Sequence record: PZ715804.1
Source of the DNA: a phage
Strand: one strand, 5' to 3'
Length of the DNA stretch: 49,773 nucleotides
Below, piece by piece: positions 1 through 49,773 of this stretch. Under the pieces are notes generated by a model. The model was not told the origin of the DNA. It did no database searches and saw only the letters and a program-made list of their open reading frames with translations. The translations under genes were made by a program, and so were the position numbers. Every line of letters starts with the position of its first letter. Within the stretch, counting starts at the first letter, position 1.

Positions 1-275
1 ATGGCGTTTATAATAACTATGGAATTAAGCCTATCACGGTTGTTGGTTGGAACTTTTTGTCAGCAGGACAGAATTCAGCATCGTTCAGCTATCAAGTTCC
101 TCCTGGTATGCATGTGAATTACGTTATAAGCCTTGACGATGGCGCCATTAGTGGGCCTGGCAGGAAAATTATTGCTAGTGGTAATACGATAACAGTAACG
201 CCAACAAACTCACCCGAGCCAAACGTGTATCCATCATCAAACTGTTACTTAATAGCATATCTGGAGAATGATTAA
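1..275 (+). CDS. hypothetical protein, 3' portion truncated by window start (codon phase starts at nt 3); likely the continuation of the ORF that starts at 49743 if the genome is circular
   Basis: Open frame from window edge to TAA at 273-275; junction with the window end is in frame. Confidence 0.4.
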   Translation, partial: GVYNNYGIKPITVVGWNFLSAGQNSASFSYQVPPGMHVNYVISLDDGAISGPGRKIIASGNTITVTPTNSPEPNVYPSSNCYLIAYLEND

Positions 276-964
276 TGTCATACGGTGCTTTTATAGATGT
301 AAACGGAAACCCATTCATAACCCCGTTATCCACGCCATTCGCCTTATATGCGAAAGGGGAAATTCAATCAGTAAATGTTAGTGGTTCACAGGTTGCGGAG
401 AGATATGTTCGGATACCTACAGGTGTTCCGGTTATAGCTTTTTGCAAAACAACAAACACGCAGCAGGGGACCGCGCTTTCAGCCTTTACTTTCAGAAGCG
501 GACCCAATGTTGGAACTGTTTATATAAGGGGGACAAATCCAGCAAACCAATCATACACGCTAACATATTACATATTTGCCATATTTGAGCAGTCACTACC
601 GAGCTGGGGTATGGCAATATGGGATGCGTCAGGAAAGCTAGTGCTGACAAATGAGACAAAAGTCCTTAGTGATTTGGTTACAATCGGCACTCCTGGGTAC
701 GCTGGCGGTGGGCTAAACATAGACGCAACACTCAGCGGAAGCTACGCAGTTGTCCCAACTATACTTGGCAACTATCAAATTGTTATCGGCAGATTGCCAA
801 CTGGGCAACCCATAATAGGAAACTCAACAGCAGGCAGTTCATGCAGATACAACGGGAGCACAACGAGAATAAATGCAGCAGCAACCACTGCGGCAGGTCG
901 GATATTGAACACCACGAATAATGGAAATATTATAACAGCAATAAAAACGGCAGCATACGACTAA
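275..964 (+). CDS. hypothetical protein (229 aa), possibly tail/fibre-associated given position downstream of J-like gene
   Basis: ORF track; GGAGA RBS before ATG 275; intrinsic terminator follows. Confidence 0.45.
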   Translation: MSYGAFIDVNGNPFITPLSTPFALYAKGEIQSVNVSGSQVAERYVRIPTGVPVIAFCKTTNTQQGTALSAFTFRSGPNVGTVYIRGTNPANQSYTLTYYIFAIFEQSLPSWGMAIWDASGKLVLTNETKVLSDLVTIGTPGYAGGGLNIDATLSGSYAVVPTILGNYQIVIGRLPTGQPIIGNSTAGSSCRYNGSTTRINAAATTAAGRILNTTNNGNIITAIKTAAYD

Positions 965-987
965 GCCCCTTTCGGGGCTTTTCTTTT
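965..987 (+). terminator. intrinsic terminator after the 275..964 gene
   Basis: GCCCC-TTTC-GGGGC hairpin then TTTTCTTTT. Confidence 0.7.
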
Positions 988-1213
988 ACATCGAGCAATC
1001 GTGAGACTTGAAGTTATTCTCTGATACGTAATGGAATGAGAATGGATACCCAGCACGCAACAGCATCTCATCACCGCGCATCTTTGATCCAAAAACGGAA
1101 ACCGAGTACTCTGCGTCACCTGATTCATAAATCGCAGTACAAGTGCGCTCAGGCATCGATGAGCAACCAGTCAGGATGAATGCCGCAGCAATAATGGTGA
1201 TTAATTTTTTCAT
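986..1213 (-). CDS. cor: Cor-like small lipoprotein (superinfection exclusion candidate)
   Basis: 75 aa from internal Met with GAGGA RBS; signal peptide MKKLITIIAAAFILTGC with lipobox LTGC; location after tail-tip genes as in T1/phi80-type phages. Confidence 0.5.
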   Translation of the reverse strand: MKKLITIIAAAFILTGCSSMPERTCTAIYESGDAEYSVSVFGSKMRGDEMLLRAGYPFSFHYVSENNFKSHDCSM

Positions 1214-1294
1214 TTGCATGTCCTCGTCGTTAGTGTGATTGCATTGTATGTCGCATTTACTTTTATTGCAATAGCGCAATTACAATTTTTTTTC

Positions 1295-1465
1295 GTGTAA
1301 CGGGTGTCTATTTTTGTAACTGGAGATGGTGTTACAAAATCTACCCAATCCGAACGCAGGTAGATATGATAAAAACTCTATATAATATATATAGATAGAT
1401 AATATTTAATTTTAGCTTTATATATATAATTATTGTTGTGTAACAGTTGTCTATCGTGTAACTGG
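1295..1465. repeat. two imperfect direct repeats (about 29 bp, at 1295-1323 and 1438-1465) flanking an extremely AT-rich core (1374-1436)
   Basis: GTGTAAC-nGn-TGTCTAT-n-TGTAACTGG in both units. Confidence 0.6.
1312..1339. promoter_or_regulatory. perfect 9 bp inverted repeat TTTTGTAAC-N10-GTTACAAAA (candidate operator)
   Basis: Arms at 1312-1320 and 1331-1339; related GTTACAAAA half-sites at 19918-19926 and 20168-20178. Confidence 0.45.
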
Positions 1466-1682
1466 TGATTTGATTGATTCGTCAAATTTCTATCATATAT
1501 GTTCAAAATTTAATCAATATGGATTCTACTTGTAGCTATCCCTGTATTTCTAAGAAAAAGCGGTTACAAGTATTACACAGTAGACATCACATAAAAATAG
1601 ACTTAAGCCATTGATTCCGTTAATGCTGGTTGTAACTTGAGCGATATAGACACGCTATTACACACCAATTACATGTATCCGA

Positions 1683-1710
1683 TTGACTAAACGCTGTTAA
1701 TGGCTATAAT
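1683..1710 (+). promoter_or_regulatory. near-consensus sigma70-type promoter upstream of exonuclease-erf-ssb genes
   Basis: TTGACT, 16 nt spacer, TATAAT about 30 nt before the exonuclease ATG. Confidence 0.5.
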
Positions 1711-1741
1711 GGATTCATCGTAAACGAGGGAGATAAACGCA

Positions 1742-2806
1742 ATGTTCCAGGTGTTCACATCAAGTCAGCTTTCTAATGACGAGTATCATAGCAACGAAGG
1801 TTGGGCGGCAGAGTATGTAAGCGGTTCTAGCCTTGCAGAAATTTATCAGACTTGCCCGGCTAACTGGAGATTCAAGAAGAATGAGACAACGAAGGCGCTG
1901 GAGTTTGGTACTCAGTCGCATACCAACTTTGAGAGCCGAGATCTGTTTACTGCAACGTATGCACGTTGTCCGGCTCCGTCAGAGTTCAAGGATCTGATTA
2001 CGTCACAAGCCGCACTGGCTGCAAAATTAAAATCTTTCGGCCTGAAAGGTACATCCGGTAAGCAGTACCCGGACCTCATCAAGATGATGGTTGATTGCGG
2101 TGAAGAGCTAAACGTCCAATATCTGATCGAGTTGATTGCGGAAGCAGAGGCGCGCTCTGAAGGAAAGAAATTGGTTGACGCTGACAAATACGACGCTTGC
2201 ATGAAGATGAGAGCAATCCTTGAACAAAATCCTGATCACGAAGCGTGCATCAACAGTGAAACGGCGCAGCGTGAGATTTCAATCTTCGGTGAGATATCCG
2301 GCGTCAAGGTTAAGGTTCGACTTGACCATCTGGACTACAAAGAGAATGTTCCAGGTCGTGTCCTGACTGGTTATGATGAGAATGGAGATCCGGTATTCGA
2401 AGATGTTATTTTCCCTGAAGCACTGATTATCACTGACTTCAAAACAACAATGAGCGCCAACCCGTTAGAGTTCCCGAGACTGGCATACAATCACGGGTAT
2501 TATCTGAAAATGGCCTTGCAGCATGATCTGCTACGACGCGCAATCCAGGCTGGCGCTTTTGAAGGCAACTTCCCGGAAGATATCCCGATCGTAGTTCGAT
2601 TGCTGGCTCAGGAGAAAAAAGAGCCTTACATCGCACTTGCTTACCGTATGACTATGGAGCAAATCAGGATCGGTCGTAGCCAGTATGTTAGCGTAGTCCA
2701 CACTTACAAGGCTTGCTCTGAAATGGATGTTTGGCCTGGGTACGCTGGCGACGCAAGCGAGATTGAACTTGAAACGCCATCATGGGTGCGTTACCAAAAT
2801 AAGTAA
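1742..2806 (+). CDS. PD-(D/E)XK family exonuclease (recombination exonuclease)
   Basis: 354 aa; motifs RLDHLD and IITDFKTT (D-x-K) plus YNHGYYLK; sits immediately upstream of ERF and SSB. Confidence 0.55.
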   Translation: MFQVFTSSQLSNDEYHSNEGWAAEYVSGSSLAEIYQTCPANWRFKKNETTKALEFGTQSHTNFESRDLFTATYARCPAPSEFKDLITSQAALAAKLKSFGLKGTSGKQYPDLIKMMVDCGEELNVQYLIELIAEAEARSEGKKLVDADKYDACMKMRAILEQNPDHEACINSETAQREISIFGEISGVKVKVRLDHLDYKENVPGRVLTGYDENGDPVFEDVIFPEALIITDFKTTMSANPLEFPRLAYNHGYYLKMALQHDLLRRAIQAGAFEGNFPEDIPIVVRLLAQEKKEPYIALAYRMTMEQIRIGRSQYVSVVHTYKACSEMDVWPGYAGDASEIELETPSWVRYQNK

Positions 2807-2813
2807 ACGGCAC

Positions 2814-2857
2814 AAATAGCTAAACAAATAATTAATGAGGTGTTATAATGCACCTCA
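2814..2857 (+). promoter_or_regulatory. variant motif-hairpin element upstream of erf (truncated motif AAATAGCTAAAC; TATAAT in hairpin loop)
   Basis: Hairpin TGAGGTG-TTATAATG-CACCTCA at 2836-2857 followed by CCAATCAGGAG RBS. Confidence 0.4.
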
Positions 2858-2880
2858 TACACCAATCAGGAGAAGTTAAG

Positions 2881-3528
2881 ATGCAATTATCACCAGAAAC
2901 AAACGAAATTCTTCCCGCACTGTTCAATGCTCGCAACAAATTTGCTAAAGCAAAGAAGGACGCAAAAAACAATCACCTGAAAAATTCATACGCAACCCTT
3001 GATGCAATGATGGCGGCCGTTAGCCCGGCGCTCACCGATAACGATATTATGATCCTGCAATCAATGCTGGACACCAGCACGGAAACAACCTTCCATCTTG
3101 AAACGATGCTGATTCACAAATCCGGGCAATGGGCCAAGTTCTTCATGATGATGCCTATTGCAAAGCGCGATCCTCAAGGTGTAGGCTCAGCGATGACGTA
3201 TGCGCGGCGTTACTCATTAGCCGCAGCGCTGGGGATTAGCCAGAGTGATGACGATGCTCAGCTTGCAGTGAAATCTGTCAAGGACTGGAAAAAAGAACTT
3301 GATGCGTGTGAAGATATCGAATCACTGAAAGAGGCATGGGCTAACGCTTACCGCCAGACGGACACGGCAAGCAAGTCAATCATTCAGGATCACTACAACG
3401 CACTTAAGGCTAAGTTTGAGATCGGTAAAGCTCGTGGTATTCGCCCGGCGCAACCGGAGCAGAAAAAACAGGTTGAAGCAACGAGCGCGAAGCCTGTACA
3501 ATCTCAATCAATCACCAACTTCGAATAA
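2881..3528 (+). CDS. erf: ERF-family single-strand annealing protein
   Basis: Start moved to ATG 2881 behind CCAATCAGGAG RBS; hallmark GSAMTYARRYSLAAALGI and YATLDAMMAAVSPAL segments. Confidence 0.7.
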   Translation: MQLSPETNEILPALFNARNKFAKAKKDAKNNHLKNSYATLDAMMAAVSPALTDNDIMILQSMLDTSTETTFHLETMLIHKSGQWAKFFMMMPIAKRDPQGVGSAMTYARRYSLAAALGISQSDDDAQLAVKSVKDWKKELDACEDIESLKEAWANAYRQTDTASKSIIQDHYNALKAKFEIGKARGIRPAQPEQKKQVEATSAKPVQSQSITNFE

Positions 3529-3573
3529 TCATCAGGGCGGCTTCGGTCGCCCATAAATTTTAGGAGAGAAATA

Positions 3574-3987
3574 ATGCATATTATCACTGGCGAGATCCGC
3601 AAAGAACCTAAGATTCTTGAACGTAACGGCGGCAATACTTATATCATCGAACTGGCAGAAAGCTATAAGCCTCGTGATGGCGATCGTGAATACACCAACT
3701 ACACATTCTTTTTTAGCGACGGTGGAAAGCCTGGCCTTGCTGATTGGTATCGTGAAGCGTTTCAGGTGGGTCGGGTAATTTCAGTATCTTGCGAATCTCT
3801 GAAGATTTATTCACGCGAGCATAACGGAACGGTTTATAACTCTCTGCAAGCGGCAGACTTCCCGAAGTTGGTATTTAGTCAACGAGGGCAAAGCAATCAA
3901 CAACGAGCACCGCAGCAACAACAGCGAACGCAATCACAGCCACAGCCAAATCCTCAATCAACTTTCGATGATGATATCCCGTTCTAA
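3574..3987 (+). CDS. ssb: single-stranded DNA-binding protein
   Basis: 137 aa; Gln/Pro-rich linker and C-terminal acidic tail ...TFDDDIPF identical in form to the E. coli SSB C-terminus. Confidence 0.85.
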   Translation: MHIITGEIRKEPKILERNGGNTYIIELAESYKPRDGDREYTNYTFFFSDGGKPGLADWYREAFQVGRVISVSCESLKIYSREHNGTVYNSLQAADFPKLVFSQRGQSNQQRAPQQQQRTQSQPQPNPQSTFDDDIPF

Positions 3988-3992
3988 CAAAA

Positions 3993-4014
3993 ATCCCCGC
4001 AATGCGGGGATTTT
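3993..4014. terminator. bidirectional intrinsic terminator between ssb and the tail fibre gene
   Basis: ATCCCCGC-AAT-GCGGGGAT hairpin flanked by A-run and T-run. Confidence 0.75.
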
Positions 4015-4015
4015 A

Positions 4016-5572
4016 TCATTTGGACTTCAACATTTTTATCTCTTCTTGTAACTCTTCAACTTTCTTTATTGTATCCTGTAAAGCTCTCATAGTGTCAAGC
4101 AATAAAGGAGTTGTATCAAGCTCAAGCCTTTCAACTTTTGGCCCGTTTAGCTCGTGGCTCTCATACACCCTTCTCTTAACATATAGATTGTCGATCTCTT
4201 CTATCTCCTGAGCTATAACACCTCTCCTTACCCTTTCTTGCTCATCATCGTTAAATATAAAGTTCCTAAATCTCATTGATTTTATGTTGTTGTATGCAAT
4301 GCTTGATTCATCATCCTTTATGCCGTGCTTTATATTTCTGTCAGATGCCGGAACCTGTTGGAAACTTCCAGCCCCTTGCGGTCCAGCGTAAGATATTTGC
4401 CCTGAAGCCATAAACCTGAAATGCATTTGCAGACCAATATTGCCTGCTCCATCCCTATTTTGAGTGCCTACTGATATTTGTGCCCTGGGCCATTCAGGAT
4501 TACCCGTAGTCATCATGCCAAATGCTACGCCGCCAACGTATCCCTGACCTCTGGTGTCACACGATCCAGCAATAAGTGATTGATAGTTTTCAGCACCACT
4601 ATCAGCGGTGTAAGCATTACCCTGGAAGCATGAAGCAGACCACATCTGGTTGTAACCCATAGATGTTTTCTGGCATAAAAACTGATTAGCTCTGAATCTA
4701 TTGTTAGTCTCGAAGTAGTTTGCCCCCTCATAAAATAATAAAGCCCCAGCATAACCATTATCGCTACGTTCTTTTCTGACGTAAATACCTGGCGTAGATA
4801 TTCCATCAGGTGACATAATCATCAATGATGACAATATGGACTGACTACCCCAGCTAGAACCGTCCCATGAATTCCTTCCTGCACCTATAGCGCCAGTGGT
4901 GTTAATAGTAAGAAAGTTAACAGCATCATTTTCACCTAACCCAATATTTTTTCTTGACTCTTTTTTATCCTCAAGACCAGCTAGATTGCCATCCTTAGTT
5001 AAAAGATTTTCAGCGTCAACGCTATTTGCTGCGTCCTTTGCTTCCTGCGCACTGACTGCTGCTGCATCTTTTGCGCTAACCGCTGCATCGCGTGCAGCGT
5101 TGGCTGCGTCACGCGCTAATTCAGCCTGATTTTGCGCAGCTTGAGAATCAGATTTCGCCTGATTCACATCAGCAACTATTTGCTCAAGTTTATTCATATC
5201 AGCAACTATTTGCTCAAGTTTATTCATATCAAGCTGATTTATCAGGTCTATAGCTGCCGCAATCTCAGTCTCTTTGCTTTGATAGTATCGAAGAGTCTCG
5301 GCGACGTTTTGAGCTAATCCGTTAACGGTTAGAGAGTCATTAAGTAGGATCACATACTTACCGTCATCGGCAGTCTGACCATCAGTAGAGATAGCCTTTA
5401 ATTCTGTATCACTAACGATATCGCTAATCACAGCTAGCTTAATTGGTTGCTCAAGGAACACGATAGTTGCACCTACGCGAATAAGAGCAAGCTGGTCTTT
5501 CCATTTTGTATCGGTTCCGTGAACCGTTCCGTCTGCATCCATTGATGCAGTGCCGCGTCGATATAAAGCCAT
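4016..5572 (-). CDS. tail fibre protein with C-terminal intramolecular chaperone (peptidase S74-like) domain
   Basis: 518 aa; coiled-coil region with duplicated MNKLEQIVAD; C-terminal segment RRGVIAQEIEEIDNLYV typical of S74 autoproteolytic chaperone domains; AAGGAG RBS. Confidence 0.75.
   Translation of the reverse strand: MALYRRGTASMDADGTVHGTDTKWKDQLALIRVGATIVFLEQPIKLAVISDIVSDTELKAISTDGQTADDGKYVILLNDSLTVNGLAQNVAETLRYYQSKETEIAAAIDLINQLDMNKLEQIVADMNKLEQIVADVNQAKSDSQAAQNQAELARDAANAARDAAVSAKDAAAVSAQEAKDAANSVDAENLLTKDGNLAGLEDKKESRKNIGLGENDAVNFLTINTTGAIGAGRNSWDGSSWGSQSILSSLMIMSPDGISTPGIYVRKERSDNGYAGALLFYEGANYFETNNRFRANQFLCQKTSMGYNQMWSASCFQGNAYTADSGAENYQSLIAGSCDTRGQGYVGGVAFGMMTTGNPEWPRAQISVGTQNRDGAGNIGLQMHFRFMASGQISYAGPQGAGSFQQVPASDRNIKHGIKDDESSIAYNNIKSMRFRNFIFNDDEQERVRRGVIAQEIEEIDNLYVKRRVYESHELNGPKVERLELDTTPLLLDTMRALQDTIKKVEELQEEIKMLKSK
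5162..5221. repeat. in-frame tandem repeat, two copies of 30 bp (one mismatch), inside the tail fibre coiled-coil
   Basis: ATTCA(C/T)ATCAGCAACTATTTGCTCAAGTTT twice, partial third copy follows; encodes MNKLEQIVAD twice on the minus strand. Confidence 0.85.
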
Positions 5573-5593
5573 AATATAAACTCCTTAAGTAAA

Positions 5594-5611
5594 TAGCACG
5601 AATTGCTAAAC
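5594..5611. promoter_or_regulatory. motif copy (TAGCACGAATTGCTAAAC) immediately upstream, on the opposite strand, of the tail fibre RBS
   Basis: Motif lies 8-25 nt from the AAGGAG RBS of the minus-strand tail fibre gene. Confidence 0.4.
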
Positions 5612-5652
5612 ACAGATTTTATCATCGCGCCATGAGTCTTGCAACGGGCAAC

Positions 5653-5672
5653 AAAAAACCGCCAGAAGGCGG
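5653..5672 (-). terminator. intrinsic terminator after the primase-like gene (minus strand)
   Basis: Plus-strand AAAAAACCGCCAGAAGGCGG; hairpin then T-run on minus strand. Confidence 0.65.
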
Positions 5673-6608
5673 TTAAAGTAGGTCGCTTGCTGAGAATAAT
5701 TTGGCTTGCATTCCTGAGCGGTATCCTCCCGGATTTGGGATGATTATCTTTAATTGTCGATCGTCAGCCATATATAGTGTTTCTTTGTCTGAAGGCTCGC
5801 ACGCCACCCGCATCTCCCGATCCCCATTGTATCTGTAAGCAACCATTTCGAGATTTTCAGGAGTGAAGCAGGCCCATACTTCTTGCTTTGTGTGAAATGC
5901 AATATGCTGAGCATCAATCCAGTTCAGGCATAAGTAGATCGCCTTTTCTGTTTTACCAGTCACGGCAACCGAGCAACTCGTGTATTTCTTCGCGTAAAAT
6001 GATTCTCTTCCTTCCTCATCAATAATCAAAATATTGCAAAACTCGTCATCAAGCCCGTCCTCGTGTACAAGTTGACACGGGATAGTGTGAAATAACGATT
6101 CCCCGCCATCCTCTCGGCGTTTTACGCCAACGTCGAATGATTCAGTAGGAAGAGACTCAAACACGCTTAGAGGAGTGTTTACGCGCTTCTCTGTGCGCTC
6201 CATGACTTTCATCACCGCTTCATGATCTGCCATCATGACATTGACACCCGATACCGGAGTCCGGCGCGCTTTCTTGTTTGCCTTGACGATGTATTCCTGC
6301 GGAACTTTTCCGAGAAATCTTCCCAGGATATTTATGCATTCGCTATACGGCATACCAGTTAATTTCATCAACCAACCTATCCCGGAGTCGTTACCGCATG
6401 AGTTGCAGATTGCACCGCCGTCTCCTGGGGTATTCAGATTGTCTGTCCAGCGAAAACGGTCTTTACCTCCACAGTTAGGGCAAGGTTGATGCTTCTTGTT
6501 GAATACCTCGTTAGGTAATCCGCATAATGACTGGAATGCATCTCGCCATAACCCCTTCATATACGGCAAGACGTCCTCTTTCTGAAACATCATAAACTCT
6601 TCGTTCAC
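5673..6608 (-). CDS. putative DNA primase (zinc-ribbon primase-like)
   Basis: 311 aa; GTG start with GGAG RBS; CPNCGGKDRFRW...CNSCG zinc-ribbon typical of phage/plasmid primases. Confidence 0.5.
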   Translation of the reverse strand: MNEEFMMFQKEDVLPYMKGLWRDAFQSLCGLPNEVFNKKHQPCPNCGGKDRFRWTDNLNTPGDGGAICNSCGNDSGIGWLMKLTGMPYSECINILGRFLGKVPQEYIVKANKKARRTPVSGVNVMMADHEAVMKVMERTEKRVNTPLSVFESLPTESFDVGVKRREDGGESLFHTIPCQLVHEDGLDDEFCNILIIDEEGRESFYAKKYTSCSVAVTGKTEKAIYLCLNWIDAQHIAFHTKQEVWACFTPENLEMVAYRYNGDREMRVACEPSDKETLYMADDRQLKIIIPNPGGYRSGMQAKLFSASDLL

Positions 6609-6621
6609 TTCCAGATCTCCA

Positions 6622-6660
6622 AATAAAAAACGCGTAGAAGGATGTTAACCCGCTACGCGT
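6622..6660 (-). terminator. hairpin plus T-run (minus strand) after the HTH gene, fused to the primase RBS
   Basis: 8 bp stem ACGCGTAG/CTACGCGT; on minus strand followed by T-run, GGAG and GTG start. Confidence 0.55.
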
Positions 6661-6664
6661 CGTT

Positions 6665-6686
6665 TGTTTTAACTAAAAATGCTATT
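6665..6686 (-). promoter_or_regulatory. motif copy (minus orientation) encoding the last codons and stop of the HTH gene
   Basis: Minus-strand reading AATAGCATTTTTAGTTAAAAC; followed by terminator then primase RBS. Confidence 0.4.
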
Positions 6687-7121
6687 TGTCGTTCCAATAT
6701 CTTCCTTCTTCACGACCCGCATAAACTTCTTGTTTTTGCAGCGCTTCTCAAGGCACTTTCCGTTCCCATCAAACTTCAGATCGAATCGCAGCCATGCGGC
6801 CCGAAATCCTTTGCAACCCTGTCGGCGATAAGCACGATGCGCCGCTTCAGCGCCTTGCCAGGAAATCATATTTCGATCCTTCCAACCTTGAACCGTCTGA
6901 TTGCTAACTTTCAGAGCCTTTGCACAAGCCGCCGGACCACCATAATATTCAATAAGAGCATCCAATCGCGCTCTCAGTCCTGCGCGCGTTTCTTCTTTAT
7001 GGATATAAAATCCGCAGCGCTGGCGAGGCTTTTTATCTTTACCGCGTCGCGTTCCGTTGTTACCATTGATGTGACGTTTATCGATTTCACCAGTAGACTC
7101 TGCGATACGTTTCATATTCAT
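6669..7121 (-). CDS. putative DNA-binding protein (Cro/YdaS-like HTH)
   Basis: Start at internal Met (MNMKRIAE) with GGAGAA RBS; HTH-like AACAKALKVSNQTVQGWKDRNMIS; basic; C-terminus ...TNSIFS* is encoded by the repeated motif. Confidence 0.4.
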   Translation of the reverse strand: MNMKRIAESTGEIDKRHINGNNGTRRGKDKKPRQRCGFYIHKEETRAGLRARLDALIEYYGGPAACAKALKVSNQTVQGWKDRNMISWQGAEAAHRAYRRQGCKGFRAAWLRFDLKFDGNGKCLEKRCKNKKFMRVVKKEDIGTTNSIFS

Positions 7122-7134
7122 ATTAATTCTCCTG

Positions 7135-7177
7135 TAGCACTTTTTGCTAAAAACGTTTACTGTATGCCGTGTATTAT
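7135..7177 (+). promoter_or_regulatory. motif-spacer-(-10) cassette upstream of helicase
   Basis: TAGCACTTTTTGCTAAAAAC, 22 nt spacer, TATTAT. Confidence 0.5.
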
Positions 7178-7215
7178 ATCGTAAACGATACAACGATTCA
7201 AAGGATTAAATAGCC

Positions 7216-9234
7216 GTGACAATGAACATTAAAAAGCAGATTGCATTACTTGGCGAGGACTATATAAAGCGAACTCAGGAGCGATTCACTGTCGGTGAGG
7301 TTGTTCCTTATCCGTACCAGGTTGTTGCTTATGCTGAGATCGCGAAACGCCTATCAAATTACGAGCATCCATTCTTTGTTAAAGCGTCAGTATCTGCGGG
7401 TAAGACCATCATTTTGGCTATGGTTGCAAAGCAGTGTCAGAAAATGGGCTTAAAAATGCTCGTTCTGGCTCGCCAGGGTGAGATTGTCGATCAGGATAGC
7501 GAGGAGATTGACAACTTTGGGGTAACTAACTCCATATTCTCAGCCTCATTAGGTATTAAGTCCTGCTATTTTCCTATCGTGGTAGGCTCAGAGGGTACTG
7601 TTGCAAATGGCCTCGACAATGAGCTTGCTGATTTCGTCCCGCAGGTAATTGGGATCGACGAGTGTCACCAGGTGGATTGGGAAGACCTTGCGCAAGCCAT
7701 TGAGGGCAAGGAAACAATGGAACAAATGAGGGGCGAGAAGGGAAAAATCATCATGGATGGAGATATTCCCCTGATTGGTAATGATGGAAAACCTTTGCTT
7801 GGGACTAAGCGCAGTCAGTACACGATCGTAATCATGGAAATGATGCGGCGCTGTAAAAAGGTTCACGGTCACGATCTCAGAATATTTGGTATGACTGGAT
7901 CTGAATTTCGTGGCGTAGTTCCTATTCTGGTAGAGAATCCGAAAGCATTGGGATTCTGGCGTGAGCGAGTAACTGATATCGACACAAACTATCTGATTGA
8001 GTTCGGTTCTGTTGTGCCGACAATATTCGGTTCAACAGACGGAGTTCATTACGATCTGGATAAGTTCAAGGCGTCGAGCGAGGACGGAGTGCAGGACTTT
8101 ACAGAGAAAGACATGAAGGCTATGGAAGATGAGATCCTTCATGATAAATCACTGACTCAGCGAATCATGCAAATGGTCGCCAAAAAGGCCGAAGAGCGTA
8201 ACGCTGTTCTCATTACATGTGCTGGGGTGCGTCACTGCAAAGAGGCGGCGGCGGCGCTTCCGCCAGGAAGCACCTATGCAATCATCACTGGCGATACTGA
8301 CACCAAAACGCGCAAGAAGATTCTTGATGATGTAAGGGCAGGAAAGATTAAATATACCTTTCAGGTCATGGCGCTCACGACTGGCGTTAACGTTCCAAAT
8401 TGGGATTTCAGCGTAATACTTCGCAAGATAGGGTCGCTCACGCTGTTGATTCAACTTTTGGGTAGGGGTATGCGTCTGCTTAAACCCTGGCAGGTTGCTG
8501 ATGGAATGGTTAAGCAGGACCATCTGGTATGGGATTTCGCAGGTACGATGGATGAGTTGGGTCAGCTTTATTTCGATCCGATACTTGAGCAAGCACAATT
8601 CCAAAAGCGCCTTGAAAACGGCAAAGATCCGAAAACATGTCCGAAATGCGGTTGCGTAAATAGCTTCTATGCTCGACGATGCGTTAATGTCATTGATGGT
8701 GAACGTTGCGATCATTTCTGGACTTCTCAGATTTGTGAGGACCAGGTTGACGAGCGCACCGGAAAAATCCTTGTTAAAGGATGCGGTGCAGAGAATGACG
8801 TTGTGGCCCGAGTCTGTCGTTGTTGTGATGTTTCGCTTGTCGATCCTAACCTGAAGTTATCCGGTAAGGCGTACACTAAGAATGACTGGTATGAAGTAAA
8901 GAATTTTGAGGTTACGCTAACCAAAAACCAGAAAGGCATAATATACAAATACACTCTTATTAACGATGATGGTGATGAGTTCAAGGCGTATGAAAAATTC
9001 TTCCCCGAGTCTGACTCTAAGATTTGCGGTACGATATGGAAAACTAAAGGTGTATTGCCACACGTATCGGATCCTAAAATGCGCCGATACTTTATCGGAA
9101 TGAAGAACGCCATCAAGATTTTGCAATACTCACATCATATTGCTCACCCGGTGCGCGTAACTCATCGTCGCAACCAGAAGAAAGAAGATATTATCTCACG
9201 AAAAGACTTTGGTATGGAGGATATCCCGGAATGA
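7216..9234 (+). CDS. DExH-box (SF2) DNA helicase with C-terminal Cys-rich zinc-binding region
   Basis: 672 aa; Walker A-like SAGKT; DECH box (IGIDECHQV); CPKCG...CRCC cluster; GTG start. Confidence 0.7.
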   Translation: MTMNIKKQIALLGEDYIKRTQERFTVGEVVPYPYQVVAYAEIAKRLSNYEHPFFVKASVSAGKTIILAMVAKQCQKMGLKMLVLARQGEIVDQDSEEIDNFGVTNSIFSASLGIKSCYFPIVVGSEGTVANGLDNELADFVPQVIGIDECHQVDWEDLAQAIEGKETMEQMRGEKGKIIMDGDIPLIGNDGKPLLGTKRSQYTIVIMEMMRRCKKVHGHDLRIFGMTGSEFRGVVPILVENPKALGFWRERVTDIDTNYLIEFGSVVPTIFGSTDGVHYDLDKFKASSEDGVQDFTEKDMKAMEDEILHDKSLTQRIMQMVAKKAEERNAVLITCAGVRHCKEAAAALPPGSTYAIITGDTDTKTRKKILDDVRAGKIKYTFQVMALTTGVNVPNWDFSVILRKIGSLTLLIQLLGRGMRLLKPWQVADGMVKQDHLVWDFAGTMDELGQLYFDPILEQAQFQKRLENGKDPKTCPKCGCVNSFYARRCVNVIDGERCDHFWTSQICEDQVDERTGKILVKGCGAENDVVARVCRCCDVSLVDPNLKLSGKAYTKNDWYEVKNFEVTLTKNQKGIIYKYTLINDDGDEFKAYEKFFPESDSKICGTIWKTKGVLPHVSDPKMRRYFIGMKNAIKILQYSHHIAHPVRVTHRRNQKKEDIISRKDFGMEDIPE

Positions 9235-9647
9235 TTACAGACAAAGGTGGTTATTTAGAATTTTACGAGAGAGATCCAAGCGACACTCGAAAGGAGGACG
9301 CTCATCAGGTGGATTGTGTATCCTGGCTGAAATACAATTTTCCTCACCTTCTATTTTGGCACACTGTCAATGAAGGTGAAAAAACAATCACATCGGCGCT
9401 CAGGGATGAGCAGGCCGGATTACTTAAAGGCGTGTCAGACTTCGTTATCCTGATTGGTGTTAACTCACGATACCCGTTTGCAGCAATCGAACTTAAGCGG
9501 GTTAATAAGTCAGGCAAAGGAAAGGCGTCACCAGTCAGCGACAAGCAAAGGGAATTTCTCCAAAAGGTCCGGGAGCGTGGCGGCTTCTCTGCCGTCGCAT
9601 ACGGATTCGGGCAATTCAAGATCGCAATTTACGAAATGATGAAATAG
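9231..9647 (+). CDS. VRR-NUC domain nuclease
   Basis: 138 aa; PD-(D/E)XK-type motifs VSDFVILIG ... AIELKRVN ... KQREFL; start overlaps helicase stop (ATGA). Confidence 0.6.
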   Translation: MITDKGGYLEFYERDPSDTRKEDAHQVDCVSWLKYNFPHLLFWHTVNEGEKTITSALRDEQAGLLKGVSDFVILIGVNSRYPFAAIELKRVNKSGKGKASPVSDKQREFLQKVRERGGFSAVAYGFGQFKIAIYEMMK

Positions 9648-9687
9648 CACTTTTTGTTAAAACTGCCGGGATGGAATCTGGCATTAT
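9645..9687 (+). promoter_or_regulatory. motif-spacer-(-10) cassette upstream of dam
   Basis: TAGCACTTTTTGTTAAAAC (TAG is the stop of the VRR-NUC gene), 22 nt spacer, CATTAT. Confidence 0.5.
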
Positions 9688-9714
9688 TATCTCACCAAAA
9701 CGAGAGGAATAAAA

Positions 9715-10428
9715 ATGAAAGACTTTAATGATATCGAAACTATCGACTTTGCAGAAACTGGTTGCTCATTCACTCGCGAAGCAATAGCATCAGGCGGTTA
9801 TTATCAGGCATTGAAAACGCCAACCTGCAAAGAGATTTCAGGGCTTCGATACAAGGGGACAAATACCCCTGACGCTGTTCGTGATTTATGGTCAACCCCG
9901 CGCGAGGTTATCGCATACCTTGAGGGTCGTTACGGAAAATATGATCTAGACGCTGCGGCAAGCGAAGAAAATAAAGTTTGCGAGAAGTTTTATTCCCAGG
10001 AAACAAACTGCTTAAAAAGTTGGTGGGGTAAGAATAAGCACGTTTGGTTAAACCCTCCTTATAGCCGACCTGATATATTCGTCAAGAAGGCTATTGAGCA
10101 AATGGAGCACAACAACCAGATCGATATACTGTTACCAGCCGATAACTCTACGGCGTGGTTTACTGAGGTGCGACAGCACGCGGCTGAAATCATCTGGATT
10201 GAGGCTGACTTGACAGAAGATATTGACGGCAACGAGTATGCTCGATCCGGTCGTCTAGCTTTCATATCAGGTGAAACTGGAAAGGCCGTAGACGGCAATA
10301 ACAAAGGTTCGGTAATTTTTATTATGCGCGAACTTAAAGAAGGTGAGGTGCAACAGACTCACTACATCCCAATCACAAGCATTTGCCCTTCGGTGAAAAA
10401 CAAACGAGCAAAGGTGAGGAAAGTATGA
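9715..10428 (+). CDS. dam: DNA N6-adenine methyltransferase (phage Dam-like)
   Basis: 237 aa; catalytic NPPY motif (WLNPPYSRP); GAGGAA RBS. Confidence 0.7.
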   Translation: MKDFNDIETIDFAETGCSFTREAIASGGYYQALKTPTCKEISGLRYKGTNTPDAVRDLWSTPREVIAYLEGRYGKYDLDAAASEENKVCEKFYSQETNCLKSWWGKNKHVWLNPPYSRPDIFVKKAIEQMEHNNQIDILLPADNSTAWFTEVRQHAAEIIWIEADLTEDIDGNEYARSGRLAFISGETGKAVDGNNKGSVIFIMRELKEGEVQQTHYIPITSICPSVKNKRAKVRKV

Positions 10429-10676
10429 TGAGCGAAAAAATGGTTACTATTAAATTAACTGAGCAAGGTTTATGGCTTCTTTATCGCGCTACGTGCTGCG
10501 AGATTATGGAGCGAAACGGATTGACTAATGATGTTATTGGTTGCGATCTGTGGGAGTTCACTAGTTCTCTTGATATGTCTTTCGATGAGATAAAAAATGA
10601 ATACATAGAGAATTGGCCTTCAATCATACAGAGAGACGTAGAGGAACTTAAAGCTGATATGATCGTTCAGCACTAA
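10425..10676 (+). CDS. hypothetical protein
   Basis: 83 aa from ATG overlapping Dam stop (ATGATG) behind GAGGAAAG RBS; stop TAA lies inside a motif copy. Confidence 0.45.
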   Translation: MMSEKMVTIKLTEQGLWLLYRATCCEIMERNGLTNDVIGCDLWEFTSSLDMSFDEIKNEYIENWPSIIQRDVEELKADMIVQH

Positions 10677-10710
10677 TTGCTAAAACTACCCGGCGAAAGT
10701 CGGGTATAGT
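10669..10710 (+). promoter_or_regulatory. motif-spacer-(-10)-hairpin cassette
   Basis: AGCACTAATTGCTAAAAC, 22 nt spacer, TATAGT; imperfect hairpin CCCGGC...GTCGGG. Confidence 0.5.
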
Positions 10711-10742
10711 TATTTCATCGAGACGAAATGAGGAATCAAAAG

Positions 10743-10952
10743 ATGGCACGCATTAACGCAAACTTTTTCAATATCGCTCAACAGTCCGCAAAAATGGCTG
10801 TTCATATCACTGACAAGAAAGGTGGCAACTTTGATTGGGATATTGCTATGAACTTCCTTAAAATGGCTTATTACCTCTGCTCAGTCAAAGATGTTGAGTG
10901 TTTTATTGAAAGCGTGGAGAAACTAACCAATGCTGATAAAAAAACAAGGTAA
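10743..10952 (+). CDS. hypothetical protein
   Basis: 69 aa (MARINANFF...) from ATG behind GAGGAA RBS, downstream of promoter-like cassette 10669-10710. Confidence 0.45.
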   Translation: MARINANFFNIAQQSAKMAVHITDKKGGNFDWDIAMNFLKMAYYLCSVKDVECFIESVEKLTNADKKTR

Positions 10953-11202
10953 AAGAGAGGTTTGGGATCACGCGAAGGAGTGCGGAATCTCAGACGATAT
11001 AGCACTAATAGCAAAATATTTCGATATAAAGGATGTTAGCATCATCTCAAACGGAAAGATTTCATTTATGGAAGATATGCCGAGAAAAATGCATAGAGTG
11101 CCAGCCACCCCATCACTTGAATTTTATCGTGAAGAAGGAAAGAGAATTGAGCGAGAACGAAAAACAGCAAAGAACAACAAGTCTTCCAGGCTTAAACATT
11201 AA
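10930..11202 (+). CDS. hypothetical protein (frame A of a possibly frameshifted gene)
   Basis: 90 aa ORF; overlaps the next ORF in another frame. Confidence 0.35.
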   Translation: MLIKKQGKREVWDHAKECGISDDIALIAKYFDIKDVSIISNGKISFMEDMPRKMHRVPATPSLEFYREEGKRIERERKTAKNNKSSRLKH

Positions 11203-11434
11203 CGCAGAAGATTATCAGACTATCTGGATCGGAAAAAAGCAGGTTAAGAAAATCCCTTTCTCTGATTGGTTGCCTCCTGACTTCGTTAATGTGCTTTGCA
11301 CCATCGGTATGGAACAGGAGTTGCATATAGGTTATTACTCACCAGGTAGAAACAGCATAATGCTTGAGGTTGATGGGAAACTTGTTGAGTTTAAATCTTC
11401 AGATCTCGGATTCTGGTTAAAGGCTGTGGCATGA
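11033..11434 (+). CDS. hypothetical protein (frame B; no start codon near where frame A stops, so a frame discontinuity is suspected)
   Basis: 133 aa ORF in +1 frame relative to 10930..11202; protein-like C-terminal half. Confidence 0.3.
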   Translation: MLASSQTERFHLWKICREKCIECQPPHHLNFIVKKERELSENEKQQRTTSLPGLNINAEDYQTIWIGKKQVKKIPFSDWLPPDFVNVLCTIGMEQELHIGYYSPGRNSIMLEVDGKLVEFKSSDLGFWLKAVA

Positions 11435-11512
11435 ATCTTTATTTTGCTGTAGTATTAACACCGCTAATTTCATTTTTAGTAATGTATTTCATTATCATGT
11501 AAGGATTAAAAT

Positions 11513-12664
11513 ATGTCACAAGCTAAAATCACTACCGAACAACTTGTCGAAGAGCGCATGAACGGCCTAACACTTCGCGAGATCGCGGAAAAGTACGGTA
11601 TGCACATTCGAACTGTTGAAGCTCGCCACGCAAAGTTGGCAAAAGAAGGTCACTTCCACGGTAACGAGCATGTTGCTAAGAACGTACCGGAAGGATTCAT
11701 GGTAAAAGGCACATCAACGATGATTCGCGGCGATGGGACCGAGGTGGTGCGCTGGGTTAAGACCGATCAGGACCGTGAGAAGATTGCAGCAATGATGGAA
11801 GCGGCGCGTATTGCATTCTGTGAAGATCTGCCGCGAGCAAAGCCAACTGAGCTACTAACCTCACAAGGGCTTACGACAGCGATGGGTAAGCTGGCACTCT
11901 ATCCGGTATTCGATCTTCATATTGGCGCGCTTGCTCATAAGCATGAATGCGGAGAGAACTATTCTACCGATGTGGCGGAAAAAGTGCTGAGTGACTTCTT
12001 TAATTACGCGATCGATATTGCTCCGAACGCAGAGAAGGCTGTTCTGTTAATCGGCGGTGACTTCCTGCACTCTGACGGACTTGATGCAGTTACTCCGGCA
12101 AGCGGTCACGTTCTTGATCAGGATTCACGATATGCAAAATTGGTGCATGTAGCTATTCGATCTGTTCGTCGCGCTATCGACAAAATGCTGACTAAACACA
12201 AAGAGGTCGAAGTTCAGGTTGTCGAAGGAAACCACGACCAGGCCGGGATGATTTGGTTGCGCGCCGCAATGGCTGCATACTATGAAGACGAGCCGAGAGT
12301 ATTCGTTGACGTAAGCCCTATGGTTCTACATAAGACTCGCTGGGGAAATACTTTGCTTGGATATACTCACGGTCACACGATGAAAAAGGCAGAGACTCGA
12401 CTCGCAGCTATGGCAGCAGATTTCCGCGCAGATTTTGGTGAAAGCAAATACGTGTACACGCATAGCGGACACTGGCATCATCAGACAATCACTGAACACT
12501 CGTTAGGTATTGATGAGGTTCACGGGCAGTTAGGCGCGAAAGATGCATACGCCGCGCGAGGTGGGTGGCGCTCATATCGCCAGGCGGCGGTAATCGTTTA
12601 CGATAAACAGTTTGGTGAAATCGGTCGATTCATATATCGTCCAGAAATGACAGGATCGCACTAA
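11513..12664 (+). CDS. calcineurin-like metallophosphoesterase with N-terminal HTH-like region
   Basis: 383 aa; phosphoesterase motifs VFDLHIG, GGDFLHSDG, VEGNHDQ; N-terminal LTLREIAEKYGMHIRTV. Confidence 0.5.
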   Translation: MSQAKITTEQLVEERMNGLTLREIAEKYGMHIRTVEARHAKLAKEGHFHGNEHVAKNVPEGFMVKGTSTMIRGDGTEVVRWVKTDQDREKIAAMMEAARIAFCEDLPRAKPTELLTSQGLTTAMGKLALYPVFDLHIGALAHKHECGENYSTDVAEKVLSDFFNYAIDIAPNAEKAVLLIGGDFLHSDGLDAVTPASGHVLDQDSRYAKLVHVAIRSVRRAIDKMLTKHKEVEVQVVEGNHDQAGMIWLRAAMAAYYEDEPRVFVDVSPMVLHKTRWGNTLLGYTHGHTMKKAETRLAAMAADFRADFGESKYVYTHSGHWHHQTITEHSLGIDEVHGQLGAKDAYAARGGWRSYRQAAVIVYDKQFGEIGRFIYRPEMTGSH

Positions 12665-12698
12665 TCGCTAAAAACTCCCGAAGGGATTCGGGTATAGT
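12658..12698 (+). promoter_or_regulatory. motif-spacer-(-10)-hairpin cassette
   Basis: GCACTAATCGCTAAAAAC, 22 nt spacer, TATAGT; hairpin CCCGAA...TTCGGG. Confidence 0.5.
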
Positions 12699-12727
12699 GA
12701 CCACATAGAAAACAAAGAGGGTATTTC

Positions 12728-12904
12728 ATGAAACGAGTTAAATGCATCCGAAATGATTCCAAAACGCTTCCATTCCGCGTAAATCAGATCTATAGTGTTG
12801 GTTATGATTTCGGTGGTGGATTGTTTGAGGTTTACGATGGTAGAGGTTCAACAATCCAAGCTCCCCTGAACGGTCATTACCTGGAATTTATTGAGCTAGA
12901 TTAA
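12728..12904 (+). CDS. small hypothetical protein (MKxxKC small-domain family)
   Basis: 58 aa, not in track; ATG behind AGAGGG RBS and cassette 12658-12698; followed by terminator. Confidence 0.4.
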   Translation: MKRVKCIRNDSKTLPFRVNQIYSVGYDFGGGLFEVYDGRGSTIQAPLNGHYLEFIELD

Positions 12905-12926
12905 CAATATCATTCATAACCTTACG

Positions 12927-12956
12927 GGCTGGCATGGTTTACATGCTGGCCTTTTT
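12927..12956 (+). terminator. intrinsic terminator upstream of the lysis cassette
   Basis: Stem with G-U wobbles around CATG palindrome then TTTTT. Confidence 0.5.
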
Positions 12957-13021
12957 GCGTTGTATCAAGTAAATTTGAAGGTTAAAATCAACTCACTTGT
13001 TCAAAAATATATGGTGAGATT

Positions 13022-13237
13022 ATGAAAGAATTTTTAACAGCGGCTACGTCAAGCACGGGTGGTGCTTCGTTGGTGGGGGCGGCGACAGGGCAGCTTTATA
13101 TTGCTGGCGCTACATTCATTTGCTTTCTGCTTTTTGGTGCATGGGGCGCATACTGGAAGTATCGTGATAGTAAGGCAATTCAGGAAGCGTTAAACGATGG
13201 CGATCTAAATAAGGCGCTTAAGATTAGGGGGATATAA
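13022..13237 (+). CDS. putative holin
   Basis: 71 aa; hydrophobic segment [21 protein letters not shown] then charged tail; directly precedes endolysin. Confidence 0.55.
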
Positions 13238-13725
13238 TGAGTTTAAAAAATAACGTTATAGGCGCATCGATCGGGGCCGCTTTGACGTTGACGCCTACCC
13301 TACTGGAACGAATCGAAGGTATAGAGTACGAGGTGTATTACGATATCGCCGGAGTACCTACCGTATGCAGCGGAATAACCGGGCCTGACGTAATACCTGG
13401 TAAGAAATACACTAAGCGAGAATGCGATGCATTGCTGATAAAACATATCGGAGTCGCTCAGCGATACGTTGACAAAAAGGTAAATGTTGATATTCCTGTA
13501 ACGATGCGCGCGTCACTGTACAGCTTCACTTTCAACGTCGGTACTGGCGCGTTCGGATCTTCTACAATGCTTAAGCTAATAAATCAGAGTAAGCACAAGG
13601 AAGCGTGCAATCAGTTATGGCGATGGGTATACTACTACAACCCAAAAACCAAAAAGCGCGAAGTGTCTAGAGGACTAAAGAACCGACGCGCTGAAGAATA
13701 CGCGTATTGCGTTAAGGAATTATGA
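13237..13725 (+). CDS. SAR endolysin (GH24 lysozyme, R21-like)
   Basis: 162 aa; N-terminal signal-anchor-release segment [17 protein letters not shown]; catalytic E-x8-D-x5-T ([16 protein letters not shown]); [13 protein letters not shown]. Confidence 0.9.
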
Positions 13726-14126
13726 TGAAACTGAAGAAAACGTGCATTGCGATTGCAGTGGCTGTTGGCGTTATTTCCCTATCCGGTTGTTCGACGGCAT
13801 CTGCCCTGAGCGGTTTAATCGGATCTAAACCGGAAGTTACAGCACAAATCGGAGAGGAGAACACAAAGCAATTAGCAGGAGTAACCGCAAAATCCGAAGA
13901 TAAGCGAGATGTTAAAGTTGAGAAGTCCAATGTAGGAAAGATTGACTCTTCCTTGAAGAAGTCAATTGAAGTGTCAACCATTAAGGCTAACACGGTTAAC
14001 GCTGAAAGCATCACAGTAACAAAACCGGAAAACTGGTACGATGCTATCGTTGGCTGGATTCTCGTTTTTATCGGTCTATTGCTGGTTTATTTTTCACTCC
14101 GTAAGGACGAAAAAAAGGAGGCTTAG
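13722..14126 (+). CDS. unimolecular spanin (T1 gp11-type)
   Basis: 134 aa; N-terminal lipoprotein signal with lipobox LSGC and C-terminal transmembrane helix [15 protein letters not shown]. Confidence 0.75.
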
Positions 14127-14141
14127 CCTCCTTTGTTATTT
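14111..14141. terminator. bidirectional terminator between spanin gene and leftward genes
   Basis: Perfect palindrome AGGAGGC-TTA-GCCTCCT flanked by A-run and T-rich run. Confidence 0.7.
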
Positions 14142-14336
14142 GTACCTTTTTACGTTAAGTAGTAACTCCCCATCCTGGTCGCAAAGATTATGCTCGCTTT
14201 CGTTACTGGCCCTCATTGAAGTGAGCAACAGACTCAACAACCCTTGCTCAAATTCTTCTTTCGTAAGCTGGAGCCTTGCGCACAATTCGACGTTCCGATC
14301 TATCAATGTTTCTACGTTCTCCAAACAAATCCTCAT
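14136..14336 (-). CDS. hypothetical small protein
   Basis: ORF track; GGAGAG RBS before ATG; overlaps 3' end of next ORF in another frame. Confidence 0.3.
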   Translation of the reverse strand: MRICLENVETLIDRNVELCARLQLTKEEFEQGLLSLLLTSMRASNESEHNLCDQDGELLLNVKRYK

Positions 14337-14655
14337 CACTCATCTCTCCAATGTGCATCATTTCCCACGTATACCGATTGTTGTAGCCATCAATACACAT
14401 CAGCTTCATCATTACCGGGCGCTTAATCTTTCCCTTGCACCAGTAAAACCCATCCCTGCAATCAAGATAACCCTCAGTTACACAGCGTGAGCAAAACTCC
14501 TTAGATAGCGCGCTTGTAAATTCACGGCGAGTCATTCCTGCGGCCTTAGCAAATCGCTCACTTTCCTTGTGGGCGTATATAAATTTCGCTATGTGCTGTC
14601 GAGTGTATTTGTCGTAACCTTCGCAGAACCTGAACAGATCTAAAAGAAGAAGCAT
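14248..14655 (-). CDS. hypothetical Cys-rich protein
   Basis: 135 aa; FCSRCVTEGYLDCRDGFYWC cluster suggests metal binding. Confidence 0.45.
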   Translation of the reverse strand: MLLLLDLFRFCEGYDKYTRQHIAKFIYAHKESERFAKAAGMTRREFTSALSKEFCSRCVTEGYLDCRDGFYWCKGKIKRPVMMKLMCIDGYNNRYTWEMMHIGEMSDEDLFGERRNIDRSERRIVRKAPAYERRI

Positions 14656-14659
14656 ATTA

Positions 14660-16228
14660 TTAACCCATCAGTCGAGGGTTGATGAAAACAATATCATCAA
14701 TCCGGCAAGTGTAGTTCATCTCTTCGAGCGTGATCAGCAGGCTGTCGATTCGCTCAGATACTTTCTGTTGACCGTTGAACGGCGTAACGTTCCGGCACTT
14801 TGCAACGATGCTATGAATAGGTGCGCGGCCTTTGTTCTTCTTCGCGATCTCAGTGATAACATCAATCAGCTTACGAGATTCAGCCTCATCACCTGCATAC
14901 CCGGCAGCGCTGGCAGATGACAGATAAGTCCTGGAAAGCTCATTAAAAATCATGATTGCTTCCTGCATTGTTTCAAGATCTATCTCACGATTGGAACGGT
15001 TCGGTGATTCACCCTCCCAATTCTTGATCGTGTGGAGAACTGAAGCAATACGCAAGGCGTGCTTATCGAACTTGCCGAGATGACCGCGTAGCATTGAGTG
15101 AGAGTATTTCCCACCTGCGGAGAAATCCGGTTCCATCGCCTGACGCGCAAGGTTTAATTCACGCATAGCATTACGACTAACAGATAGAACAACGTTTTCC
15201 TCCTTCATAATGTTGTGCACGAGTCGATAATATTTACTCACCAATCCTCGATCGACTTCCTTATACAGCGCATCACCATTTTCATCGCAAAGGATACGAG
15301 TACCTAAAAGCGGCTCCTCACGAACTAAAAGGAAGCGCTCAGACACACCGATACCTCGCTGGCCTGCGTCCATGATACCCTTGATTGTTTCATCCTGCGC
15401 AATAACGCAGATTGAACCGACCGGGCAAAGGGACAAGTTGTTATCCTGGTTGGAACGCGCGACCTCCATATGGTTTTTATCCCACGCCTTAAGGATAAGC
15501 TCGCTGTTTGATTTCTTATCTGAACCGCCATACGTAAGCCCGAGCAATGTATTGATTGCCGTTGCCTCGTCAGATATTACGGAGAAGTGACCTTGCACTG
15601 CCGCCACCTTCGCTAGACCTTCAGGTGTAGGATCTGATACCGCGAAAACAATATCAGCCATCTTCTTGATCTTTTCTTCCAGTTTTTCCTTGTCTTCGTA
15701 CAGCGCCGCCGTCGTGTTACCCTTCGGATCGTTTTTGATTTCTTTCTCGACCTGACGTAGCTGACTGGTTAAACGGATGCGTTCCTTTTTGCGCTCTTCA
15801 TTCAGTCGCTGAATCTCTGCGCGCATAGGAGTTATCGCCGCTGAGTTAATAGCGGACTTACCTGTTGATGGTGGCTGGCTGATTACCATGTAAAGCGCGG
15901 TCGGCTGTTCTTCGCCGTGATATTGCACCCAAAACTTCCCGAGCATCGCGGCTGAGATGCACCCAATGAAATGAGCGTACGCAGACGAAACCGGAAACTG
16001 TACAGACTCAGCCTTTGCCTTTGCATATTCGAATACCAGGTTATCGCCACCTAACGAAATCAGCGGGAACTTATCGTTTCCACTGTTGATATCGATCGGA
16101 TCTTGCCAAAACGAAACTGAATCCCCATAGCTGTTTTCACGAATTGCGATCGCCACCGGATTAACTCCAGTGCTATTTGCGATCTCAATAATCTGTTGGT
16201 AATTCAATTTTGGCTTAATATTAAACAT
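14660..16228 (-). CDS. P-loop NTPase, DUF3987-like (primase/helicase-associated)
   Basis: About 522 aa from ATG (or GTG 16231) behind AAGGAG RBS; Walker A-like PPSTGKS; driven by minus-strand cassette 16258-16302. Confidence 0.45.
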   Translation of the reverse strand: MFNIKPKLNYQQIIEIANSTGVNPVAIAIRENSYGDSVSFWQDPIDINSGNDKFPLISLGGDNLVFEYAKAKAESVQFPVSSAYAHFIGCISAAMLGKFWVQYHGEEQPTALYMVISQPPSTGKSAINSAAITPMRAEIQRLNEERKKERIRLTSQLRQVEKEIKNDPKGNTTAALYEDKEKLEEKIKKMADIVFAVSDPTPEGLAKVAAVQGHFSVISDEATAINTLLGLTYGGSDKKSNSELILKAWDKNHMEVARSNQDNNLSLCPVGSICVIAQDETIKGIMDAGQRGIGVSERFLLVREEPLLGTRILCDENGDALYKEVDRGLVSKYYRLVHNIMKEENVVLSVSRNAMRELNLARQAMEPDFSAGGKYSHSMLRGHLGKFDKHALRIASVLHTIKNWEGESPNRSNREIDLETMQEAIMIFNELSRTYLSSASAAGYAGDEAESRKLIDVITEIAKKNKGRAPIHSIVAKCRNVTPFNGQQKVSERIDSLLITLEEMNYTCRIDDIVFINPRLMG

Positions 16229-16257
16229 CACAATAAACTCCTTAGTTGACGGCGTGA

Positions 16258-16302
16258 ATGATACACCGTCAATGGTACACGCGTTTTGCAAAAAGTGCTA
16301 TT
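16258..16302 (-). promoter_or_regulatory. motif-spacer-(-10)-hairpin cassette (minus strand) upstream of the DUF3987-like ATPase gene
   Basis: Minus-strand reading TAGCACTTTTTGCAAAAC, 22 nt spacer, TATCAT. Confidence 0.5.
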
Positions 16303-16304
16303 GG

Positions 16305-16721
16305 TTATAAGTATTTGGCCTCAAAGGTTGTGCCGTCTGCGATACTAAAACCCACCTCTTCGCGGAATAAGGTCCAGCGGCAACCGTCCTCATCAAAGAT
16401 GTAACCAGCTACGCCACCGAGAGCGCGACCGCTTTCAACCTGGTAACGCTTTCCAACCTTGAATGATTTTTTCATCGTGTTGCGATGGTCAAGCCCGGTG
16501 CATTTAAGCGTTTTTGTTTTTAACTCGGTGAACTTCGCGAAGAAGATTTCATCAGATCCGTGAATCTGTAATTCATCATGCTCTTCAAGTTTTAAATACT
16601 TCCCGCATTTTAACTTTACTTCGCGAGTGCCATCATAGCGCTCACGACCTTTATACAGATTGTTTACTTCGAATCCTGTGATTTTGTCTGCTGAAGTGCA
16701 TTTAAGTTTAATGGTTTTCAT
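16305..16721 (-). CDS. hypothetical protein with internal repeats of the MKxxKC small-domain type
   Basis: 138 aa; AGGAG RBS within CCAATCAGGAG context; repeats IKLKCTSADKITGFEVNNLYKG and LKCTGLDHR...VGKRYQV. Confidence 0.5.
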   Translation of the reverse strand: MKTIKLKCTSADKITGFEVNNLYKGRERYDGTREVKLKCGKYLKLEEHDELQIHGSDEIFFAKFTELKTKTLKCTGLDHRNTMKKSFKVGKRYQVESGRALGGVAGYIFDEDGCRWTLFREEVGFSIADGTTFEAKYL

Positions 16722-16801
16722 TGCGTTCGCTCCTGATTGGTTATCTTGAATAAGGTCACTTTATCAAATGACCTTACGGCAATATTAACAAATCGTGCTA
16801 T

Positions 16802-17011
16802 TTACCAGGGAATATAATCATCAATGTCCTCATTGATATCATCACCAGGTAACTTAAAGTTAGGATCATATTCGCTTTCAGCATCCATATCCATATCACC
16901 AATAGCCTCATCAAGTGTTATTTCTTTATATGCGACCTTGATGCACCACTCGGCACTAAGCCCGACATCAAGTGCTGCAAAATAACGAGTCCAGAAATTA
17001 TCTTGTTCCAT
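16802..17011 (-). CDS. small highly acidic protein with SSB-C-tail-like terminus
   Basis: 69 aa; about 28 percent Asp/Glu; ends DDINEDIDDYIPW; GGAG RBS. Confidence 0.5.
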   Translation of the reverse strand: MEQDNFWTRYFAALDVGLSAEWCIKVAYKEITLDEAIGDMDMDAESEYDPNFKLPGDDINEDIDDYIPW

Positions 17012-17014
17012 TAA

Positions 17015-17239
17015 TTAGCTCCACGAATTAATGTAAATCGAGTTAGCCTCAAGCGTTGCACGAACGTCCGCATCTGTTGCATTTATCAGTCGAGGGCCTG
17101 GCACGCTTCCGATAACACTATTTCCGTTACGTGTCTTAGTTACCGTCATTGAAATAAAGCCTGAAGACTTATCCATTTTCACAACTACACGGCCTTTTGC
17201 GTTCAAGTGCTTGATGATATTCTCAACTTTAATGCTCAT
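17015..17239 (-). CDS. hypothetical protein
   Basis: 74 aa; AAAGGA RBS. Confidence 0.5.
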   Translation of the reverse strand: MSIKVENIIKHLNAKGRVVVKMDKSSGFISMTVTKTRNGNSVIGSVPGPRLINATDADVRATLEANSIYINSWS

Positions 17240-17455
17240 TTTAATTCCTTTGTTTCGTTTGGTGTGGGAGTAATATACCTCACTCCCTGGTGTGTGTCTT
17301 TAGCAATTTGTGCTATCAGTACTCAGAAATTACTTTGCACTCTTTGATTGTTCCTCCTAGCACTGATTTCTGCATCATTGCTTTTTGGCGACTATCGTAA
17401 ACGCGAACATTTTTTACGCTATTAAACTTGCCTGTATAAAAGGTGTGAACATAAA

Positions 17456-17776
17456 TCATTTTTTACCGTCCCATGTTTGATATGCCGTAACCAGGTTAAT
17501 GCTATGGTCGAACTCGTCAACGCTAAGCGATCCAATTCGAACAAGCTCCTTGTTGTGCTTAATGTCAATCATCAGGCTGTATGGATGACCTGGCACGTAT
17601 TTAAATAGACGCTTGCTGTCGGCAATGTCTGCGTTGATTCCGTAGAATCGGCCTACTGCCGCCTTAACGCGCTCCATGATGTTTTTTTCGTGGATTGCCG
17701 CCGCGTTATTCAGTGCCGCAACCGTGCTTCCGTTAATCTTCGGTGACTTCGTTGTGATTTTGTAAGTGTGGTTCAT
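17456..17776 (-). CDS. hypothetical protein
   Basis: Start at internal Met (MNHTYK) behind AGGGGGA RBS. Confidence 0.5.
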   Translation of the reverse strand: MNHTYKITTKSPKINGSTVAALNNAAAIHEKNIMERVKAAVGRFYGINADIADSKRLFKYVPGHPYSLMIDIKHNKELVRIGSLSVDEFDHSINLVTAYQTWDGKK

Positions 17777-17792
17777 TATTCCCCCTAACCAG

Positions 17793-17993
17793 TCAGGATA
17801 GCTTTCGAGCTTCATCAATGATAACAGGCTCAAGGCGTTCAAGTCGAACGCGGAACGTGTTCATAAATCCATCGTTATTCTTCAATAACTCGAAAGCGTC
17901 CGTAGCTTCAATGGCGCTACTACCCATGTAAGAGATCACGCGCTTCTGTGTCTTTCGTGAGATCGCCACCACTCGGTAAATGTTATCGCTCAT
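17793..17993 (-). CDS. hypothetical protein
   Basis: Start at internal Met (MSDNIY) behind AAGGAGG RBS. Confidence 0.45.
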   Translation of the reverse strand: MSDNIYRVVAISRKTQKRVISYMGSSAIEATDAFELLKNNDGFMNTFRVRLERLEPVIIDEARKLS

Positions 17994-18357
17994 ACAATGC
18001 CTCCTTAACACGGTCCGCAATGCAGGAGTTGACGGTGATTGAATAGTTAGCCACGCCCCACAATGCGACGTTTCCAAGCTCTGTACGCATAGATGGGTTA
18101 TTTAGCTGGATGATTGTCTCGCCAGTATCGTTATCGACGAAACGAGATGCGCCAGAACGGTCCACCACGCGCGTTACGCGGTTAACACACTCCATTGCAT
18201 CACTTACACCGTAATAAGAGCTTAGAGCGGCTCTCACGGCTTTCTCTTGCTTGTTGTAAATCTTGCGCGCAATGTTCTCGATCGCTACGTTCTCTTTCTC
18301 GTCAGTCTGGATTGCTGTGCTTGCTGAGAAGTCCAGGTCTACGAATTGTTTAAACAT
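17983..18357 (-). CDS. hypothetical protein
   Basis: 124 aa; GAGGAAAG RBS; downstream of minus-strand cassette 18389-18433. Confidence 0.5.
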   Translation of the reverse strand: MFKQFVDLDFSASTAIQTDEKENVAIENIARKIYNKQEKAVRAALSSYYGVSDAMECVNRVTRVVDRSGASRFVDNDTGETIIQLNNPSMRTELGNVALWGVANYSITVNSCIADRVKEALYER

Positions 18358-18388
18358 GATTCTTTCCTCATTTGCTGTTGATGGGATG

Positions 18389-18433
18389 ACTATACCAGCC
18401 CTCCCGCATTTTCGTTTAGCAAAAAGTGCTATT
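18389..18433 (-). promoter_or_regulatory. motif-spacer-(-10) cassette (minus strand)
   Basis: Minus-strand reading TAGCACTTTTTGCTAAAC, 22 nt spacer, TATAGT; then GAGGAAAG RBS. Confidence 0.5.
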
Positions 18434-18618
18434 TAGAATTTTACATCTTCAACAAGCTCAACCATTTTGTAACCAAGTCGATAGGAGTCACCGAACAACA
18501 ACAGACCCATAAATTCATCGTTGGTTATTGACTCCTTGCCAACAGTTTTAAGCTCTCCGTTGTGAATCACAGTATCGCCGATCTTGATTTCTGATTTATG
18601 AACTAATTTTGTTTTCAT
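18433..18618 (-). CDS. hypothetical protein
   Basis: 61 aa; weak RBS; stop lies inside a motif copy. Confidence 0.4.
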   Translation of the reverse strand: MKTKLVHKSEIKIGDTVIHNGELKTVGKESITNDEFMGLLLFGDSYRLGYKMVELVEDVKF

Positions 18619-18633
18619 TTACTGGCCTGTTAA

Positions 18634-18819
18634 TTAGAAGAAAGATACGTAGTTTGCAATACCTTTAGCGTCGTCGTTAGGCATTGCTTTGACAGCAAGA
18701 TCATAACCAGCCTCGACCTTCTGCTTTGCTGACTCTTCGTTGTATCCCCAAATAACCAGGATCTTAACTACGTTTTCTTTGTTCAGAACTTTAAGGTCTT
18801 TAGTGATGCGACGTGCCAT
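18634..18819 (-). CDS. hypothetical protein
   Basis: Start at internal Met (MARRITK) behind GAGGAA RBS; downstream of cassette 18853-18898. Confidence 0.45.
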   Translation of the reverse strand: MARRITKDLKVLNKENVVKILVIWGYNEESAKQKVEAGYDLAVKAMPNDDAKGIANYVSFF

Positions 18820-18852
18820 TTTGTTTTTCCTCAATCTCGTTTCGATGAGGTA

Positions 18853-18898
18853 ATTATGCCAAATCACACCGATCGAGTTTTAACAAAAAGTGCTATTT
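18853..18898 (-). promoter_or_regulatory. motif-spacer-(-10) cassette (minus strand)
   Basis: Minus-strand reading TAGCACTTTTTGTTAAAAC, 22 nt spacer, CATAAT; motif also encodes the Dcm-like C-terminus. Confidence 0.5.
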
Positions 18899-19584
18899 GC
18901 GATTGCTTTAAAAAATCCCCTGGGCGACAGGGATCGTATCAGCTTAGTTTTGGCAGACTTGCCGCCTAGCTTACTGTGCTGTGCAGAGTACCCGTCAGGT
19001 AGGCTTACAGGTTTTCTCTCGGGCATGACAAAATCGTCAGAGGTCCAAAGGCAAGTTTTCTTCGGGTAAGCATCGCGCGGCGCAATATACATCGGGAACC
19101 AGGGGTGTGAGTCATTCTCAGGAAGATAGCCGCCATACTCCCAGGGATTGAAGGAGTGATTTGGTTTTCTCCAGGCAGATGACAGGACGCTAACCGGATT
19201 CTCAATGATGTAAGTCACGCCCAGGGCGTCGCCAATATTTGCAGCAATCCGGGCGGTGGCAACAGCCTTCTCCTGGAATAACGGATCGCGTTCACGCTTT
19301 CTTGCGAAGTGAGCGGCACCACTAACAGCCAGGTCAGTGCACGGAGGGAAAGCCATAATGAAATCCGGCTTGCCATACACGCCAGCGATAGCATCACGCT
19401 CAAACGCTGCGTCAATGAACACGTTCACATACTCAATGTTCTGATGCTCCACTCTGGCATTGCACTTTGCATAATCCCCGTGATCGGCTCCGTCAAAGTT
19501 GAAGCACATCACCTTGTGACCTTGCTTAGCCAGTTCATGACCTGCAAGGCCGGAACCGTCGAATAGCGACCAGATTAATTTCAT
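18880..19584 (-). CDS. dcm: DNA cytosine-5 methyltransferase-like protein (short, Dcm-like)
   Basis: 234 aa; motif I LFDGSGLAG, motif IV FPPCTDLAVSG, ENV-like IIENPV; C-terminus ...ANSTFC* is encoded by the repeated motif. Confidence 0.6.
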   Translation of the reverse strand: MKLIWSLFDGSGLAGHELAKQGHKVMCFNFDGADHGDYAKCNARVEHQNIEYVNVFIDAAFERDAIAGVYGKPDFIMAFPPCTDLAVSGAAHFARKRERDPLFQEKAVATARIAANIGDALGVTYIIENPVSVLSSAWRKPNHSFNPWEYGGYLPENDSHPWFPMYIAPRDAYPKKTCLWTSDDFVMPERKPVSLPDGYSAQHSKLGGKSAKTKLIRSLSPRGFFKAIANSTFC

Positions 19585-19616
19585 TGCAAATATCCTCTGA
19601 TTGGTTGATGTGATGA

Positions 19617-19662
19617 ATCATACCCTGCCAGCCTGACCAAATCGTTAGCAAAAAATGCTATT
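19617..19662 (-). promoter_or_regulatory. motif-spacer-(-10) cassette (minus strand) upstream of the Dcm-like gene
   Basis: Minus-strand reading TAGCATTTTTTGCTAAC, 22-23 nt spacer, TATGAT; then CCAATCAGAGGA RBS. Confidence 0.45.
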
Positions 19663-20276
19663 CCAATAGTTGCTCATTATTCCATCATCAATGGAATATC
19701 TGGAATAATTACGATCCCGATTGATCTCGAATGATGAAATGTGATTGTTGCATGGCGTGCAACTGTTGATGTGATTATTGCTTAGAATGCAATGATTGTG
19801 AGAGGGAGAATTTAGTGTTACCCGGTTCGCCTGGTGGTCATCTCCATTTTTAGCAAAACGTGCTATTCGTCTATGCGGTAGTTGTAATTGTCGTAATAGT
19901 TGTATACCATCAGGGGTGTTACAAAATGGCCCGAGAATCGATAGGCCTATAGATAATAAAATATCTATATATAATAATAAGATAGATAATATATATTTAT
20001 TTATTTATTATATTATATATTGGTATGTAATCGGCGTAATAGGTGCAACCGCATTTTTTGAGGGTGGCATATATTTCGTGATGCATAGTATAAAAAACAT
20101 ACTATTCCGCGCGCATAAATAGATGTGCTTGCTTTTATAGAAAAAGTCGGTTGCATCGGTTGCACTGGTTACAAAAATAAAAAATGCAGCTATAGACATT
20201 GACGCGCCTGACGTTGTAGCTGTAACATGTTTTTCGAAGTTGAAAGTTACACCCATAGACAACGAGGTATAGACAA
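19663..20276. promoter_or_regulatory. repeat-rich intergenic control region between divergent early blocks, with AT-rich core (about 19938-20018) and three ATAGACA words (20192, 20255, 20269)
   Basis: No convincing ORF; short palindromes (TTCCAT-N5-ATGGAA, GTTGCATGGCGTGCAAC), repeated TGATGTGATT words, about 80 bp of almost pure A/T. Confidence 0.5.
19847..19869 (-). promoter_or_regulatory. motif copy (minus orientation) with no downstream gene, at the edge of the AT-rich control region
   Basis: Plus-strand TTTTTAGCAAAACGTGCTATTCG. Confidence 0.35.
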
Positions 20277-20852
20277 GTGAAAACTCAGCTTAAAGAAGTG
20301 ACAGGATTTGAACTCAACCTGCCGGACTATATTCGAAAGGCGATTGAAATCCACCAATCAGGGAATGAGTTCTCAATCACTGGAAAGCAAATGGTTGAAG
20401 TGTACGTCAATGAGCAGGCCGAGATTGTAAAGGCTACTCAGGGCGTGGAGCTTAACGATGACCAGATCGATGAGGCTGTCGTTAACGAGTACACATCTCG
20501 ATCAGCCTGGTTGATCGAACGACTCACCGCGTCGTATGTGTCCAATATCATCAAGCGCCATATGCTCAAGGTTCACAGTAAGGCCGTATCCGTGCGAATC
20601 AATCGCGATCAGGTGGATGGCGTTACGATATTCATCGCCAAACTCGAAGGCGAGGAGGCAGAGAAGGCCATAGGCGAAGCGAAGCAGGGTAAGAGAGGCC
20701 GGAAGCGAAAGAGCATATCCGACGTGTTCAATGCGAAGGTTGAAGCGTTCAGGATCGACCTGAGAGATTTTGAAGGTAGCAATATCTCAGTGTCGGATCT
20801 CAATAAGCTGGTTGAGCAGCTCCGATCACATTTACTTGATGAGGAGAAGTAA
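20277..20852 (+). CDS. hypothetical protein (191 aa), first gene of rightward early block
   Basis: ORF track; GTG start after GAGG; basic stretch KQGKRGRKRK. Confidence 0.5.
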   Translation: MKTQLKEVTGFELNLPDYIRKAIEIHQSGNEFSITGKQMVEVYVNEQAEIVKATQGVELNDDQIDEAVVNEYTSRSAWLIERLTASYVSNIIKRHMLKVHSKAVSVRINRDQVDGVTIFIAKLEGEEAEKAIGEAKQGKRGRKRKSISDVFNAKVEAFRIDLRDFEGSNISVSDLNKLVEQLRSHLLDEEK

Positions 20853-20854
20853 TC

Positions 20855-21013
20855 ATGAGCAAGATTAAAAGTGAAAGCAAAAATAGCATTAGCAGTCACA
20901 TGGACGCGTTCAAGCTGGATGCTAAAAAACTGAGCACGAACCGCATTCGACTTAGTGACGTAAACGAGATCGTTCGCCAGATGAAAGAGCATATTGAAAA
21001 GTGTGGACTGTGA
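20855..21013 (+). CDS. small hypothetical protein
   Basis: 52 aa (MSKIKSESKN...), not in track; ATG 3 nt after previous stop. Confidence 0.35.
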   Translation: MSKIKSESKNSISSHMDAFKLDAKKLSTNRIRLSDVNEIVRQMKEHIEKCGL

Positions 21014-21028
21014 TCGCTGAGCGGTAAA

Positions 21029-21071
21029 TAGCACTTTTTGTTAAAGCCCGGTCGAGAGGATCGGGTATTAT
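21029..21071 (+). promoter_or_regulatory. motif-spacer-(-10)-hairpin cassette
   Basis: TAGCACTTTTTGTTAAAG, 22 nt spacer, TATTAT. Confidence 0.5.
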
Positions 21072-21103
21072 CTTTTCATCGACACGATACAGAGGAAACG
21101 AAG

Positions 21104-21298
21104 ATGGAAACGCAAATTGACGTAGTGGTTGTTCAGCGCGATTCAACTCACGAAAATGGTCTGTTCAAGAAAGGAACCGAAATCACGATCGACATTGAGG
21201 ATATGGTGGCGTATCACTCAGGTCTTACCTGGAACGTGGTGCGCGTTGGCAGCGACTACAAACTCAAAGGCTTTAACACTTACTTTGCGGAGGCTTAA
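21104..21298 (+). CDS. hypothetical protein
   Basis: 64 aa from ATG behind GAGGAAACG RBS, downstream of cassette 21029-21071. Confidence 0.5.
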   Translation: METQIDVVVVQRDSTHENGLFKKGTEITIDIEDMVAYHSGLTWNVVRVGSDYKLKGFNTYFAEA

Positions 21299-21300
21299 TT

Positions 21301-21771
21301 ATGGCGACCATTACCGTATTCCTGGCTAAAGATGAGCTTGATGGCGAAATGTCATTCTTCGCGTTTGAGCACAAGACAGGATCGCACTGGCATACGTACA
21401 CTCACTACACGGTCATATCAATTGAGGCGTACGATGACGAACTGCTCACTGACAAACTGAGTAATTTCATTGAAGCCGTTAAAGCTAGCGGCGGCTGCGA
21501 GTGGAAGGAAGATCACGAAGTTATGCGAATGTTTGAGATGGTCAATCCGGTTCGCCTTGAGTCGTTCGAACTTGATGCTGATGTGACTATCAAGGTGAGA
21601 AAGTCGGGTGAGCTATTGCCAGGGATGCGTGTGCTGACTGGTTACTCGGGCCGTAAGGTGTGGCGCACTGTATCTAAGATTCGCCAGCGTTCGGCAACAT
21701 GCTATAGCGTATTCTTTGATGATGGTTGGAATATGATGTCAGGCAGTGAGGTAAAGTATCTCACCAAATAG
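21301..21771 (+). CDS. hypothetical protein
   Basis: 156 aa; stop TAG is the first triplet of a motif copy. Confidence 0.55.
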   Translation: MATITVFLAKDELDGEMSFFAFEHKTGSHWHTYTHYTVISIEAYDDELLTDKLSNFIEAVKASGGCEWKEDHEVMRMFEMVNPVRLESFELDADVTIKVRKSGELLPGMRVLTGYSGRKVWRTVSKIRQRSATCYSVFFDDGWNMMSGSEVKYLTK

Positions 21772-21817
21772 CACTAATTGTTAAAACAGGATCGGGGTAT
21801 CTTGCTATAGTTACCCC
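21769..21817 (+). promoter_or_regulatory. motif-spacer-(-10)-hairpin cassette
   Basis: TAGCACTAATTGTTAAAAC, 22 nt spacer, TATAGT in hairpin GGGGTA...TACCCC. Confidence 0.55.
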
Positions 21818-21849
21818 ATCAAAACGAGATACCAATCAGAGGATTCACC

Positions 21850-22080
21850 ATGTCAATCATCAAGAACCAACAAGCCATCGACTCAACCAGCCACAACCGC
21901 TTTGCTATTTTCATCACTCGCGACAACAAGCGATTTGCTGTCAGGGCCGTACCGGGTGGGTACAAAACATACATGGAAAATAACGGAAAGTGGGTGCGCT
22001 GCGAAAACCTTGCAAACTTCTTGGTATGGAATGGCGAGTTTCAAGGTCGTGATGATATCAGCACTTTAATTGAGGAATAA
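21850..22080 (+). CDS. hypothetical protein
   Basis: 76 aa; ACCAATCAGAGGA RBS context. Confidence 0.5.
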   Translation: MSIIKNQQAIDSTSHNRFAIFITRDNKRFAVRAVPGGYKTYMENNGKWVRCENLANFLVWNGEFQGRDDISTLIEE

Positions 22081-22086
22081 ATAATC

Positions 22087-22314
22087 ATGCCGAGTTACAG
22101 TAACCTAACCAAACTAATCCGCGTAAACGGGCACATGATCCCGGCCAAATCTACTCACTGCGCGAAAGGCGCAAAACACGGATTATATTTCAAGTGGCGC
22201 GGTCAGTGGAACTTCACAGCGGTGAGTAATTTTTACATGCGAGTGCCTGGAGACGATCCGCAATCGGTAGTAGAAAACTCAATCGGTGAAAACAAGATCG
22301 AGGTACTAAAATGA
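22087..22314 (+). CDS. hypothetical protein
   Basis: 75 aa; ORF track. Confidence 0.5.
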   Translation: MPSYSNLTKLIRVNGHMIPAKSTHCAKGAKHGLYFKWRGQWNFTAVSNFYMRVPGDDPQSVVENSIGENKIEVLK

Positions 22315-22421
22315 ACTTCAATACAATAGCGCTATGGTCTGCCGTCTGGTTCTTCTGCATGGGTCACGTCATGGTCGGCATCGCGGTAATGCTTCTCCTG
22401 TGTGCGGGGGCGTTCGAATGA
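22311..22421 (+). CDS. small hydrophobic membrane peptide
   Basis: 36 aa (MNFNTIALWSAVWFFCMGHVMVGIAVMLLLCAGAFE), not in track; GAGG RBS; start overlaps previous stop. Confidence 0.35.
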   Translation: MNFNTIALWSAVWFFCMGHVMVGIAVMLLLCAGAFE

Positions 22422-22591
22422 TGCGGATTCTGATTTGCATGATGGCAGCGGTAGCTCTTGCTATCCTGTTAGTGTCAGGCTGCGTAGAGGTAAAAGATAG
22501 ATGCCACAAGACCGGAGGCCAGGTTACTACGTTTGTGATGGTTGGCAACGTTTTGCTACCAATCACATCAAATGAGATCACTTGCGAATAG
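22418..22591 (+). CDS. small lipoprotein
   Basis: 57 aa from internal Met; signal MMRILICMMAAVALAILLVSGC with lipobox LVSGC. Confidence 0.45.
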   Translation: MMRILICMMAAVALAILLVSGCVEVKDRCHKTGGQVTTFVMVGNVLLPITSNEITCE

Positions 22592-22600
22592 GATGTTAAA

Positions 22601-22792
22601 ATGGCTGATTTTATGCACCAAATGATTGCAGTATTCAAAGGTAGTGATGACCAGGAAGTGAAAGAGTGCTTTACCGTTGACAAGCCTTATAACGCGTCAC
22701 TAACCAGCTTCGGGAATATCTCATTGCTTGATGATAATGGCGATCCCTGGATATTCGATGAAGATACGGATTGCTTCGAAATTAAAGAATAG
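22601..22792 (+). CDS. small acidic hypothetical protein
   Basis: 63 aa; stop TAG is the first triplet of a motif copy. Confidence 0.45.
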   Translation: MADFMHQMIAVFKGSDDQEVKECFTVDKPYNASLTSFGNISLLDDNGDPWIFDEDTDCFEIKE

Positions 22793-22838
22793 CACTTTTT
22801 GTTAAAACGCGTTCATGGGGTTGCGATATAGTAACCCC
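22790..22838 (+). promoter_or_regulatory. motif-spacer-(-10)-hairpin cassette
   Basis: TAGCACTTTTTGTTAAAAC, 22 nt spacer, TATAGT in hairpin GGGGTT...AACCCC. Confidence 0.55.
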
Positions 22839-22863
22839 ATCAACAACGAAACGAGGATTTACC

Positions 22864-23070
22864 ATGAAGCTGCGATGCATTGAATCAAATCAGATTAACT
22901 ATCATGAAGGATTTGAATACATGGCTCAAATCGATAGCTTTGTCAACAAAAACGGAGAGGTTATTGATGTGGTTCATGGAGTGTATACGTGGTTCTACTT
23001 TGACAAGAAAGCGCTAACGGCCACTAAGCGTAATGGTGATGTAGTTGCTAAATTTAAACGTGAACAGTGA
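22864..23070 (+). CDS. small hypothetical protein (MKxxKC small-domain family)
   Basis: 68 aa (MKLRCIESNQINYHEGFEY...). Confidence 0.5.
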   Translation: MKLRCIESNQINYHEGFEYMAQIDSFVNKNGEVIDVVHGVYTWFYFDKKALTATKRNGDVVAKFKREQ

Positions 23071-23081
23071 GGATTGAAATC

Positions 23082-23570
23082 ATGAAAATTAAATTACTTT
23101 GCACTGGCGGTTACAAAGGATTTACTCGCGACCTGGAAGCCGACCCAATTATCGTTGACGCGGTGAAGTGCGATGATAGCCTGGGAGGCTACCGCGTCAA
23201 GGTCGATGACCTGGTTAAAGCTGGCGTGTACGATCTGGATTACGGCTTGCGAGTTATCCCTGAAGTTGGCCCGGCAGACTTTAACGAGAAAGACGGAACG
23301 ATGTTCTTTTTTGATTGGGAAGTTCAAGAGAACGTCAAGCCTCGTAAGGTTCGACTTCTCAACAATGGCGGCTACCCGATGAGACCAGGTTATGAGAATC
23401 GCACGTTCCCAGTTATTGTGGACTTCACCGAAATCACTAACAACCTTGTCTACGTTAGCCATGAGCAACTTAAGGCTGTTGGATTTGTTGGTGGCATGCA
23501 TAAAGAAGCGCTTTGCTTCGTTCGAGAAGAAATGCACGGTTACTATTCTGAGTGTGAGCTAGTCTACTAA
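23082..23570 (+). CDS. hypothetical protein (N-terminal MKxxKC-type domain)
   Basis: Start at internal Met (MKIKLLCTGGYKGF) behind GAGGA RBS. Confidence 0.5.
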   Translation: MKIKLLCTGGYKGFTRDLEADPIIVDAVKCDDSLGGYRVKVDDLVKAGVYDLDYGLRVIPEVGPADFNEKDGTMFFFDWEVQENVKPRKVRLLNNGGYPMRPGYENRTFPVIVDFTEITNNLVYVSHEQLKAVGFVGGMHKEALCFVREEMHGYYSECELVY

Positions 23571-23615
23571 GCACGAATTGTTAAAAGGGGATTTGGCCTG
23601 ACTGGTATAATCCCC
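23570..23615 (+). promoter_or_regulatory. motif-spacer-(-10)-hairpin cassette
   Basis: AGCACGAATTGTTAAAAG, 22 nt spacer, TATAAT in hairpin GGGGATT...AATCCCC. Confidence 0.55.
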
Positions 23616-23641
23616 ACATAAACCACTAAGAGGAAGTCATT

Positions 23642-24127
23642 ATGTTGAAATTAAACGAGATTAAATTCCCTGTAGTTTTTAACACTATTAGCTGTGGAAA
23701 AATAACCTGCCATAGCAAAGACCGTGCAACAGATTCGTCATTCAATGAGTGCCATCCGTCTATCGTTGGTAATCTCATTGAGCTTCATAACAATCACAAC
23801 CCTGATAACATCCCATCCCTTCCATATTATGTTGAGTATGTTGGTCCTGGCTGGAAAGCTGGCCGAGCAATCTTTCATAGCGCAAAGCCAGAAATCAAGC
23901 CAATACTACAATGTACTCAGATCGAGAACATGCCAGTTAGCGCGACGCTAAAGGGAGTCCAGCTTGATGATAAATCCTGGCTTGAAATCACCGCCACACC
24001 GAAGACGATCGAGGTGCATGACGATATTATTACGTTGTTATTGCATTACGGTGGATTTAAGCACAAGACTGTATCAGGTGAAATCAGCATCAAGCGCGGA
24101 ACGCTTGTACGCTATGAGGTGAAATAA
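23642..24127 (+). CDS. hypothetical protein
   Basis: 161 aa; AAGAGGAAG RBS. Confidence 0.5.
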   Translation: MLKLNEIKFPVVFNTISCGKITCHSKDRATDSSFNECHPSIVGNLIELHNNHNPDNIPSLPYYVEYVGPGWKAGRAIFHSAKPEIKPILQCTQIENMPVSATLKGVQLDDKSWLEITATPKTIEVHDDIITLLLHYGGFKHKTVSGEISIKRGTLVRYEVK

Positions 24128-24276
24128 TGGCTGCATGGGTTTTGATTATCTTGATGAGTACCGGGCCGGATCACGTATACATGGAAAGCCAACAATCATG
24201 CAATAAGGCACGGGAAGTTATCGCAGAGAATAAGCCGTTCGGGTACGAAGTAAAAACAATGTGCGTTAAACGATAG
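24127..24276 (+). CDS. small hypothetical protein
   Basis: 49 aa, not in track; start overlaps previous stop; stop TAG begins a motif copy. Confidence 0.3.
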   Translation: MAAWVLIILMSTGPDHVYMESQQSCNKAREVIAENKPFGYEVKTMCVKR

Positions 24277-24320
24277 CACGAATTGCTAAACCTTCCGAAA
24301 GGCCATTTGTTATAATGGCC
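24274..24320 (+). promoter_or_regulatory. motif-spacer-(-10)-hairpin cassette
   Basis: TAGCACGAATTGCTAAAC, 22 nt spacer, TATAAT in hairpin GGCCAT...ATGGCC. Confidence 0.55.
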
Positions 24321-24356
24321 TTATTGAAGCAAGGCAACCAATCAGAGGAATAGGAT

Positions 24357-24560
24357 ATGGCTACACGACTCACTCAATGGCAGATTTACGACAAGGCATC
24401 GCGCCTACGTTAATCACTTCGTGGACTGACGCCGAATGACCGAATGGAGATTATCGGGCACGCATTGCACGAACTCACGCCGCCGGACGTAACCTATCAC
24501 TCATGCGGAAACAAGTTTTGGAACGTGACATTCGAGGTAAAGAAAGATGAGCAAAACTCA
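24357..24560 (+). pseudogene. ORF interrupted by a single in-frame TAA (18 codons, stop at 24411-24413, then 49 further sense codons in the same frame)
   Basis: ATG behind cassette 24274-24320 and ACCAATCAGAGGA RBS; reading frame continues open after the TAA to 24560. Confidence 0.3.
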
Positions 24561-24834
24561 TAAGTTAAAAATCGCCCCGGTACATTTCATCGGAGTAATG
24601 AACGGAACCAAAACGGCAGAGTTCCGCATCAATGACCGCAACTTCCAGCCTGGCGATATCCTGGAGCTATGCGAGTTCGATCGTGACGAGTTTACCGGGT
24701 GGGAAGTACACGCCAGGGTATCAGATGTTACCGATGTGACTCCGTACATCAATCGCTGGTATGACGACAAAGAATGTGACTTCACGCAATACGTGATGTT
24801 ATCAATCAAGCCTTACAGGAAGATTAGACCATGA
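24547..24834 (+). CDS. ASCH-like / DUF3850-like small protein
   Basis: 95 aa; pattern HKLKIAPVHFIGVMNGTKTAEFRINDRNFQPGDIL recalled as DUF3850-type. Confidence 0.5.
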   Translation: MSKTHKLKIAPVHFIGVMNGTKTAEFRINDRNFQPGDILELCEFDRDEFTGWEVHARVSDVTDVTPYINRWYDDKECDFTQYVMLSIKPYRKIRP

Positions 24835-25469
24835 AATTTGAATGCGTATCGAGTAGTGGATCGGGCTTTAAGTGGGGCAGGGTGTACGAAGGCGCTAGAG
24901 TGAATGATGACAGCTTCGTTATTGTTGATGAGCACGGTTGCAACGTGAATGTTGTCCGGCTCCACGAATATCAGGAAATTTTTCTGCCGTATTGCAATAG
25001 TTCAAAATACATCGTCCATCGAATCGTGTATGGTGTTAAATTTAACGACGTAATCGAAGCAATCAACCAACTGCATAATAAAGAGGTAAAATTTATGAAA
25101 TTCGAATGTATCAGCGATAACACCAAAAAATTCACTGTTGGCAAAATCTACGATGTGCCTACTGAGCACGCAAAGCACACTGTAGCGCTTACTGACGACA
25201 CGGGCCGTCACCGCATTGCAACCGTAACTCACAATGGTGAAGGTCTTCGCTGGAATAGCGGCGGCACTAAGTTTGCAACGTTCGGCAAGAAGCGTAAGCG
25301 CACTTTTTGCGTAAATGGCAAGGTTGCAGCAAACAAGATCCACAACGTCAAGCCGTCGGAAGTTGACCGTAAGCCAGCAATGAAGTTTGAAGAGAAAGCA
25401 GATTTGTCTGGTCTGGCTATCGCTCTTGTTCTCCTGGTCGCTTCTATTTCGCTGATGTTCATCATGTAA
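24831..25469 (+). CDS. membrane-anchored protein with two tandem MKFEC-type small domains and C-terminal transmembrane helix
   Basis: 212 aa; internal repeat MKFECVSSSGSGFKWGRVYEG / MKFECISDNTKKFTVGKIYDV; C-terminal LAIALVLLVASISLMFIM. Confidence 0.5.
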   Translation: MKFECVSSSGSGFKWGRVYEGARVNDDSFVIVDEHGCNVNVVRLHEYQEIFLPYCNSSKYIVHRIVYGVKFNDVIEAINQLHNKEVKFMKFECISDNTKKFTVGKIYDVPTEHAKHTVALTDDTGRHRIATVTHNGEGLRWNSGGTKFATFGKKRKRTFCVNGKVAANKIHNVKPSEVDRKPAMKFEEKADLSGLAIALVLLVASISLMFIM

Positions 25470-25476
25470 TGTTAAC

Positions 25477-25510
25477 GGGGAATCGGCTCTGAACGGTTCC
25501 CCTTTCTTTT
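25477..25510 (+). terminator. terminator-like hairpin plus T-run fused to the following RBS
   Basis: GGGGAA...TTCCCC then TTTCTTTT then GGAG. Confidence 0.45.
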
Positions 25511-25522
25511 GGAGAAAATTCT

Positions 25523-25633
25523 ATGCCAGACTTTTCTAACTGGAATAACGAGCCGCCATCATTTCAGGAGTTGCTATTCTGCCTCCTGGTTCTGACAATA
25601 TCTCTTAAGGGTGTTTTATGGCTACTATCATGA
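25523..25633 (+). CDS. small hydrophobic peptide
   Basis: 36 aa, not in track; ATG behind terminator-like hairpin plus GGAG RBS. Confidence 0.3.
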   Translation: MPDFSNWNNEPPSFQELLFCLLVLTISLKGVLWLLS

Positions 25634-25836
25634 CAACGGAAGATGCAGCGCGTGACGCAGTGGAAGGGATGCGCCCAAATACCTCCAGAATCGCACACTA
25701 CTACAATTTTGACGTGTCGGCAGTGCAACTGGTCCATGAAATTTTAAGGCTTCCACAAGTCGATTCAGCGCGCGTGGTGACGTGCTTAAAAAATTATTTT
25801 TGCATCACTATTAAAACGAATAGCACGAATTGCTAA
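25618..25836 (+). CDS. hypothetical protein
   Basis: 72 aa; C-terminus ...TNSTNC* read through the repeated motif. Confidence 0.4.
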   Translation: MATIMTTEDAARDAVEGMRPNTSRIAHYYNFDVSAVQLVHEILRLPQVDSARVVTCLKNYFCITIKTNSTNC

Positions 25837-25868
25837 AACCTATCAAGGGGAATGCGCTATGATTCCCC
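25821..25868 (+). promoter_or_regulatory. motif-spacer-(-10)-hairpin cassette
   Basis: TAGCACGAATTGCTAAAAC, 22 nt spacer, TATGAT in hairpin GGGGAAT...ATTCCCC. Confidence 0.55.
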
Positions 25869-25893
25869 TACACCAAAAAACGAGGGAACACTC

Positions 25894-26340
25894 ATGAAAC
25901 ATTTGATTTGCATTGAAACGCCTAACGATGAATACACCCTGCACGGCATCGGAATGTTCAAAGGTCACTACATGACAGCAAGCATTTATGATGCGCGTCG
26001 CGGCGATGGCGATCTGATGATTAACTCAAAAGAGGTTAATCCGTACATCATGCAGAATCTTGGAAATAACGAATATATGGCCTACGGCTGCAATGCGGTG
26101 TACAAGAATATCAAGATCCGCAAGCGCGTCGTGCGAGCATTCAAGAAGATTGCAATGAAATACTGGAAAATGAGCAAGAAAGATGCCGGACGTTGGGCGC
26201 GCAACGTTGCAGATTCATACTTCTATCGTAACGGCGAATCCTGCTACTTTCTGATCGATGAGCTTATGGAAAACTACGGTGGCGACTTCAGTCAGGGTAG
26301 CTTTGACGCCTGGGCTGACTACGAGGTCGATTACTGGTAA
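25894..26340 (+). CDS. hypothetical protein
   Basis: Start at internal Met (MKHLICIET) behind GAGGGAA RBS, downstream of cassette 25821-25868. Confidence 0.5.
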   Translation: MKHLICIETPNDEYTLHGIGMFKGHYMTASIYDARRGDGDLMINSKEVNPYIMQNLGNNEYMAYGCNAVYKNIKIRKRVVRAFKKIAMKYWKMSKKDAGRWARNVADSYFYRNGESCYFLIDELMENYGGDFSQGSFDAWADYEVDYW

Positions 26341-26387
26341 TAGCACGAATTGCTAAAACTTGCTCAAGGGCATTTGATAGAATGCCC
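26341..26387 (+). promoter_or_regulatory. motif-spacer-(-10)-hairpin cassette
   Basis: TAGCACGAATTGCTAAAAC, 22 nt spacer, TAGAAT in hairpin GGGCAT...ATGCCC. Confidence 0.55.
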
Positions 26388-26423
26388 TTCGTTGAGTTAA
26401 GCAACCAATCAGAGGAATAAATC

Positions 26424-27035
26424 ATGGATAAAATTACCATTTGGGGCCAGACAATCAACCTGTTTCTCGGCACGCGCCGCGTAGCAATCTTTGACTTTGA
26501 TGGAACACTTAGCGATGGATCTGGTCGACTTCACCTGCTACCTACAAAGGATTTGCACTTAACTGAAAGCTGGTCCGAGTTTAACCGCGCGGCAATATTT
26601 GACAACCCTATCCAAAGCACGATCGATGTGATGAACTCTATGTATGCCGCTGGTCATCATGTGATCATTTTAACCGGGCGAAGTGATGAGGTGCGTTACG
26701 CATCTGAGTTGTGGCTTAAGCATCACGGCGCTCGATATGATTACCTGATTATGCGACCATACACCGATAACCGGAAAGACACAGTAATGAAAGAAGAGGC
26801 GGTGCGCGCGATCGGCATTGATAACATTCTGGCGGCCTGGGATGACTCACCGCAAATTATTCCATTATTCCGCTCACTTGGAATAACCACTTACGCTGTA
26901 GTTGACTATGGCGATAAAGTTCACGATCATTTAAAATCTCACGGGGTAGATGAGGTTTGCAATCATGAACCATCTGAGCCGCTACCGCCATTTGGTGAGA
27001 AAATTTGCATTAAGTGCAAGGAGTTATTGAAGTGA
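26424..27035 (+). CDS. HAD-superfamily phosphatase
   Basis: 203 aa; motif I DFDGTLSDG; ACCAATCAGAGGA RBS context. Confidence 0.65.
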   Translation: MDKITIWGQTINLFLGTRRVAIFDFDGTLSDGSGRLHLLPTKDLHLTESWSEFNRAAIFDNPIQSTIDVMNSMYAAGHHVIILTGRSDEVRYASELWLKHHGARYDYLIMRPYTDNRKDTVMKEEAVRAIGIDNILAAWDDSPQIIPLFRSLGITTYAVVDYGDKVHDHLKSHGVDEVCNHEPSEPLPPFGEKICIKCKELLK

Positions 27036-27143
27036 ACCTATACGAATTTATTGCAGCACATCCGGTACTAACAGTTATCATTCTGTTAATCATAAACTCC
27101 ACCATCATCAATGTGGCGAAATTATTTTTAGGGAGATACTGAC

Positions 27144-27716
27144 ATGAAAACAGCTATCATTTTAAACGGTGCGCCTGGCGCGGGAAAAGACACTATAGGG
27201 TGCATCCTGGCTGACACTTACGATCATGTAGCGCTACGCAGCTTTAAAGCTCCAATGTTTGAGATTGCCCGAGCAATCCTGGGTGAGACTAATTTTGAGT
27301 ATTTCATGTTCTTGTATGAGGACCGTCGCTATAAAGAAGAGCCAGCATCAATCCTGAACGGTAAAAGCCCGCGCCAGTTTATGATCTGGATTAGCGAGGA
27401 GGTTATCAAGCCGCAGTTCGGAAATCGCTTCTTCGGTATGCGAGCGGAAAGCAAGGTGAAAGAGTCTCACTCCCTTTCGGTATTTACTGACGGTGGATTC
27501 AAAGACGAAATCTTGCAGATGATTGAAGGTGAAATCCAGGTCAAGCTATGTCGAATCCATCGCAACGGTTGCAACTTTGACAACGACAGTCGCGACTACA
27601 TCTATCTTGACGATATGATCGGGGTCAACGGTTATCAGGAATGTGACTTCTTCTCTGTCGAAGGTCATCCAGAAATTACCGCTCAGCACATAGCCGCCAC
27701 GTTCATCAACAAATAG
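27144..27716 (+). CDS. P-loop kinase (nucleotide or polynucleotide kinase-like)
   Basis: 190 aa; Walker A GAPGAGKDT at N-terminus; stop TAG begins a motif copy. Confidence 0.6.
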   Translation: MKTAIILNGAPGAGKDTIGCILADTYDHVALRSFKAPMFEIARAILGETNFEYFMFLYEDRRYKEEPASILNGKSPRQFMIWISEEVIKPQFGNRFFGMRAESKVKESHSLSVFTDGGFKDEILQMIEGEIQVKLCRIHRNGCNFDNDSRDYIYLDDMIGVNGYQECDFFSVEGHPEITAQHIAATFINK

Positions 27717-27762
27717 CACGAATTGCTAAAACGTCGGTGGGGTGACTTGATATAGTTACCTC
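27714..27762 (+). promoter_or_regulatory. motif-spacer-(-10)-hairpin cassette
   Basis: TAGCACGAATTGCTAAAAC, 22 nt spacer, TATAGT in imperfect hairpin. Confidence 0.55.
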
Positions 27763-27788
27763 ATCGACAACGAAGAGAGAAAATCGAA

Positions 27789-27998
27789 ATGATGGTATCA
27801 ACTGACAAGTTTTTCACTTGCACTAAAACTTCTGAAGTATTCGAACTGGTTCATACTGATAATGGTGACTTCATGCATGACGGTTGCGACGTTTTCATTG
27901 AAGTGAAAGAAAGCGACTATGACTATGGGGTTTATTATAACCCGGCAGTGAACACTCAGTTTTTTACACCGATCGAAGAGGAAGGAGAAGAAGCATGA
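27789..27998 (+). CDS. hypothetical protein
   Basis: 69 aa; downstream of cassette 27714-27762. Confidence 0.45.
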   Translation: MMVSTDKFFTCTKTSEVFELVHTDNGDFMHDGCDVFIEVKESDYDYGVYYNPAVNTQFFTPIEEEGEEA

Positions 27999-28339
27999 TC
28001 ACGATTAACCTGTCAGATAAACAAGCGCGTGAAATCCTCGATACTATCGGCGAACAGCTTCACGTAAAAGGCGCTACCGCTGAGATTCTTAACCAGATCG
28101 AAAGACAGCTAACCCCGGTGTCGACGAATCAGGCTGAGTTCTCAATCTGGAAAAGCGAGCGAATCCTGCCAAATATCATCAAGGCATGGAAGCGCAAGAA
28201 TAAAAAAGAAATCAATGTTGATGACTTATTTTCTGATGAATTAAGTCCTTCAAAGGTTGCTCAATATCAGTTGCGATACATGGAATCAGTTTGCAATCAG
28301 GTTTTAAATGTCAACTTTTCATTCGGGAGTGGTAAATAA
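27995..28339 (+). CDS. hypothetical protein
   Basis: 114 aa; start overlaps previous stop. Confidence 0.5.
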   Translation: MITINLSDKQAREILDTIGEQLHVKGATAEILNQIERQLTPVSTNQAEFSIWKSERILPNIIKAWKRKNKKEINVDDLFSDELSPSKVAQYQLRYMESVCNQVLNVNFSFGSGK

Positions 28340-28569
28340 TGTTTGGTTTAAGTGAAGCGGAATGGAACGTGGTAAAGCGCGCGGCGAAGGAATTGAATAA
28401 ATTCGTTAGCGGAATGAAGAAAGAAGATCGCAAAAACGAAAAGATTATGATTGATGTGATCTCAACTCATCACAAAAAGGTTGAGCTACTCATCGACCGC
28501 TACAAGTTTGTATGGGCCGCCGGATATATTGCAGGGCGCGTAGGTAACAAAGAGGGTGATTACGAATAA
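28339..28569 (+). CDS. hypothetical protein
   Basis: 76 aa; start overlaps previous stop. Confidence 0.45.
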   Translation: MFGLSEAEWNVVKRAAKELNKFVSGMKKEDRKNEKIMIDVISTHHKKVELLIDRYKFVWAAGYIAGRVGNKEGDYE

Positions 28570-28772
28570 TGGCTAACTTACCGAAGAAAGGCGATCAGGT
28601 TCGATGTGTTACATCACGCAATGGTGATGCTTTCTCAGCGGGATGCTTGTATGACGTTGAAAAAGTAAGTAAAGCAAAGAGACTCGTATTTGTATACGGA
28701 GACGATGGAAATATTCATGAGATTGACTACCCGCAGGATATTACTAAGGGCCAATTTGAAATTAATGATTGA
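28569..28772 (+). CDS. small hypothetical protein (MKxxKC-like small domain)
   Basis: 67 aa; segment QVRCVTSRNGDAFSAGCLYDV. Confidence 0.45.
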   Translation: MANLPKKGDQVRCVTSRNGDAFSAGCLYDVEKVSKAKRLVFVYGDDGNIHEIDYPQDITKGQFEIND

Positions 28773-28936
28773 CCTGAATCTCTGAGCGGTGATAGTATTA
28801 ATCCCGTAGACAGACGAGGCGCAAATAAGCGCAACGCGTGAGACGATTCTCACACTTCCAGCTAACAAGCTCGGTTGCATAGTGGTTAAGCAACGCCGCA
28901 GACCCGTAAGCGGCAACAATTCAAGAGGATTGCATA

Positions 28937-29098
28937 ATGCAAAAAACTAAAGACGAATCAGTCAAAATTGAAATTAAAGTAACTCGCAACGGTGAAACCA
29001 CTAGTTATAAAAAACGATTAAATCCTGGCGAGGCTGTTATTGGTCGCATTGCTGGCGTTATGATTAAGGCGCAGGAAGATGAAGCGATTCAAAGTTAA
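28937..29098 (+). CDS. small hypothetical protein
   Basis: 53 aa, not in track; ATG after AAGAGGA RBS. Confidence 0.35.
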   Translation: MQKTKDESVKIEIKVTRNGETTSYKKRLNPGEAVIGRIAGVMIKAQEDEAIQS

Positions 29099-29264
29099 AT
29101 TAATTATTCGAAAGATGGGAATGTTTTGCCAGTCGTGCAAGCAATCTTTCGAAACTGAATTATCAGCAACCAGTCAGGATGAAGCCATCACGAAAGCAAA
29201 AAAACTTTCCGGCGCTAACCTTGACACTCACAAAATAAATATTGAATTAATCAAGGAGATTTAA
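29079..29264 (+). CDS. small hypothetical protein (start uncertain)
   Basis: ORF track; contains CQSC pair; overlaps previous ORF. Confidence 0.3.
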   Translation: MKRFKVKLIIRKMGMFCQSCKQSFETELSATSQDEAITKAKKLSGANLDTHKINIELIKEI

Positions 29265-29265
29265 C

Positions 29266-29493
29266 ATGACAATTTTTTTATTGATTATCGCTGGTGTCAT
29301 TATTTTTGGTGCTGGTTTGTTTGCTGGCTTCGCACTTGTGGCGGCAGCAATTGCGATGGACGCGAAGGATAAAACTGGTGTATGGCTGACCTACTCGCCT
29401 AAGAAGGATCAATGGGAAATGACTGGCGACCTTGCTCACTGCTACTCTAAAGCTCAGACCCACCCTAAAGGCATTAAACGACGATTATCGTGA
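29266..29493 (+). CDS. small membrane protein
   Basis: 75 aa; N-terminal hydrophobic stretch then charged tail; AAGGAG RBS; strong terminator follows. Confidence 0.45.
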   Translation: MTIFLLIIAGVIIFGAGLFAGFALVAAAIAMDAKDKTGVWLTYSPKKDQWEMTGDLAHCYSKAQTHPKGIKRRLS

Positions 29494-29502
29494 TAAATAC
29501 TA

Positions 29503-29524
29503 ACCCGCTTCGGCGGGTTTTTTT
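29503..29524 (+). terminator. intrinsic terminator ending the early rightward block
   Basis: ACCCGC-TTCG-GCGGGT then TTTTTTT. Confidence 0.8.
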
Positions 29525-29544
29525 ATGCCTGCAATATGGTAAAA

Positions 29545-29563
29545 TAGCACTAAATGTTAAACA
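29545..29563 (+). promoter_or_regulatory. motif copy directly upstream of the small terminase RBS (start of late operon)
   Basis: TAGCACTAAATGTTAAACA then AAAGAGGA RBS; follows strong terminator. Confidence 0.4.
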
Positions 29564-29577
29564 AAGAGGATGGATTT

Positions 29578-30102
29578 ATGAGTGAACCTAAGAACGCCCC
29601 CGTAGTCCAGGGAGGTAATTTCAAAGAGCTATACAAGAAAAAGTTCGGCACTGTTCTTGCTAAAAACCGGGCAATGACGCCTGAGCAACTATTCGATCTG
29701 TCAGTTAAGTATTTCGAATGGGCTGAGGACAACGCAATCAAGGCGTCAGAATCAGCCAGCTTTCAGGGTGGCGTTTATGAATCGCTAGTTCATAAGCCGC
29801 GAGTCTTCACCTGGACCGGATACCGACTATTCATCGGTGCAAGCGAGGCAGCAATCATTAAGTGGAAGCGAGAGGAAGAATACAGTGAGGTTATGGAGTT
29901 TGTGGAATCGGTAATCAACGAGCAAAAATTCCAGCTTGCCGCCAACGGTGTTATTAATGCCTCCTTTATCGGTAAGGATCTCGGAATCGATAAGCCAGCC
30001 TCAATCAATATCGAAAACTCGTCAGCTTCCGCATCGACAGTAGTCGCCACCACTGAGGATGCAATGAAAGAGGCAGTAAATAGCATTCTTGACATGCTTT
30101 AA
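29578..30102 (+). CDS. terminase small subunit (putative)
   Basis: Start at internal Met (MSEPKN) behind AAAGAGGA RBS; position immediately upstream of large terminase. Confidence 0.6.
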   Translation: MSEPKNAPVVQGGNFKELYKKKFGTVLAKNRAMTPEQLFDLSVKYFEWAEDNAIKASESASFQGGVYESLVHKPRVFTWTGYRLFIGASEAAIIKWKREEEYSEVMEFVESVINEQKFQLAANGVINASFIGKDLGIDKPASINIENSSASASTVVATTEDAMKEAVNSILDML

Positions 30103-30108
30103 CGTTAC

Positions 30109-30124
30109 GGGCGCGCGAGCGCCC
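30109..30124. repeat. GC-only perfect palindrome GGGCGC-GCGA-GCGCCC between the two terminase genes
   Basis: 6 bp arms; no T-run follows. Confidence 0.5.
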
Positions 30125-30141
30125 ACATGGGAGACTTAATC

Positions 30142-31710
30142 ATGATTCAATGGGAAGACCTTAACGCAACGCAGAAGTTAGCGATCAAGAAAATGAGCGA
30201 GGCCAATTTCGAAAAAATGATTCGGATCTGGTTCCAGCTTATGCAGGCGCAGCAGTTCCAGCCTAACTGGCATCACCTTTACCTATGTCACGAAGTGGAG
30301 GAAATAATTGCAGGCCGACGCGGCAACACTATCTTTAACGTCACGCCTGGTTCCGGTAAAACTGAAGTGTTCTCAATTCACCTTCCGGTATACGCAATGC
30401 TCAAGTGTAAAAAGGTGCGAAACCTTAACGTGTCGTTTGCCGACAGCTTGGTTAAGCGTAACAGTAAGCGTGTCCGTGAGATTATCAGCAGCAACGAATT
30501 TCAAGAGCTATGGCCTTGCAAGTTCGGCACATCGAAAGACGAGGAGATGCAGGTTCTTAACGAAGATGGAAAGGTTTGGTTTGAGTTGATATCCGCAGCG
30601 GCTGGAGGTCGTATTACAGGTTCGCGTGGTGGCTACATGACGCCGGGATTCTCCGGTATGGTAATGCTCGACGATATCGACAAGCCTGATGATATGTTCT
30701 CAAAGGTTAAGCGTGAGCGTACGCATATGCTACTGAAGAACACCATTCGCTCGCGCCGTATGCACAACGAAACGCCAATCATCGCAATTCAGCAGCGACT
30801 ACACGCACAGGATTCAACATGGTTCATGATGAATGGCGGGATGGGGATCGAGTTTGATCAAATCTCAATTCCGGCACTGGTGACTGAAGAATACGGAAAG
30901 ACGCTTCCTGACTGGTTACAACCATACTTCGAGCGCGACGTTTTGTCGTCTGAGTATGTAGAATTGGATGGAGTTAAGCATTACTCATTCTGGCCCAGCA
31001 AGGAAAGCGTTCACGACCTGTTAGCTCTTCGAGAAGCGGACCAGTATACCTTTGACTCTCAGTATCAGCAGAAGCCGATCGCGCTTGGTGGCTCCGTGTT
31101 CAATTCGGAGTGGTGGACTTATTACGGCAGCAGCCTTGACGCTGATGAGCCGGATCCTGGTAAATATGATTACCGTTTTATCACCGCTGATACCGCTCAG
31201 AAGACAGGTGAGCTAAACGACTACACAGTCTTTTGTTTATGGGGTAAGAAAAACGATAAGGTTTACTTTATCGACGGCATTCGCGGAAAGTGGGAAGCGC
31301 CGGATATGGAGAAGCAATTTACCGCTTTCGTCAACCAAGCATGGAGGCACAATAAATCAATGGGGGTGCTTCGTAAAATCTATGTGGAAGATAAGGCGAG
31401 TGGTACGGGCTTAATCCAGAATCTAAGGAAAAAGACTCCGATATCCATCACTCCATTGCAGCGTAACAAAGACAAAGTTACCCGAGCTATGGATGCCCAG
31501 CCAGTTATTAAAGCCGGGCGCGTGGTTCTGCCAGAAGAGCACCCCATGCTTGCGGAAATTATCGCGGAACATAGCGCGTTCACTTACGATGACACGCATC
31601 CGCACGACGATATTGTCGATAACTTCATGGACGCTGCAAACATTGAACTACTGACAATTGACGATCCTATCGAGAGAATGAAGCGACTCGCCGGGATGGT
31701 TAAGCGGTAA
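30142..31710 (+). CDS. terminase large subunit
   Basis: About 522 aa; Walker A-like VTPGSGKTEV, Walker B-like MVMLDDIDKPDD; start at second ATG behind GGGAGA RBS. Confidence 0.85.
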   Translation: MIQWEDLNATQKLAIKKMSEANFEKMIRIWFQLMQAQQFQPNWHHLYLCHEVEEIIAGRRGNTIFNVTPGSGKTEVFSIHLPVYAMLKCKKVRNLNVSFADSLVKRNSKRVREIISSNEFQELWPCKFGTSKDEEMQVLNEDGKVWFELISAAAGGRITGSRGGYMTPGFSGMVMLDDIDKPDDMFSKVKRERTHMLLKNTIRSRRMHNETPIIAIQQRLHAQDSTWFMMNGGMGIEFDQISIPALVTEEYGKTLPDWLQPYFERDVLSSEYVELDGVKHYSFWPSKESVHDLLALREADQYTFDSQYQQKPIALGGSVFNSEWWTYYGSSLDADEPDPGKYDYRFITADTAQKTGELNDYTVFCLWGKKNDKVYFIDGIRGKWEAPDMEKQFTAFVNQAWRHNKSMGVLRKIYVEDKASGTGLIQNLRKKTPISITPLQRNKDKVTRAMDAQPVIKAGRVVLPEEHPMLAEIIAEHSAFTYDDTHPHDDIVDNFMDAANIELLTIDDPIERMKRLAGMVKR

Positions 31711-31727
31711 TAAATGAGATATAATCA

Positions 31728-31752
31728 GGGCTGTCAATTGACGGCCCTTTTT
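31728..31752 (+). terminator. terminator-RBS junction between terminase and portal genes
   Basis: GGGCTGTC-AATT-GACGGCCC then TTTTT then ATTGGAGGA. Confidence 0.6.
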
Positions 31753-31764
31753 ATTGGAGGAAAC

Positions 31765-33048
31765 ATGAAAATTGTTAAGCATGATGGATATAACGATATT
31801 TTTAACGGCGGTGCAGACGGATCGCCTAAGCCATTCTTTATGTCTGATGCATCATATCACGTCGGTTCTTTCTACAACGACAACGCAACCGCGAAGCGAA
31901 TTGTGGATGTTATCCCGGAAGAGATGGTGACGGCTGGTTTTAAAATGTCAGGCGTTAAGGATGAAAAAGAGTTCAAGTCTTTATGGGATAGCTACAAACT
32001 TGATTCAAGTCTGGTGGATCTTCTTTGTTGGGCGCGACTTTACGGTGGCGCGGCGATGGTGGCAATCATCAACGACAACCGGATGTTAACCAGTCAGGCA
32101 AAGCCTGGAGCCAAACTTGAAGGCGTCCGAGTTTACGATCGATTTGCTATCACTGTTGAAAAGCGAGTCACCAATGCAAGATCCCCTCGCTATGGTGAGC
32201 CTGAAATCTACAAGGTATCCCCTGGCGACAATATGCAGCCGTATCTGATTCATCACTCAAGAGTCTTTATTGCTGATGGTGAGCGAGTAACGCAACAGGC
32301 AAGAAAACAGAATCAAGGATGGGGAGCATCGGTATTGAACAAGTCACTGATTGATGCAATCTGTGACTATGATTACTGTGAATCTCTGGCTACTCAGATC
32401 TTGAGACGTAAGCAACAGGCTGTATGGAAGGTCAAAGGTCTTGCCGAAATGTGTGATGATGATGATGCTCAGTACGCCGCGCGCCTGCGACTTGCTCAGG
32501 TTGATGATAACTCCGGCGTGGGCCGTGCGATCGGTATCGATGCTGAGACTGAGGAATATGACGTTCTCAACTCTGATATCAGCGGAGTTCCTGAGTTCTT
32601 ATCAAGCAAGATGGACCGCATCGTCTCCCTATCCGGGATCCATGAGATTATCATCAAGAATAAGAACGTAGGCGGCGTATCAGCGAGCCAAAACACAGCG
32701 CTTGAGACTTTCTATAAGCTAGTCGATCGCAAGCGCGAGGAAGATTACAGGCCGCTTCTTGAGTTCTTGTTGCCGTTCATTGTTGATGAGGAAGAGTGGT
32801 CGATCGAGTTTGAGCCTTTGTCTGTTCCGAGTAAGAAAGAGGAATCAGAGATCACGAAGAATAACGTTGAGTCAGTCACGAAGGCTATCACTGAGCAAAT
32901 CATCGATCTGGAAGAAGCTCGCGACACGTTGCGATCCATTGCCCCTGAGTTCAAACTCAAGGATGGTAATAACATCAACATTCGCGAACCGGAAGAAACA
33001 ACCGAACCGGAGCCGGGATTAGGGGAGAAGTTAGAAGATGAAAATTAA
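31765..33048 (+). CDS. portal protein (putative)
   Basis: About 427 aa; start behind terminator plus GGAGGA RBS; acidic C-terminus; position after terminase. Confidence 0.6.
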   Translation: MKIVKHDGYNDIFNGGADGSPKPFFMSDASYHVGSFYNDNATAKRIVDVIPEEMVTAGFKMSGVKDEKEFKSLWDSYKLDSSLVDLLCWARLYGGAAMVAIINDNRMLTSQAKPGAKLEGVRVYDRFAITVEKRVTNARSPRYGEPEIYKVSPGDNMQPYLIHHSRVFIADGERVTQQARKQNQGWGASVLNKSLIDAICDYDYCESLATQILRRKQQAVWKVKGLAEMCDDDDAQYAARLRLAQVDDNSGVGRAIGIDAETEEYDVLNSDISGVPEFLSSKMDRIVSLSGIHEIIIKNKNVGGVSASQNTALETFYKLVDRKREEDYRPLLEFLLPFIVDEEEWSIEFEPLSVPSKKEESEITKNNVESVTKAITEQIIDLEEARDTLRSIAPEFKLKDGNNINIREPEETTEPEPGLGEKLEDEN

Positions 33049-33799
33049 TGGCGTTGCAACACAGTGGCGCTATCCTGAAATGAGCGAGCGCGCAATGTCG
33101 CGCTCCCTACAGGATGTTGCAGCCAAACTAACTGAAAAAATGCGTGACGAATTAAAGCCGATGAAATTTGACGCTACTGACGAAGAGATAGATCAGACAG
33201 AAAGGTCATTGCTTGATTACGTCGAATCACTCATCGCTCCGATTATTGGTTCTCTATCATCCGTTGCGCTCGCGATCTATAAATTCAACTCTAAGCAGTG
33301 GCTGCGCATCGCTCGCAATGCTGGAGGTAAGAAGAATCAAGCCGTGATGCTACTAGCCCTGATTGGTCCTACCGCTGCCGAAAGCTGGTACTCAGGACAA
33401 TATAATCTGTGGCGATCGCAGGTGACTACTTCTATCAGGAAATTTGCCGCCAACATGGTTACTGATTTCACTGATAAACTTCGTGCGGCATCCGGTCAGG
33501 GTAAAAGCAAGGATTTTGTTGTTGAACTTGCTAAGGAGCGATTTGGTATTTACCGTAGCTGGGCCAAAAATAGAGCGTCGGGAATTGTCGGAACCTGGAA
33601 CAGTAGACTGATGCGGCAGCGCATAAAAGACGCTGGTGTATCTTACTATTTCTGGCGCGGGGTGATGGATTTACGCGAACGTGAAAAACATGTAAGATGG
33701 GAAGGTAAGCGCATAGCGGTAGATTCCGATCACGTATTCCCGGGTGAAGAATACAACTGCCGCTGTTGGGCTGTTCCAGACTTTTCTACAGGAGATTAA
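33038..33799 (+). CDS. head morphogenesis / minor capsid protein (putative)
   Basis: 253 aa; position after portal; overlaps portal stop. Confidence 0.5.
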   Translation: MKINGVATQWRYPEMSERAMSRSLQDVAAKLTEKMRDELKPMKFDATDEEIDQTERSLLDYVESLIAPIIGSLSSVALAIYKFNSKQWLRIARNAGGKKNQAVMLLALIGPTAAESWYSGQYNLWRSQVTTSIRKFAANMVTDFTDKLRAASGQGKSKDFVVELAKERFGIYRSWAKNRASGIVGTWNSRLMRQRIKDAGVSYYFWRGVMDLREREKHVRWEGKRIAVDSDHVFPGEEYNCRCWAVPDFSTGD

Positions 33800-33801
33800 A
33801 A

Positions 33802-34914
33802 ATGAAGGCAAAGCAAAGATTCGATTCAGTAAAAATCAAGGCTCACTTTGATGATAACGGTTTTTTAGTTGACCGCCCAATCGTGGCGCGAATCGGCGCT
33901 CAGGTTTACAAAACGCCGCACGGCGATCGAGTTGAGTTCCGTCCGGCGTCCGAAGTTTTCAAGCAAGATTCCTTGCAAAGTTTTGCAGGCAAGCCGATAA
34001 CAGTCGGTCACGTAACGGTGACACCCCAAAATGCTAAGGACGTTGTTGTCGGATCGTGTGCTGGCGCTGGTATTGCTTCAGGGGTTGGCGTTGAAGTTCC
34101 TTTGAGTATTTACAGCGACTACGCGATCAGCAAAGCTAAAGCGAAGGAGGCCGGGGAATTATCTGTAGGGTATACGTCGGTAGATATTGATAAGCCCGGC
34201 TGGGGTTCAAATGAGACTGGAGAATATATCTTCGAAGAGGATATGAAACAGGACGAAGCGCCGCCTGAAGGTTGGGTGAAATTCGACGCGGTACAAACTA
34301 ATATCAAGGTCAACCATATTGCCCTAGTTTTTAAAGGTCGTGCGGGAATTGCTAAATTAAATCTTGATGCCGAACAGGAGTTCCCGTATGATAATAACGT
34401 TCAATTAACTAACGAGGACAAGCAAATGAAAAAAATTAAGATCGACTCAGTTGATGTGGAAGTAACCGAAGACGTTGCGAACCATATCGAAAAATTAACC
34501 GCGCAGATTGCCACCATTCAGGGGAAAGCTGATGGCTTCGAAGCTGAGCGCGATGCGCTGAAGGTTAAGGTTGACTCTCTGCCGGAACTTGTGAAGGCCG
34601 AGGTAGAGAAGCAAAAAGCCGATGCCGCCGCACGCGCAGAAGTTACCGCAGTAGCAGAAACCGCAGGCGTCAAACATGATGGTCTTGATATCAAAGACGT
34701 CAAGATTGCCGTAGTTAAAGCCATGCTTGATAAAGATGTTAGTGAAAAATCAGACGCATATATCGACGCTATGTTTGATGTTGCTAAAGATTCTGATATC
34801 ATGGCTATTCAGCGTAAAGCAGTAAAAGGCGACTCTATCGAAGGCGGTAAGCCGGAAGAGAAAAACGACGCCGCGCCTGTTACGCCAAATTCACGTTTAA
34901 GCAAAGTAATGTAA
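33802..34914 (+). CDS. capsid scaffolding-like protein (putative)
   Basis: Start at internal Met (MKAKQRF) behind GGAG RBS; C-terminal half coiled-coil-like and Ala/Lys/Glu rich. Confidence 0.4.
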   Translation: MKAKQRFDSVKIKAHFDDNGFLVDRPIVARIGAQVYKTPHGDRVEFRPASEVFKQDSLQSFAGKPITVGHVTVTPQNAKDVVVGSCAGAGIASGVGVEVPLSIYSDYAISKAKAKEAGELSVGYTSVDIDKPGWGSNETGEYIFEEDMKQDEAPPEGWVKFDAVQTNIKVNHIALVFKGRAGIAKLNLDAEQEFPYDNNVQLTNEDKQMKKIKIDSVDVEVTEDVANHIEKLTAQIATIQGKADGFEAERDALKVKVDSLPELVKAEVEKQKADAAARAEVTAVAETAGVKHDGLDIKDVKIAVVKAMLDKDVSEKSDAYIDAMFDVAKDSDIMAIQRKAVKGDSIEGGKPEEKNDAAPVTPNSRLSKVM

Positions 34915-34925
34915 GGGGAAATATC

Positions 34926-35402
34926 ATGGCACAAATTAATGCATCTTATCAGCGAGATATGGCGATTGCGCTTCCGGGTATGGTTGCGGATACTTCAAAG
35001 TACAATATTGACGGCGCTTGTGTCGTTAATGAAGGTGATGTTCTTGTTGGCGCTGCCGTACAAGTTGTTCAAGCTCAGGCGGTTGATGGTCATAAGTTGG
35101 TTAAGGCTCTTACTACCGGAACCACTCCTTACGGCGTGGCAATCCGATCTCACTGGCAGACTGTTAACGCTCAAAATCAGATGATTTACGAAGATGGCGG
35201 CGCTATCAACGTGATGACTTCAGGCCGAGTATGGATGCTTTCCAAATCCACCGAAGCACCAACTTTCGGCTCTGCCGTTAAACTTGATGTTGATGGTCAG
35301 GAAAAATCTGATGGCACGATCGAAACAACCTGGACCTACGCTGGCGGTTGGACTAAATACAAAGATATTCAGCTTGTTGAGGTTCAGTTGCATCAACTGT
35401 AA
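34926..35402 (+). CDS. capsid accessory/decoration-like protein (paralog 1)
   Basis: 158 aa; shares DTSKYNIDGACV...GAAVQVV...TPYGVAIRS core with the next gene. Confidence 0.4.
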   Translation: MAQINASYQRDMAIALPGMVADTSKYNIDGACVVNEGDVLVGAAVQVVQAQAVDGHKLVKALTTGTTPYGVAIRSHWQTVNAQNQMIYEDGGAINVMTSGRVWMLSKSTEAPTFGSAVKLDVDGQEKSDGTIETTWTYAGGWTKYKDIQLVEVQLHQL

Positions 35403-35418
35403 TTAGCGTTTAATATGG

Positions 35419-35450
35419 GGACTATCTTTTTTTTGGATAGTCCTTTTTTT
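35419..35450 (+). terminator. terminator-RBS junction before decoration paralog 2
   Basis: GGACTATC / GATAGTCC stem then TTTTTTT then ATGGAGAAA. Confidence 0.6.
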
Positions 35451-35560
35451 ATGGAGAAATCATTATGGCTTACGAAAATTTGTTCTTGCGCCCCGCGTGT
35501 CCGGGATGGAGAAATCATTATGGCTTACGAAAATTTGTTCTTGCGCCCCGCGTGTCCGGG
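35451..35560. repeat. exact 55 bp tandem duplication spanning RBS and start codon of decoration paralog 2
   Basis: ATGGAGAAATCATTATGGCTTACGAAAATTTGTTCTTGCGCCCCGCGTGTCCGGG twice, 55/55 identical. Confidence 0.85.
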
Positions 35561-36287
35561 AAATATTTCTGATACTTCAACCTACAATATTGATGGAGCT
35601 TGTGTGGCTCAAGGTGACATTGGGTTCGGCTCAGCGGTTCAGGTTGTAGGCATCGTTGACGGTGTAAAAGTTGTGGCGGCGCTTCCTGATGGTGGAACTC
35701 CTTACGGTATCGCTTTCCGTTCCCAATATGAACACCTGAGCGGTAAAATCCTTGACGGTGAAGTGTGCAACGTCGTTTCTCACGGTCGCGTATGGACTCT
35801 TACTTCTCTTGGTGAGGCTCCCAGCTTGTTCTCAAAGTTACAGTTTGGGTCTGGTGGAGTTGTTACTGGTGGATCTGGTTCCGCAGGTTGGACATTTGCG
35901 GGTGGCTTTGTTAAGCATGAAGATGGCTACATCATTGAGGTTCAGGTGAAACAAAATGCTTTCATCGCTCCACCGCCACCGCCCCCTGTCGTTCTTGTTG
36001 AATCTGCTACAATCGCCACTGACAAGGAAAGCCCTCAACCAAACAATGTTACGATCCAGTGTGTAGCTAATGCTCTTCCGGATAATGCAACCGATAAGAC
36101 TGGTAAATGGTCAATCGACGCTACCAATATCGCCACTGTCGATCCGGACTCAGGTCTTGTAACTCCTGTTGGTGGAGAGGTAGTCGGTGATTTCAATATT
36201 ACCTGGACGGCTAACGATGCCAGCAAGACGACGGCAACTATTGCTTATCGCGTAGAAGCAGTGCCAACGCCAGAGGTTGATGCATAA
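35520..36287 (+). CDS. capsid accessory/decoration-like protein (paralog 2) with C-terminal Ig-like domain
   Basis: Start at ATG in second copy of a 55 bp tandem duplication; paralogous N-terminal core; PPPPPP linker then Ig-like segment. Confidence 0.45.
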   Translation: MAYENLFLRPACPGNISDTSTYNIDGACVAQGDIGFGSAVQVVGIVDGVKVVAALPDGGTPYGIAFRSQYEHLSGKILDGEVCNVVSHGRVWTLTSLGEAPSLFSKLQFGSGGVVTGGSGSAGWTFAGGFVKHEDGYIIEVQVKQNAFIAPPPPPPVVLVESATIATDKESPQPNNVTIQCVANALPDNATDKTGKWSIDATNIATVDPDSGLVTPVGGEVVGDFNITWTANDASKTTATIAYRVEAVPTPEVDA

Positions 36288-36307
36288 CATAAAAACACTT
36301 TGACGCT

Positions 36308-36327
36308 TTAACAAAAAGTGCTATTAT
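36308..36327 (-). promoter_or_regulatory. motif copy in inverted orientation upstream of the major capsid gene
   Basis: Plus-strand TTTAACAAAAAGTGCTATTA, the reverse complement of the motif; a hairpin with CATAAT loop follows. Confidence 0.4.
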
Positions 36328-36330
36328 TGA

Positions 36331-36358
36331 AGCCGTGAACATAATCACGGCTTTTTTA
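36331..36358 (+). terminator. terminator before the major capsid gene
   Basis: AGCCGTGA-ACATAA-TCACGGCT then TTTTTT. Confidence 0.65.
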
Positions 36359-36378
36359 TTAACTACGGAGAAGTAATC

Positions 36379-37338
36379 ATGACTACTAAAAAATTTGATG
36401 AAGCAGATAAAAGCAATGTTGAAATGTATCTGATCCAGGCTGGCGTAAAACAGGATGCAGCCGCAACGATGGGTATCTGGACCGCTCAGGAACTACACCG
36501 CATCAAGAGTCAGTCCTATGAAGAAGACTACCCGGTCGGCTCCGCTCTACGAGTATTCCCGGTTACAACCGAACTCTCTCCGACCGACAAGACGTTTGAG
36601 TACATGACCTTTGATAAGGTTGGTACTGCTCAGATTATCGCTGACTATACCGATGACCTGCCTCTGGTTGATGCACTTGGTACTTCTGAATTTGGTAAGG
36701 TGTTCCGTTTGGGTAACGCGTATCTGATCTCAATCGACGAAATCAAAGCAGGTCAGGCAACTGGTCGCCCACTGTCAACCCGTAAGGCGAGCGCGTGCCA
36801 GTTGGCGCATGATCAGCTTGTTAACCGCCTGGTGTTCAAAGGTTCCGCACCGCACAAGATTGTGTCCGTGTTTAACCATCCGAACATCACTAAAATTACC
36901 TCCGGTAAGTGGATTGATGCATCTACTATGAAGCCGGAAACTGCGGAAGCTGAGCTAACTCAAGCGATCGAAACCATCGAGACGATTACTCGGGGTCAGC
37001 ACCGCGCAACCAACATCCTGATCCCGCCTTCCGTTCGTAAGGTTTTGGCGATTCGTATGCCTGAGACAACCATGTCTTATCTGGACTATTTTAAGTCTCA
37101 GAACTCCGGTATCGAAATCGACTCTATCGCAGAGCTTGAGGATATTGACGGCGCAGGCACCAAAGGCGTACTGGTGTACGAAAAGAATCCGATGAACATG
37201 TCCATCGAGATCCCGGAAGCATTTAATATGCTGCCAGCACAACCGAAAGACTTGCACTTTAAAGTGCCTTGCACTTCTAAGTGTACTGGTCTTACAATTT
37301 ATCGCCCGATGACTATTGTCTTAATCACTGGCGTGTAA
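36379..37338 (+). CDS. major capsid protein (putative)
   Basis: 319 aa; position and size; strong RBS; flanked by terminators. Confidence 0.6.
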   Translation: MTTKKFDEADKSNVEMYLIQAGVKQDAAATMGIWTAQELHRIKSQSYEEDYPVGSALRVFPVTTELSPTDKTFEYMTFDKVGTAQIIADYTDDLPLVDALGTSEFGKVFRLGNAYLISIDEIKAGQATGRPLSTRKASACQLAHDQLVNRLVFKGSAPHKIVSVFNHPNITKITSGKWIDASTMKPETAEAELTQAIETIETITRGQHRATNILIPPSVRKVLAIRMPETTMSYLDYFKSQNSGIEIDSIAELEDIDGAGTKGVLVYEKNPMNMSIEIPEAFNMLPAQPKDLHFKVPCTSKCTGLTIYRPMTIVLITGV

Positions 37339-37345
37339 TATTATA

Positions 37346-37372
37346 GGGGCTAACTTAGTTAGTCCCTTTTTT
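37346..37372 (+). terminator. terminator-RBS junction after the major capsid gene
   Basis: 9 bp stem with one G-U then TTTTTT then ATTGGAGAAA. Confidence 0.65.
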
Positions 37373-37387
37373 ATTGGAGAAATCAAA

Positions 37388-37675
37388 ATGGCTAAAGAAA
37401 AAACTGTTGTTATCGTAAACGTTGGTGTAGCTCTTCAGATGTTCCGTCTTGAAGATGGTTCCTTTGCTAAAGTTCTTCCAGATGAAGAGGTCACGCTTCC
37501 GGCGTCCGTTCTTGATTTGCCTGGCCTGCGTTGCTTAATTGCTCGCGAAGAAATCGAAGTTAAAGACGACAGTGCAACCAACCGCAAAATCCGCGCTGAA
37601 ATGGCAAAGATCACTAAGCCAGATCCGTGGGATAGCAAAAGCGTTAAAGAGCTTGAGGACGGCGGCGAATATTAA
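37388..37675 (+). CDS. hypothetical head-associated protein
   Basis: 95 aa between two terminator-RBS junctions. Confidence 0.5.
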   Translation: MAKEKTVVIVNVGVALQMFRLEDGSFAKVLPDEEVTLPASVLDLPGLRCLIAREEIEVKDDSATNRKIRAEMAKITKPDPWDSKSVKELEDGGEY

Positions 37676-37681
37676 TCATCA

Positions 37682-37706
37682 AGGCGCTCATGTAGCGCCT
37701 TTTTTT
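37682..37706 (+). terminator. terminator-RBS junction
   Basis: AGGCGCT-CATGT-AGCGCCT then TTTTTT. Confidence 0.7.
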
Positions 37707-37719
37707 ATGGGGGGTAATT

Positions 37720-38130
37720 ATGAATCAAGAAACTTTAATTGCAGCTGTTGAGCAAATGCGAAAGCTGGTTCCGGCACTTCGTAAGGTTCCAGACGAAACG
37801 CTTTATGCGTGGGTAGAAATGGCTGAGCTTTTTGTATGCCAGAAGACCTTTAAAGACGCATACGTCAAAGCGATCGCTCTTTATGCATTACACCTTGCTT
37901 TCCTTGATGGGGCGCTAAAAGGTGAAGATGAGGATCTGGAATCGTACTCACGCCGCGTTACGTCATTCTCACTGAGCGGTGAATTTAGCCAGACTTTCGG
38001 AGAGGTTACGAAGAACCAGTCAGGGAACATGATGCTTTCTACGCCGTGGGGTAAGATGTTCGAACAGCTTAAAGCGAGACGCCGTGGTAGATTCGCATTA
38101 ATGACAGGACTCCGTGGAGGATGCCACTAA
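37720..38130 (+). CDS. head-tail connector protein (gp6-like, putative)
   Basis: 136 aa; position; N-terminal pattern LIAAVEQMRKLVPALRKVPDE. Confidence 0.45.
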   Translation: MNQETLIAAVEQMRKLVPALRKVPDETLYAWVEMAELFVCQKTFKDAYVKAIALYALHLAFLDGALKGEDEDLESYSRRVTSFSLSGEFSQTFGEVTKNQSGNMMLSTPWGKMFEQLKARRRGRFALMTGLRGGCH

Positions 38131-38501
38131 TGAACTACTCACAGATTGAAAGAATGGCTCGCAAAGGCGTGGCTTTCTTCACCGATCCGTCAAGACCTAT
38201 GAACCTGATAAAACAAGGTGAATACGGATATGATGAAAACGGATTCGAGATCCCACCGATGGAACAGGTTATTCCAATATCCGGCGCGACGAGAAGACCG
38301 AACGCGCGTGAGATTGACGGGGAAACTATCCGCACCTCAGATATTTTGGGGATCTTCAATAATGATCATGAAATAAACGAAGGTGACTATATAGAGATTG
38401 ATGGCATTCGTCATGTTGTCGTTGATGCTCGCCCGGTTCAGGCGTCACTGGAACCAGTTGCCTATCGTCCAGTGTTGCGGAGGGTATCAGTCGGTGGCTA
38501 A
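38121..38501 (+). CDS. head-tail adaptor / head closure protein (putative)
   Basis: 126 aa; position. Confidence 0.4.
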   Translation: MPLMNYSQIERMARKGVAFFTDPSRPMNLIKQGEYGYDENGFEIPPMEQVIPISGATRRPNAREIDGETIRTSDILGIFNNDHEINEGDYIEIDGIRHVVVDARPVQASLEPVAYRPVLRRVSVGG

Positions 38502-38937
38502 TTATCAGATTCGTAGATTTCAAGGCGAGATTGATGCGTGGATTAAGGCAGCTGAAAGCACGTTAGAACATGCCATTGAGATATTCGTAAGGGATGTTCA
38601 CGACGCTCTTGTTAGCCGCTCCCCTGTTGATACAGGTCGATTCAAGGGTAACTGGCAGATAACTTTTAACGAAATCCCTAACCACGCATTAAACCGATAC
38701 GATAAAACTGGCAGTGTCGTAAGAGGTGAGGAGCAGGCCAAAACTTATGGCATGTTCAGCCGTGGCGGCGCGATAACATCAGTTCACTTTTCAAACATGT
38801 TGATTTATGCAAACGCTCTTGAGTACGGTCATTCACAGCAAGCACCGAGCGGAGTTGTCGGTCTTGTGGCATTAAGGCTGAGATCATATATGGCTGACGC
38901 AATCAAGCAGGCAAGGAGACAGCAAAATGCACTATGA
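38494..38937 (+). CDS. HK97 gp10-like tail completion protein (putative)
   Basis: GTG start overlapping previous stop (GTGGCTAA); motif SRSPVDTGRFKGNW. Confidence 0.55.
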   Translation: MANYQIRRFQGEIDAWIKAAESTLEHAIEIFVRDVHDALVSRSPVDTGRFKGNWQITFNEIPNHALNRYDKTGSVVRGEEQAKTYGMFSRGGAITSVHFSNMLIYANALEYGHSQQAPSGVVGLVALRLRSYMADAIKQARRQQNAL

Positions 38938-39325
38938 GTTATCAGCGGCGGCGCGAGCCGCTTTTCTATCAAAGTACAGAAACTTTCCTCACTACATGGA
39001 AAACAGAAATTTCACACCTCCTAAGGATGGCGGCATGTGGCTGAGGTTCAACTACATTGAGGGGGATACGCTTTATCTATCCATTGACAGAAAGTGTAAA
39101 TCTTACATCGCAATCGTTCAGATCGGCGTAGTGTTCCCTCCAGGCTCCGGCGTTGACGAAGCAAGATTGAAGGCAAAAGAGATTGCTGATTTTTTCAAAG
39201 ATGGTAAAATGCTTAACGTTGGTTATATTTTCGAGGGTGCAATCGTGCATCAAATTGTTAAACATGAAAGCGGGTGGATGATTCCGGTTCGCTTTACAGT
39301 ACGAGTAGACACAAAGGAGACTTAA
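38927..39325 (+). CDS. tail terminator-like protein (putative)
   Basis: 132 aa; position before major tail protein. Confidence 0.35.
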   Translation: MHYELSAAARAAFLSKYRNFPHYMENRNFTPPKDGGMWLRFNYIEGDTLYLSIDRKCKSYIAIVQIGVVFPPGSGVDEARLKAKEIADFFKDGKMLNVGYIFEGAIVHQIVKHESGWMIPVRFTVRVDTKET

Positions 39326-39326
39326 T

Positions 39327-39995
39327 ATGCACTTACCAAATGGCGCGCAAATTTTCGTGGAAACCTCTCGCGGAGAAGAGATAGAGGCGACCGCTGTCAC
39401 TAACGAAAAAAATCCTGTTGCTACAGTTGCATCTAAAGGTGACTTAGTAAAAGGTGATTACGTTATTGTAACTCAGTCAACTTGGGCTAAGATGGTTAGT
39501 CGAGTACTAATTGTTACTGACGCTCAGGAAACAAGTATTACTCTTGCTGGAATTGACACTACTGATACTCTTGTTTTCCCGGCTGGCGGTACAATGAGCT
39601 TTGCAAAAGTTACTGGTTGGACTGAGATCCCTTGCGTACAGGAGATTGGTCAGGACGGCGGCGAGCAGCAGTATTACACTTATCAGTGTTTGTCCGACGA
39701 TAAAGAACAGCAGATCCCTACGTTTAAATCTGCAATCTCGCTAACGTACACCTTCGCGCACGAATTTGATAACCCTATCTATCCTATTCTGCGTAAGCTG
39801 GATTCTTCTGGTCAGGTAACTGCGGTTCGGATGTATGTTCCAAAAGCGAACGAGATGCGCATGTGGGCTGGTATCTTGTCTTTTAACGACATTCCGTCTA
39901 CGCAAGTAAACGAAATGGAAACGGTACAACTAGCTGTATCCCTGAAAGGTGACTTTACTTTCATCTCATCCACTCTGGCATCGCCTGGTGCTTAA
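39327..39995 (+). CDS. major tail protein (putative)
   Basis: 222 aa; AAGGAG RBS; position immediately before chaperone pair and tape measure. Confidence 0.55.
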   Translation: MHLPNGAQIFVETSRGEEIEATAVTNEKNPVATVASKGDLVKGDYVIVTQSTWAKMVSRVLIVTDAQETSITLAGIDTTDTLVFPAGGTMSFAKVTGWTEIPCVQEIGQDGGEQQYYTYQCLSDDKEQQIPTFKSAISLTYTFAHEFDNPIYPILRKLDSSGQVTAVRMYVPKANEMRMWAGILSFNDIPSTQVNEMETVQLAVSLKGDFTFISSTLASPGA

Positions 39996-40007
39996 ATACC
40001 ATCCATA

Positions 40008-40034
40008 GGGGGCTTGCGTCCCCTTATTCATTTC
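40008..40034 (+). terminator. terminator after the major tail protein gene
   Basis: GGGGGC-TTGC-GTCCCC (one G-U) then U-rich tract. Confidence 0.5.
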
Positions 40035-40069
40035 TGTAAAATCATCCTATCAACTCTATTCACTTAACT

Positions 40070-40089
40070 TTTAACAAAAAGTGCTATCA
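40070..40089 (-). promoter_or_regulatory. motif copy in inverted orientation abutting the tail chaperone RBS
   Basis: Plus-strand TTTTAACAAAAAGTGCTATC then CCAATCAGGAG RBS. Confidence 0.4.
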
Positions 40090-40108
40090 ACCAATCAGGA
40101 GAAACATC

Positions 40109-40426
40109 ATGGCTAAATTCAATTTCGTGTTGGGCCAGCTTCCAGACTTCAAACTTCCGGTGACGTTCACCATGCCAAACGGCGAGGATGCAACTATTAT
40201 TTTTACAGTGCGCCACCTTTCCAGTAAAGAAGTGCAAGATATGTATGCGAAGCAGGGCGAAATGAATGATAGCGATTTCATCACTAAGATCGCGTCAGGC
40301 TGGAATCTGGAAGAAGAATTTAACGAAGAGAATACGCGTAAACTGGTACAGTATTATCCTTCCGCAGCGTACAACCTGACGGCAACTTACATCAAGGCGC
40401 TCGCCGGACACCGCGCAAAAAACTAA
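40109..40426 (+). CDS. tail assembly chaperone (lambda G-like, zero-frame product)
   Basis: 105 aa; ends at TAA 40424-40426 directly after slippery A_AAA_AAC. Confidence 0.7.
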   Translation: MAKFNFVLGQLPDFKLPVTFTMPNGEDATIIFTVRHLSSKEVQDMYAKQGEMNDSDFITKIASGWNLEEEFNEENTRKLVQYYPSAAYNLTATYIKALAGHRAKN

Positions 40427-40743
40427 AAAGGGCGGTTTATCTGTTATATCAGAAACCGCCGACAGAAGAGCAATTACGATCGGTTGGCCTCAGTCTTTCT
40501 GACTATGAAGACGAGGAACCGGAAACGATAATCGGCGATACTGAAATGGTGAAGGCGTGGAATGTTTTTACGTCAATGCTCACTCAGTGGAGAAGTTCAG
40601 GCGCTGGAGCTTATGGTCTTGACTATAATGTTTTGCCTATGTTGTTCAAAATCTATAAAATAGAAGATGAAGAACTGGCATTGCAGGACGTTAGAATCAT
40701 GGAAGCGAAAGCGCTTGAAATGGTTGCTAAGCAAAACAACTAA
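40109..40743 (+). CDS. tail assembly chaperone frameshift fusion (lambda GT-like), made by -1 shift at 40417-40423
   Basis: -1 frame is open from the slippery site to TAA 40741-40743 with no start codon of its own until 40546; stem-loop 7 nt downstream of the heptamer. Confidence 0.6.
40417..40460 (+). other. programmed -1 ribosomal frameshift site: slippery heptamer A_AAA_AAC (40417-40423) plus downstream stem-loop (40431-40460)
   Basis: Heptamer is in zero-frame phase at the last two codons of the chaperone ORF; stem GGCGGTTT/AAACCGCC starts 7 nt downstream. Confidence 0.6.
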
Positions 40744-40765
40744 GCCGCCGTTTGGCGGTTTTTTC
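40744..40765 (+). terminator. terminator-RBS junction between chaperone and tape measure genes
   Basis: CCGCC-GTTT-GGCGG then TTTTTT. Confidence 0.65.
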
Positions 40766-40781
40766 GTATATAGGGGGTTAT

Positions 40782-43655
40782 ATGGTTGATAAGGTAGCAG
40801 GTCTGTCGCTTGACGTTGATGTGTCAACAGTGCAGCGCGCCGTCAAGTCACTGAAAGAGTTTTCAAAGGCCAACGACCAGGCCGCTGATTCTATGGGTTC
40901 TTTAATCAATGAGTCAGAGGTTGCAAAACAGAAGGCCAAAGAACACGCTGAACAACTAAGGCGCCAGAGAAAAGAGTATGAGGCCGTGGAGAAGGCAATC
41001 GATCCTACAGTATCAAAAATGGAAAGGTTGAAGATTGCATCTCAGCAGCTTGATAAACTCTGGCAGCAGGGAGTCGTTCCAGATGAGACGTTTTTCCGTT
41101 TGGGTGAAATGCTGGATCTGCAAAACGCAAAACTTGCTCGCAGCCGGGCTATGCTTACGGAAGAAGGTCAGGCGGCATTGCAGGAAGCGAAAGCAAAAGA
41201 GCAGGCGGCAGCACGAAGCAAGGCGTTCATGGATGCCCTGAATGGTCAAGTTAACGCGATCGGCAAGACTCATGCTGAATTGATGGAACTGAAAGCGGCT
41301 GAGCTTGGTTTATCGAAAGAAGCAGCACCACTAATCGCAAAACTTAAAGATCAAGGCCGAGCTATGAATGCAGCAGGTATTAGCGCCGGGGAATACAGGC
41401 AAGCAATGCGAATGCTTCCTGCACAGATTACCGACGTCGTTACATCTCTTGCGTCCGGCATGCCAGTTTGGATGGTTGCCATCCAGCAAGGCGGTCAAAT
41501 CAAGGACTCGTTCGGCGGGATTGGTAATACGTTTAAAGTGTTGCTGAGTTATATTAATCCAGTCACAGCAGGTATTGGCGTTCTTGTTGGTTCGTTAGGT
41601 CTTCTGGCGAAAGCTGGTTATGACTCTTACAAGTCAATAACTGATATTCAGAATGCGCTTATTGAGACTGGCGGTTATGCAGGTGTTACGGCTGAAGATC
41701 TTGATTCAGTGTCTAAAAAGATCGCGCAGACAAGTAACTCAACCATTGGGAGTATTCGCGAGATTGTAACGGAGTTGGCAAGTTCTGGTAAGTACACCCG
41801 CGAGCAGATCCAGAACATCACTAAGGCTACCGCAGAGTGGTCAGCGTCAACAGGAAAATCAGCAAGTCAAATTATTTCTGAGTTCGACAAAATCGCAAGC
41901 GATCCGGTAAAAGGTCTGAAGAAGTTAAATGAGCAATATAATTTCCTTGAAAAAGGGCAGCTTACCTATATCGATACATTAAGCCGGACGAAAGGAGAAA
42001 CTGAGGCAGTATCTGAAGCAACGAAATTATTCGCCGACGTAATGGAAAAGCGAATGAAGTCAATAGCGGATAATGCTACCCCTCTGGAAAAAATGTGGAA
42101 CGATATTAAACAATGGGCTTCGGACGCGTGGGGATGGGTGGGTGATCATACACTTGGGGCGCTAAACCTGATTATTGATGTGGTTCAGGGTACAGTGATT
42201 CAGGTAAAAATGATTCTTGCGAAAGGTGACGAATACATCTCAAACTTTATTGCCTCTGCGATTAAGGCTACACAGTCTCTTCCTGGTATGAGTGATTTCG
42301 GCGCTGATGTACTGAAGGAGCAGGAGAATATTGTAAAAAGTTCTCGCGACAACTACGATCAGTTATCTTCAGAGCTTGACGCTATTAACGCTCGTGTAGA
42401 AAAAGGAGAGATGGGATACATTGAAGCAATGAGGCAGCGTCGCACTCTTGAAAAGCAGTACAGCGAGGAAACTAAGGAGGCAATAAGGAAAGAAGCAGAA
42501 GAGATCGAGAAGCGAAACCGAGAACGAAATAAGCAGTCGAAAATTGTACGCTCACCGACAGAGCAATTCGACAAGGAGTTAATTTCACTCAAGGCTCAAC
42601 TTAAGGTATTGCAGGAGCACAAGGAGATCGGGCAAAAACTTTCCGCACAGAGAAAGGCGTTGTTTACAACTGAGGCTACGATCGCTGTTCTTCGCGAAGC
42701 CAGCTCTAAGCGTCAGTTGTCTGCGGAAGAAAAAGCGTTGCTGGCAAGTCAGGAGAGAGTTATTGAGCTTGCAAAACAGAAGGCCGAGATTGGCGATCAG
42801 ATTGTTAAGCAACAACAGTTGAATGATCTTACCGATAAATCTCTGAAGTTTGTCAATGAGATGACGGCGGCGACAGAACAGCTTAACGCGTCACGCGGTC
42901 TTAGCACGCGCGAAATGGAACGACAAGCGGAACTGGCTAAAATAACCACTGATTACATCAACTCTGGAGGTAGTGAGGGAGACGAAAAACTCCAGAACAT
43001 GATTAAGGCGCAAAATGATTACTACGCTGCGGAAGATGCCAAGCGTGCTGACTGGTTAGCTGGTGCTGAAAGTGCTTTTGCTGATTACGGTGATGCAGCA
43101 ATGGATATGTACGGCAATGTTAACGATATCGCGTCAAGTGCACTTAACGGAATGTCAGATATGATGGTTCAATTTCTGACCACAGGAAAAGCGAACTTTG
43201 GGGACTTTGCGAAAAATATCATCGGCATGATTATAAAGATGATTGCTCAGATGGTAATCTTCAATACGATCTCAGGCATGATGGGCGGTAAGACGTGGAG
43301 CTTTGCTGGAGGGGCGTCGTCTGGTGCTTCTGCGGCATCACAGGCAACCCCTACACCTGCCGCTTCTGTTTTTAGATCTGCATCATCCGGCGGGGCCGCT
43401 GTATCACTTGCTGCCGCAGCGGGTAGCGTGGCAACCTCTGGATTCAACGCATCAAACTCGGCGCCAAAGGCGATAAACCATTCAGGAGGTGGGACGGTCG
43501 TTGATGTTAGGGGTATGGAGGTTAAAGTTGACAACGGTTCAGATCCGAGAGGAATTTCTCAGGGCGTAGAAATGATGTTCAAAAAAATGATTCGAGAGTC
43601 TTGTTCACAGGGCGGTGAGGTTTACAATTACATTCAGGAAAAAACAGGAGGCTAA
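40782..43655 (+). CDS. tail tape measure protein
   Basis: About 957 aa; coiled-coil-rich; Gly/Ala/Ser-rich C-terminal region; start behind terminator plus AGGGGG RBS. Confidence 0.85.
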
Positions 43656-43657
43656 TA

Positions 43658-44011
43658 ATGGCGACACTTGACACTTTCAGTTGGTGTACGCAGGTTCAAG
43701 GGGGCGGCGGCTCCCTTACCACTACCAACAATGACAGATCCATACAGTTTGGAAACGGCCACATGCAGCTTGCATCTTCTGGATTTAACACCACGCGACG
43801 CGAGTATTCAGTTGTCTATGCTGGGGAAGATTTCATGGCTGTTTACGACTTCTGTGATTCTCACCGCATTAAACCTTTCGCATGGACGCCGCCGGACGGG
43901 AAGATCGGAATATGGGTTGTTAAGCCTAACAGCCTGGGCGCGAAGCCAGTATCACGCGACGTGATGGAAATTAATGTCACGTTTATGGAGCAGTTTACAT
44001 CTATGGAATAG
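43658..44011 (+). CDS. distal tail protein (lambda gpM homolog)
   Basis: 117 aa; FGNGHMQ ... YSVVY ... KPFAWTPP pattern matches lambda M. Confidence 0.8.
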   Translation: MATLDTFSWCTQVQGGGGSLTTTNNDRSIQFGNGHMQLASSGFNTTRREYSVVYAGEDFMAVYDFCDSHRIKPFAWTPPDGKIGIWVVKPNSLGAKPVSRDVMEINVTFMEQFTSME

Positions 44012-44027
44012 CACTTCATGACAAAAG

Positions 44028-44049
44028 CCCGCCTTGCGCGGGTTTTTTT
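44028..44049 (+). terminator. terminator after the gpM-like gene
   Basis: CCCGC-CTTGC-GCGGG then TTTTTTT; same hairpin as at 46207. Confidence 0.7.
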
Positions 44050-44090
44050 GTAGCTGTAGAATGGTTGCAACTAAACAAGAGGAAAAGATA

Positions 44091-44873
44091 ATGAGCGAAA
44101 ACAAAAAACTTTATGATGAAGAAAGCGGGAAGAGCCTGTTTCACAACTGCCTTCAATCACTATACCCTGGAGAGATAATCACTCTGATTGAAGTTGATGG
44201 CAGCAAGTTCGGCGCTCAGGTGTACCGTTTCCACGGGGAAAATATCCAGTACACTCCAGAAGAAATCATGCAGGCACAGCAAACCGGAACGCTACCGCCG
44301 AAAGAAATCACCTTCCGTGGCGAGCAATACGGCGCGCGACCTTTCGGTATATCCGGGATCTCGTTCGACAGTTCCGGCAAGGCCACAAAGCCACAATTAA
44401 CGGTGGCAAACATCGATAGTCGCGTATCTGCGATGATTCGTGCATATAACGGACTAATGCAAGCTAAGGTGACTATCTGGATCACTCAAAAGGACTTAAT
44501 TCAACCTAACGGCTCAATCGCTGACGGAGCTTACCGAAAACTGGTATACTATATCGAACGCCCGAGCTATGTCGATAAGAGTGTCGCCAGGTTCGATCTA
44601 ACGTCTCCTTATGATATGGATGGAATCATGATACCGTCACGACTAACTCAAAGCGTTTGCTATTGGGCGCAGAGGGGATGGTATAAAACCGGGAAGGGGT
44701 GCGGATACAACGGGCAAAATGGTTACTTCGATAAAGACAATAATCCGGTAGACGATCCTTCGCTGGATTTTTGCCCAGGAACGGTAACGGCCTGCCGCCT
44801 GAGATTCGGCGCAAACAATGAATTGGATTTTGGCGGTTGCGCAGTCGCTTCACTACAGAGGAAAAATCAATGA
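44091..44873 (+). CDS. minor tail protein (lambda gpL homolog)
   Basis: Start at ATG behind AAGAGGAAAAG RBS (track start is an upstream TTG inside the terminator); GKATKPQLTVANIDSRV and Cys-rich C-terminus as in lambda L. Confidence 0.8.
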   Translation: MSENKKLYDEESGKSLFHNCLQSLYPGEIITLIEVDGSKFGAQVYRFHGENIQYTPEEIMQAQQTGTLPPKEITFRGEQYGARPFGISGISFDSSGKATKPQLTVANIDSRVSAMIRAYNGLMQAKVTIWITQKDLIQPNGSIADGAYRKLVYYIERPSYVDKSVARFDLTSPYDMDGIMIPSRLTQSVCYWAQRGWYKTGKGCGYNGQNGYFDKDNNPVDDPSLDFCPGTVTACRLRFGANNELDFGGCAVASLQRKNQ

Positions 44874-45604
44874 TTAGTGCAAAAATTAAACTTGAAATTA
44901 TGACTCACGCTCAAGAAGAATATCCTCGCGAATGCTGTGGGGTAGTCACCCAAAAGGGCCGCGTACAAAAATACCATCGCGTTGATAATGTACACCGCGA
45001 TCCCGAGAATCATTTCATGATGGATGCTGTACAATACGCTTGCATTGAGGACGATGCGGAATCAACAACAATAGCAATTGTTCACAGCCACACAGGAGAC
45101 GGGGCTACAACTCTACCAAGCGCTCACGATACGTGCATGTGCAACGAGATGGAAGTTACCTGGATTATTGTTAGCGTGCCGGAAGGGGATATGCGATTTG
45201 TGAAGCCGGAGAAATTGCCTCTGATTGGTCGTCCGTGGTCATTAGGATCATTCGACTGTTACGGTCTTGTTATGGCGTGGCACAAAGAGCACGGCGTAGA
45301 ATTGCGCGATCGCCGATTGAATTTTGAATGGTGGAAACCTGAGTACGGAATTAATCTCTATCAGGATTATTACAAGCAGGATGGCTTCGTTGAGATTCCA
45401 GATCAGAATAATCCGTCATTCGGTGATATGGTAATCATGCAGATAGGGCAAAACGTTCCGGTATGGAACCATGCAGGGATTTACCTGGGAGATAATCAGA
45501 TCTTGCATCATGCCTTCGGCAAGCTATCTCGTCGTGATATTTATTCCGGATGGTATCAGGATCATACTGTTTTAATCGTTCGCCATAAGGATCTTAAATT
45601 ATGA
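44870..45604 (+). CDS. tail assembly protein (lambda gpK homolog; MPN/JAMM plus NlpC/P60 domains)
   Basis: JAMM motif HSHTGDGATTLPSAHD with upstream ECCGVV; NlpC/P60 Cys in SFDCYGLV and His pair in NHAGIYLGDNQILHH; ATG overlaps L stop. Confidence 0.85.
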   Translation: MISAKIKLEIMTHAQEEYPRECCGVVTQKGRVQKYHRVDNVHRDPENHFMMDAVQYACIEDDAESTTIAIVHSHTGDGATTLPSAHDTCMCNEMEVTWIIVSVPEGDMRFVKPEKLPLIGRPWSLGSFDCYGLVMAWHKEHGVELRDRRLNFEWWKPEYGINLYQDYYKQDGFVEIPDQNNPSFGDMVIMQIGQNVPVWNHAGIYLGDNQILHHAFGKLSRRDIYSGWYQDHTVLIVRHKDLKL

Positions 45605-46200
45605 ATGATGTAAAAGTAATTAAATTGTCAGGTTCACTTGGGAGACGCTTCGGCGTCTTTCACCGTTACGCTGTTGACTCTTACCCGGAAGCCATACGGG
45701 CGCTATCCAGTCAGGTGGACGGATTTAAAGAATACATGCAAAGCGAGGTAGGATCTCGTAGCAAGTTTGCAATATTTGTGGATGGCGTTAACGTGGGACA
45801 CCATGAAGAGGAAAAATTCAAGTGCGCGAAAGAGATAAGAATCGTACCGATCCCTACTGGCTCTAAGACAGGAGGTCTATTTCAGGTTGTATTGGGCGCG
45901 GCAATAATGGTTGCAGCATTCTATACTGGCGGCGCGTCTCTGGCTTTAATGGGCACAATGTCCTCTTCTCTGTTTATGATGGGCGGCGCTATGGTGCTGG
46001 GCGGCGTGATGCAGATGATTTCACCGCAGCCGGGTGGCGCAAACTTTGAAGTTCAATCAAGCAAGAATAAACCTTCGTACGCGTTCGGCGGTGCTGTCAA
46101 TACGACGGCGGCGGGATACCCTCTCCCGGTCCCGTATGGATATCGCGCCGGAGGTGGCGCAACTTTCTCAGCAGGTTCTTATGCCGAGGATATGAGTTAA
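45601..46200 (+). CDS. tail assembly protein (lambda gpI homolog)
   Basis: 199 aa; GGLFQVVLGAAIMVAAFYTGG ... MVLGGVMQM hydrophobic Gly-rich core as in lambda I. Confidence 0.8.
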   Translation: MNDVKVIKLSGSLGRRFGVFHRYAVDSYPEAIRALSSQVDGFKEYMQSEVGSRSKFAIFVDGVNVGHHEEEKFKCAKEIRIVPIPTGSKTGGLFQVVLGAAIMVAAFYTGGASLALMGTMSSSLFMMGGAMVLGGVMQMISPQPGGANFEVQSSKNKPSYAFGGAVNTTAAGYPLPVPYGYRAGGGATFSAGSYAEDMS

Positions 46201-46206
46201 AATTAA

Positions 46207-46229
46207 CCCGCCTTGCGCGGGTTTTTTTT
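46207..46229 (+). terminator. terminator before the J-like gene
   Basis: CCCGC-CTTGC-GCGGG then TTTTTTTT. Confidence 0.7.
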
Positions 46230-46277
46230 CGCCTGTATAATGAGTCCACTGATAAATAGCACAAAAAGGTAAACATC

Positions 46278-49200
46278 ATGATTCAAAAAGTGATAAGCGG
46301 ATCTAAAGGTGGGTCACAGAAGCCTCATAACCCAGTTGAGATGGAGGACAATCTAATCTCAATCAACAAAATCAAGATCCTGTTAGCTGTATCTGATGGT
46401 GAAATTGACGAAACATTCAGCCTAAAGCAGTTGATGTTTAACTCAGTTCCGGTGCAAAACGAGGATGGATCATTCAACTTCGAAGGGGTAAGGGCTGAGT
46501 TCAGGCCGGGAACTCAGACGCAGGAATACATCAAGGGCATGGAAGATAGCTCAAGTGAGGTAACTGTAAATCGTGAGGTTACTACCGATAACCCATACAC
46601 GATCTCAGTAACCAATAAAACACTATCGGCAATACGCATCAAAATGTTTATGCCTCGAGGTGTACGAATTGAAAGCAATGGTGATAAAAACGGCGTTCGA
46701 GTTGAGTACGAGGTGCAACAAGCGGTTGATGGCGGTTCGTTTGAGACTGTTCTTACTGACGTAATCGAAGGTAAAACAATGTCAGGTTATGATCGAAGCC
46801 GTCGCGTAAACCTGCCTAACTTCAACAATCAGGTAATATTCAGAGTTGTTCGAAAGACGCCTGATTCCAATGACTCGAATGTCGTTGATGCAATCCAGGT
46901 AAGAAGCTATGCCGAGGTCATTGATGCCAAATTCCGATATCCTCTGACTGGTCTTCTTTTCGTAGAGTTCGATTCGAAGATGTTCCCAAACCAGTTACCT
47001 ACGATCTCAATTCGTAAGCGCTGGAAGATTGTAAGCGTTCCGTCGAACTACGACCCAGAATCGCGAACATACAACGGCAATTGGGATGGCACTTTCAAAA
47101 AAGCATGGACGAACAATCCGGCGTGGGTTCTTTATGACCTGATGATTAATCAGCGTTACGGCTTGGATCAGAAAGAGCTTGGTATCGCTGTCGATAAATG
47201 GGCGCTCTACGAGGCTGCGCAATATTGCGATCAGATGGTTCCTGATGGGAAGGGCGGGACGGAACCTCGATACCTTTGCGACGTGATAATCCAGTCTCAG
47301 ACTGACGCTTACAAGGTTATTCGAGATATTTGCTCAATCTTTCGAGGTATGAGCTTTTGGAATGGCGAAAGCATTTCGGTAATCATCGATAGGCCGCGTG
47401 AGCCTGCGTACATCTTCACTAACGACAACGTGGTTAATGGTGACTTCTCCTACACGTTTGCAAGCGAAAAGAGCATGTACACGACGTGTAATGTGATGTT
47501 TGACGACGAGCAAAACATGTATCAGCAGGACGTTGAGCCAGTATTCGATCGTGAGGCTACTCTACGGTTCGGGAACAACGTAACGAGCATTACAGCGATC
47601 GGCTGCACACGTCGAAGCGAGGCCAACCGACGCGGGAGATGGATTCTGAAAACTAACCTCCGCAGCACTACGGTAAACTTCGCTACCGGACTTGAGGGTA
47701 TGATTCCGACAATCGGAGATGTTGTGGCAATAGCTGATAACTTCTGGTCAAGTAACTTGACGATGAACCTATCAGGGCGCTTGCTCGAAGTATCCGGTAG
47801 TCAGATTTTCTTGCCGCTCCGGGTGGATGCACGCGCGGGTGACTTTATTATCGTAAATAAGCCAGATGGCAAGCCCGTGAAGCGCACAATATCAAGTGTT
47901 AGTGCGGATGGTAAGACTATAGAGGTTAACATTGGCTTTGGCTTTCCTGTGAAGCCTAACACGGTATTCGCTATCGACCGCACCGACATTGCGTTACAGC
48001 AGTACGTCGTGACAAAAATCGATAAGGGCGATGATGATGAGGAATTTACCTACAAAATAACGGCGGTGGAGTACGATCCTAACAAGTACGATGAGATTGA
48101 TTACGGAGTTAATATCGACGACCGACCGACGAGCATCGTTGAACCAGATCAGATCCCTAGACCGGAAAACGTGCAAGTGTCCTCAGAGTCACGAATCGTC
48201 CAGGGGATGAGCGTAGAAACGATGATTGTTAGCTGGGATAAAGTGCCGTACGCAGTTTTCTATGACGTCCAGTGGCGAAAGGATAACGGCAACTGGCAAA
48301 ATGTACCGCAGACAGCAAACAAAGAGGTATACGTTGAAGGTATTTACGCTGGCAACTATCAGGTTCGCGTTCGCTCCGTCGCTGGTTCTGGTACAACTTC
48401 CGGCTGGTCAAATATCGTCGCAGCGACGTTGACAGGCAAGCAAGGAGAGCCAGGGAGGCCGATTAACCTTACAGCTACAGATGATGTTGTTTTTGGTATC
48501 CGTACAAAATGGGGGTTCTCTGATGGTTCTGGAGATACGGCCTATACAGAGTTGCAACAGTCACCAGATGGAACAGTGGATAACGCAAGTTTGCTTTCTT
48601 TGATTCCGTACCCGCAGCATGAGTATTATCACTCACCGATGCCTGGAGGGAATATTGTGTGGTATCGGGTAAGGACGGTTGATAGGATCGGTAACGTGTC
48701 TCAGTGGACTGATTTTGTCAGAGGTATGGCATCAACAAACGTTGACGATATCATTGGGGGGATTTCTGTCGATATCGAAAACTCGCCGGGTTACGAGTGG
48801 CTTGTTGATAACGCAACCGACAACGCGGCGCAGAACGCAGCGAACGCAGAGGCAGCAATTGAGAACGCTCTAGCTAATGACAAAGACGCGATCTACATGA
48901 AGAAGGAGAACGGAAAACGAAAAGCAGAGTACACCAAATCACTGCAACTTATTGCTGATGAGACTCAGGCGCGAGTAACAGCAGTTGAGCAGTTAAGGGC
49001 AAGTTTTGGTGATCAGATTAGTGCAAGCAATAGCGAATTGCGTGAAGTTATCGCAACTGAGACTGGAGCGCTATCGCGTGAAATTGACCAACTCAGGGCA
49101 GAGATTGGTGATGATATTCAGGCAAGTTTGACTGATATCAGAGAGGCTATAGCAAACGAGACTGAGGCGAGAACGCAAGCTGACTTAACACTTAGCGCGC

Positions 49201-49697
49201 GGCTTGGGGATAACGAGGCGGCACTTGCTCAAAAATTAGACTCTTGGAGCAATGCCAGTTCTACCGGGGCAATGTACGGCGTCAAGCTGGGTCTGAAATA
49301 CAACGGACAGGAATATAGCGCAGGCATGGCTATGTCTCTGATTGGTTCCGGCGCAGCTGTTAAGGCGCAAATTCTATTCGAGGCGTCGCGATTTGCAATC
49401 ATGACAGGGATGAACGGTCAGACTCAGTATCCTTTCGTTGTTGAAGGTAATCAGGTGATTCTTAATAGCGCCATTATTAAGAACGGATTTATCACGAATG
49501 CGATGATTGGTAATGTTATTCAATCGAATAACTATGTCGTTAACAAGGCTGGCTGGAGACTTGACAAGGGTGGAACATTAGAAAACTACGGAAGTGACGT
49601 TGAGGGTGCAATGAAGCAAACTAATACCACAATATCTGTTAGGGATGCGAGTGGTCGCCTGAGGGTTCAGATTGGCAGGTTGACTGGTTCATGGTAA
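46278..49697 (+). CDS. central tail fibre / host specificity protein (lambda gpJ homolog)
   Basis: 1139 aa; size and position after M-L-K-I homologs; fibronectin-III-like middle and coiled-coil C-terminal region. Confidence 0.85.
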   Translation: MIQKVISGSKGGSQKPHNPVEMEDNLISINKIKILLAVSDGEIDETFSLKQLMFNSVPVQNEDGSFNFEGVRAEFRPGTQTQEYIKGMEDSSSEVTVNREVTTDNPYTISVTNKTLSAIRIKMFMPRGVRIESNGDKNGVRVEYEVQQAVDGGSFETVLTDVIEGKTMSGYDRSRRVNLPNFNNQVIFRVVRKTPDSNDSNVVDAIQVRSYAEVIDAKFRYPLTGLLFVEFDSKMFPNQLPTISIRKRWKIVSVPSNYDPESRTYNGNWDGTFKKAWTNNPAWVLYDLMINQRYGLDQKELGIAVDKWALYEAAQYCDQMVPDGKGGTEPRYLCDVIIQSQTDAYKVIRDICSIFRGMSFWNGESISVIIDRPREPAYIFTNDNVVNGDFSYTFASEKSMYTTCNVMFDDEQNMYQQDVEPVFDREATLRFGNNVTSITAIGCTRRSEANRRGRWILKTNLRSTTVNFATGLEGMIPTIGDVVAIADNFWSSNLTMNLSGRLLEVSGSQIFLPLRVDARAGDFIIVNKPDGKPVKRTISSVSADGKTIEVNIGFGFPVKPNTVFAIDRTDIALQQYVVTKIDKGDDDEEFTYKITAVEYDPNKYDEIDYGVNIDDRPTSIVEPDQIPRPENVQVSSESRIVQGMSVETMIVSWDKVPYAVFYDVQWRKDNGNWQNVPQTANKEVYVEGIYAGNYQVRVRSVAGSGTTSGWSNIVAATLTGKQGEPGRPINLTATDDVVFGIRTKWGFSDGSGDTAYTELQQSPDGTVDNASLLSLIPYPQHEYYHSPMPGGNIVWYRVRTVDRIGNVSQWTDFVRGMASTNVDDIIGGISVDIENSPGYEWLVDNATDNAAQNAANAEAAIENALANDKDAIYMKKENGKRKAEYTKSLQLIADETQARVTAVEQLRASFGDQISASNSELREVIATETGALSREIDQLRAEIGDDIQASLTDIREAIANETEARTQADLTLSARLGDNEAALAQKLDSWSNASSTGAMYGVKLGLKYNGQEYSAGMAMSLIGSGAAVKAQILFEASRFAIMTGMNGQTQYPFVVEGNQVILNSAIIKNGFITNAMIGNVIQSNNYVVNKAGWRLDKGGTLENYGSDVEGAMKQTNTTISVRDASGRLRVQIGRLTGSW

Positions 49698-49703
49698 TAT
49701 CAA

Positions 49704-49730
49704 GGGCATCGAGAGATGCCCTTTTCTTTT
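49704..49730 (+). terminator. terminator-RBS junction after the J-like gene
   Basis: GGGCATC-GAGA-GATGCCC then TTTTCTTTT then GGAGG. Confidence 0.7.
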
Positions 49731-49742
49731 GGAGGATTTATT

Positions 49743-49773
49743 ATGGCGTACGGTATATCAACTTGGGACGCAA
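49743..49773 (+). CDS. 5' end of a gene truncated by window end (MAYGISTWDA...); in frame with window start if circular
   Basis: ATG behind terminator plus GGAGG RBS; 31 nt to window end. Confidence 0.35.
   Translation, partial: MAYGISTWDA

Follow-up and report, generated by a model that had tools for sequence, protein, structure and literature searches.

The DNA analysed here, the whole 49,773-nucleotide stretch of sequence record PZ715804.1 ("the window"), is the genome of a Tunavirus (T1-like) coliphage, with 90-92% nucleotide identity to tunaviruses. About half of the genes in T1-like phages carry no annotation. A preliminary description of the window proposed that at least six of its ORFs share a small domain, and all of the ORFs it named are real, being annotated CDSs in close relatives. 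As judged from sequence, six small proteins in the window contain eight mutually homologous copies of one domain of about 60 residues. The proposed membership held for the ORFs at 12728, 16305-16721, 22864, 24831-25469 and 28569; the ORF at 23082 proved not to belong, and a further member, at 22601-22792, had been overlooked.

The first protein, p12728 (12728 to 12904, plus strand; 58 aa; phrog_4788), is a single domain whose gene lies between those for a DNA-repair exonuclease and a holin. The second, p16721, is encoded on the minus strand at 16305-16721, directly upstream of a helicase gene in the same strand cluster, and holds two copies, as had been proposed: D2a (residues 1-68; 16518 to 16721) at the N-terminus and D2b (residues 69-138; 16308 to 16517) at the C-terminus. 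D2b is kept across Drexlerviridae, and its orthologues include Bas11 gp48 and T1 ST7. The overlooked protein, p22601 (22601 to 22792, plus strand; 63 aa; phrog_11551), is acidic and lacks the cysteine of strand 1. Close by is p22864 (22864 to 23070, plus strand; 68 aa), a single-domain protein whose gene is accessory and found at just 3 of the 17 related loci. The longest of the six, p24831 (plus strand), was correctly described as two copies followed by a transmembrane anchor. Its first copy, D5a (residues 1-88; 24831 to 25094), ends in a short helix and is absent from phage T1, where the orthologue is 124 aa; the second, D5b (residues 89-152; 25095 to 25286), has six strands and retains a Shine-Dalgarno sequence and an ATG (at 25095) of its own. 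In the remainder (residues 153-212; 25287 to 25469), a basic linker (KKRKR..., pI 10.3) leads to a transmembrane helix at the C-terminus (192-211), a predicted tail anchor whose hydrophobic stretch is conserved in 26 homologues. The p24831 gene overlaps the stop of a gene for an ASCH-domain (RNA-binding-like) protein. The last member, p28569 (28569 to 28772, plus strand; 67 aa; phrog_4927), is again a single domain. By profile search there are eight copies in the window, five in T1, five in Bas11 and none in lambda.

The family signature is K-V-x-C-[ITV] ... [FLW]-T-x-G-K-x-Y-x-V ... D-D-x-G ... F-E-x-V, so that the conserved residues fall in four separate motifs running from the strand-1 Cys to the C-terminal F-E-x-V. 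Across 74 independent copies of the domain, 89% have the Cys, 99% the Tyr and 92% the Gly of DDxG, and conservation thus extends beyond an initial MK and a single Cys. Conservation is highest in two of the motifs, the N-terminal strand with K-x-[KRE]-C-[IVT] and the segment F..G..Y.V, the same two on which the preliminary description was based. When the window copies are aligned to the family HMM, the Tyr is found in all eight and the Cys in seven, p22601 being the exception.

Homology among the copies

The paralogues diverged anciently, and pairwise identity among them is 20-27%. BLAST comparisons between copies were insignificant save for D5a against D5b, and hhalign comparison of shallow orthologue profiles likewise linked only these two, with every other pair below 20% probability. 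Shallow profiles are uninformative here because the close tunavirus orthologues are too similar to one another; homologue searches with p24831 and p23082 found only relatives at 57-94% identity.

We therefore relied on an HMM built only from metagenomic proteins without BLAST similarity to the window. Because it was seeded from matches of a profile that contained window sequences, this HMM is not fully independent of the window. It gave E-values of 1.7e-10 for D5b, 3.8e-9 for p28569, 4.9e-8 for D5a, 7.3e-8 for D2b, 1.2e-7 for p22601, 4.9e-5 for p12728, 1.2e-3 for D2a and 5.9e-3 for p22864. The best window ORF outside the eight copies had an E-value of 1.4, reversed sequences reached 0.93 at best and shuffled sequences ranged from 0.087 to 8.5. 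Against the independent members, hhalign gave probabilities of 97% for D5b, 96% each for D2b, D5a and D2a, 95% for p22601, 94.5% for p28569, 91% for p22864 and 88% for p12728, a level reached for all eight once the sub-family alignments of D2a and p22864 had been deepened (p22864 rose from 84%); 12 control small proteins scored 0.1-4.6%. With leave-one-out profiles, four of the five omitted proteins came out top among 861 six-frame ORFs.

Cross-matches to PHROG and Pfam families are independent of the window profile. In PHROG, phrog_14592 is matched by D2b, D5a, D5b and p22601, the last of which, like D5b, also matches phrog_38782; phrog_9122, phrog_4927 and phrog_10169 are common to D5b, p22864 and p28569. 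The first two of these are the PHROGs of p22864 and p28569, respectively, and D5b matches phrog_9122 at 7.5e-5.

That small ORFs without any relationship merely resemble one another at their N-termini, by chance or through composition, as the insignificant BLAST and shallow-profile results might suggest, is scarcely credible for the eight copies given the profile E-values with clean reversed, shuffled and lambda controls, the hhalign probabilities, the conservation over four motifs and the agreeing PHROG and Pfam cross-matches, and we regard it as refuted for them. It holds for p23082 only. The literal motif alone occurs five times in the window against 1.06 expected, a count reached in 4 of 1000 shuffles. 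The p23082 protein (23082 to 23570, plus strand; 162 aa) consists of a different unit, about 80 aa long, duplicated in tandem; it has only MKIKLLC in common with the family (hhalign 0.3-0.7%, HMM E >60), and its PHROG neighbours are families other than those of the domain copies.

Comparison of tunaviruses gave dN/dS of 0.06-0.34 for the genes and 0.05-0.16 for the domains, matching the range in neighbouring genes, and there is no gene-wide signal of positive selection. Values of 0.05-0.34 indicate that the genes are real and constrained, and each paralogue is a stable orthologous group under purifying selection. The suggestion that the module is diversifying is consequently not supported: the orthologues are constrained, the divergence among paralogues is ancient, and one of the supposed copies, 23082, is not a member.

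Database families and predicted fold

A profile search of 1.84 billion representative sequences identified about 59 small or medium-sized proteins with one to six full-length copies, and two to six copies are often arrayed in tandem in other phages. About half of the matches in this search were giant repeat proteins aligning only at a DDxG-like stretch (profile positions ~28-46), and these were discarded. A Pfam scan of 40 retrieved proteins assigned 12 to DUF7244, six to DUF6501 and two to SH3_1. Pfam catches the superfamily only in part, as DUF7244 and DUF6501 (SH3 clan), which overlap on one domain because tandem-array proteins often match both. What we have found are thus additional members of known, uncharacterised phage domain families, and the signature and profile add to two Pfam families, both of unknown function, many sequences that these now miss.

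DUF7244, which has been placed in the SH3 clan (PMC13164509), is known from the Drexlerviridae lysis module as a "standalone SH3" (Eremina et al. 2026, PMC13164509). A full-length member is p12728, which matches the whole Pfam PF23896 profile at 98.8 bits (E 1.8e-28; cut-off 27 bits) and belongs to the family published as SH3 (PMC13164509). It is the only window copy above a Pfam cut-off, and NCBIfam recognises none. Two proteins, p16721 (18.4 bits; D2a has an E-value of 0.0023 in whole-protein context) and p24831 (13.8 bits), fall below the DUF7244 gathering cut-off of 27 bits, while p22601, p22864 and p28569 have no DUF7244 match at E up to 10. The other window copies nonetheless have the DUF7244 core signature in common, and proteins retrieved with the window profile pass its threshold; we therefore treat the seven copies besides p12728 as relatives within the superfamily, not as Pfam-defined members. 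For DUF6501 (PF20111, function unknown), tandem-array proteins retrieved by the window profile match at up to 1.8e-20, whereas no window protein matches at E up to 10; we found no literature on this family.

The preliminary description's small beta-rich domain agrees with an AlphaFold model of p24831, the sole member modelled, in which the domains are all-beta with moderate pLDDT of about 76-83. Strands lie at 2-65 and a helix at 71-81 in D5a, and a further helix at 192-211 follows a disordered linker. The domain is predicted to be an SH3-like beta-barrel superposable on SH3-type structures, and the analysis places six of the window's unannotated T1-like genes in one fold family. The domain differs from the eukaryotic-type SH3 domain (Pfam SH3_1) in having six strands in the modelled copy as against five and in showing no sign of a groove for proline-rich peptides.

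The best structural match to the predicted p24831 fold is Gp54 of Bas11 (PDB 9AXB), a non-essential protein that binds directly to the sensor domain of the defence protein CapRelSJ46 and is its direct trigger (Zhang et al. 2024, PMC11578894). Gp54 is the only structurally solved small accessory protein of Drexlerviridae, and its fold has been described as very rare in nature. Both are six-stranded SH3-like barrels, but Gp54 has neither the strand-1 Cys nor the DDxG hairpin. Sequence comparison of Gp54 with the family gave an hhalign probability of about 1%, even with 15 diverse Gp54 homologues, and PDB sequence searches with p24831 and with the family profile did not retrieve 9AXB. Because no link was found at the sequence level, the likeness could reflect convergence on a small barrel.

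Possible functions

We consider the eight diverged copies, in their six non-structural proteins, most likely to be putative cytoplasmic protein-binding modules, a reading to which we assign a probability of roughly 55%. To call the domain a binding module is plausible: the fold is a classic interaction scaffold, the domain occurs in tandem arrays elsewhere, and no catalytic motif is conserved across the family. A cytoplasmic site of action is probable, because the proteins lack signal peptides and each begins with strand 1. Gp54 of Bas11 sets a precedent both for binding of a protein and for detection by an immune sensor. Weighing against this role, nucleic acids or peptidoglycan can also be ligands of SH3-like barrels, the basic p16721 adjoins a helicase gene, and p12728 is conserved beside lysis genes.

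Many SH3-like barrels bind nucleic acids, and the copies might accordingly be nucleic-acid-binding small barrels (KOW, Tudor, Sm or integrase-CTD-like) acting in phage DNA replication, transcription or RNA metabolism. The pI of 9.0 and helicase-adjoining position of p16721, the overlap of the p24831 gene with that of the ASCH-domain protein and weak PDB sequence matches to the KOW-like region of eS4 would fit such a role. Most copies, however, are neutral or acidic (pI 6.5 for p12728, 5.2 for p28569 and 4.1 for p22601), the family alignment shows no conserved basic or aromatic surface motif outside the core signature, and the best structural match, Gp54, binds protein. We judge this role improbable.

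A slightly poorer candidate is a cell-wall-binding or lysis-accessory module resembling the SH3b domains in endolysins of Gram-positive phages. SH3 folds commonly serve to bind cell walls, and a lysis role has been proposed for the DUF7244 copy beside holin, endolysin and spanin; its position, that of p12728, is conserved in 188 Drexlerviridae, and the gene, when present, is always near lysis genes (PMC13164509). Seven of the eight window copies, however, are nowhere near lysis genes; no copy has a signal peptide, a SAR-type N-terminus or an N-terminal hydrophobic segment; p24831 is predicted to be held by a tail anchor, its domains facing the cytoplasm; and no Pfam cell-wall SH3 family (SH3_3, SH3_5 and others) was matched at E up to 10. 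In lysis by a pinholin and a SAR endolysin, moreover, cytoplasmic proteins cannot reach the wall before lysis. This is the T1-type system (PMC13164509), and it argues against a role at the wall. Compared with an endolysin SH3b such as that of Listeria phage PSA, the window copies have in common the general SH3-like barrel and one lysis-adjoining member, but they show no sequence match, export signal or enzyme fusion, and the phage has a Gram-negative host and the pinholin system.

The published account also reported no paralogues of the Drexlerviridae SH3 protein (PMC13164509), while the window contains seven copies without lysis association, two-domain proteins and one membrane anchor. The association appeared exclusive because the DUF7244 cut-off used there was strict (E ≤1e-5, coverage ≥0.5) and misses the paralogues. 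Our results thus qualify the claim that this protein belongs exclusively to the lysis module: it is one of at least eight paralogous copies, the rest lying among DNA-metabolism and small accessory genes.

A role in the virion, as minor proteins or structural decoration, is very unlikely, since the label "virion structural protein" on phrog_14592 is an unverified family annotation reached by weak matches (E 4.6e-6 to 0.05), the genes sit in clusters of small ORFs surrounded by DNA-metabolism genes and well away from the head and tail modules (29.5-49.7 kb), and one protein is predicted to be membrane-anchored.

If the copies are protein-binding modules, the conserved residues would form the barrel core, and the loops, which vary among paralogues, could set binding specificity. 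Each paralogue would be a stand-alone module that binds its own partner, from host or phage, in the course of infection, in host takeover or counter-defence, with p24831 tethered to the inner side of the membrane by its C-terminal anchor behind the KKRKR linker. Abundant small barrels of this kind, like their structural relative Gp54, might in turn be sensed directly by CapRel-type immune proteins. More tentatively, and with the odds clearly against it, a phage-specific Gp54-fold barrel could be a general binder scaffold in Drexlerviridae and in many further phages that have tandem arrays, with paralogues neutralising or redirecting different host or defence factors and CapRel-like sensors having evolved to recognise the fold. 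The family would then be a toolkit against the host and, at the same time, a pathogen-associated pattern, and the "very rare" Gp54 topology a common phage domain.

Should the relationship to Gp54 be real, the copies would offer natural variants for probing recognition by CapRel-type sensors and what small barrels do for the phage. The window also encodes a Gp54 orthologue (21104 to 21298, plus strand; phrog_7421), 60% identical to Bas11 gp54 across 45 aa (E 5e-20), which is a structural relative of the family without sequence-detectable membership (hhalign about 1%). Activation of CapRelSJ46 by a Gp54-type activator needs A7 and I25 (PMC11578894); the window orthologue has V7 and T25.

Membership of the domain family

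The preliminary description listed six ORFs, all annotated as 'hypothetical protein' in tunavirus relatives, as members of one family with an MK-x-x-(K/E)-C start. We split these into nine putative domain segments: D1 (the protein p12728, ORF 12728-12904), D2a and D2b (the two halves of p16721, ORF 16305-16721), D3 (p22864, ORF 22864-23070), D4a and D4b (the two halves of p23082, ORF 23082-23570), D5a and D5b (two copies within p24831, ORF 24831-25469), and D6 (p28569, ORF 28569-28772). Pairwise BLAST among the nine segments found nothing significant except D5a against D5b, which was also the sole link (93%) when hhalign was applied to shallow alignments of the orthologues in 17 related loci. 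The literal N-terminal motif was seen five times, where shuffled proteomes gave an expectation of 1.06 and reached five in 4 of 1,000 shuffles.

In leave-one-out searches, a profile built from the remaining members was run against the window's complete set of 861 six-frame ORFs. Four of the five proteins came out on top when withheld from the profile: p12728 (E = 5e-4), p16721 (its copies at ranks 1 and 2), p24831 (copies at E = 3e-6 and 0.05) and p28569 (E = 2e-3); p22864 reached rank four only. The next-best match of these profiles was repeatedly an ORF absent from the list, 22601-22792 (product p22601).

We also constructed an alignment and HMM from 74 domain copies in 37 proteins that BLAST does not relate to any ORF of the window at E below 1e-4, a set that is not fully independent of the window because it was retrieved by a profile holding window segments. 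Against the six-frame ORFs, this HMM matched D5b (E = 1.7e-10), p28569 (3.8e-9), D5a (4.9e-8), D2b (7.3e-8), p22601 (1.2e-7), p12728 (4.9e-5), D2a (1.2e-3) and p22864 (5.9e-3), and the next-best window ORF scored 1.4. As negative controls, the best reversed sequence had E = 0.93, the best shuffled sequences ranged from 0.087 to 8.5, and phage lambda gave no match (best E = 5.6). When the sub-families were compared with the independent alignment by hhalign, they scored 88-97% after the p22864 and D2a alignments had been deepened, against 0.1-4.6% for twelve other small window proteins. The 74 copies share the consensus K-V-x-C-[ITV] ... [FLW]-T-x-G-K-x-Y-x-V ... [IVL]-x-D-D-x-G ... F-E-x-V, and conservation extends over all four motifs (Cys 89%, Tyr 99%, Gly 92%), beyond the N-terminal MK and a single Cys.

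Matches to Pfam and PHROG families are independent evidence. Pfam assigns p12728 to DUF7244 (E = 1.8e-28), with D2a (0.0023) and D5b (0.063) as sub-threshold matches. PHROGs place each ORF in a separate family, and weak cross-matches among these form a network: D5b matches phrog_9122, the family of p22864 (7.5e-5), and phrog_4927, that of p28569; phrog_14592 is matched by D2b, D5a, D5b and p22601; and phrog_10169 and phrog_3523 are common to D5b and p28569.

By these sequence comparisons there are eight genuine domain copies in six window proteins, chance resemblance is excluded for all eight, and p22601 is a member overlooked by the preliminary description. Five of the six listed ORFs thus stand as one profile-supported family, including the two internal copies proposed for each of p16721 and p24831, all four of which are matched by the HMM, but the sixth does not: p23082 is not detectable as a member, scoring 0.3-0.7% against the independent alignment. 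Instead, p23082 (23082-23570, + strand) consists of a different unit of about 80 amino acids, duplicated in tandem; both halves match phrog_13367, their matches also include phrog_15322, and none of the family's PHROGs is matched. A natural chimera in the databases, P0095, joins the first half of p23082 to the C-terminal half of the product of the next gene, 23642-24127 (+ strand), with the junction at an I-K-P motif common to both parents.

Divergence and gene content among T1-like phages

The 17-kb region around the domain genes is 90-92% identical in DNA to the tunaviruses (Drexlerviridae) AV106, DELF2, Sfin-1 and LeonhardEuler/Bas13, and the map of phage T1 is a circular permutation of the window. 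The paralogues are only 20-27% identical to one another. The many duplications had suggested a 'diversifying' module, a term that the substitution rates do not bear out: dN/dS is 0.06-0.34 per gene (D5b 0.05, D5a 0.16, D2a and D2b both 0.06), with neighboring genes between 0.007 and 0.33, and we found no gene-wide diversifying selection. Every paralogue corresponds to one stable group of orthologues that evolves under purifying selection.

With the independent HMM, T1 and Bas11 have five copies each. Those of Bas11 (MZ501085.1), to which its Gp54 comes as a further protein, are gp41 (33759-33929), gp48 (37578-37943), gp61 (42369-42554), gp71 (45147-45338) and gp79 (47216-47653); several other small proteins, gp78 and gp80 among them, appear similar by eye and score below threshold. 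T1 lacks D5a, p22601 and p22864. The p22864 gene (22864-23070, + strand) is an accessory gene, present in 3 of 17 related tunavirus loci, where it is inserted between the genes for p22601 and p23082.

Within p24831, the internal Met codon at 25095 is preceded by GAGGTAAAATTT (window 25080-25110, + strand), identical to the ribosome binding site and start of T1 ST68. Because the Shine-Dalgarno sequence and ATG are the same, D5a is best described as a domain added upstream in frame, and the long ORF has the look of an ST68-type gene to which an extra domain has been fused; a 124-residue product may also be made from the start at 25095. Immediately upstream, a small ASCH-domain gene (24547-24834, + strand; RNA-binding-like, phrog_986 in a relative's annotation) overlaps the p24831 start by ATGA, and T1 apparently lacks both this gene and D5a.

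Fold and relation to Gp54

An AlphaFold2 model of p24831, computed with 26 homologues as input, has a mean pLDDT of 62.6, with both domains at about 76-83. In it, two all-beta domains are followed by a basic linker, which is disordered, and by a C-terminal helix (residues 192-211), in agreement with the transmembrane anchor proposed earlier for this ORF. KKRKR precedes this membrane helix, as expected for a tail-anchored protein whose domains lie in the cytoplasm. Foldseek comparison of p24831 with viral models returned chiefly uncharacterised phage proteins, among them 63-72-residue proteins of other T1-like phages (TM 0.69-0.79).

The DUF7244 protein of T1-like phages has been classed independently as a minimal SH3 domain (Eremina et al., PMC13164509). 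Gp54 of phage Bas11 (PDB 9AXB) is a six-stranded barrel with a long strand 1-2 loop, nearest to SH3 domains and of a topology 'very rare in nature' (Zhang et al., PMC11578894). It is non-essential and of unknown function, and it directly binds and activates the toxin-antitoxin defence protein CapRelSJ46 (PMC11578894). D5b is predicted to have six strands, and their spacing fits Gp54, which would make it the Gp54-matching domain of the model. The window also encodes a Gp54 orthologue (21104-21298, + strand; 60% identity over 45 residues, E = 5e-20), which carries V7 and T25 in place of the A7 and I25 needed by the activating protein and therefore is probably not an activator of CapRelSJ46. We found no profile similarity between the family and either this orthologue or a 15-sequence Gp54 alignment (about 1%); the relation is thus at the level of fold only, and could reflect either common descent or convergence.

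The wider family and its probable role

A profile of eight window segments (alignment A2), searched against a set of 1.84 billion protein representatives, gave 114 matches at E <= 1e-3. About half were discarded as false positives, being giant repeat proteins in which a short DDxG-like stretch alone was matched; these are 1000-6000 residues long and match profile positions of about 28-46 many times over short stretches, an artefact of repeat summation. There remained some 59 proteins of small or medium size, each containing between one and six full-length copies, many in tandem arrays (three copies in P0143, four in P0117, five in P0104). They are metagenomic for the most part, one cluster member is labelled Herelleviridae, and the sizes of the contigs are consistent with phages. 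Among 40 of these proteins, Pfam identifies DUF7244 in 12, DUF6501 in 6 and SH3_1 in 2, and most domain copies go undetected. The domain kind is thus already known, as two Pfam families of unknown function and one published copy. What appear to be new are the seven additional diverged copies recognised in this genome, the outline of a broader superfamily and, at the level of predicted structure, the fold match to the CapRel trigger Gp54.

The analysis shows a homologous family of SH3-like barrels, present in multiple copies, under constraint and enriched in T1-like phages. We infer that its proteins would act as cytoplasmic protein-binding modules with paralogue-specific partners, because of the fold, the absence of any conserved catalytic residue, the restriction of conservation to four short core motifs with variable stretches between them, the arrangement in tandem arrays elsewhere among phages, the existence of a tail-anchored form (p24831) and, by analogy, the precedent of Gp54 in binding a host protein. 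The proteins differ widely in charge, from pI 4.1 (p22601) to pI 9.0 (p16721); nucleic-acid binding is possible for p16721, which is basic and whose gene adjoins a helicase gene. For the DUF7244 protein, Eremina et al. inferred a lysis-accessory role from position and reported no paralogues (PMC13164509). A role in cell-wall binding or lysis could apply to p12728 at most; the missing export signal argues against it, as does the position of the seven remaining copies. No family protein of the window has an N-terminal hydrophobic segment. A PHROG label is the sole basis for a virion role.

Two proteins of the wider family, P0121 and P0152, carry four to six domain copies followed by a C-terminal dGTP_diPhyd_N domain (Pfam; dATP/dGTP diphosphohydrolase N-terminal domain), the one fusion to an enzyme domain that the representative search revealed.

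Follow-up and report, generated by a model that had tools for sequence, protein, structure and literature searches.

The protein encoded at positions 16802-17011, on the minus strand of the window (the whole stretch of 49,773 nucleotides of phage DNA that was analysed), is a 69-amino acid orthologue of gene 6 of phage T1 (ST6). Comparison of this protein with its relatives indicates that the conserved feature of the gp6 family is its C-terminal tip, which resembles the C-terminal tip of SSB, and not its acidity. Since an SSB-type ending is conserved among the gp6 relatives, gp6 probably plugs into the network of enzymes that surrounds SSB. We propose, with a probability of roughly 0.4, that gp6 acts in trans as a hook or adaptor by which a partner of its N-terminal domain would be linked to a protein that binds the SSB tip.

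The window represents a T1-like siphovirus genome (Drexlerviridae, Tunavirus), and the 6-kb segment around the gp6-like gene is 92-94% identical to the corresponding DNA of JMPW2, SH6, AV106 and their relatives. The open reading frame extends over 69 codons, from an ATG at 17009-17011 to a TAA at 16802-16804 on the minus strand, and its product has the sequence MEQDNFWTRYFAALDVGLSAEWCIKVAYKEITLDEAIGDMDMDAESEYDPNFKLPGDDINEDIDDYIPW. This product is covered over residues 1-69 of 69 by phrog_9085, a family of no known function (E 5.9e-45), and over residues 1-47 by phrog_9323 (E 1.7e-21). The T1 ST6 protein (YP_003939.1, 'hypothetical protein') ends ...NEDVDDYIPW and is approximately 93% identical to the gp6-like protein (64/69 residues). 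Given the end-to-end match to phrog_9085 and the CDS annotation of the gp6 orthologue in both T1 and JMPW2, the gp6-like open reading frame is a real gene. Profile matches place its product in the T1 gp6/phrog_9085 family, within a wider family that includes phrog_9323. A ribosome-binding site, GGAG, can be read from the sequence 7 nt 5' of the ATG (17019-17022, minus strand), and its overlap with the final codons of the upstream gene suggests that the two genes are translationally coupled. Searches of Pfam with the gp6-like protein returned sub-threshold noise only (SbcC_Walker_B, E 0.23). Likewise, PADLOC returned no match to an anti-defence or defence family at E ≤ 1, and a sequence-profile search returned no PDB chain at E ≤ 10. 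Full-text literature searches turned up no account of the gp6 family, and none of small phage proteins that mimic the SSB tip.

The tip itself comprises residues 64-69, DDYIPW-COOH (16805-16822, minus strand), and was recognised from the sequence, from its conservation among homologues and from six-frame scans. The stop codon lies immediately 3' of the codon for Trp69, leaving a free carboxylate on the aromatic residue. The initial annotation had pointed to an SSB-like C-terminus on this product, and this claim is supported by the homologues, across which the tip is kept. All 61 full-length close homologues (65-99% identity) end in YIPW, and the linkers ahead of this ending differ among them (...EEPKNEDLDDDYIPW, ...EDDSIPGEHYIPW). 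The homologue ends ...KFDDGIPF in Nouzillyvirus, ...DCGCDFDPSCPRCFPF in Warwickvirus and Tlsvirus, and ...CTCTIDAVCNNCINEIPF in Vilniusvirus. Two profile searches together gave 122 full-length homologues, close and mid-range, and all 122 end in [IF]P[FW], with IPW in 63, IPF in 32 and FPF in 27.

A HMMER search of 1.84 billion cluster representatives recovered 42 gp6 relatives. Tip residues were counted across 26 small, complete representatives of clusters at ≤ 50% identity, anchored at the C-terminus. Phe or Trp occupies position -1 in 26/26 and Pro occupies position -2 in 25/26; a hydrophobic residue is present at -3 in 25/26 (Ile in 21 of them), and Asp or Glu at -5 in 21/26. The 20-50 residues ahead of the tip are unalignable across the same representatives. 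Position -4, which is Tyr in the gp6-like protein, is Cys in 12 of the 26, and Tyr or Gly also occur there in the family. The motif lies at the very C-terminus in 24 of the 26, and two end in IPFW, an arrangement that shifts the Pro-Phe pair off the free carboxylate. The lineages with this ending are Webervirus Domnhall and Alina, in which the homologue ends ...CRECIPFW, and those denoted P0130, P0140 and L060. A single record has a CFQF end, ISF and EPF variants also exist, and LPF and VPF variants are found on contigs of 1-6 kb for which no close deposited phage genome was found.

Two further observations bear on the specificity of the tip and on the selection that acts on it. Within the FPF clade, 33 IMG/VR loci show at the three tip codons a synonymous mix of approximately 1:1 to 2:1 (TTC/TTT, CCA/CCG, TTC/TTT), with no amino acid change at the tip, and this restriction to synonymous variation indicates that the tip is under purifying selection. 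In addition, six-frame scans of three genomes (the window, T1 and tonijn; 454-560 stop-to-stop open reading frames of at least 40 amino acids per genome) yielded exactly two open reading frames per genome that end in [ILVFM]P[FW], namely SSB and the gp6 orthologue. As a comparative signal, the gp6 tip is unusually clean.

The SSB of this phage is a T1 gp27-like protein of 137 amino acids with a Gln-rich linker (3574-3987, plus strand; phrog_44, E 1e-22). As the initial annotation stated, it ends in FDDDIPF (...QSTFDDDIPF). It serves as the comparator for gp6 and may compete with it for binding pockets. Enterobacterial host SSBs carry DDDIPF, and the SSB tip is under pursuit as an antibacterial target. 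In the gp6-like protein, the acidic run before the tripeptide is D-D-Y, with acidic residues at -5 and -6, as compared with DDD in SSB. The SSB C-terminal tip is a hub that recruits at least 17 bacterial genome-maintenance enzymes (PMC7145534).

The Trp-terminated form of the tip also occurs on SSBs. When IMG/VR was scanned for DDxIPW directly ahead of a stop codon, a jackhmmer search seeded with E. coli SSB and the SSB of the window recognised at least 15 of the recovered proteins as OB-fold phage SSBs, and these end in DDDIPW or DDEIPW. In the HK620 SSB, the tail is NDYPPF, and these six residues are needed for binding and stimulating Sak4 (PMC5928155). Given the existence of DDDIPW SSBs and of NDYPPF, the sequence D-D-Y-I-P-W lies within the natural range of working SSB tips. 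It has been shown that the terminal aromatic is what SSB-tip receptor pockets read, and the F177A substitution in SSB-Ct abolishes binding to Red-beta (PMC6393309). The affinities given for such tips are a Kd of 98 nM for ExoI with a nine-residue SSB tip, and Kd values of 6 and 2.7 µM for RecQ and Pol III, respectively, with similar peptides (PMC6393309). The gp6-like protein has no SSB family match in Pfam or PHROGs, and since its AF2 model is all-helical and lacks an OB fold, it is not itself an SSB. Judged by its sequence, the gp6-like tail would share most features of SSB-Ct, the exception being its imperfect acidic run.

SSB tips are found on other phage proteins as well. In IMG/VR, the first 120 loci with DDDIPF directly ahead of a stop codon contained 117 in-frame open reading frames, of which a crude jackhmmer search recognised only 35 as OB-fold SSBs. 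Many of the remaining open reading frames are divergent SSBs, and several are clearly not SSBs. The latter include SF2 helicases with ResIII and Helicase_C domains, which are homologous to the helicase of the window (phmmer E 6e-20), as well as a DnaB-type helicase fragment, an AEP primase and a Pam3-gp34-like protein. DDDIPF also terminates the members of phrog_1811, which are helical proteins of 73-76 amino acids, of unknown function, encoded among recombination and DNA-metabolism genes in IMG/VR. These cases demonstrate that the SSB tip is portable and that other phages fuse it to replication enzymes, which makes a recruitment hook a natural reading for gp6. Among the replication and recombination proteins of the window that were checked, SSB aside, none carries a canonical tip. 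The nearest approach to one, beyond SSB, is the C-terminus of the SF2 helicase, DFGMEDIPE.

The remainder of the gp6-like protein consists of a conserved N-terminal domain and a variable linker. The N-terminal domain (residues 1-46; 16874-17011, minus strand) is delimited by AF2 and by invariant columns of the alignment, and comprises three predicted short helices and the motif ALGDMDMDxES. This motif is near-invariant in the family, reads AIGDMDMDAES in the window copy, and belongs to the best-conserved stretch of the family, ...AGLNxEW..KVA...TLxEALGDMDMDxES. The linker (residues 47-63, EYDPNFKLPGDDINEDI; 16823-16873, minus strand) is acidic, varies in the alignment and is predicted by AF2 to be disordered. 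For the gp6-like protein, with an alignment of 15 sequences, AF2 predicts helices at residues 6-16, 20-27 and 33-39 with pLDDT values of 70-82, and assigns values of 48-54 to residues 41-69. For the homologue P0124, which has four Cys residues (Cys4), an alignment of 41 sequences leads to the same three helices, with pLDDT values of up to 89; residues 42-50 form a weaker helix, and the C-terminal third scores 56-65. A CxC...CxxC cluster lies directly ahead of IPF in about half of the 26 representatives, and a CxC..CxxC knuckle occupies the linker position in most genera other than Tunavirus; the cluster is presumably a zinc knuckle. The low AF2 confidence of the tail, in both the acidic and the Zn-knuckle forms, suggests that the tip is presented on a flexible segment. 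A Foldseek search of the PDB with the model of the gp6-like protein gave no match, and a structure search of BFVD returned only uncharacterised homologues.

The core of the N-terminal domain is also found without the IPF tip, in proteins of 160-230 amino acids from phages of approximately 157 kb. These proteins end ...GGEDDxTPPLEVxMAGG..W.YQNEKNAWLDSR, and relatives of comparable size in BFVD come from ViI-like phages. The core is also found fused to a Mu-gp6-like zinc ribbon. Because the core recurs without the tip, the N-terminal domain would be an independent module with a function of its own, presumably binding, and the tip would be an add-on. One of the large relatives, P0160, is annotated as Phage_Mu_gp6, and we rejected a link to Mu gp6 because the similarity to Mu and D108 is found only in the C-terminal zinc ribbon; this region is outside the shared core, so the similarity says nothing about the core.

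The gp6-like gene sits in a leftward early operon. Its upstream neighbour is T1 gp5-like (17015-17239, minus strand; 74 amino acids, phrog_4344) and its downstream neighbour is T1 gp7-like (16305-16721, minus strand; 138 amino acids, phrog_2684), both of unknown function and both identified by phrog match and synteny. The last large gene of the operon encodes a T1 gp9-like DUF3987 helicase (14660-16291, minus strand; PF13148, E 6.7e-42). The order gp5-like, gp6-like, (methyltransferase), gp7-like, DUF3987 helicase, gp10-like is found in nearly all of 56 T1-like IMG/VR loci, and in nearly all of them the gp5-like gene lies 5' of the gp6 homologue, usually approximately 10 to 360 nt away. The DNA methyltransferase gene is located between the gp6-like and gp7-like genes in most non-Tunavirus genera. 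Metagenomic relatives with LPF or IPW tips have the same gene order. Within a single phage family, such synteny is for the most part inherited, and as functional evidence for gp6 it is weak. A search with the gp5-like protein yielded shallow homologues only.

With respect to DNA metabolism, the window encodes a PD-(D/E)XK exonuclease, an Erf annealase, SSB, a primase, an SF2 helicase and the DUF3987 helicase, and the genes for the Erf-type annealase and the exonuclease adjoin the SSB gene. The window has no DNA polymerase gene. T1 and TLS are believed to rely on host enzymes (PMC11447400), and T1-like phages most likely use host enzymes for DNA synthesis. Given that these phages lack a polymerase gene, although they possess helicases, a primase and SSB, they must connect to the host replisome in some way.

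Not all T1-like phages carry gp6. In Webervirus NJS2, the gp5-like gene is followed directly by the methyltransferase gene, with no gp6 homologue. In tblastn searches, the gp6-like gene was found in 461 phage records and the helicase in 901, a gap that is due in part to the low sensitivity of a 69-amino acid query. Together, the NJS2 genome and the difference in record numbers suggest that gp6 is dispensable in some lineages, and this dispensability fits an accessory modulator and a replisome adaptor equally well. We rejected gp6 as an obligatory component of the replisome because NJS2 is without the gene; likewise, ViII-E1 and Vibrio D81, which are distant phages with a DUF3987 helicase, have no homologue near the helicase gene.

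In the adaptor reading that we favour, the tip would insert into the hydrophobic and basic pocket by which SSB-interacting proteins bind SSB. Candidate partners of the tip would be the chi subunit of host Pol III, PriA, ExoI, RecQ, RecO and similar proteins, or alternatively a phage protein such as Erf. The N-terminal domain would hold a second partner, the most plausible candidates being the replication and recombination proteins of the phage, because the gene lies in the operon of the DUF3987 helicase. By holding both, gp6 could couple or re-route the bound enzyme without itself binding ssDNA. The binding of the tip to an SSB-tip pocket, the partners of the tip and of the N-terminal domain, and recruitment instead of blockade as the outcome are all inferred. 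An adaptor is favoured over a pure decoy by the N-terminal domain, which is the best-conserved part of the protein and recurs without the tip. Counting against the hook are the Tyr, Gly or Cys in place of Asp at position -4, an acidic run that is weaker than that of SSB, the IPFW lineages, the CFQF record and the absence of gp6 from NJS2.

The main rival to the hook, which we judge rather unlikely, is that gp6 is a competitive decoy whose SSB-type tip would occupy the SSB-binding pocket of one or more host proteins and thereby uncouple them from SSB-coated DNA. The targets could be, for example, ExoI, RecJ or RecQ attacking phage intermediates, or an SSB-dependent host response, and the N-terminal domain would add affinity or specificity. 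A decoy draws on the same tip evidence as the hook, and it suits a protein that is small, early and probably abundant, whose linker is fast-evolving, with hyper-acidic forms in Tunavirus and Nouzillyvirus, and whose gene behaves as an accessory gene, being absent in some Weberviruses and present in close relatives. The Kd of 98 nM for the ExoI-SSB tip interaction (PMC6393309) suggests that a monomeric peptide could compete. However, a decoy has no need for an N-terminal domain that is conserved above the tail and is also found without the tip. Moreover, most SSB partners bind a single tip with only micromolar affinity and SSB offers four tips on DNA, so that a monovalent competitor would need very high levels or a second contact. 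The tips of other phages sit on enzymes that need recruitment, and the PADLOC search provided no anti-defence family into which a decoy might fall.

It is also improbable, in our estimation, that the hydrophobic-Pro-aromatic end is of a type other than that of SSB, serving instead to cap the knuckle, to fold back on the N-terminal domain or to dock on an unrelated partner, such as gp5 or gp7, the ClpP pockets for IGF loops or proteins that bind the FtsZ ...DIPAF... peptide. Such a role would accommodate the imperfect acidic run and the IPFW, ISF, EPF and FQF variants, which deviate from the canonical tip. It would also accommodate the Cys that lies directly ahead of the tip in many members (C-x-x-C-I-P-F), with which a small metal-binding fold is possible, and the pLDDT values of 56-65 in the C-terminal third of the knuckle form, which are middling rather than very low. 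Yet the tip is retained in the Cys-less proteins of Tunavirus, Nouzillyvirus, P0125, P0131 and P0153, and its retention where the knuckle has been lost indicates that it is not merely part of a knuckle fold. In addition, its location at the extreme C-terminus, where an aromatic at -1 is preceded by Pro at -2, Ile at -3 and, at -5, an acidic residue, matches the tips of host and phage SSBs, and a chance match is hard to argue because there are only two such open reading frames per genome. Sliding-clamp-binding peptides conform to a consensus of the Q-L-[SD]-L-F or Q-x-x-L-x-x-F type. The gp6 proteins have no Gln-Leu-x-Leu-Phe clamp motif, and a sliding-clamp-binding motif was rejected because no Gln/Leu pattern occurs within the last 10 residues in any clade. 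Mimicry of the ClpP IGF loop and of the FtsZ C-terminal peptide were both ruled out on sequence, and in gp6 nothing follows the aromatic that could correspond to the FtsZ-type helix.

The acidity of the gp6-like protein was the basis of a second proposal in the initial annotation, namely that the protein is a DNA mimic. That the product is small and highly acidic is correct, and its gene, for which no strand had been given, is on the minus strand. The 69 residues include 19 Asp or Glu (27.5%) and 4 Lys or Arg, with a pI of 4.05 and a net charge of about -15, and 14 of the 19 acidic residues fall at positions 34-69. The product is the most acidic among the 111 open reading frames of at least 60 amino acids in the window, and the probability of at least 19 acidic residues in 69, given a background of 12%, is approximately 4e-4. 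High negative charge is not conserved among the homologues, as judged from the 26 representatives. Across the family, tails carry net charges between -1 and -9, mostly -1 to -6 in Cys4 forms, and hyper-acidic linkers are a feature of Tunavirus and Nouzillyvirus. Structure prediction, which had been suggested as a check, gave a helical N-terminal domain and a low-confidence tail with no likeness to solved DNA mimics, and no stable fold with a fixed carboxylate array of the Ocr/ArdA/Ugi type. It is therefore very improbable that an acidic surface of gp6 imitates the DNA backbone and titrates a restriction enzyme or similar protein: although the net charge, the highest acidity among the open reading frames of the window and the position of this early gene near a DNA methyltransferase gene are in its favour, the acidic half is predicted to be disordered rather than a rigid charge array, strong acidity is not shared by the Cys4 forms that dominate the family (tail net charge -1 to -5), neither a sequence match among PDB chains nor a structural likeness to any solved protein, DNA mimics included, was found, and both the conserved hydrophobic C-terminal tripeptide and the helical domain would be left unexplained. 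The gp6-like protein is outside all DNA-mimic families. Thus, of the initial reading, the SSB-tail part is supported by the comparative evidence and the DNA-mimic part is not.

The adaptor reading can be set in a wider context, which we offer only tentatively: phages may use the SSB tip as a portable 'hook' on proteins other than SSBs, and gp6 may be a stand-alone, trans-acting version that rewires the host SSB hub. In that case, gp6 would, for example, capture Pol III chi (or PriA or DnaG) for the helicase-primase set of a phage that has no polymerase, and the Cys4-knuckle and hyper-acidic forms would be alternative presentations of the same three-residue plug. The presence of DDDIPF on phage helicases, a primase and a small helical family suggests a general strategy, of which no description was found in the literature searched. 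If true, phage DNA replication would include a class of hub-motif mimicry not described before, and the whole family would offer a way to study how phages that have no polymerase take control of the host replisome. A widespread family of phage proteins that carry the SSB tip alone, on a body that does not bind DNA, would also be naturally suited to hijack or jam the SSB hub.

Relative to known systems, gp6 would appear to be a variant of hub-motif mimicry or SSB-tail docking for which we found no prior description in the literature searched. The closest likeness is to SSB-Ct itself (...MDFDDDIPF-COOH): in gp6, as in SSB, acidic residues followed by Ile-Pro-aromatic end a flexible acidic segment. 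Unlike SSB, gp6 has no OB fold or ssDNA-binding domain, and its body is a helical domain of approximately 46 residues. SSB is a tetramer with four tips, whereas gp6 is probably monomeric, and position -4, which is Asp in the SSB tip, is Tyr, Gly or Cys in the gp6 family. The acidic DNA mimics of phages include T7 Ocr, ArdA, PBS2 Ugi and T7 gp5.9, and these resemble gp6 in being small, very acidic, early phage proteins. However, they are folded scaffolds with a fixed charge pattern, whereas the acidic part of gp6 is predicted to be disordered and its acidity is not conserved. The phrog_1811 proteins resemble gp6 in combining a small helical body with an SSB tip, but they have no detectable sequence relationship to gp6 (the best profile match among 117 sequences had an E of 0.006), and their tip, unlike that of gp6, is fully canonical.

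In phage T7, the SSB, gp2.5, has an acidic C-terminal tail with a terminal Phe that docks on the T7 DNA polymerase, and the gp4 helicase-primase has a tail that is similar to that of gp2.5. The T7 system therefore provides a likeness to gp6 in that an SSB-like acidic tail with a terminal aromatic is found on a second, non-SSB protein, with a shared docking site. The two systems differ in that the target in T7 is a phage polymerase and the second tail is on a large enzyme, whereas gp6 is encoded by a phage without a polymerase gene, and its tail, a copy of the host-type IPF tip, is on a stand-alone protein of 69 amino acids. According to references cited in PMC12339929, gp2.5 cannot do without its C-terminal Phe. 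Phages also encode readers of such tips, namely lambda Red-beta, which binds SSB-Ct with a Kd of about 10 µM (PMC6393309), and HK620 Sak4, and D-Y-x-P-F variants of the tip work (PMC6393309, PMC5928155). Red-beta and Sak4 are receptors, whereas gp6 carries the ligand.

In most members of the gp6 family, a CxC-x(5-6)-CxxC cluster, a putative zinc knuckle, directly precedes the IPF or FPF tip. We found this arrangement in the homologous proteins P0124, P0128, P0133, P0138, P0139, P0146, P0148 and P0154, and at nucleotide loci L003, L005 and L007 (2501-2725 in each) and L006 (2501-2734), while P0132 and P0152 each carry two Cys clusters. The gp6 proteins of Tunavirus and Nouzillyvirus, among them the 69-aa protein of the window (16802..17011, minus strand), are instead hyper-acidic, all four Cys having been lost. 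Within the FPF clade, the protein at L041 (5983-6225) is a single natural variant that ends in CFQF, with Pro replaced by Gln at position -2. The ending is CLPF in L056 and CMPF in L034.

The 40-aa gp6 core, AGLNxE..VA...TLxxALGDMDxDxE, also lies mid-protein in proteins of 140-310 aa without an IPF tip. These are encoded at L074 and at L075-L080, the latter from phage genomes of about 157 kb, and include P0143, P0149, P0157, P0161 and P0162 as well as P0150 and P0160 (L013 879-1808). One type has the C-terminus ...GGEDDxTPPLEVxMAGG..W.YQNEKNAWLDSR, and a second is a fusion to a zinc ribbon, Mu/D108 gp6-like and Chi-phage-like.

Nearly all T1-like loci examined have a gp5-like gene upstream of gp6. 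In the window this gene encodes 74 aa (17015..17239, minus strand) and overlaps the ribosome-binding site of gp6 with its end. The product is called 'putative polyribonucleotide nucleotidyltransferase' in some records. The presence of gp6 differs even inside one genus: Klebsiella phage NJS2 (L081 1349-2265) keeps the gp5-like gene without gp6 and proceeds at once to the methyltransferase, whereas Domnhall and Alina (L084/L085 922-1722) have an additional 113-aa Cys-rich gene and a gp6 homologue ending in CIPFW, with an extra Trp beyond IPF. The sole case of tip loss in Tunavirus is Shigella phage vB_SsoS_008 (P0062; L023 812-1108), in which the C-terminal two-thirds of gp5 and the N-domain of gp6 are joined in one 98-aa ORF that ends directly after MDMD; this is probably a frameshift, sequencing error or pseudogene. 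Downstream, an HNH homing-endonuclease gene separates gp7 from the DUF3987 helicase in T1 (46085-46624, ST8) and JMPW2 (gp71). It is absent from the corresponding gap in the window (16291-16305) and in many relatives, and the distance from gp6 to the helicase start is about 511 nt without it, as against about 970 nt.

The SF2 helicase of the window (7216..9234, plus strand) and T1 gp22 (L016 36525..38543) share the C-terminus ...SRKDFGMEDIPE, which resembles MDFDDDIPF, but its last residue is Glu rather than an aromatic residue. This ending is not kept in the tonijn helicase (...KREFV); it could be vestigial or have arisen by chance. The canonical SSB tip, DDDIPF, does close non-SSB phage proteins at IMG/VR loci: SF2 helicases (L108, L109, L133), including homologues of the window helicase, a DnaB_C protein (L149), an AEP primase (L198), Pam3_Gp34-like proteins (L094, L105) and phrog_1811 proteins of 73-76 aa (L090, L100, L106, L131, L161, L191), which form an unrelated family of small, uncharacterised helical proteins. 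By a crude classification, only 35 of the 117 in-frame ORFs in the DDDIPF sample are recognisable OB-fold SSBs.

OB-fold phage SSBs with a terminal DDDIPW or DDEIPW occur at IMG/VR loci L213, L214, L219, L225, L227, L236, L244, L246, L253, L264, L278, L279, L325 and others, and the scan that recovered them also found DD[DE]IPW closing many other proteins of unknown type. As these OB-fold proteins are genuine SSBs, a Trp-terminated SSB tip is a natural variant.

Follow-up and report, generated by a model that had tools for sequence, protein, structure and literature searches.

The AT-rich, repeat-rich gap at positions 19585 to 20276 (hereafter referred to as R2) of the window, the whole 49,773-nucleotide (nt) stretch of DNA analysed, contains one of two related non-coding modules of ~400 bases found in all T1-like phages examined. 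The window is a circularly permuted T1-like genome (Tunavirus, Drexlerviridae), and its second, paralogous module, R1 (1280 to 1741, plus strand), lies between the leftward cor gene and the rightward exonuclease VIII gene (recE). Both modules are placed at junctions of divergent transcription, at the same two positions in all T1-like phages (Drexlerviridae) examined. R2 is composite: its left third (19585 to 19866) is a distinct element, and the remainder (19867 to 20276) is the module shared with R1. We propose that R1 and R2 are two replication origins, each combining iterons with a DNA-unwinding element between divergent early promoters in the manner of P4 ori/crr, a tentative reading to which we give slightly less than an even chance.

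R1 and R2 are true paralogues. Two exact 13-mers are common to them and are separated by 65 bp in each, namely GGTGTTACAAAAT (19915 in R2 and 1328 in R1) and AGATAGATAATAT (19980 and 1393), and a colinear alignment of ~115 bp (1327 to 1443 with 19914 to 20030) reaches a local score of 33. The corresponding null scores are 11.8 ± 1.4 for dinucleotide shuffles and 13.3 ± 2.7, with a maximum of 24.5, for shuffles of 25-bp blocks that keep the AT tract. The similarity that the first-pass annotation had seen in GTGTTACAAAAT (19916 and 1329) and in shared AT-runs of the AGATAGATAATAT type is thus confirmed as exceeding the chance expectation for AT-rich DNA. Moreover, R1 and R2, which together make up 1.75% of the genome, hold 11 of the 30 genomic copies of GTTACA (p=2e-12) and six of the seven copies of ATAGACA (p=2e-10), three of which lie at 20192, 20255 and 20269, as had been noted; GTTACAAAA likewise lies at 20168. 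The spacing between the arms on the two sides of the AT tract is 143 bp in both R1 (arms at 1295 and 1438) and R2, and 143–144 bp in TLS R1, TLS R2 and R1 of the relative L020. The annotation had offered two explanations, a duplication of control elements or a DNA-binding factor common to both regions. The duplication is directly observed, in that the two regions are colinear, have the same orientation and internal spacings, and are similarly paired in five other Drexlerviridae genomes, and a common phage-encoded factor is suggested by the lineage-specific shared words described below.

These results bear on the simplest alternative, that R1 and R2 are AT-rich spacers resembling each other by chance, or unannotated small genes or RNAs. 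Many short words do coincide by chance in AT-rich DNA, and mechanical open reading frames (ORFs) of 50–84 codons overlap R2 (19916 to 20122 on the plus strand, and 20008 to 20262 and 20013 to 20165 on the minus strand), so the earlier statement that there is no convincing ORF needs qualification: such frames are present, but they fall within the AT tract and within a cassette for which relatives carry different sequence. An Rfam search of the region returned no family match, which argues against a small RNA. Chance resemblance is refuted by alignment scores far above composition-preserving nulls in five genomes, by identical spacings in R1 and R2, and by the retention of the module pair across the family, and we regard this alternative as a whole as exceedingly improbable.

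Each module follows one plan, in which an AT tract of 80–110 bp is flanked on either side by direct-repeat arms of three short words. The arm words are 9–10 bp apart, in both the direct and the inverted arrays of R1 and R2, and therefore lie on one face of the helix. To the left of the AT tract a single word in inverted orientation stands close by, and to the right an inverted triple-word arm, ~100 bp from the tract, is followed by a rightward sigma70-type early promoter. The R2 left arm (19883 to 19908, plus strand) consists of the phased words TGTAAT, TGTCGTAAT and AGTTGTATA, and a repeat search found its segment 19883 to 19902 to be 85% identical to the segment 20026 to 20045 of the post-AT arm at a spacing of 143. 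In R1 and R2 alike, three helically phased TGTAAY/TGTMTA words are present on each side of the tract at this distance. The inverted-orientation word GGTGTTACAAAAT (19915 to 19927, plus strand) is the same as that at 1328 to 1340 in R1, and its ACAAAAT part is retained in all three Tunavirus cassette types. The post-AT arm TGTAATCGGCGTAATAGGTGCAACC (20026 to 20058, plus strand) repeats the left arm directly and the right arm in inverted orientation (33 nt, 73% complementary, with 82 nt between the arms). The right arm (20141 to 20178, plus strand) comprises three inverted tandem 9-bp units, CGGTTGCAT, CGGTTGCAC and TGGTTACAA, followed by AAAT, and aligns with the R1 arm GGTTACAAG/TATTACACAG/TAGACATCAC and with three copies of GATTAACAC in T1. 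The R1 counterparts are the left arm at 1295 to 1320, the AT tract at 1352 to 1461, the post-AT arm at 1438 to 1462, the right arm at 1562 to 1590 and further words at 1630 to 1673.

The AT tract of R2 (19933 to 20048), which we propose as a DNA-unwinding element, has a nearly pure A/T core (19946 to 20022) and is paralogous to 1352 to 1461. The near-pure A/T run reported earlier is a genome-wide extreme: across the 49.8 kb, 60-bp segments with at least 85% AT occur only at 1360 to 1448 and 19940 to 20041, where the AT content reaches 95%, and the two tracts are the least stable 80-bp duplex segments of the genome (z=6.4 for R2 and z=5.5 for R1; the next segment has z=3.5). T1, TLS and Rogue1 each have exactly two tracts with at least 85% AT, at the same syntenic sites, and 43 of 46 relatives, including some whose ExoVIII identity is as low as 42%, have an equivalent tract upstream of recE. 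The R1 AT tract is nearly unchanged among 14 distinct Tunavirus sequences, and substitutions in Tunavirus R1 avoid the words and the tract, with 27 of 192 columns variable there versus 65 of 196 in the spacers (p=9e-6).

In R2, a promoter scan placed a sigma70-like promoter (TTGACG-N18-TAACAT; 20192 to 20228 with the preceding ATAGACA, plus strand) for the rightward early operon. The ATAGACA at 20192 directly abuts the −35 element at 20199, and this −35 element is aligned across all cassettes. The 5′ leader (20246 to 20279, plus strand) carries GTTACAC and then two copies of ATAGACA, which bracket the GAGG Shine–Dalgarno sequence (20264 to 20267). The first rightward gene starts with GTG at 20277; its coding sequence is annotated identically in the Chapo record, and its product has a database match with 100% identity. 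The R1 promoter (TTGACT-N16-TATAAT, 1683 to 1710) is the sole promoter in the window with an 11/12 match to the consensus. Just three sigma70-like promoters have been reported for TLS, and two of them, P01 (the equivalent of the R2 promoter) and P51, fall one in each module. The third sigma70 early promoter of the window (7201 to 7173), upstream of the regulator–primase operon, has neither an AT tract nor word arms, indicating that the module is not a generic early-promoter feature.

Since words are found at the −35 element, in the 5′ leader and around the ribosome-binding site, a purely transcriptional role would explain much of this anatomy. R1 and R2 would then be duplicated operator or enhancer regions without origin function, like lambda OL/OR, in which the words bind a phage regulator that silences or boosts early transcription from two of the three host-sigma70 early promoters and from the facing leftward promoters, and the AT tract contributes curvature or activation from upstream. 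The sigma70-type promoter at the end of each module, including the sole near-consensus promoter of the window in R1, accords with such a role, as do the right-arm words just upstream of −35 and the left arms just upstream of leftward elements (the cor promoter, 1271 to 1243, and the repeat at 19866 to 19848). In Tunavirus, the right-arm units are co-swapped with the first downstream gene, like an operator with an autoregulated gene, and a Cro-like helix-turn-helix protein, whose putative recognition helix varies between subfamilies, is encoded in the operon of the third sigma70 promoter. As in lambda OL/OR, the same words occur in threes at two distant regions with divergent early promoters, and their specificity varies among relatives and is exchanged as a cassette. 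However, the lambda operators are 17-bp palindromes over the −35 and −10 elements, whereas the module words are short direct repeats of 6–9 bp, with a 9–10-bp period, located upstream of −35, with only ATAGACA abutting it, and flanking a long AT tract; they are neither ~17-bp palindromic operators of the kind read by a repressor/Cro pair nor the 14–20-bp palindromes that a Cro-like dimer would bind, and the window has no repressor homologue. The AT tract (80–110 bp long and 160–240 bp from the rightward promoter) is also too long and too far away for an UP element, and the arm geometry holds constant at 143 bp, whereas the distance from tract to promoter varies (~235 bp in R1 versus ~158 bp in R2). 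The absence of a module at the third sigma70 promoter, and of a recognisable DNA-binding fold in the first-gene product, also counts against a solely transcriptional function, the main rival to the origin reading, which we consider possible but unlikely.

The left third of R2 is an element of a different kind, which the first-pass annotation had not separated from the rest; it comprises two leftward 21-nt-repeat-type promoters and hairpin repeats at the T1 pac end. The first promoter (19617 to 19661, minus strand), serving the Dcm-like gene block, comprises the repeat ATAGCATTTTTTGCTAACG (19661 to 19643) and a −10-like GGTATGAT (~19624 to 19617). This repeat copy is degenerate, with three mismatches, and every lineage aligned retains it ahead of the first leftward gene. 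The second element (19848 to 19866, minus strand), also upstream of the Dcm-like gene, is a perfect repeat core, ATAGCACGTTTTGCTAAAA, with no mismatches. In a pattern search the 21-nt repeat has 27 copies in the window versus 2.2 expected, and it has been described for TLS, T1, Rtp and Rogue1 (PMC11447400). Both left-third copies resemble the published T1-like direct repeat aaATAGCACnnnTTGnTAAAA and are oriented with leftward transcription, as described (PMC11447400), but the repeat differs from the shared module, as R1 has no copy and the words TGTAAC and ATAGACA are distinct from it. Between the two promoter elements are an inverted repeat, ATTATTCCA/TGGAATAAT (19676 to 19709), which has perfect 9-nt arms and is conserved in T1 and LeonhardEuler, and two 24-nt direct repeats, ATGTGATTGTTGCATGGCGTGCAA and ATGTGATTATTGCTTAGAATGCAA (19739 to 19793, plus strand), each containing a small palindrome. 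TGATGTGATT, listed earlier as a repeated word, has a single exact copy in the region, at 19767; the true repeats are GTTGATGTGAT (19604 and 19765) and the 24-nt unit (19739 to 19762 and 19769 to 19792). On its left, the swapped cassette is bounded by the 5′ end of the perfect repeat core (19866/19867), and in more than 40 relatives the match to the query stops at 19866.

Position 1 of the T1 record (NC_005833), which starts with GTTGCATGG and carries an annotated repeat_region at 1..2800, aligns to 19747 in the window, which corresponds to the left end of the 2.8-kb terminal repeat (the pac end); the Chapo record begins at this base too. This end is ~140 bp to the left of the left arm, T1 and TLS use pac/headful packaging, and pac sites, for example the one in SPP1, typically contain phased repeats, so that the repeats could be a packaging signal at which the small terminase recognises and wraps DNA before the first cut. 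However, a pac site would not account for two module copies, of which R1 is ~18 kb away from the pac end, and R1 lacks the hairpin repeats located near that end (19739 to 19793). We reject a pac site as the shared module because the small terminase is invariant (97–100% identical across Tunavirus) while R2 has three cassette types with different words. A packaging signal fits the conserved left third only, and as an explanation of the module it is very improbable.

The module pair is present at the same two positions in T1, TLS, Rogue1 and two further lineages. As a whole, the arrangement is ancestral within the family, an observation that goes beyond the first-pass annotation. The words differ by subfamily (TGTAAC in Tunavirus, TGTTCAC/TGTTCC in TLS-like phages and GCGTAT/TACGCGT in Rogue1), and within each genome the subfamily-specific words are common to R1 and R2, to which they are confined to varying degrees (TGTAACA, six of six genomic copies in T1; TGTTCAC, four of eight in TLS; TACGCGT, four of four in Rogue1). 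As all of these phages infect E. coli, the difference in words on the same host species points to a phage-encoded reader rather than a fixed host one, and the sharing of the words within each genome is consistent with co-evolution of that putative reader. The word covariation between R1 and R2 holds only between subfamilies. Within Tunavirus, covariation of TGTCTA versus TGTATA fails, since JMPW2 combines a window-type R1 with a T1-type R2. To the right of 19866, the Tunavirus R2 module exists as three cassette types and is swapped as one unit with the first gene, whereas the replication proteins hardly differ; thus, if the module is an origin, only the common vocabulary (TGTAAY/TGTMTA and ACAAAAT) could be what is read.

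The same variation bears on whether the regions instead bind host factors that time early expression, such as OmpR/ArcA-type regulators or H-NS, IHF and Fis. OmpR/ArcA-type response regulators bind direct repeats such as GTTACA or TGTTA phased at 10–11 bp, and we presume that the GTTACA-type half-sites, phased at ~10 bp, resemble OmpR-family sites. The extreme AT richness and one IHF core match in R1 (1604 to 1616) would also fit, but R2 has no IHF core, and neither module has a perfect DnaA box. Moreover, a fixed host protein would keep the words constant, whereas they vary between subfamilies on the same host species and yet are shared within a genome, and we accordingly regard binding by host factors as improbable.

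The proteins encoded by the window are relevant to the origin reading. Its primase is homologous to the primase domain of P4 alpha (alpha residues 20–253 against 5868 to 6527 on the minus strand of the window; E=1e-10), and its DUF3987 helicase is predicted to fold like MCM helicases, with a winged-helix topology at the end. Genes for RecE, Erf and SSB lie just downstream of R1. No word-binding protein was identified among the three candidates considered, which are the Cro-like helix-turn-helix protein (6669 to 7121, minus strand), the DUF3987 helicase (14660 to 16228, minus strand) and the first-gene product (20277 to 20852). The Cro-like protein, encoded upstream of the primase, has a weak P22_Cro/YdaS-like match and a putative recognition helix that differs between subfamilies; it is the sole helix-turn-helix protein detected, and a search for a CI-type repressor found none. 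The helicase is disfavoured because helix 3 of its winged-helix domain is acidic and hydrophobic, which would make it a poor DNA reader, and because it has no similarity to the origin-binding domain of P4 alpha. The first-gene product is disfavoured as well: it belongs only to a small, fast-evolving family, and its AF2 model (pLDDT 80) has no fold match in the PDB and no recognisable DNA-binding fold. Divergence from TLS does not discriminate between readers, since the primase, the helix-turn-helix protein and the helicase are all 57–59% identical. Searching the PDB directly with the helicase and helix-turn-helix sequences found nothing, and profile comparisons of these two proteins with the helicase and origin-binding domains of P4 alpha were not significant.

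Among known systems, the ori/crr pair of satellite phage P4 has a similar layout. In P4, as in the window, two distant cis regions have one common short word and are intergenic between divergent operons, and the annotated P4 iterons are 8-bp words with a period of 9–11 bp in direct and inverted orientation (TGTTCACC at 9310, 9320 and 9331 (−), 9353 (+), and 9396 and 9406 (−) in ori, and at 4314 and 4323 (+), among others, in crr), which are phased like the module words. In TLS-like relatives, the tandem GTGAACA, carried as TGTTCACG/TGTTCACA, matches seven of the eight bases of this type I iteron. However, the window words are TGTAAC/TGTCTA, and its modules contain no copy of TGTTCACC within one mismatch. 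There is no extended DNA similarity, and with TLS-type modules P4 ori/crr has nothing in common beyond words, save one marginal pair (crr with L070 R2, 19.5 versus a null maximum of 16). In addition, 18 to 31 kb separate the two modules, versus 4.7 kb in P4, and their AT tract is far longer and purer than that of P4 ori. P4 alpha is a multifunctional initiator (primase, SF3 helicase and C-terminal winged-helix origin-binding domain), whereas the window has a homologue of the primase domain only: neither an SF3 helicase nor an origin-binding domain of the alpha type was detected, and the helicase is the separate DUF3987 MCM-like protein.

As in ori-lambda and the origins of pSC101, R6K and P1 (oriR), an array of repeated words lies beside an AT-rich tract, as initiator sites lie beside an unwinding element, and nearby transcription is placed to aid opening. 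In pSC101-type replicons, inverted repeat copies overlap the promoter of the adjacent gene, resembling the right arm of the module with its early promoter and co-swapped first gene. Unlike these origins, with iterons of 18–22 bp, the modules have words of 6–9 bp at a 9–10-bp period, which flank the AT tract on both sides, and occur twice per genome. Neither an O or Rep initiator homologue nor clustered GATC was found: the modules, 2.3% of the genome, contain two of its 237 GATC sites and are not enriched in DnaA boxes, IHF cores, GATC or CCWGG, arguing against a DnaA- and Dam-dependent origin of the oriC/P1 type. The virulent phages T7 and T4 also have their own primase and helicase, AT-rich elements by early promoters (the T7 primary origin and T4 oriF/oriG) and more than one origin per genome, and a later, recombination-dependent phase of replication is plausible here in view of the RecE/Erf/SSB genes. 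By contrast, T7 and T4 origins lack phased word arrays, and their promoter reads into the unwinding element, whereas the recognisable promoters of the module read away from it. Cumulative GC skew tracks transcription direction only and is uninformative on an origin.

Collectively, the helically phased direct and inverted arrays of short words, the adjacent AT-rich tract conserved across the family and the presence of two separate cis regions with the same words, as in P4, argue for origin function, and we infer protein binding, unwinding and origin activity from these features. In the proposed mechanism, a lineage-specific phage DNA-binding protein would coat the phased words and wrap the DNA, and negative supercoiling from the flanking divergent early promoters would aid opening of the AT tract. 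The phage MCM-like helicase and the P4-alpha-like primase could then be loaded at the opened tract, and replication might later switch to a RecE/Erf recombination-driven concatemer mode. In addition, the right-arm words abutting the early promoter probably link early transcription to this DNA-binding protein. A more specific form of the origin reading, which we hold to be doubtful, is a bipartite P4-like cis pair in which one phage initiator reads the lineage-specific words, the MCM-like helicase is loaded at the AT tracts, and the pac-side module can be exchanged as one cassette comprising an origin and the first gene.

T1 belongs to the seven classic T phages, and to our knowledge its replication origin and early control circuitry have never been defined. 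T1-like phages also commonly contaminate fermentations and laboratories, and they are phage-therapy candidates. A re-annotation of TLS in 2024 could find no iterons or origin, and gave the role of the intergenic repeats as an open question (PMC11447400); the literature searched contains no report of an origin for T1-like phages and no description of the R1/R2 modules. The two modules are precise, family-conserved ~400-bp origin candidates with a defined anatomy of phased arms, unwinding tract and promoters, which makes the question directly testable, and they offer a handle on the timing of early transcription in T1-like phages and on the exchange of the pac-side module among relatives. If the bipartite reading is true, the modules would be the first origin system to be defined in the T1 group, and would represent the recruitment of an MCM-like helicase to iteron origins in a bacterial virus.

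The region under study (R2, 19585–20276) and a second, paralogous region (R1, 1280–1741) are 88–100% identical to sequences of Escherichia and Shigella phages of the genus Tunavirus (Drexlerviridae). These matches, together with a gene order that is that of phage T1, indicate that the window is a circularly permuted T1-like genome. R2 separates a leftward Dcm-like methyltransferase gene (18880–19584) from the first gene of a long rightward block (20277–20852, + strand), which is annotated identically in phage Chapo. R1 lies between cor, transcribed leftward, and the rightward exonuclease VIII gene (recE), with the RecE, Erf and SSB genes directly downstream.

The first-pass annotation had proposed that the two regions share short words and AT runs beyond the expectation for AT-rich DNA, and all the words it quoted occur where it had placed them. 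Across 49.8 kb, 60-bp windows with at least 85% AT occur only in R1 and R2, bearing out the extreme AT run; of all 80-bp segments of the genome, the two with the least stable duplex also lie there (z = 6.4 and 5.5; the next, 3.5). Although R1 and R2 make up 1.75% of the sequence, they hold six of the seven genomic copies of ATAGACA (p = 2 × 10−10) and 11 of the 30 copies of GTTACA/TGTAAC (p = 2 × 10−12). Two 13-mers, GGTGTTACAAAAT and AGATAGATAATAT, occur in identical form in both regions, each time with a spacing of 65 bp, and R1 and R2 align colinearly over 115 bp with a score of 33, well over those of dinucleotide shuffles (11.8 ± 1.4) and of block shuffles that keep the AT tract (13.3 ± 2.7). 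The proposed similarity therefore stands, and chance resemblance of two AT-rich regions is excluded. Two details needed amendment: TGATGTGATT, described as repeated, is present but has just one exact copy in the region, and open reading frames do exist mechanically, though in non-conserved, AT-rich sequence.

R2 is composite, consisting of a left third (19585–19866) and a module shared with R1 (19867–20276). The module comprises a left arm of three phased words (19883–19908), GGTGTTACAAAAT (19915–19927), the AT tract (19933–20048) and a second arm (20026–20058) that directly repeats the left arm at a distance of exactly 143 bp. Further right, three tandem 9-bp units form an inverted arm (20141–20178), and an ATAGACA word abuts the promoter TTGACG-N18-TAACAT (20192–20228). 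GTTACAC and two further ATAGACA words surround the ribosome-binding site of the gene that starts at 20277. In R1 the parts follow in the identical order, with arms at 1295 and 1438, likewise 143 bp apart, and with an additional near-consensus promoter upstream of recE (TTGACT-N16-TATAAT, 1683–1710, + strand), which agrees with the sigma70 consensus at 11 of 12 positions, as no other site in the genome does. This promoter is kept across the family (TTGACTAAACG...GGCTATAAT). The distance from the AT tract to the rightward promoter is about 235 bp in R1 versus 158 bp in R2. Because an arm spacing of 143–144 bp recurs, also in both TLS modules and in R1 of a further lineage (L020), while the promoter distance differs, the arms and AT tract behave as a fixed-geometry unit. 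The third most AT-rich and least stable segment of the genome (11434–11514, z = 3.5) lies between two rightward genes, has a promoter-like site (11519–11491, − strand) and contains none of the module words.

Comparison across related phages indicates that the ancestor of the family already had the R1/R2 pair. In the complete genomes of T1, TLS (Tempevirinae) and Rogue1 (Rogunavirinae), tracts of at least 85% AT number exactly two and occupy the same two positions; among 46 viral-contig loci, 43 have a comparable AT tract upstream of recE, down to 42% ExoVIII identity. R1 aligns with R2 in the same orientation in T1, in TLS and in two other lineages that yielded both regions (L018/L068, L020/L070), with scores of 24–37 versus nulls of 11–13. 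Substitutions among 14 distinct Tunavirus R1 sequences spare the words and the AT tract: with feature boundaries that we set from the window sequence, 27 of 192 columns are variable in the words and AT tract versus 65 of 196 in the spacers (p = 9 × 10−6).

Each lineage has its own word vocabulary, common to its two modules: TGTAAC/TGTCTA in Tunavirus (all six genomic TGTAACA copies of T1 lie in the modules), TGTTCAC/TGTTCC in TLS-like phages, and GCGTAT/TACGCGT in Rogue1 (four of four genomic copies in the modules). E. coli is the host of all of these phages, so words that differ by lineage point to a reading protein that the phage encodes and that co-evolves with them; binding of a host factor is disfavoured on the same ground. 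To the right of 19866, R2 occurs in Tunavirus as three cassette types with 65–75% mutual identity, each tied to its own first-gene allele (24–30% identical at the protein level), while R1 and the small terminase hardly vary. Each cassette type has right-arm units of its own (CGGTTGCAT in the window, GATTAACAC three times in T1), and the arms flanking the AT tract retain a common TGTAAY/TGTMTA vocabulary. In more than 40 related genomes, the match ends exactly at 19866/19867, the 5′ end of a perfect 21-nt repeat, which may be a recombination boundary.

Three candidates for the word-reading protein can be conjectured. A Cro/YdaS-like helix-turn-helix protein (6669–7121, − strand) is encoded upstream of the primase; its promoter (7201–7173, − strand) is one of the few of sigma70 type, and its putative recognition helix varies by subfamily (SNQTVQGW in Tunavirus, NLKTVWGW in TLS and TRQAVEEW in Rogue1) between conserved flanks. 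The DUF3987 helicase (14660–16228, − strand) has a confident AF2 model (pLDDT 89.5), whose best PDB matches are all subunits of MCM2–7 or of archaeal MCM (Foldseek E as low as 4 × 10−5, TM 0.3–0.38) and whose C-terminal end has a predicted helix-strand-helix-helix-strand-strand, winged-helix topology. The first-gene product is a member of a small protein family that evolves very rapidly and in which a basic patch is conserved (KRGRKRKS/KRRSRKKVS), and its AF2 model (pLDDT 80) had no match in a PDB fold search.

The left third of R2 is conserved in all Tunavirus, with recognisable homology in TLS, Rogue1 and other lineages. It contains a perfect (19866–19848, − strand) and a degenerate (19661–19643, − strand) copy of the 21-nt direct repeat aaATAGCACnnnTTGnTAAAA, an inverted repeat with 9-nt arms, and two 24-nt direct repeats (19739–19792), both of which include a small palindrome. 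The T1 record begins with its annotated 2.8-kb terminal repeat, hence at the pac end; its position 1 aligns to 19747, inside the first 24-nt repeat, and the Chapo record begins at the same base. The palindrome there is GTTGCA-N5-TGCAAC; in TLS and Rogue1, the corresponding position is taken by G/T-rich TGATT-type repeats. A pac function fits this left third, with 19739–19793 as a concrete candidate cleavage neighbourhood; for the shared module it was rejected, as the small terminase is nearly invariant while the cassettes vary.

The 21-nt repeat was described in TLS by Kropinski, Misra and colleagues and noted in T1, Rtp and Rogue1, with no function given (PMC11447400). The window contains 27 copies versus 2.2 expected, with a −10-like element, often extended (TGnTATAGT/TATAAT), 17–23 nt downstream (for example, 21768–21830, 22789–22850, 24273–24335 and 26340–26400 on the + strand, and 16801–16740 on the − strand). 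These sites lack a −35 element at the proper spacing, and the repeat therefore occupies roughly −58 to −38. At many copies, the −10 element lies in the loop of a 6–8-bp GC-rich hairpin, such as GGGGTA-tcttgcTATAGT-TACCCC; the TLS paper mentions neither the −10 element nor the hairpin (PMC11447400).

The module resembles phage P4 in its grammar: in the P4 record, the 8-bp TGTTCACC recurs every 9–11 bp, in direct and inverted orientation, both in ori and in the distant crr. The tandem GTGAACA of TLS-like modules matches seven of the eight iteron positions, and the two vocabularies overlap without extended DNA similarity. TLS-like modules (100–588 and 28700–29117 in TLS, L056) contain TGTTCAC, TGTTCC and TGTTTTC, and P4 crr (4291–4590 in L075; ori, 9300–9420) contains TGTTCACA-C-TGTTCACC-TTTC-TGTTTTC. 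Membership of the P4 system was rejected: the window has no TGTTCACC, the phage has no detectable alpha-type helicase or origin-binding domain, and DNA similarity to P4 beyond the words is absent, one marginal pair excepted. An oriC/P1-type origin was likewise rejected because the module has no DnaA boxes or GATC clusters.

The main rival reading, a purely transcriptional role for the modules, appears less likely to us: they carry two of the only three sigma70-type promoters reported for TLS, with the right-arm and ATAGACA words placed where regulators act, but the AT tract is long and lies far from the promoters, and the module is absent at the third sigma70 promoter, which speaks against such a role. 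We tentatively favour R1 and R2 as two replication origins embedded in early control regions, since an iteron-type design, the P4 grammar and replication proteins, including a primase homologous to the P4 alpha primase domain, occur together. Phased short words bracket the most meltable DNA of the genome, providing both the repeats and the unwinding element of an iteron origin; divergent-promoter placement, constant internal spacing, the presence of two widely separated copies and lineage-specific words also belong to this design. In the searchable literature, which does not include the original T1 genome paper, no origin is described for any T1-like phage; no iterons were found in TLS (PMC11447400) and no oriC-like site in SU57. 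At such origins, divergent early transcription would help the AT tract to open, and the promoter-proximal words would couple transcription to the same protein that acts at the origin.

Follow-up and report, generated by a model that had tools for sequence, protein, structure and literature searches.

Two small overlapping genes of a T1-like phage of the genus Tunavirus (record PZ715804.1; the window, that is, the whole stretch analysed, comprises 49,773 nucleotides) are, by sequence, orthologues of phage T1 gp73 and gp72. Their products are predicted to be a 36-residue peptide that inserts into the inner membrane (gp73) and a lipoprotein (gp72) that is exported, lipidated at Cys22 by Lgt/LspA/Lnt and sorted by Lol to the outer membrane, in its inner leaflet. 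Both belong to a five-gene early cassette that occurs solely in T1-like phages, meaning Tunavirus and its close relatives, and that is not needed for lytic growth. Genome comparison indicates that the presence of gp72/gp73 is independent of the receptor-binding module and follows the phage lineage. It is improbable that the two proteins mask the receptor of the phage itself, a role that belongs to Cor. T1 has long served as a model phage and is notorious for contaminating laboratories. Two of its small genes can now be placed as conserved yet optional, predicted to be envelope-targeted, unrelated to Cor and independent of receptor specificity, and the latter two properties narrow the experiments needed. 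About half of the small genes of T1 are without known function (PMC13164509).

The cassette consists of gp75, gp74, gp73, gp72 and a gene for a 63-aa acidic protein, located between two Drexlerviridae intergenic repeats. It is considered early because the gp73/gp72 region falls inside what in T1 is the 2.8-kb terminal repeat at the left end, and because it is flanked by promoter-like repeats. The preliminary description had assigned both genes to the early block of a virulent phage, and this location was confirmed, the block being at the left end. The features of the region are as follows:

21778..21811, plus strand: upstream intergenic direct repeat, a promoter-like element at the left edge of the cassette (exact motif match)
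21850..22080, plus strand: first cassette gene, a gp75-like early protein of 76 aa (phrog_11449; 'similar to T1p75' in Shfl1)
22087..22314, plus strand: gp74-like protein of 75 aa, DUF7274 (Pfam E=1.1e-36)
22311..22421, plus strand: gp73 orthologue, a 36-aa hydrophobic membrane peptide (phrog_25570, T1 ST73, pN/pS 0.107, GRAVY 1.54)
22418..22591, plus strand: gp72 orthologue, a predicted prolipoprotein of 57 aa (phrog_8628, T1 ST72, pN/pS 0.147, lipoprotein rule)
22601..22792, plus strand: last cassette gene, a 63-aa acidic protein (phrog_11551; pI 4.05)
22799..22832, plus strand: downstream intergenic repeat, a promoter-like element at the right edge of the cassette (exact motif match)

The translation of the 36-aa ORF is MNFNTIALWSAVWFFCMGHVMVGIAVMLLLCAGAFE and that of the 57-aa ORF is MMRILICMMAAVALAILLVSGC continued by VEVKDRCHKTGGQVTTFVMVGNVLLPITSNEITCE. 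Both gave full-length PHROG profile matches, the former to phrog_25570 (E=3.7e-26, residues 1-36 of 36) and the latter to phrog_8628 (E=1.5e-27, residues 1-57). They are 83-86% identical to the T1 proteins ST73 and ST72, which are annotated as hypothetical proteins; the entries of the two PHROG families and of ST73 and ST72 carry no functional annotation. The gp72 orthologue of Shfl1 is named 'Lipoprotein' in UniRef.

The 36-aa ORF is joined to gp74 on its 5′ side by an ATGA overlap and to gp72 on its 3′ side by another (junction GAATGATG), in which the TGA stop of the 36-aa ORF overlaps the ATG of the 57-aa ORF and a second ATG follows. The overlap of the two ORFs that had been described earlier is thus real, and comparison with relatives showed that the ATGA overlaps are conserved. 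A Shine-Dalgarno-like GAGG (22300..22303) lies 7 nt 5′ of the gp73 start, and GGGGG (22406..22410), replaced by GGGAG in relatives, lies 7 nt 5′ of the gp72 start. In a comparison of 16 related phages, the 36-aa and 57-aa frames had pN/pS values of 0.107 and 0.147, respectively, versus 1.0 to 3.1 in the other plus-strand frames, indicating that both gp73 and gp72 are under purifying selection. Within gp72, the signal-peptide residues are conserved like the mature part (0.129 vs 0.163). Because of the low pN/pS relative to other frames, the Shine-Dalgarno sites and the conserved ATGA overlaps, with which the PHROG and T1 annotations agree, we consider both ORFs to be genuine genes, of exactly the sizes and coordinates first proposed. 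Two competing frames were rejected. An 85-aa ORF (22334..22591) has stops in two relatives and lacks an ATG in T1, and its N-terminal extension has a pN/pS of 3.1, while an antisense 104-aa ORF (22369..22683) is interrupted in 12 of 18 sequences.

The 36-aa product had been proposed to be a hydrophobic membrane peptide, which is borne out by its very high hydrophobicity (GRAVY 1.54). Its conserved features are a central Gly-His and a C-terminal AGAF-E, and it has no periplasmic domain. The peptide is present in 58 phage records, and tblastn matches were confined to Tunavirus copies and phage IME347.

For the 57-aa product we applied a PROSITE PS51257-type lipoprotein rule, which calls for Lys/Arg among residues 1-7, a hydrophobic core free of charges, and a lipobox [LVI][ASTVI][GAS]C with its Cys at positions 15-35. 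The window protein satisfies it with R3, the core ILICMMAAVALAILL, VSGC and Cys22, as do 31 of the 34 distinct sequences of the gp72 family, in all of which the lipobox position is fixed; its earlier classification as a lipoprotein is therefore upheld at the level of the signal. The predicted parts of the protein are as follows:

22418..22480, plus strand: signal peptide, residues 1-21 (lipoprotein rule)
22472..22483, plus strand: lipobox V-S-G-C (lipoprotein rule)
22481..22483, plus strand: predicted acylated Cys22 (lipoprotein rule)
22481..22588, plus strand: predicted mature part, 36 residues
22502..22585, plus strand: predicted periplasmic beta-hairpin (AlphaFold2, moderate confidence; conservation in the alignment)

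The residue at position +2 is Val in the window, Gly, Ser or Val in most relatives and Asp in one (IME18). Gly and Val are the usual residues at this position, and since almost every variant has Gly, Val or Ser there and not Asp, sorting to the outer membrane is predicted. A usable lipobox is missing in DELF2 (Cys to Phe), SH6 (Gly to Val at -1) and L023, a metagenomic relative in which the N-terminus is hydrophobic and uncleavable. These exceptions may mean that anchoring of gp72 to the outer membrane by a lipid is non-essential or that the alleles in question are defective.

The AlphaFold2 model of gp72, built from 21 sequences, has a mean pLDDT of 69 (~81 in the block covering residues 41-50) and consists of a helix (residues 2-19) and two strands (29-42 and 45-56) connected by a turn at G43-N44. 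Mature gp72 (3.9 kDa) is accordingly modelled as a short charged tether followed by a beta-hairpin with ~13 residues per strand, lacking a C-terminal membrane segment. The tip of the hairpin, F39..I49 (TTFVMVGNVLLPITSNEITC), is hydrophobic and nearly invariant in the alignment. The hairpin is bracketed by a conserved pair of cysteines, Cys29 and Cys56. A disulfide between them is plausible, although in the simple strand register of the model Cys56 is placed opposite K31 rather than Cys29.

Searches for homologs of the two proteins outside this group were negative. Neither had a match in Pfam, NCBIfam or PADLOC at E-values up to 1, and an exhaustive HMM search with gp72 against 1.84 billion representatives retrieved only its own family and two borderline matches in repetitive proteins. 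PDB sequences, including the Llp and Rtp45 entries, gave only chance matches to gp72 at E-values up to 10, and a Foldseek search of the PDB with the gp72 model produced nothing at E-values up to 0.001. No gp72 homologue was present in 5,426 E. coli genomes or in 72,556 plasmids. Neither the gp72 hairpin nor gp73 displayed similarity to the phage's own tail or tape-measure proteins, as might be expected of self-mimicry. By these searches, gp72 is without detectable relatives beyond T1-like phages. A literature search on T1-like phages returned no functional, essentiality or exclusion data for gp73/gp72, and the two genes are not discussed in the paper on the re-annotation of KanT1.

The region is found in ~56 records, compared to 60 records with TerL of at least 90% identity. 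The cassette is absent from Tunavirus BIFF (Eco_BIFF), in which one repeat copy aligns to both 21026..21118 and 22788..22858 of the window and the intervening genes are gone. Cor of at least 90% identity is also encoded by CLB_P3, LHE71 and Lg3, none of which is among the gp72 matches. In addition, gp72 is frameshifted at three different junctions in P0019, P0021 and EF3-1, and is also disrupted in vB_SsoS_008 and P0022. The cassette can be regarded as dispensable because it is missing in BIFF, because related phages lack gp72 and because gp72 is frameshifted in several isolates. Comparison of the genomes further indicates that gp73 and gp72 are not an obligate pair, IME347 having the gp73 peptide without the gp72 lipoprotein and L023 having gp72 with no gp73 gene. 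Since each gene is found without the other, a joint mechanism is not required.

In the preliminary description a Cor-like lipoprotein gene at 986..1213 had been named as another exclusion candidate. This gene is real, its product being 100% identical to annotated Cor proteins; what has to be specified is the strand, which is minus. The companion proposal, that gp72 is a second Cor/Llp-type lipoprotein masking the phage's own terminal receptor, is disfavoured by our results and appears highly improbable. Like Cor (T1, phi80, N15) and Llp (T5), which are FhuA-blocking outer-membrane lipoproteins, and like Rtp45, gp72 is small, early, predicted to be aimed at the envelope and located in the outer membrane, and possibly disulfide-bonded. 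However, when gp72 was aligned with Cor using hhalign, the probability was 17% and only 13 lipobox columns were covered; no match of gp72 to PF24052 was found in Pfam at E-values up to 1, and Llp and Rtp45 were not linked to it by PDB sequence searches. The distributions also differ, as gp72 occurs in phages without Cor and is missing from some phages with Cor, including those of the Cor/FhuA type. Moreover, gp72 is encoded ~21 kb away from the receptor-binding locus, neither adjacent to nor co-varying with the receptor-binding gene, whereas the known exclusion lipoproteins of Drexlerviridae are all encoded downstream of gpJ (PMC8594841). Shfl1 and Sfin-1 have a J protein 95.7% identical to that of the window, but what they encode downstream of it is an unrelated receptor-binding protein and an unrelated lipoprotein; gp72 is ~89-91% identical in these phages. 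Its conservation in phages with an unrelated receptor-binding module speaks against a role in masking the receptor that the phage itself uses.

A structural precedent is provided by Rtp45 of phage Rtp, a lipoprotein of ~6 kDa that has a disulfide and extends a long hairpin into the lumen of LptD (PDB 9RPS; PMC12685063). Both Rtp45 and gp72 are tiny lipoproteins of T1-family phages, with a disulfide in the former and a conserved Cys pair in the latter, and both have (in gp72, by prediction) a long, partly beta-stranded hairpin, which in Rtp45 threads the lumen of LptD from the periplasm. In contrast to gp72, which resides in the early cassette independently of the receptor-binding module, Rtp45 is encoded beside the receptor-binding protein and varies with it. 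The two share neither sequence nor Foldseek similarity, and mature gp72 is the smaller of the two.

In our best explanation, which we put forward tentatively as a possible one, gp73 and gp72 would change the envelope of a cell that has just been infected, resulting in receptor-independent exclusion or envelope protection. From the periplasm, the gp72 hairpin would dock onto, or insert into, a conserved envelope protein of the host, as Llp does with FhuA and Rtp45 with LptDE, and gp73 would act on an inner-membrane target, possibly independently of gp72. The most likely effect would be either a block of secondary infection at a step indifferent to the receptor-binding protein or protection of the envelope and membrane potential, with the own terminal receptor being masked by Cor and not by gp73/gp72. 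Where early proteins of virulent coliphages that target the envelope have been characterised, as for T4 Imm and Sp, T5 Llp and T1 Cor, they act in exclusion, and T4 Imm, T4 Sp and HK97 gp15, which are small membrane or periplasmic proteins of the resident phage, block DNA entry whatever the receptor binding. Their receptor-independent action fits the lineage-linked distribution of gp73/gp72, although homology was not detected (Pfam, PHROGs) and sizes and topologies are different. We infer, with low confidence, that superinfection exclusion which does not depend on the receptor-binding protein is the most plausible single guess. A bolder version, in which the hydrophobic gp72 hairpin, possibly stapled by a disulfide, enters a conserved outer-membrane barrel by its lumen or lateral gate or imitates a strand-docking motif like the TonB box, causing exclusion or shut-off of the envelope with any receptor-binding protein, and gp73 is a separable effector at the inner membrane, would define a new lineage-tracking class of exclusion in T1 and seems distinctly unlikely. 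If gp72 does dock on a conserved outer-membrane protein, it would be the third structural example, after Llp/FhuA and Rtp45/LptDE, of action on barrels from the periplasmic side and might reveal a peptide-sized ligand for an essential machine of the envelope; otherwise, gp73 and gp72 would be ordinary accessory genes.

Other explanations were considered. Either or both proteins might aid the primary infection by inhibiting a host envelope process (a transporter, a stress sensor or the biogenesis of the outer membrane, for instance) or by inhibiting a defence or abortive-infection system anchored in the membrane. This appears rather unlikely, even though the genes are early and lie among small accessory genes (for the basic DUF7274 protein and the acidic 63-aa protein of pI 4.05) typical of host-takeover and anti-defence sets, and the optional presence of the cassette in T1-like phages only is what would be expected of accessory genes in an arms race. 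Its presence also does not track the receptor-binding module. Peptides of ~36 aa can inhibit inner-membrane enzymes, as exemplified by the 37-aa lysis protein of phage M, which acts on MurJ and may serve as a precedent for gp73. On the other hand, gp73 and gp72 produced no PADLOC, Pfam or NCBIfam match, nothing ties the cassette to a specific defence system, and we know of no anti-defence protein that is an outer-membrane lipoprotein of the gp72 type. It is unlikely that gp72 is instead anchored in the inner membrane with its hairpin in the periplasm, lipidation being incidental, and that gp73 is unrelated to it, their overlap reflecting genome compaction. The uncleavable N-terminus of L023, which has neither lipobox nor gp73, the broken lipoboxes of DELF2 and SH6, the Asp at +2 in IME18, the occurrence of gp73 alone in IME347 and the similar conservation of signal peptide and mature part would all agree with such an arrangement, but the lipobox is canonical and fixed in position in the 31 of 34 distinct sequences mentioned above, and the exceptions are single-nucleotide changes in individual isolates that may represent defective alleles or sequencing errors.

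Very unlikely, in our view, is a role in the control of lysis timing or membrane potential, in which gp73 and/or gp72 would modulate the system of pinholin, SAR endolysin and unimolecular spanin, for example as an antiholin-like guard against premature lysis. T1-like phages do employ a pinholin and a SAR endolysin, both proteins being sensitive to depolarisation of the membrane (PMC13164509, PMC11447400), and the window has a lysis cassette at ~13.2-14.1 kb that includes the following feature:

13722..14126: T1 gp11-type unimolecular spanin homologue (homology to T1 gp11)

The resemblance of gp73 to a holin lies solely in its being a tiny membrane peptide. The two genes are ~8 kb from the lysis cassette, in a separate early transcription unit; they resemble no holin, antiholin or spanin family (PHROG, Pfam), and mature gp72, with 36 residues and no C-terminal membrane segment, is too short for the periplasm. 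We also considered gp72/gp73 as a spanin and rejected this, given their position outside the lysis cassette, the 36 residues of mature gp72 and the lack of a periplasmic domain in gp73. The gp11-type protein of this phage is likewise a lipoprotein, and its signal peptide resembles that of gp72; it differs in its length of 134 residues, its C-terminal membrane segment and its location in the lysis cassette. Colicin lysis (bacteriocin release) lipoproteins (PF02402, Lysis_col), which are prolipoproteins of ~45-52 residues with mature parts of ~28-35, are near gp72 in size. However, gp72 had no match to PF02402 at E-values up to 1 or homologue among the 72,556 plasmids, and the phage would be harmed by quasi-lysis early in infection.

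The neighbours of gp73 and gp72 in the cassette, the basic DUF7274 protein and the acidic 63-aa protein, look cytoplasmic and would fit a mixed host-takeover or anti-defence set equally well. The gp74-like protein has a pI of 9.7, no membrane segment and a pN/pS of 0.20; its homologues are confined to T1-like phages, and its AlphaFold2 model (mean pLDDT 55.7) is too poor for use. The 63-aa protein is missing from T1, where the alignment stops after gp72. A generic scan for sigma-70 promoters and terminators showed no enrichment over shuffled sequence, the family-specific repeat motif being informative instead. The element at the left edge of the cassette reads TAGCAC..TTGTTAAAAC..TATAGT and contains the inverted repeat GGGGTA/TACCCC, matching the repeat consensus aaATAGCACnnnTTGnTAAAA reported for TLS, T1 and Rtp (PMC11447400). 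Allowing up to 2 mismatches, the motif TTGTTAAA-N20-TATAGT has 11 copies in the window versus 0.47 expected.

Both open reading frames of the preliminary description, gp73 (22311..22421, 36 aa) and gp72 (22418..22591, 57 aa), are present, and in their ATGATG-type junction a second ATG codon comes after the ATGA overlap. The same ATGA overlap links gp74 (22087..22314, Pfam DUF7274) to gp73 downstream of it, and a Shine-Dalgarno-like motif is located 7 nt 5′ of the start of each of gp73 and gp72. The two correspond to ST73 and ST72 of phage T1, which lie within its 2.8-kb terminal repeat and are annotated as hypothetical proteins, and they belong to PHROG 25570 (gp73) and PHROG 8628 (gp72), both families of unknown function. 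In an alignment of 18 gp73/gp72 loci variation falls mostly at third positions. For 16 of these loci, the window included and the indel-bearing L017 and L018 excluded, pN/pS is 0.107 for gp73 and 0.147 for gp72, as against 1.0−3.1 in the other plus-strand frames. Competing frames are broken: an alternative 85-aa reading is interrupted in two phages and has no start codon in T1, while an antisense 104-aa ORF is interrupted in most relatives. On these combined grounds, gp73 and gp72 are real genes.

The window shares 80−94% nucleotide identity with T1-like phages (genus Tunavirus, family Drexlerviridae), including Sfin-1, phi2457T, Shfl1, ADB-2, LeonhardEuler and T1, and its genes follow the T1 map in circularly permuted order:

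Ends of the window: tail tip protein J, receptor-binding locus and Cor
275..964, plus strand: 229-aa protein adjoining Cor, the FhuA-type 'membrane-associated protein' of the Cor cassette
~13.2−14.1 kb: lysis cassette with unimolecular spanin
13722..14126, plus strand: 134-aa lipoprotein homologous to the unimolecular spanin gp11 of T1, with a membrane segment at its C-terminus
~19.6−20.3 kb: divergent early control region
~20.3 to 29.5 kb: small early genes in a rightward block, beyond which lie the terminase and structural genes
22601..22792, plus strand: 63-aa strongly acidic protein (pI 4.05, phrog_11551), last gene of the gp75−gp72 cassette
30127..31710: large terminase gene, 100% identical to that of phage JMPW1

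Given this match of the terminase to JMPW1 and a gp75−gp72 region that is most similar to Sfin-type phages (93.5%), the genome is mosaic. The signal peptide of the gp11 spanin homologue is similar to that of gp72.

Two perfect copies of TTGTTAAA-N20-TATAGT bracket the unit composed of gp75, gp74, gp73, gp72 and the 63-aa acidic protein; both are preceded 5′ by TAGCAC and contain an inverted repeat. At no more than 2 mismatches the window holds 11 copies of the repeat, compared with 0.47 expected (TTG[TC]TAAA-N20-TATAGT, ~34 nt each):

Plus strand: 10677, 12665, 21038, 21778, 22799, 23578, 24283, 27723
Minus strand: 16758, 18389, 18853

TAGCAC is usually found 5′ of these copies, which delimit gene cassettes, and a GC-rich inverted repeat overlaps the −10-like TATAGT. 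The repeat is the same as the 21-nt intergenic direct repeat aaATAGCACnnnTTGnTAAAA known from TLS, T1 and Rtp, for which the candidate roles are promoter, UP element or operator (PMC11447400). The species Tunavirus BIFF (Eco_BIFF, NC_047996) lacks the whole ~21.0 to 23.07 kb stretch of the window, that is, the 86-aa and 156-aa ORFs, gp75, gp74, gp73, gp72 and the 63-aa and 68-aa ORFs, and has in their place a lone 79-aa gene and one repeat copy:

Eco_BIFF 40949..41260: aligned counterpart of window ~21011..23069

Gain or loss of cassettes between repeats, and exchange of cassettes by recombination at them, are suggested by this comparison and recall the promoter-stem-loop cassettes of T4-type phages.

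gp73 and gp72 are two real, coupled, early and optional genes confined to T1-like phages, where gp72 was found in 55 and gp73 in 58 records. A gp72 profile searched exhaustively against 1.84 billion representative proteins retrieved its own family alone, and the genes were detected neither in 5,426 complete genomes of E. coli nor in 72,556 plasmids. gp74 is restricted to T1-like phages to the same degree. TerL at ≥90% identity is present in 60 records and the gp73/gp72 region in 56; judging from gene content, the pair is dispensable. In gp72, three different frameshift junctions (family sequences P0019 and P0021, and EF3-1) lie near an ACC-GGG run, where vB_SsoS_008 and family sequence P0022 are likewise disrupted:

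~22505..22520: G/A-rich run ACC GGA GGC CAG, site of gp72 disruption in relatives

At or near this run EF3-1 has nine Gs, P0021 a +1 A and P0019 a +7 insertion, and all three enter a common +1 frame ending in ...ATNHIK or ...TTNHIK. Sequencing error could account for this clustering, as could a mutational hot spot or the repeated loss of a costly gene. Single-base lipobox changes occur in two further isolates, DELF2 (Cys to Phe) and SH6 (Gly to Val at −1).

Gene content also indicates that gp73 and gp72 are separable. IME347 (MH051918), a member of the genus Badaguanvirus rather than Tunavirus, encodes at 1750..1860 an unannotated 36-aa gp73 homologue, MNPLAFGTAIFFLATGHFWLFIVTMILIGAGAFDDD (phrog_25570, E = 6e−5; reciprocal tblastn matches), in the same relative position and with an ATGA overlap with the preceding gene, but among unrelated neighbours and with no gp72. 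The receptor of IME347 is YncD (PMC8594841), which differs from that of the window. Conversely, in a metagenomic T1-like contig (L023) gp73 is absent and gp74 is directly followed by a relative of gp72 whose hydrophobic N-terminus is longer and which lacks a lipobox.

The Cor-like lipoprotein that the preliminary description had paired with gp72 as an exclusion candidate (986..1213) is a true Cor, though on the minus strand; the annotated Cor proteins of SH2 and JMPW2 are 100% identical to it. A Cor cassette with the FhuA-type protein has been described (PMC13164509). Shfl1 and Sfin-1 carry a 318-aa JK06-like protein and a 76-aa lipoprotein in place of the 229-aa protein and Cor, the two lipoproteins having the signal peptide alone in common. 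Exclusion lipoproteins of Drexlerviridae (Cor, Rtp45 and relatives) adjoin the receptor-binding gene downstream of gpJ and vary together with that gene (PMC8594841, PMC12685063), whereas gp72 lies ~21 kb from that locus. It aligns with Cor over the lipobox alone, has no PF24052 match among Pfam profiles, and matches nothing in PDB by sequence or by fold. In Shfl1 and Sfin-1 gp72 is 89−91% identical and J 95.7% identical to those of the window; their receptor-binding protein and its partner lipoprotein are unrelated to the window's. Some Cor-carrying phages have no gp72, and CLB_P3, LHE71 and Lg3, all with a T1-type Cor, are not among the gp72 matches. Because of its unrelated sequence, distant locus, independence of the receptor module and absence from some Cor phages, gp72 is disfavoured as an additional mask of the receptor that this phage itself uses.

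The hydrophobicity ascribed to gp73 is extreme (GRAVY 1.54); the peptide has no basic residues and retains a conserved central Gly-His and C-terminal AGAF-Glu. The putative lipoprotein signal of gp72, also recognized earlier, follows the textbook pattern (Arg3, then a core free of charged residues, then VSGC, whose Cys is residue 22), and 31 of the 34 distinct family sequences conform to the PROSITE-type lipoprotein rule. According to the established +2 rule, Gly, Val or Ser next to the acylated Cys, as in nearly all gp72 variants (Asp in IME18), predicts Lol-dependent sorting to the outer membrane. The AlphaFold2 model of gp72, based on 21 sequences, comprises a signal helix (2−19) and one long β-hairpin (strands 29−42 and 45−56, turn Gly43-Asn44), with a mean pLDDT of 69 and ~81 for residues 41−50 around the turn. 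Cys29 and Cys56, conserved in 19/21 and 20/21 sequences, respectively, flank the hairpin, making a periplasmic disulfide plausible. The distal hairpin (TTFVMVGNVLLPITSNEITC) is nearly invariant, and towards its tip both faces are hydrophobic; the six-residue tether and hairpin base are charged and variable. Taken together, gp73 is predicted to be an inner-membrane peptide and gp72 a lipoprotein of the outer membrane whose hairpin has a hydrophobic tip and sits on a very short tether.

The existence of the two genes is not new, as they have been annotated as hypothetical since publication of the T1 genome, and the UniRef name of the gp72 orthologue is 'Lipoprotein'. New here are the evidence of purifying selection, the hairpin predicted for gp72, the limits of the cassette and its dispensable nature, and the findings that the two genes can occur apart and that gp72 is independent of the receptor-binding module. 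A literature search for gp73/gp72 function returned nothing bearing on it.

The modelled hydrophobic tip is unlikely to be free in the periplasm and should enter a membrane or bind a partner. In the Rtp45−LptDE structure, a ~6-kDa phage lipoprotein with a disulfide pushes a long hairpin up through the outer-membrane barrel (PMC12685063). Because gp72 tracks the phage lineage (J and tail, early region) and not the receptor module, its target would be a conserved host envelope component. Our tentative reading is that gp72, with or without gp73, may act on such a component, either blocking secondary infection at a step for which the receptor-binding protein does not matter or stabilizing the envelope of the infected cell. 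If it is an exclusion factor, gp72 would represent a variant of small phage lipoproteins acting on the outer membrane from the periplasm, distinct in sequence, size, genomic location and receptor independence. The main rival, a role in takeover or anti-defence, is rather doubtful, but the mixed nature of the cassette fits it equally well; the 63-aa acidic protein, not present in T1, is similar in composition to small anti-defence proteins of the DNA-mimic or inhibitor type. Action without lipidation from an inner-membrane anchor, a reading that partly overlaps the others, appears unlikely, and control of lysis timing is more improbable still.

Small envelope proteins in the early region of a phage are no surprise to the specialist, and the early block of the window also encodes the following small predicted membrane proteins:

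24831..25469, plus strand: 212-aa protein with a C-terminal membrane segment
25523..25633, plus strand: 36-aa ORF with a hydrophobic C-terminus
29266..29493, plus strand: 75-aa protein with an N-terminal membrane segment

Follow-up and report, generated by a model that had tools for sequence, protein, structure and literature searches.

In a phage DNA sequence of 49,773 nt (PZ715804.1; this whole stretch is referred to here as the window), a gene for a HAD-superfamily phosphatase is followed by a gene for a P-loop kinase. The question raised by this locus is whether the two genes represent a split polynucleotide kinase-phosphatase (Pnkp), which an earlier note on the sequence considered possible, or whether they encode enzymes with another common task. 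Both open reading frames, one with the motif DFDGT and the other with GAPGAGKDT, were confirmed, and in the same orientation (+ strand). They are real genes, since their homologues number from hundreds to thousands. As shown below, the interpretation in the note is partly supported.

It should be noted that the genes are already known, because GenBank records and two papers on close relatives provide names and a nucleotide-supply hypothesis, and annotations of both in T1-like phages date back to the publication of the T1 genome. The same genes in T1, TLS (gp09/gp14), KanT1 and phi2013 are named “polynucleotide kinase” and “dNMP kinase” (PMC11447400, PMC13164509). Added here, and absent from those papers, are the recognition that the “PNK” is a phosphatase only, the pairing beyond the Drexlerviridae and the existence of fusions. 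Also added are the assignment of the kinase by structure and profile to T5 Dnk and T4 gp1 and not to Pnkp, and the recurrence across phage families of the pair, or of a trio that includes a metallophosphoesterase.

The 2.6 kb from position 25800 to 28400 show 98% identity to Escherichia phages JMPW1, phi2013, vB_EcoS_IME167 and vB_Henu5_2, all of which are Tunavirus members of the Drexlerviridae. The window, at 49.8 kb as long as an entire T1-like genome, is a complete Tunavirus (T1-like) coliphage genome, and the phosphatase-kinase locus lies ahead of the terminase genes, in the early region. Coordinates are in Table 1.

Table 1. Features of the phosphatase-kinase unit and of the unlinked metallophosphoesterase gene; positions are those of the window.
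Feature	Position	Strand	Basis
HTH + divergent metallophosphoesterase, “DNA repair exonuclease”, phrog_704 homologue	11513..12664	+	PMC13164509
21-nt T1-type direct repeat ATAGCACGAATTGCTAAAA, opens the unit	26340..26358	+	exact match
Inverted repeat GGGCATT-TGATAG-AATGCCC	26368..26387	+	sequence layout
Stand-alone Pnkp-type HAD 3′-phosphatase (by family), 203 aa, ATG start	26424..27035	+	profiles, alignment
Optional C-terminal Cys/His tail of the phosphatase, C-x-H...C-x2-C, CNHEPSEPLPPFGEKICIKC, 25 residues	26958..27032	+	
Small hydrophobic ORF, 36 aa, NLYEFIAAHPVLTVIILLIINSTIINVAKLFLGRY	27032..27142	+	ORF list, conservation
T5 Dnk/T4 gp1-like P-loop (d)NMP kinase (predicted), 190 aa, ATG start	27144..27716	+	profiles, fold
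Next 21-nt repeat copy, closes the unit and opens the following one	27713..27731	+	exact match

A 21-nt repeat, ATAGCACNNNTTGNTAAAA, is present in the window in 24 copies, where 0.12 would be expected for an exact match. This direct repeat, aaATAGCACnnnTTGnTAAAA, was previously described in TLS, T1 and Rtp (PMC11447400). The copy that opens the unit shares its first base with the last base of the TAA stop codon of the upstream gene, and the stop codon of the kinase gene (TAG, 27714-27716) sits inside the copy that closes it. No copy is found between the two, thus the phosphatase and kinase genes form a single inter-repeat unit, and the view that each gene has a cassette of its own has to be abandoned. 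Within the unit the phosphatase gene, a small hydrophobic ORF and the kinase gene are tightly packed. The two enzyme genes, which had been described as adjacent, are neighbours on the same strand but are not strictly adjacent, as the small ORF intervenes.

In most of the 24 copies, the repeat is followed by a hairpin of variable sequence around TATAGT or TATAAT, and this by a CATCGAnAACGA-like box. In the unit described here, a −10-like sequence, TAGAAT (26378-26383), lies within the loop and 3′ arm of the inverted repeat, and the Shine-Dalgarno region CAATCAGAGGA is 3′ of it. A scan of positions 25700-28000 for sigma-70 promoter and intrinsic-terminator consensus sequences gave counts at chance level, and none were found between the phosphatase and kinase genes.

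The phosphatase has its core in residues 1-178, with FDFDGTL at residues 22-28. It matches the Pfam family HAD_PNKP (PF25109) with 60.2 bits, where the gathering cut-off is 27.6, over residues 20-159 and profile positions 3-138 of 143; in PHROGs it matches phrog_415 (2.7e-66). Among the sequences of solved structures, the only matches are to Pnkp1 (4xrp) and T4 Pnkp, in both cases to the phosphatase part, and the nearest solved folds are again the phosphatase domains of these two proteins. A profile of 28 phosphatase sequences aligns to residues 151-298 of T4 Pnkp with 97% probability.

The catalytic set consists of D24, D26, T28, R35, T84, R86, D119, K123, D140 and D141. In a pairwise alignment, D165, D167, R176, S211 and R213 of T4 Pnkp correspond to D24, D26, R35, T84 and R86, respectively, and D254, K258, D277 and D278 to D119, K123, D140 and D141. 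Mutagenesis by the Shuman laboratory reportedly found R176, R213 and D254 of T4 Pnkp to be essential. The DxDxT motif (D24-F-D26-G-T28) is invariant in 28 homologues, as are R35, R86 and K123; D119, D140 and D141 are at least 90% conserved, and the position of T84 is Ser or Thr in most of the homologues. In T4 Pnkp, roles are established for D165 (nucleophile), D167 (general acid/base), S211, K258 and D278, and the phosphatase domain also hydrolyses 3′-TMP (PMC3592404). By homology, D24 of the window protein would form the aspartyl-phosphate and D26 would be the general acid/base, T84 and K123 would be ligands of the phosphate, and D24 and D141 ligands of Mg2+. By family the protein is a Pnkp-type HAD 3′-phosphatase, and its predicted activity is that of a 3′-phosphomonoesterase.

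The homologues listed (at least 120, the T1 protein among them) are all single-domain proteins of 162-264 aa. Database names given to the T1 homologue are “polynucleotide kinase” or “3′-phosphatase, 5′-polynucleotide kinase”. The widespread label “polynucleotide kinase” on a protein of ~180 aa is half wrong, because the kinase domain is absent and only the phosphatase is present. The closest known systems are the C-terminal 3′-phosphatase domain of T4 Pnkp (PDB 1ltq, 5uj0) and Pnkp1 of the bacterial Pnkp1-Rnl-Hen1 complex (4xrp). Unlike these, the window phosphatase is without a kinase domain on the same polypeptide and without a recognised partner RNA ligase; its N-terminus is extended by 20 residues, residues 36-60 (LHLLPTKDLHLTESWSEFN) form an insert, and it carries the optional Cys/His tail. 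The tail is found in about 10 of the 28 aligned homologues, is duplicated in one protein (P0129) and is absent from the T1 protein. In the predicted structure it forms short strands of low confidence; it is possibly a zinc knuckle, with a presumed capacity to bind metal.

The kinase has its GAPGAGKDT motif at residues 9-17, and residues N8, G14, K15, D16, R77, S84, E85, K89, D116, G118, F119, E122, D148, S149 and R150 are invariant in the family. A PHROGs search gave phrog_139 (2e-46, residues 1-187), whose name, “deoxynucleoside monophosphate kinase”, is an annotation only. No Pfam or NCBIfam model matched the kinase at its cut-off. The Pfam family DNMK (PF21448) did not match it at all, and matched two of 32 family members weakly (best E 0.0026). 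This kinase family is very large among phages, with 5,222 cluster representatives at E ≤0.001, nearly all of ~190 aa, and 1,431 phage records in GenBank, and it is tied only distantly to T5 Dnk and T4 gp1.

The tie to T5 Dnk is seen by hhalign (96%, E 4e-9) over 63 columns, which include the GKDT, SFxxPxxExAxxILG and RRxKE motifs, by BLASTP (1e-7) and by the family HMM, which matches T5 Dnk at two motifs. T4 gp1 is aligned by hhalign (75%, E 2.6e-5) over 74 columns, with an identical LNGKSP among them; it was not found by the HMM of the kinase family. With MAFFT, T4 gp1 could be aligned to the family over the first third only, thus the motif matches in the C-terminal half of gp1 were set by eye and are inferred. 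The fold nearest to that of the kinase is the T4 gp1 dNMP kinase, and not the polynucleotide kinases. The hhalign match to T4 Pnkp (88%, E 3.5e-6) covers 25 columns and is confined to the P-loop.

Important are the residues by which a Pnkp-type kinase is recognized. Ser16, Asp35 and Arg38 are essential to the T4 Pnkp kinase (PMC2831316). The P-loops of the two proteins share a register, with K15 in both, and Ser16 of T4 Pnkp corresponds to the invariant D16 of the window kinase. At Asp35 and Arg38 the window kinase has K35, which is at least 90% conserved, and M38, an equivalence that is set by register and secondary structure and not by superposition. The kinase also departs from the dNMP kinases in one motif, in that the D-x-R found after strand 3 (TDVRF in T5, PDTRQ in T4) is TDGGF, with D116 and G118 invariant and G117 at least 90% conserved. 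Thus its acceptor site may differ from that of the characterised dNMP kinases. Its closest systems are T5 Dnk (T5.043), which is characterised and has a broad specificity, and T4 gp1 (PDB 1dek); compared with these, it is 50-60 residues shorter, lacks the helical inserts, has D-G-G for D-x-R and a different lid (RxHRxG...DSR), and falls below the Pfam DNMK thresholds. By these comparisons the kinase is not of the Pnkp type but a distant relative in the T5 Dnk/T4 gp1 lineage, and a predicted dNMP kinase. Ten longer relatives of the kinase, searched against Pfam and PHROGs, have extensions that are HTH or unassigned only, apart from the HAD fusions described below; thus they provide no link of the kinase to a ligase or to another nucleotide enzyme.

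Profile searches, which the earlier note had proposed for both proteins, thus lead the phosphatase to the Pnkp family and the kinase to a dNMP-kinase family (phrog_139), with T4 Pnkp matched at the P-loop only. The domain content of a Pnkp is found in the phosphatase (HAD_PNKP) and not in the kinase, which has the T4 gp1 fold, the sequence GKD and no Asp35 or Arg38. The alternative given in the note, a dNMP kinase plus a nucleotidase, is closer. The profiles and fold of the kinase agree with it; the phosphatase is of the 3′ type, and not a generic 5′-nucleotidase.

That the two genes belong together, as the note supposed, has independent support: unrelated phage families have the pair with its order unchanged, and three natural fusions exist. 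Of 80 kinase-containing loci from IMG/VR that are Drexlerviridae-like, 74 also encode the phosphatase, on the strand of the kinase gene and upstream of it at a distance of 0-2.2 kb; the reverse order never occurs. In 22 of these 74 loci the two genes abut, and a phrog_704 metallophosphoesterase gene is directly upstream. Phages PP99 and phiEa100, from two genera of Autographiviridae, display the order exonuclease, endonuclease VII, metallophosphoesterase, phosphatase, kinase, DNA ligase. This string has overlapping stop and start codons at the kinase gene, and the genes are translationally coupled there and in many Drexlerviridae. A DNA ligase gene, which in PP99 and phiEa100 directly follows the pair, is found directly upstream of the kinase locus in phage Farigoule. 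In the Drexlerviridae, small ORFs that together span up to 2.2 kb can part the phosphatase and kinase genes, and in T1 they are parted by an HNH endonuclease gene.

Each gene is also found without the other. The kinase gene has no phosphatase gene within 3 kb in eight sampled phages (ISAO8, HA1, IME267, LAh_8, Farigoule, HB01, CM1 and CS01). Its neighbours there include genes for a nucleoside deoxyribosyltransferase and ribonucleotide reductase (RNR) in LAh_8, dUTPase in Farigoule, and thymidylate synthase (ThyA) and RNR in CM1. The phosphatase gene is without the kinase gene in K-01, Drulisvirus P12L and Vp_R1. Thus the enzymes are autonomous.

The fusions form three clusters, P0217 (403 aa), P0349 (413 aa) and P0229 (461 aa). 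All have the HAD_PNKP domain at the N-terminus and a kinase of the window type at the C-terminus, joined by a linker that is homologous in all three. P0217 is represented by contigs from separate samples, the longest of 60.7 kb, and has an adjoining phrog_704 gene. As identity between P0217 and P0229 is only 37% and a linker motif is nevertheless shared, the fusion is considered real and old, though rare. Mammalian PNKP has the same order of domains, a HAD phosphatase followed by a P-loop kinase, and functions in a DNA rather than an RNA context. The gene order in the window and the three fusions are similar to it in this respect; the differences are a P-loop kinase of another lineage, the lack of an FHA domain and, in the window, the separation into two proteins.

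The metallophosphoesterase gene of the window is unlinked, ~14 kb from the pair. Elsewhere (other Drexlerviridae, PP99 and phiEa100) it directly precedes the pair, and at one locus (L003) it directly follows the fusion gene. Its distance in the window shows that the phosphatase-kinase pair stayed together through rearrangement.

The reading preferred here, with a probability of about 0.6, is that the two genes, co-transcribed in this genome, encode enzymes that are autonomous but belong to a single pathway of host-DNA salvage and end processing. The unit from 26340 to 27731 would be one early transcription unit for two separate enzymes. The phosphatase would strip 3′-phosphates from 3′-(deoxy)nucleotides and from the ends of DNA or RNA, and the kinase would convert dNMPs to dNDPs. 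Together they would turn degraded host DNA into precursors and usable 3′-OH ends for phage DNA synthesis; family membership, the conserved catalytic residues, the operon structure and the recurrent pairing and fusion are observed, and we infer both the substrates and the salvage role. The position of a metallophosphoesterase nuclease directly beside the phosphatase and kinase genes in other phages is consistent with such a process. T1 and TLS break down the DNA of their host and use its nucleotides again, and the authors of the TLS paper regard the responsible genes and the route from host DNA to phage DNA as an open question (PMC11447400). The metallophosphoesterase-phosphatase-kinase trio and the fusions offer a lead on how T1, which is without a polymerase and a ligase of its own, may follow this route. 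An independent published reading of the gene pair is that of “enhancing nucleotide supply” (PMC13164509). Several observations speak against this reading. The 3′-phosphatase has no obvious substrate where the pathway yields 5′-dNMPs; the fusion of a Pnkp-type phosphatase to the kinase, and the adjoining DNA ligase gene in some phages, resemble an end-healing enzyme; and the kinase is below the Pfam cut-offs, has TDGGF in place of the D-x-R motif and belongs to a family whose HMM misses T4 gp1.

A first alternative is that the pair is a newly built polynucleotide kinase-phosphatase, split here and fused in some phages, in which the gp1-like kinase phosphorylates 5′-OH ends of DNA (or RNA) and the HAD enzyme acts on 3′-phosphates, so that breaks with 3′-phosphate and 5′-OH ends are healed. 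Host LigA would seal the breaks here, and in PP99 and phiEa100 the DNA ligase of the phage would do so; the metallophosphoesterase may possibly trim the ends first, and phage nucleic acid would be protected from host nucleases. The phosphatase is a true Pnkp-type domain, the three fusion clusters have the phosphatase-kinase order of mammalian PNKP, many Drexlerviridae as well as PP99 and phiEa100 show translational coupling of the genes, a DNA ligase gene adjoins in PP99, phiEa100 and Farigoule, and the kinase is without the D-x-R of characterised dNMP kinases. However the kinase lacks the residues of a Pnkp kinase, its fold is that of a mononucleotide kinase, and both genes are frequently found alone, so this alternative, a modified form of the split Pnkp of the note, is judged unlikely. 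Its wider form is improbable: in a class of polynucleotide kinase-phosphatase not recognised before, a dNMP-kinase fold would have been recruited as a 5′-kinase. Phosphatase and kinase would form a portable module for the repair of DNA ends, together with the HTH-metallophosphoesterase and, in phages that have one, a DNA ligase. If true, T1-like phages and some T7-like ones could thereby survive host nucleases that leave breaks with 3′-phosphate and 5′-OH ends.

A further alternative is that the two genes are neighbours without a common pathway. The phosphatase might, for example, target a phosphorylated signal and so serve in anti-defence; the kinase might generally boost the supply of dNTPs, or might counter defences that deplete them. 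The occurrence of each gene alone in several lineages, and the small ORFs (up to 2.2 kb in total) or the HNH endonuclease gene of T1 that can separate them, would fit this. Order and strand are nevertheless maintained in the Drexlerviridae despite relocation of the genes between the metallophosphoesterase side and the early arm, they are also maintained in two genera of Autographiviridae, and fusion proteins are present in at least two diverged lineages, which makes a chance association rather improbable. Concerning defence, a PADLOC search with the phosphatase, kinase and metallophosphoesterase gave no matches; this indicates no direct link to defence and is uninformative on anti-defence. When the literature was searched for links of dNMP kinases or the T1 “PNK” to defence or anti-defence, only genome-announcement papers came up. 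In the paper on retron Eco2, Drexlerviridae appear only as phages that are not restricted, and T4 PNK only as a reagent.

Repair of tRNA in the sense of T4 was also suggested in the earlier note, where the pair would heal tRNA cut by anticodon nucleases such as PrrC or RloC, for an RNA ligase to seal. Removal of a 3′-phosphate or cyclic phosphate would deprive the host ligase RtcB of its substrate, and this counts against such a role. The note had recognised no RNA ligase in the window, in agreement with the annotation of vB_Henu5_2 (98% identity over the 2.6 kb), where no ligase for DNA or RNA is among 79 annotated genes, ~50 of them “hypothetical”; with the DNA ligase of PP99 as a tblastn query no match was found in the window. 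Although the domain content is like that of T4 Pnkp, whose physiological role is tRNA healing (PMC3592404), and although the best PDB relative of the phosphatase is Pnkp1 from a bacterial RNA-repair complex, classical tRNA repair is very unlikely, because no RNA ligase is annotated in vB_Henu5_2 and no Pnkp-type kinase is present, and the informative gene contexts are those of DNA and nucleotide metabolism.

The small hydrophobic ORF between the two genes, for a putative membrane peptide, begins with a GTG that overlaps the stop codon of the phosphatase gene (GTGA), and its own stop codon is 1 nt 5′ of the ATG of the kinase gene. If the GTG at 27014 is taken as the start codon, the ORF has 42 aa. 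It is annotated as hypothetical in phage LeonhardEuler, and its position is that of the HNH endonuclease gene in T1. The ORF is conserved among Tunavirus relatives, and a diverged copy at a more distant locus (L021) keeps AHPVLT...VAK.

The 21-nt direct repeat ATAGCACnnnTTGnTAAAA occurs 24 times in the window, and most copies share a common layout on their 3′ side, beginning with an inverted repeat that lies ~10-17 nt downstream and whose sequence varies between copies. A TATAGT/TATAAT/TAGAAT-like -10 hexamer is always found within the loop or the 3′ arm of this inverted repeat, often with a TG directly before it, and the inverted repeat is followed by a CATCGAnAACGA-like box and a Shine-Dalgarno sequence. 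The distance from the TTGnTA motif inside the 21-nt repeat to the -10 hexamer is ~22 nt, which exceeds the spacing of a standard sigma-70 promoter. The function of the 21-nt repeat is given as unknown in the TLS paper (PMC11447400). The stems co-vary in sequence across copies, a pattern that suggests that the hairpin is under selection.

Features of the window discussed here, with positions
Feature	Position	Strand	Remark
21-nt repeat copies with the common layout (examples)	10667, 18414, 21028, 21768, 22789, 24273, 25820, 26340, 27713		
"DNA repair exonuclease" (phrog_704)	11513-12664	+	
C-x-H...C-x2-C tail (CNHEPSEPLPPFGEKICIKC)	26958-27032		C-terminal; phosphatase residues 179-203
Hydrophobic ORF, 36 aa	27032-27142		between phosphatase and kinase genes

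The small hydrophobic ORF displays a conserved AHPVLT...VAK motif, and its start and stop codons overlap or abut those of the phosphatase and kinase genes. In phage T1 (L007) the same position, between the HAD and kinase genes, is occupied by an HNH homing-endonuclease gene, annotated as "HNH endonuclease". The small ORF has an alternative start that is overlapped by the DNA encoding the phosphatase Cys/His tail, which is possibly a zinc knuckle. Alignment of homologues shows the tail in only some phosphatases (P0099, P0101, P0114, P0133, P0171 and others); it is doubled in P0129 and is not present in the T1 phosphatase.

In Shigella phage phiL (L002, 3624-4438) the phosphatase gene appears from the alignment to be interrupted: ~200 extra bases split the alignment to the window, and the phiL record annotates a 204-nt hypothetical ORF and a 408-nt "polynucleotide kinase" there. 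Either an insertion or a pseudogene is possible.

The phrog_704 protein has a helix-turn-helix at its N-terminus and a weak, below-threshold match to the calcineurin-like metallophosphoesterase family; a sequence comparison with solved structures detected no relative. Its gene adjoins that of the phosphatase, with the kinase present or absent, in Webervirus-like loci, PP99, phiEa100, K-01 and the 60.7-kb contig L003, where phosphatase and kinase are fused. In L003 (11789-13578) the genes that come after this fusion encode the phrog_704 nuclease, a protein resembling PAPS reductase and a methyltransferase of the Dam type, and the neighborhood may represent a DNA-modification context.

Two kinase relatives carry N-terminal extensions, a ~170-aa region with a weak winged-helix match in P0326 and a ~95-aa Cys-rich region in P0268, neither of which could be assigned to a family in Pfam or PHROGs.

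The DNA-metabolism module of Autographiviridae has one slot, 3′ of endonuclease VII and 5′ of the ligase or RNA polymerase gene, whose content differs from phage to phage. It holds the phosphatase only in P12L (L102), the kinase only in HA1 (L092), a metallophosphoesterase and the kinase in ISAO8 (L090), and metallophosphoesterase, phosphatase and kinase together in PP99 (L086) and phiEa100 (L088).
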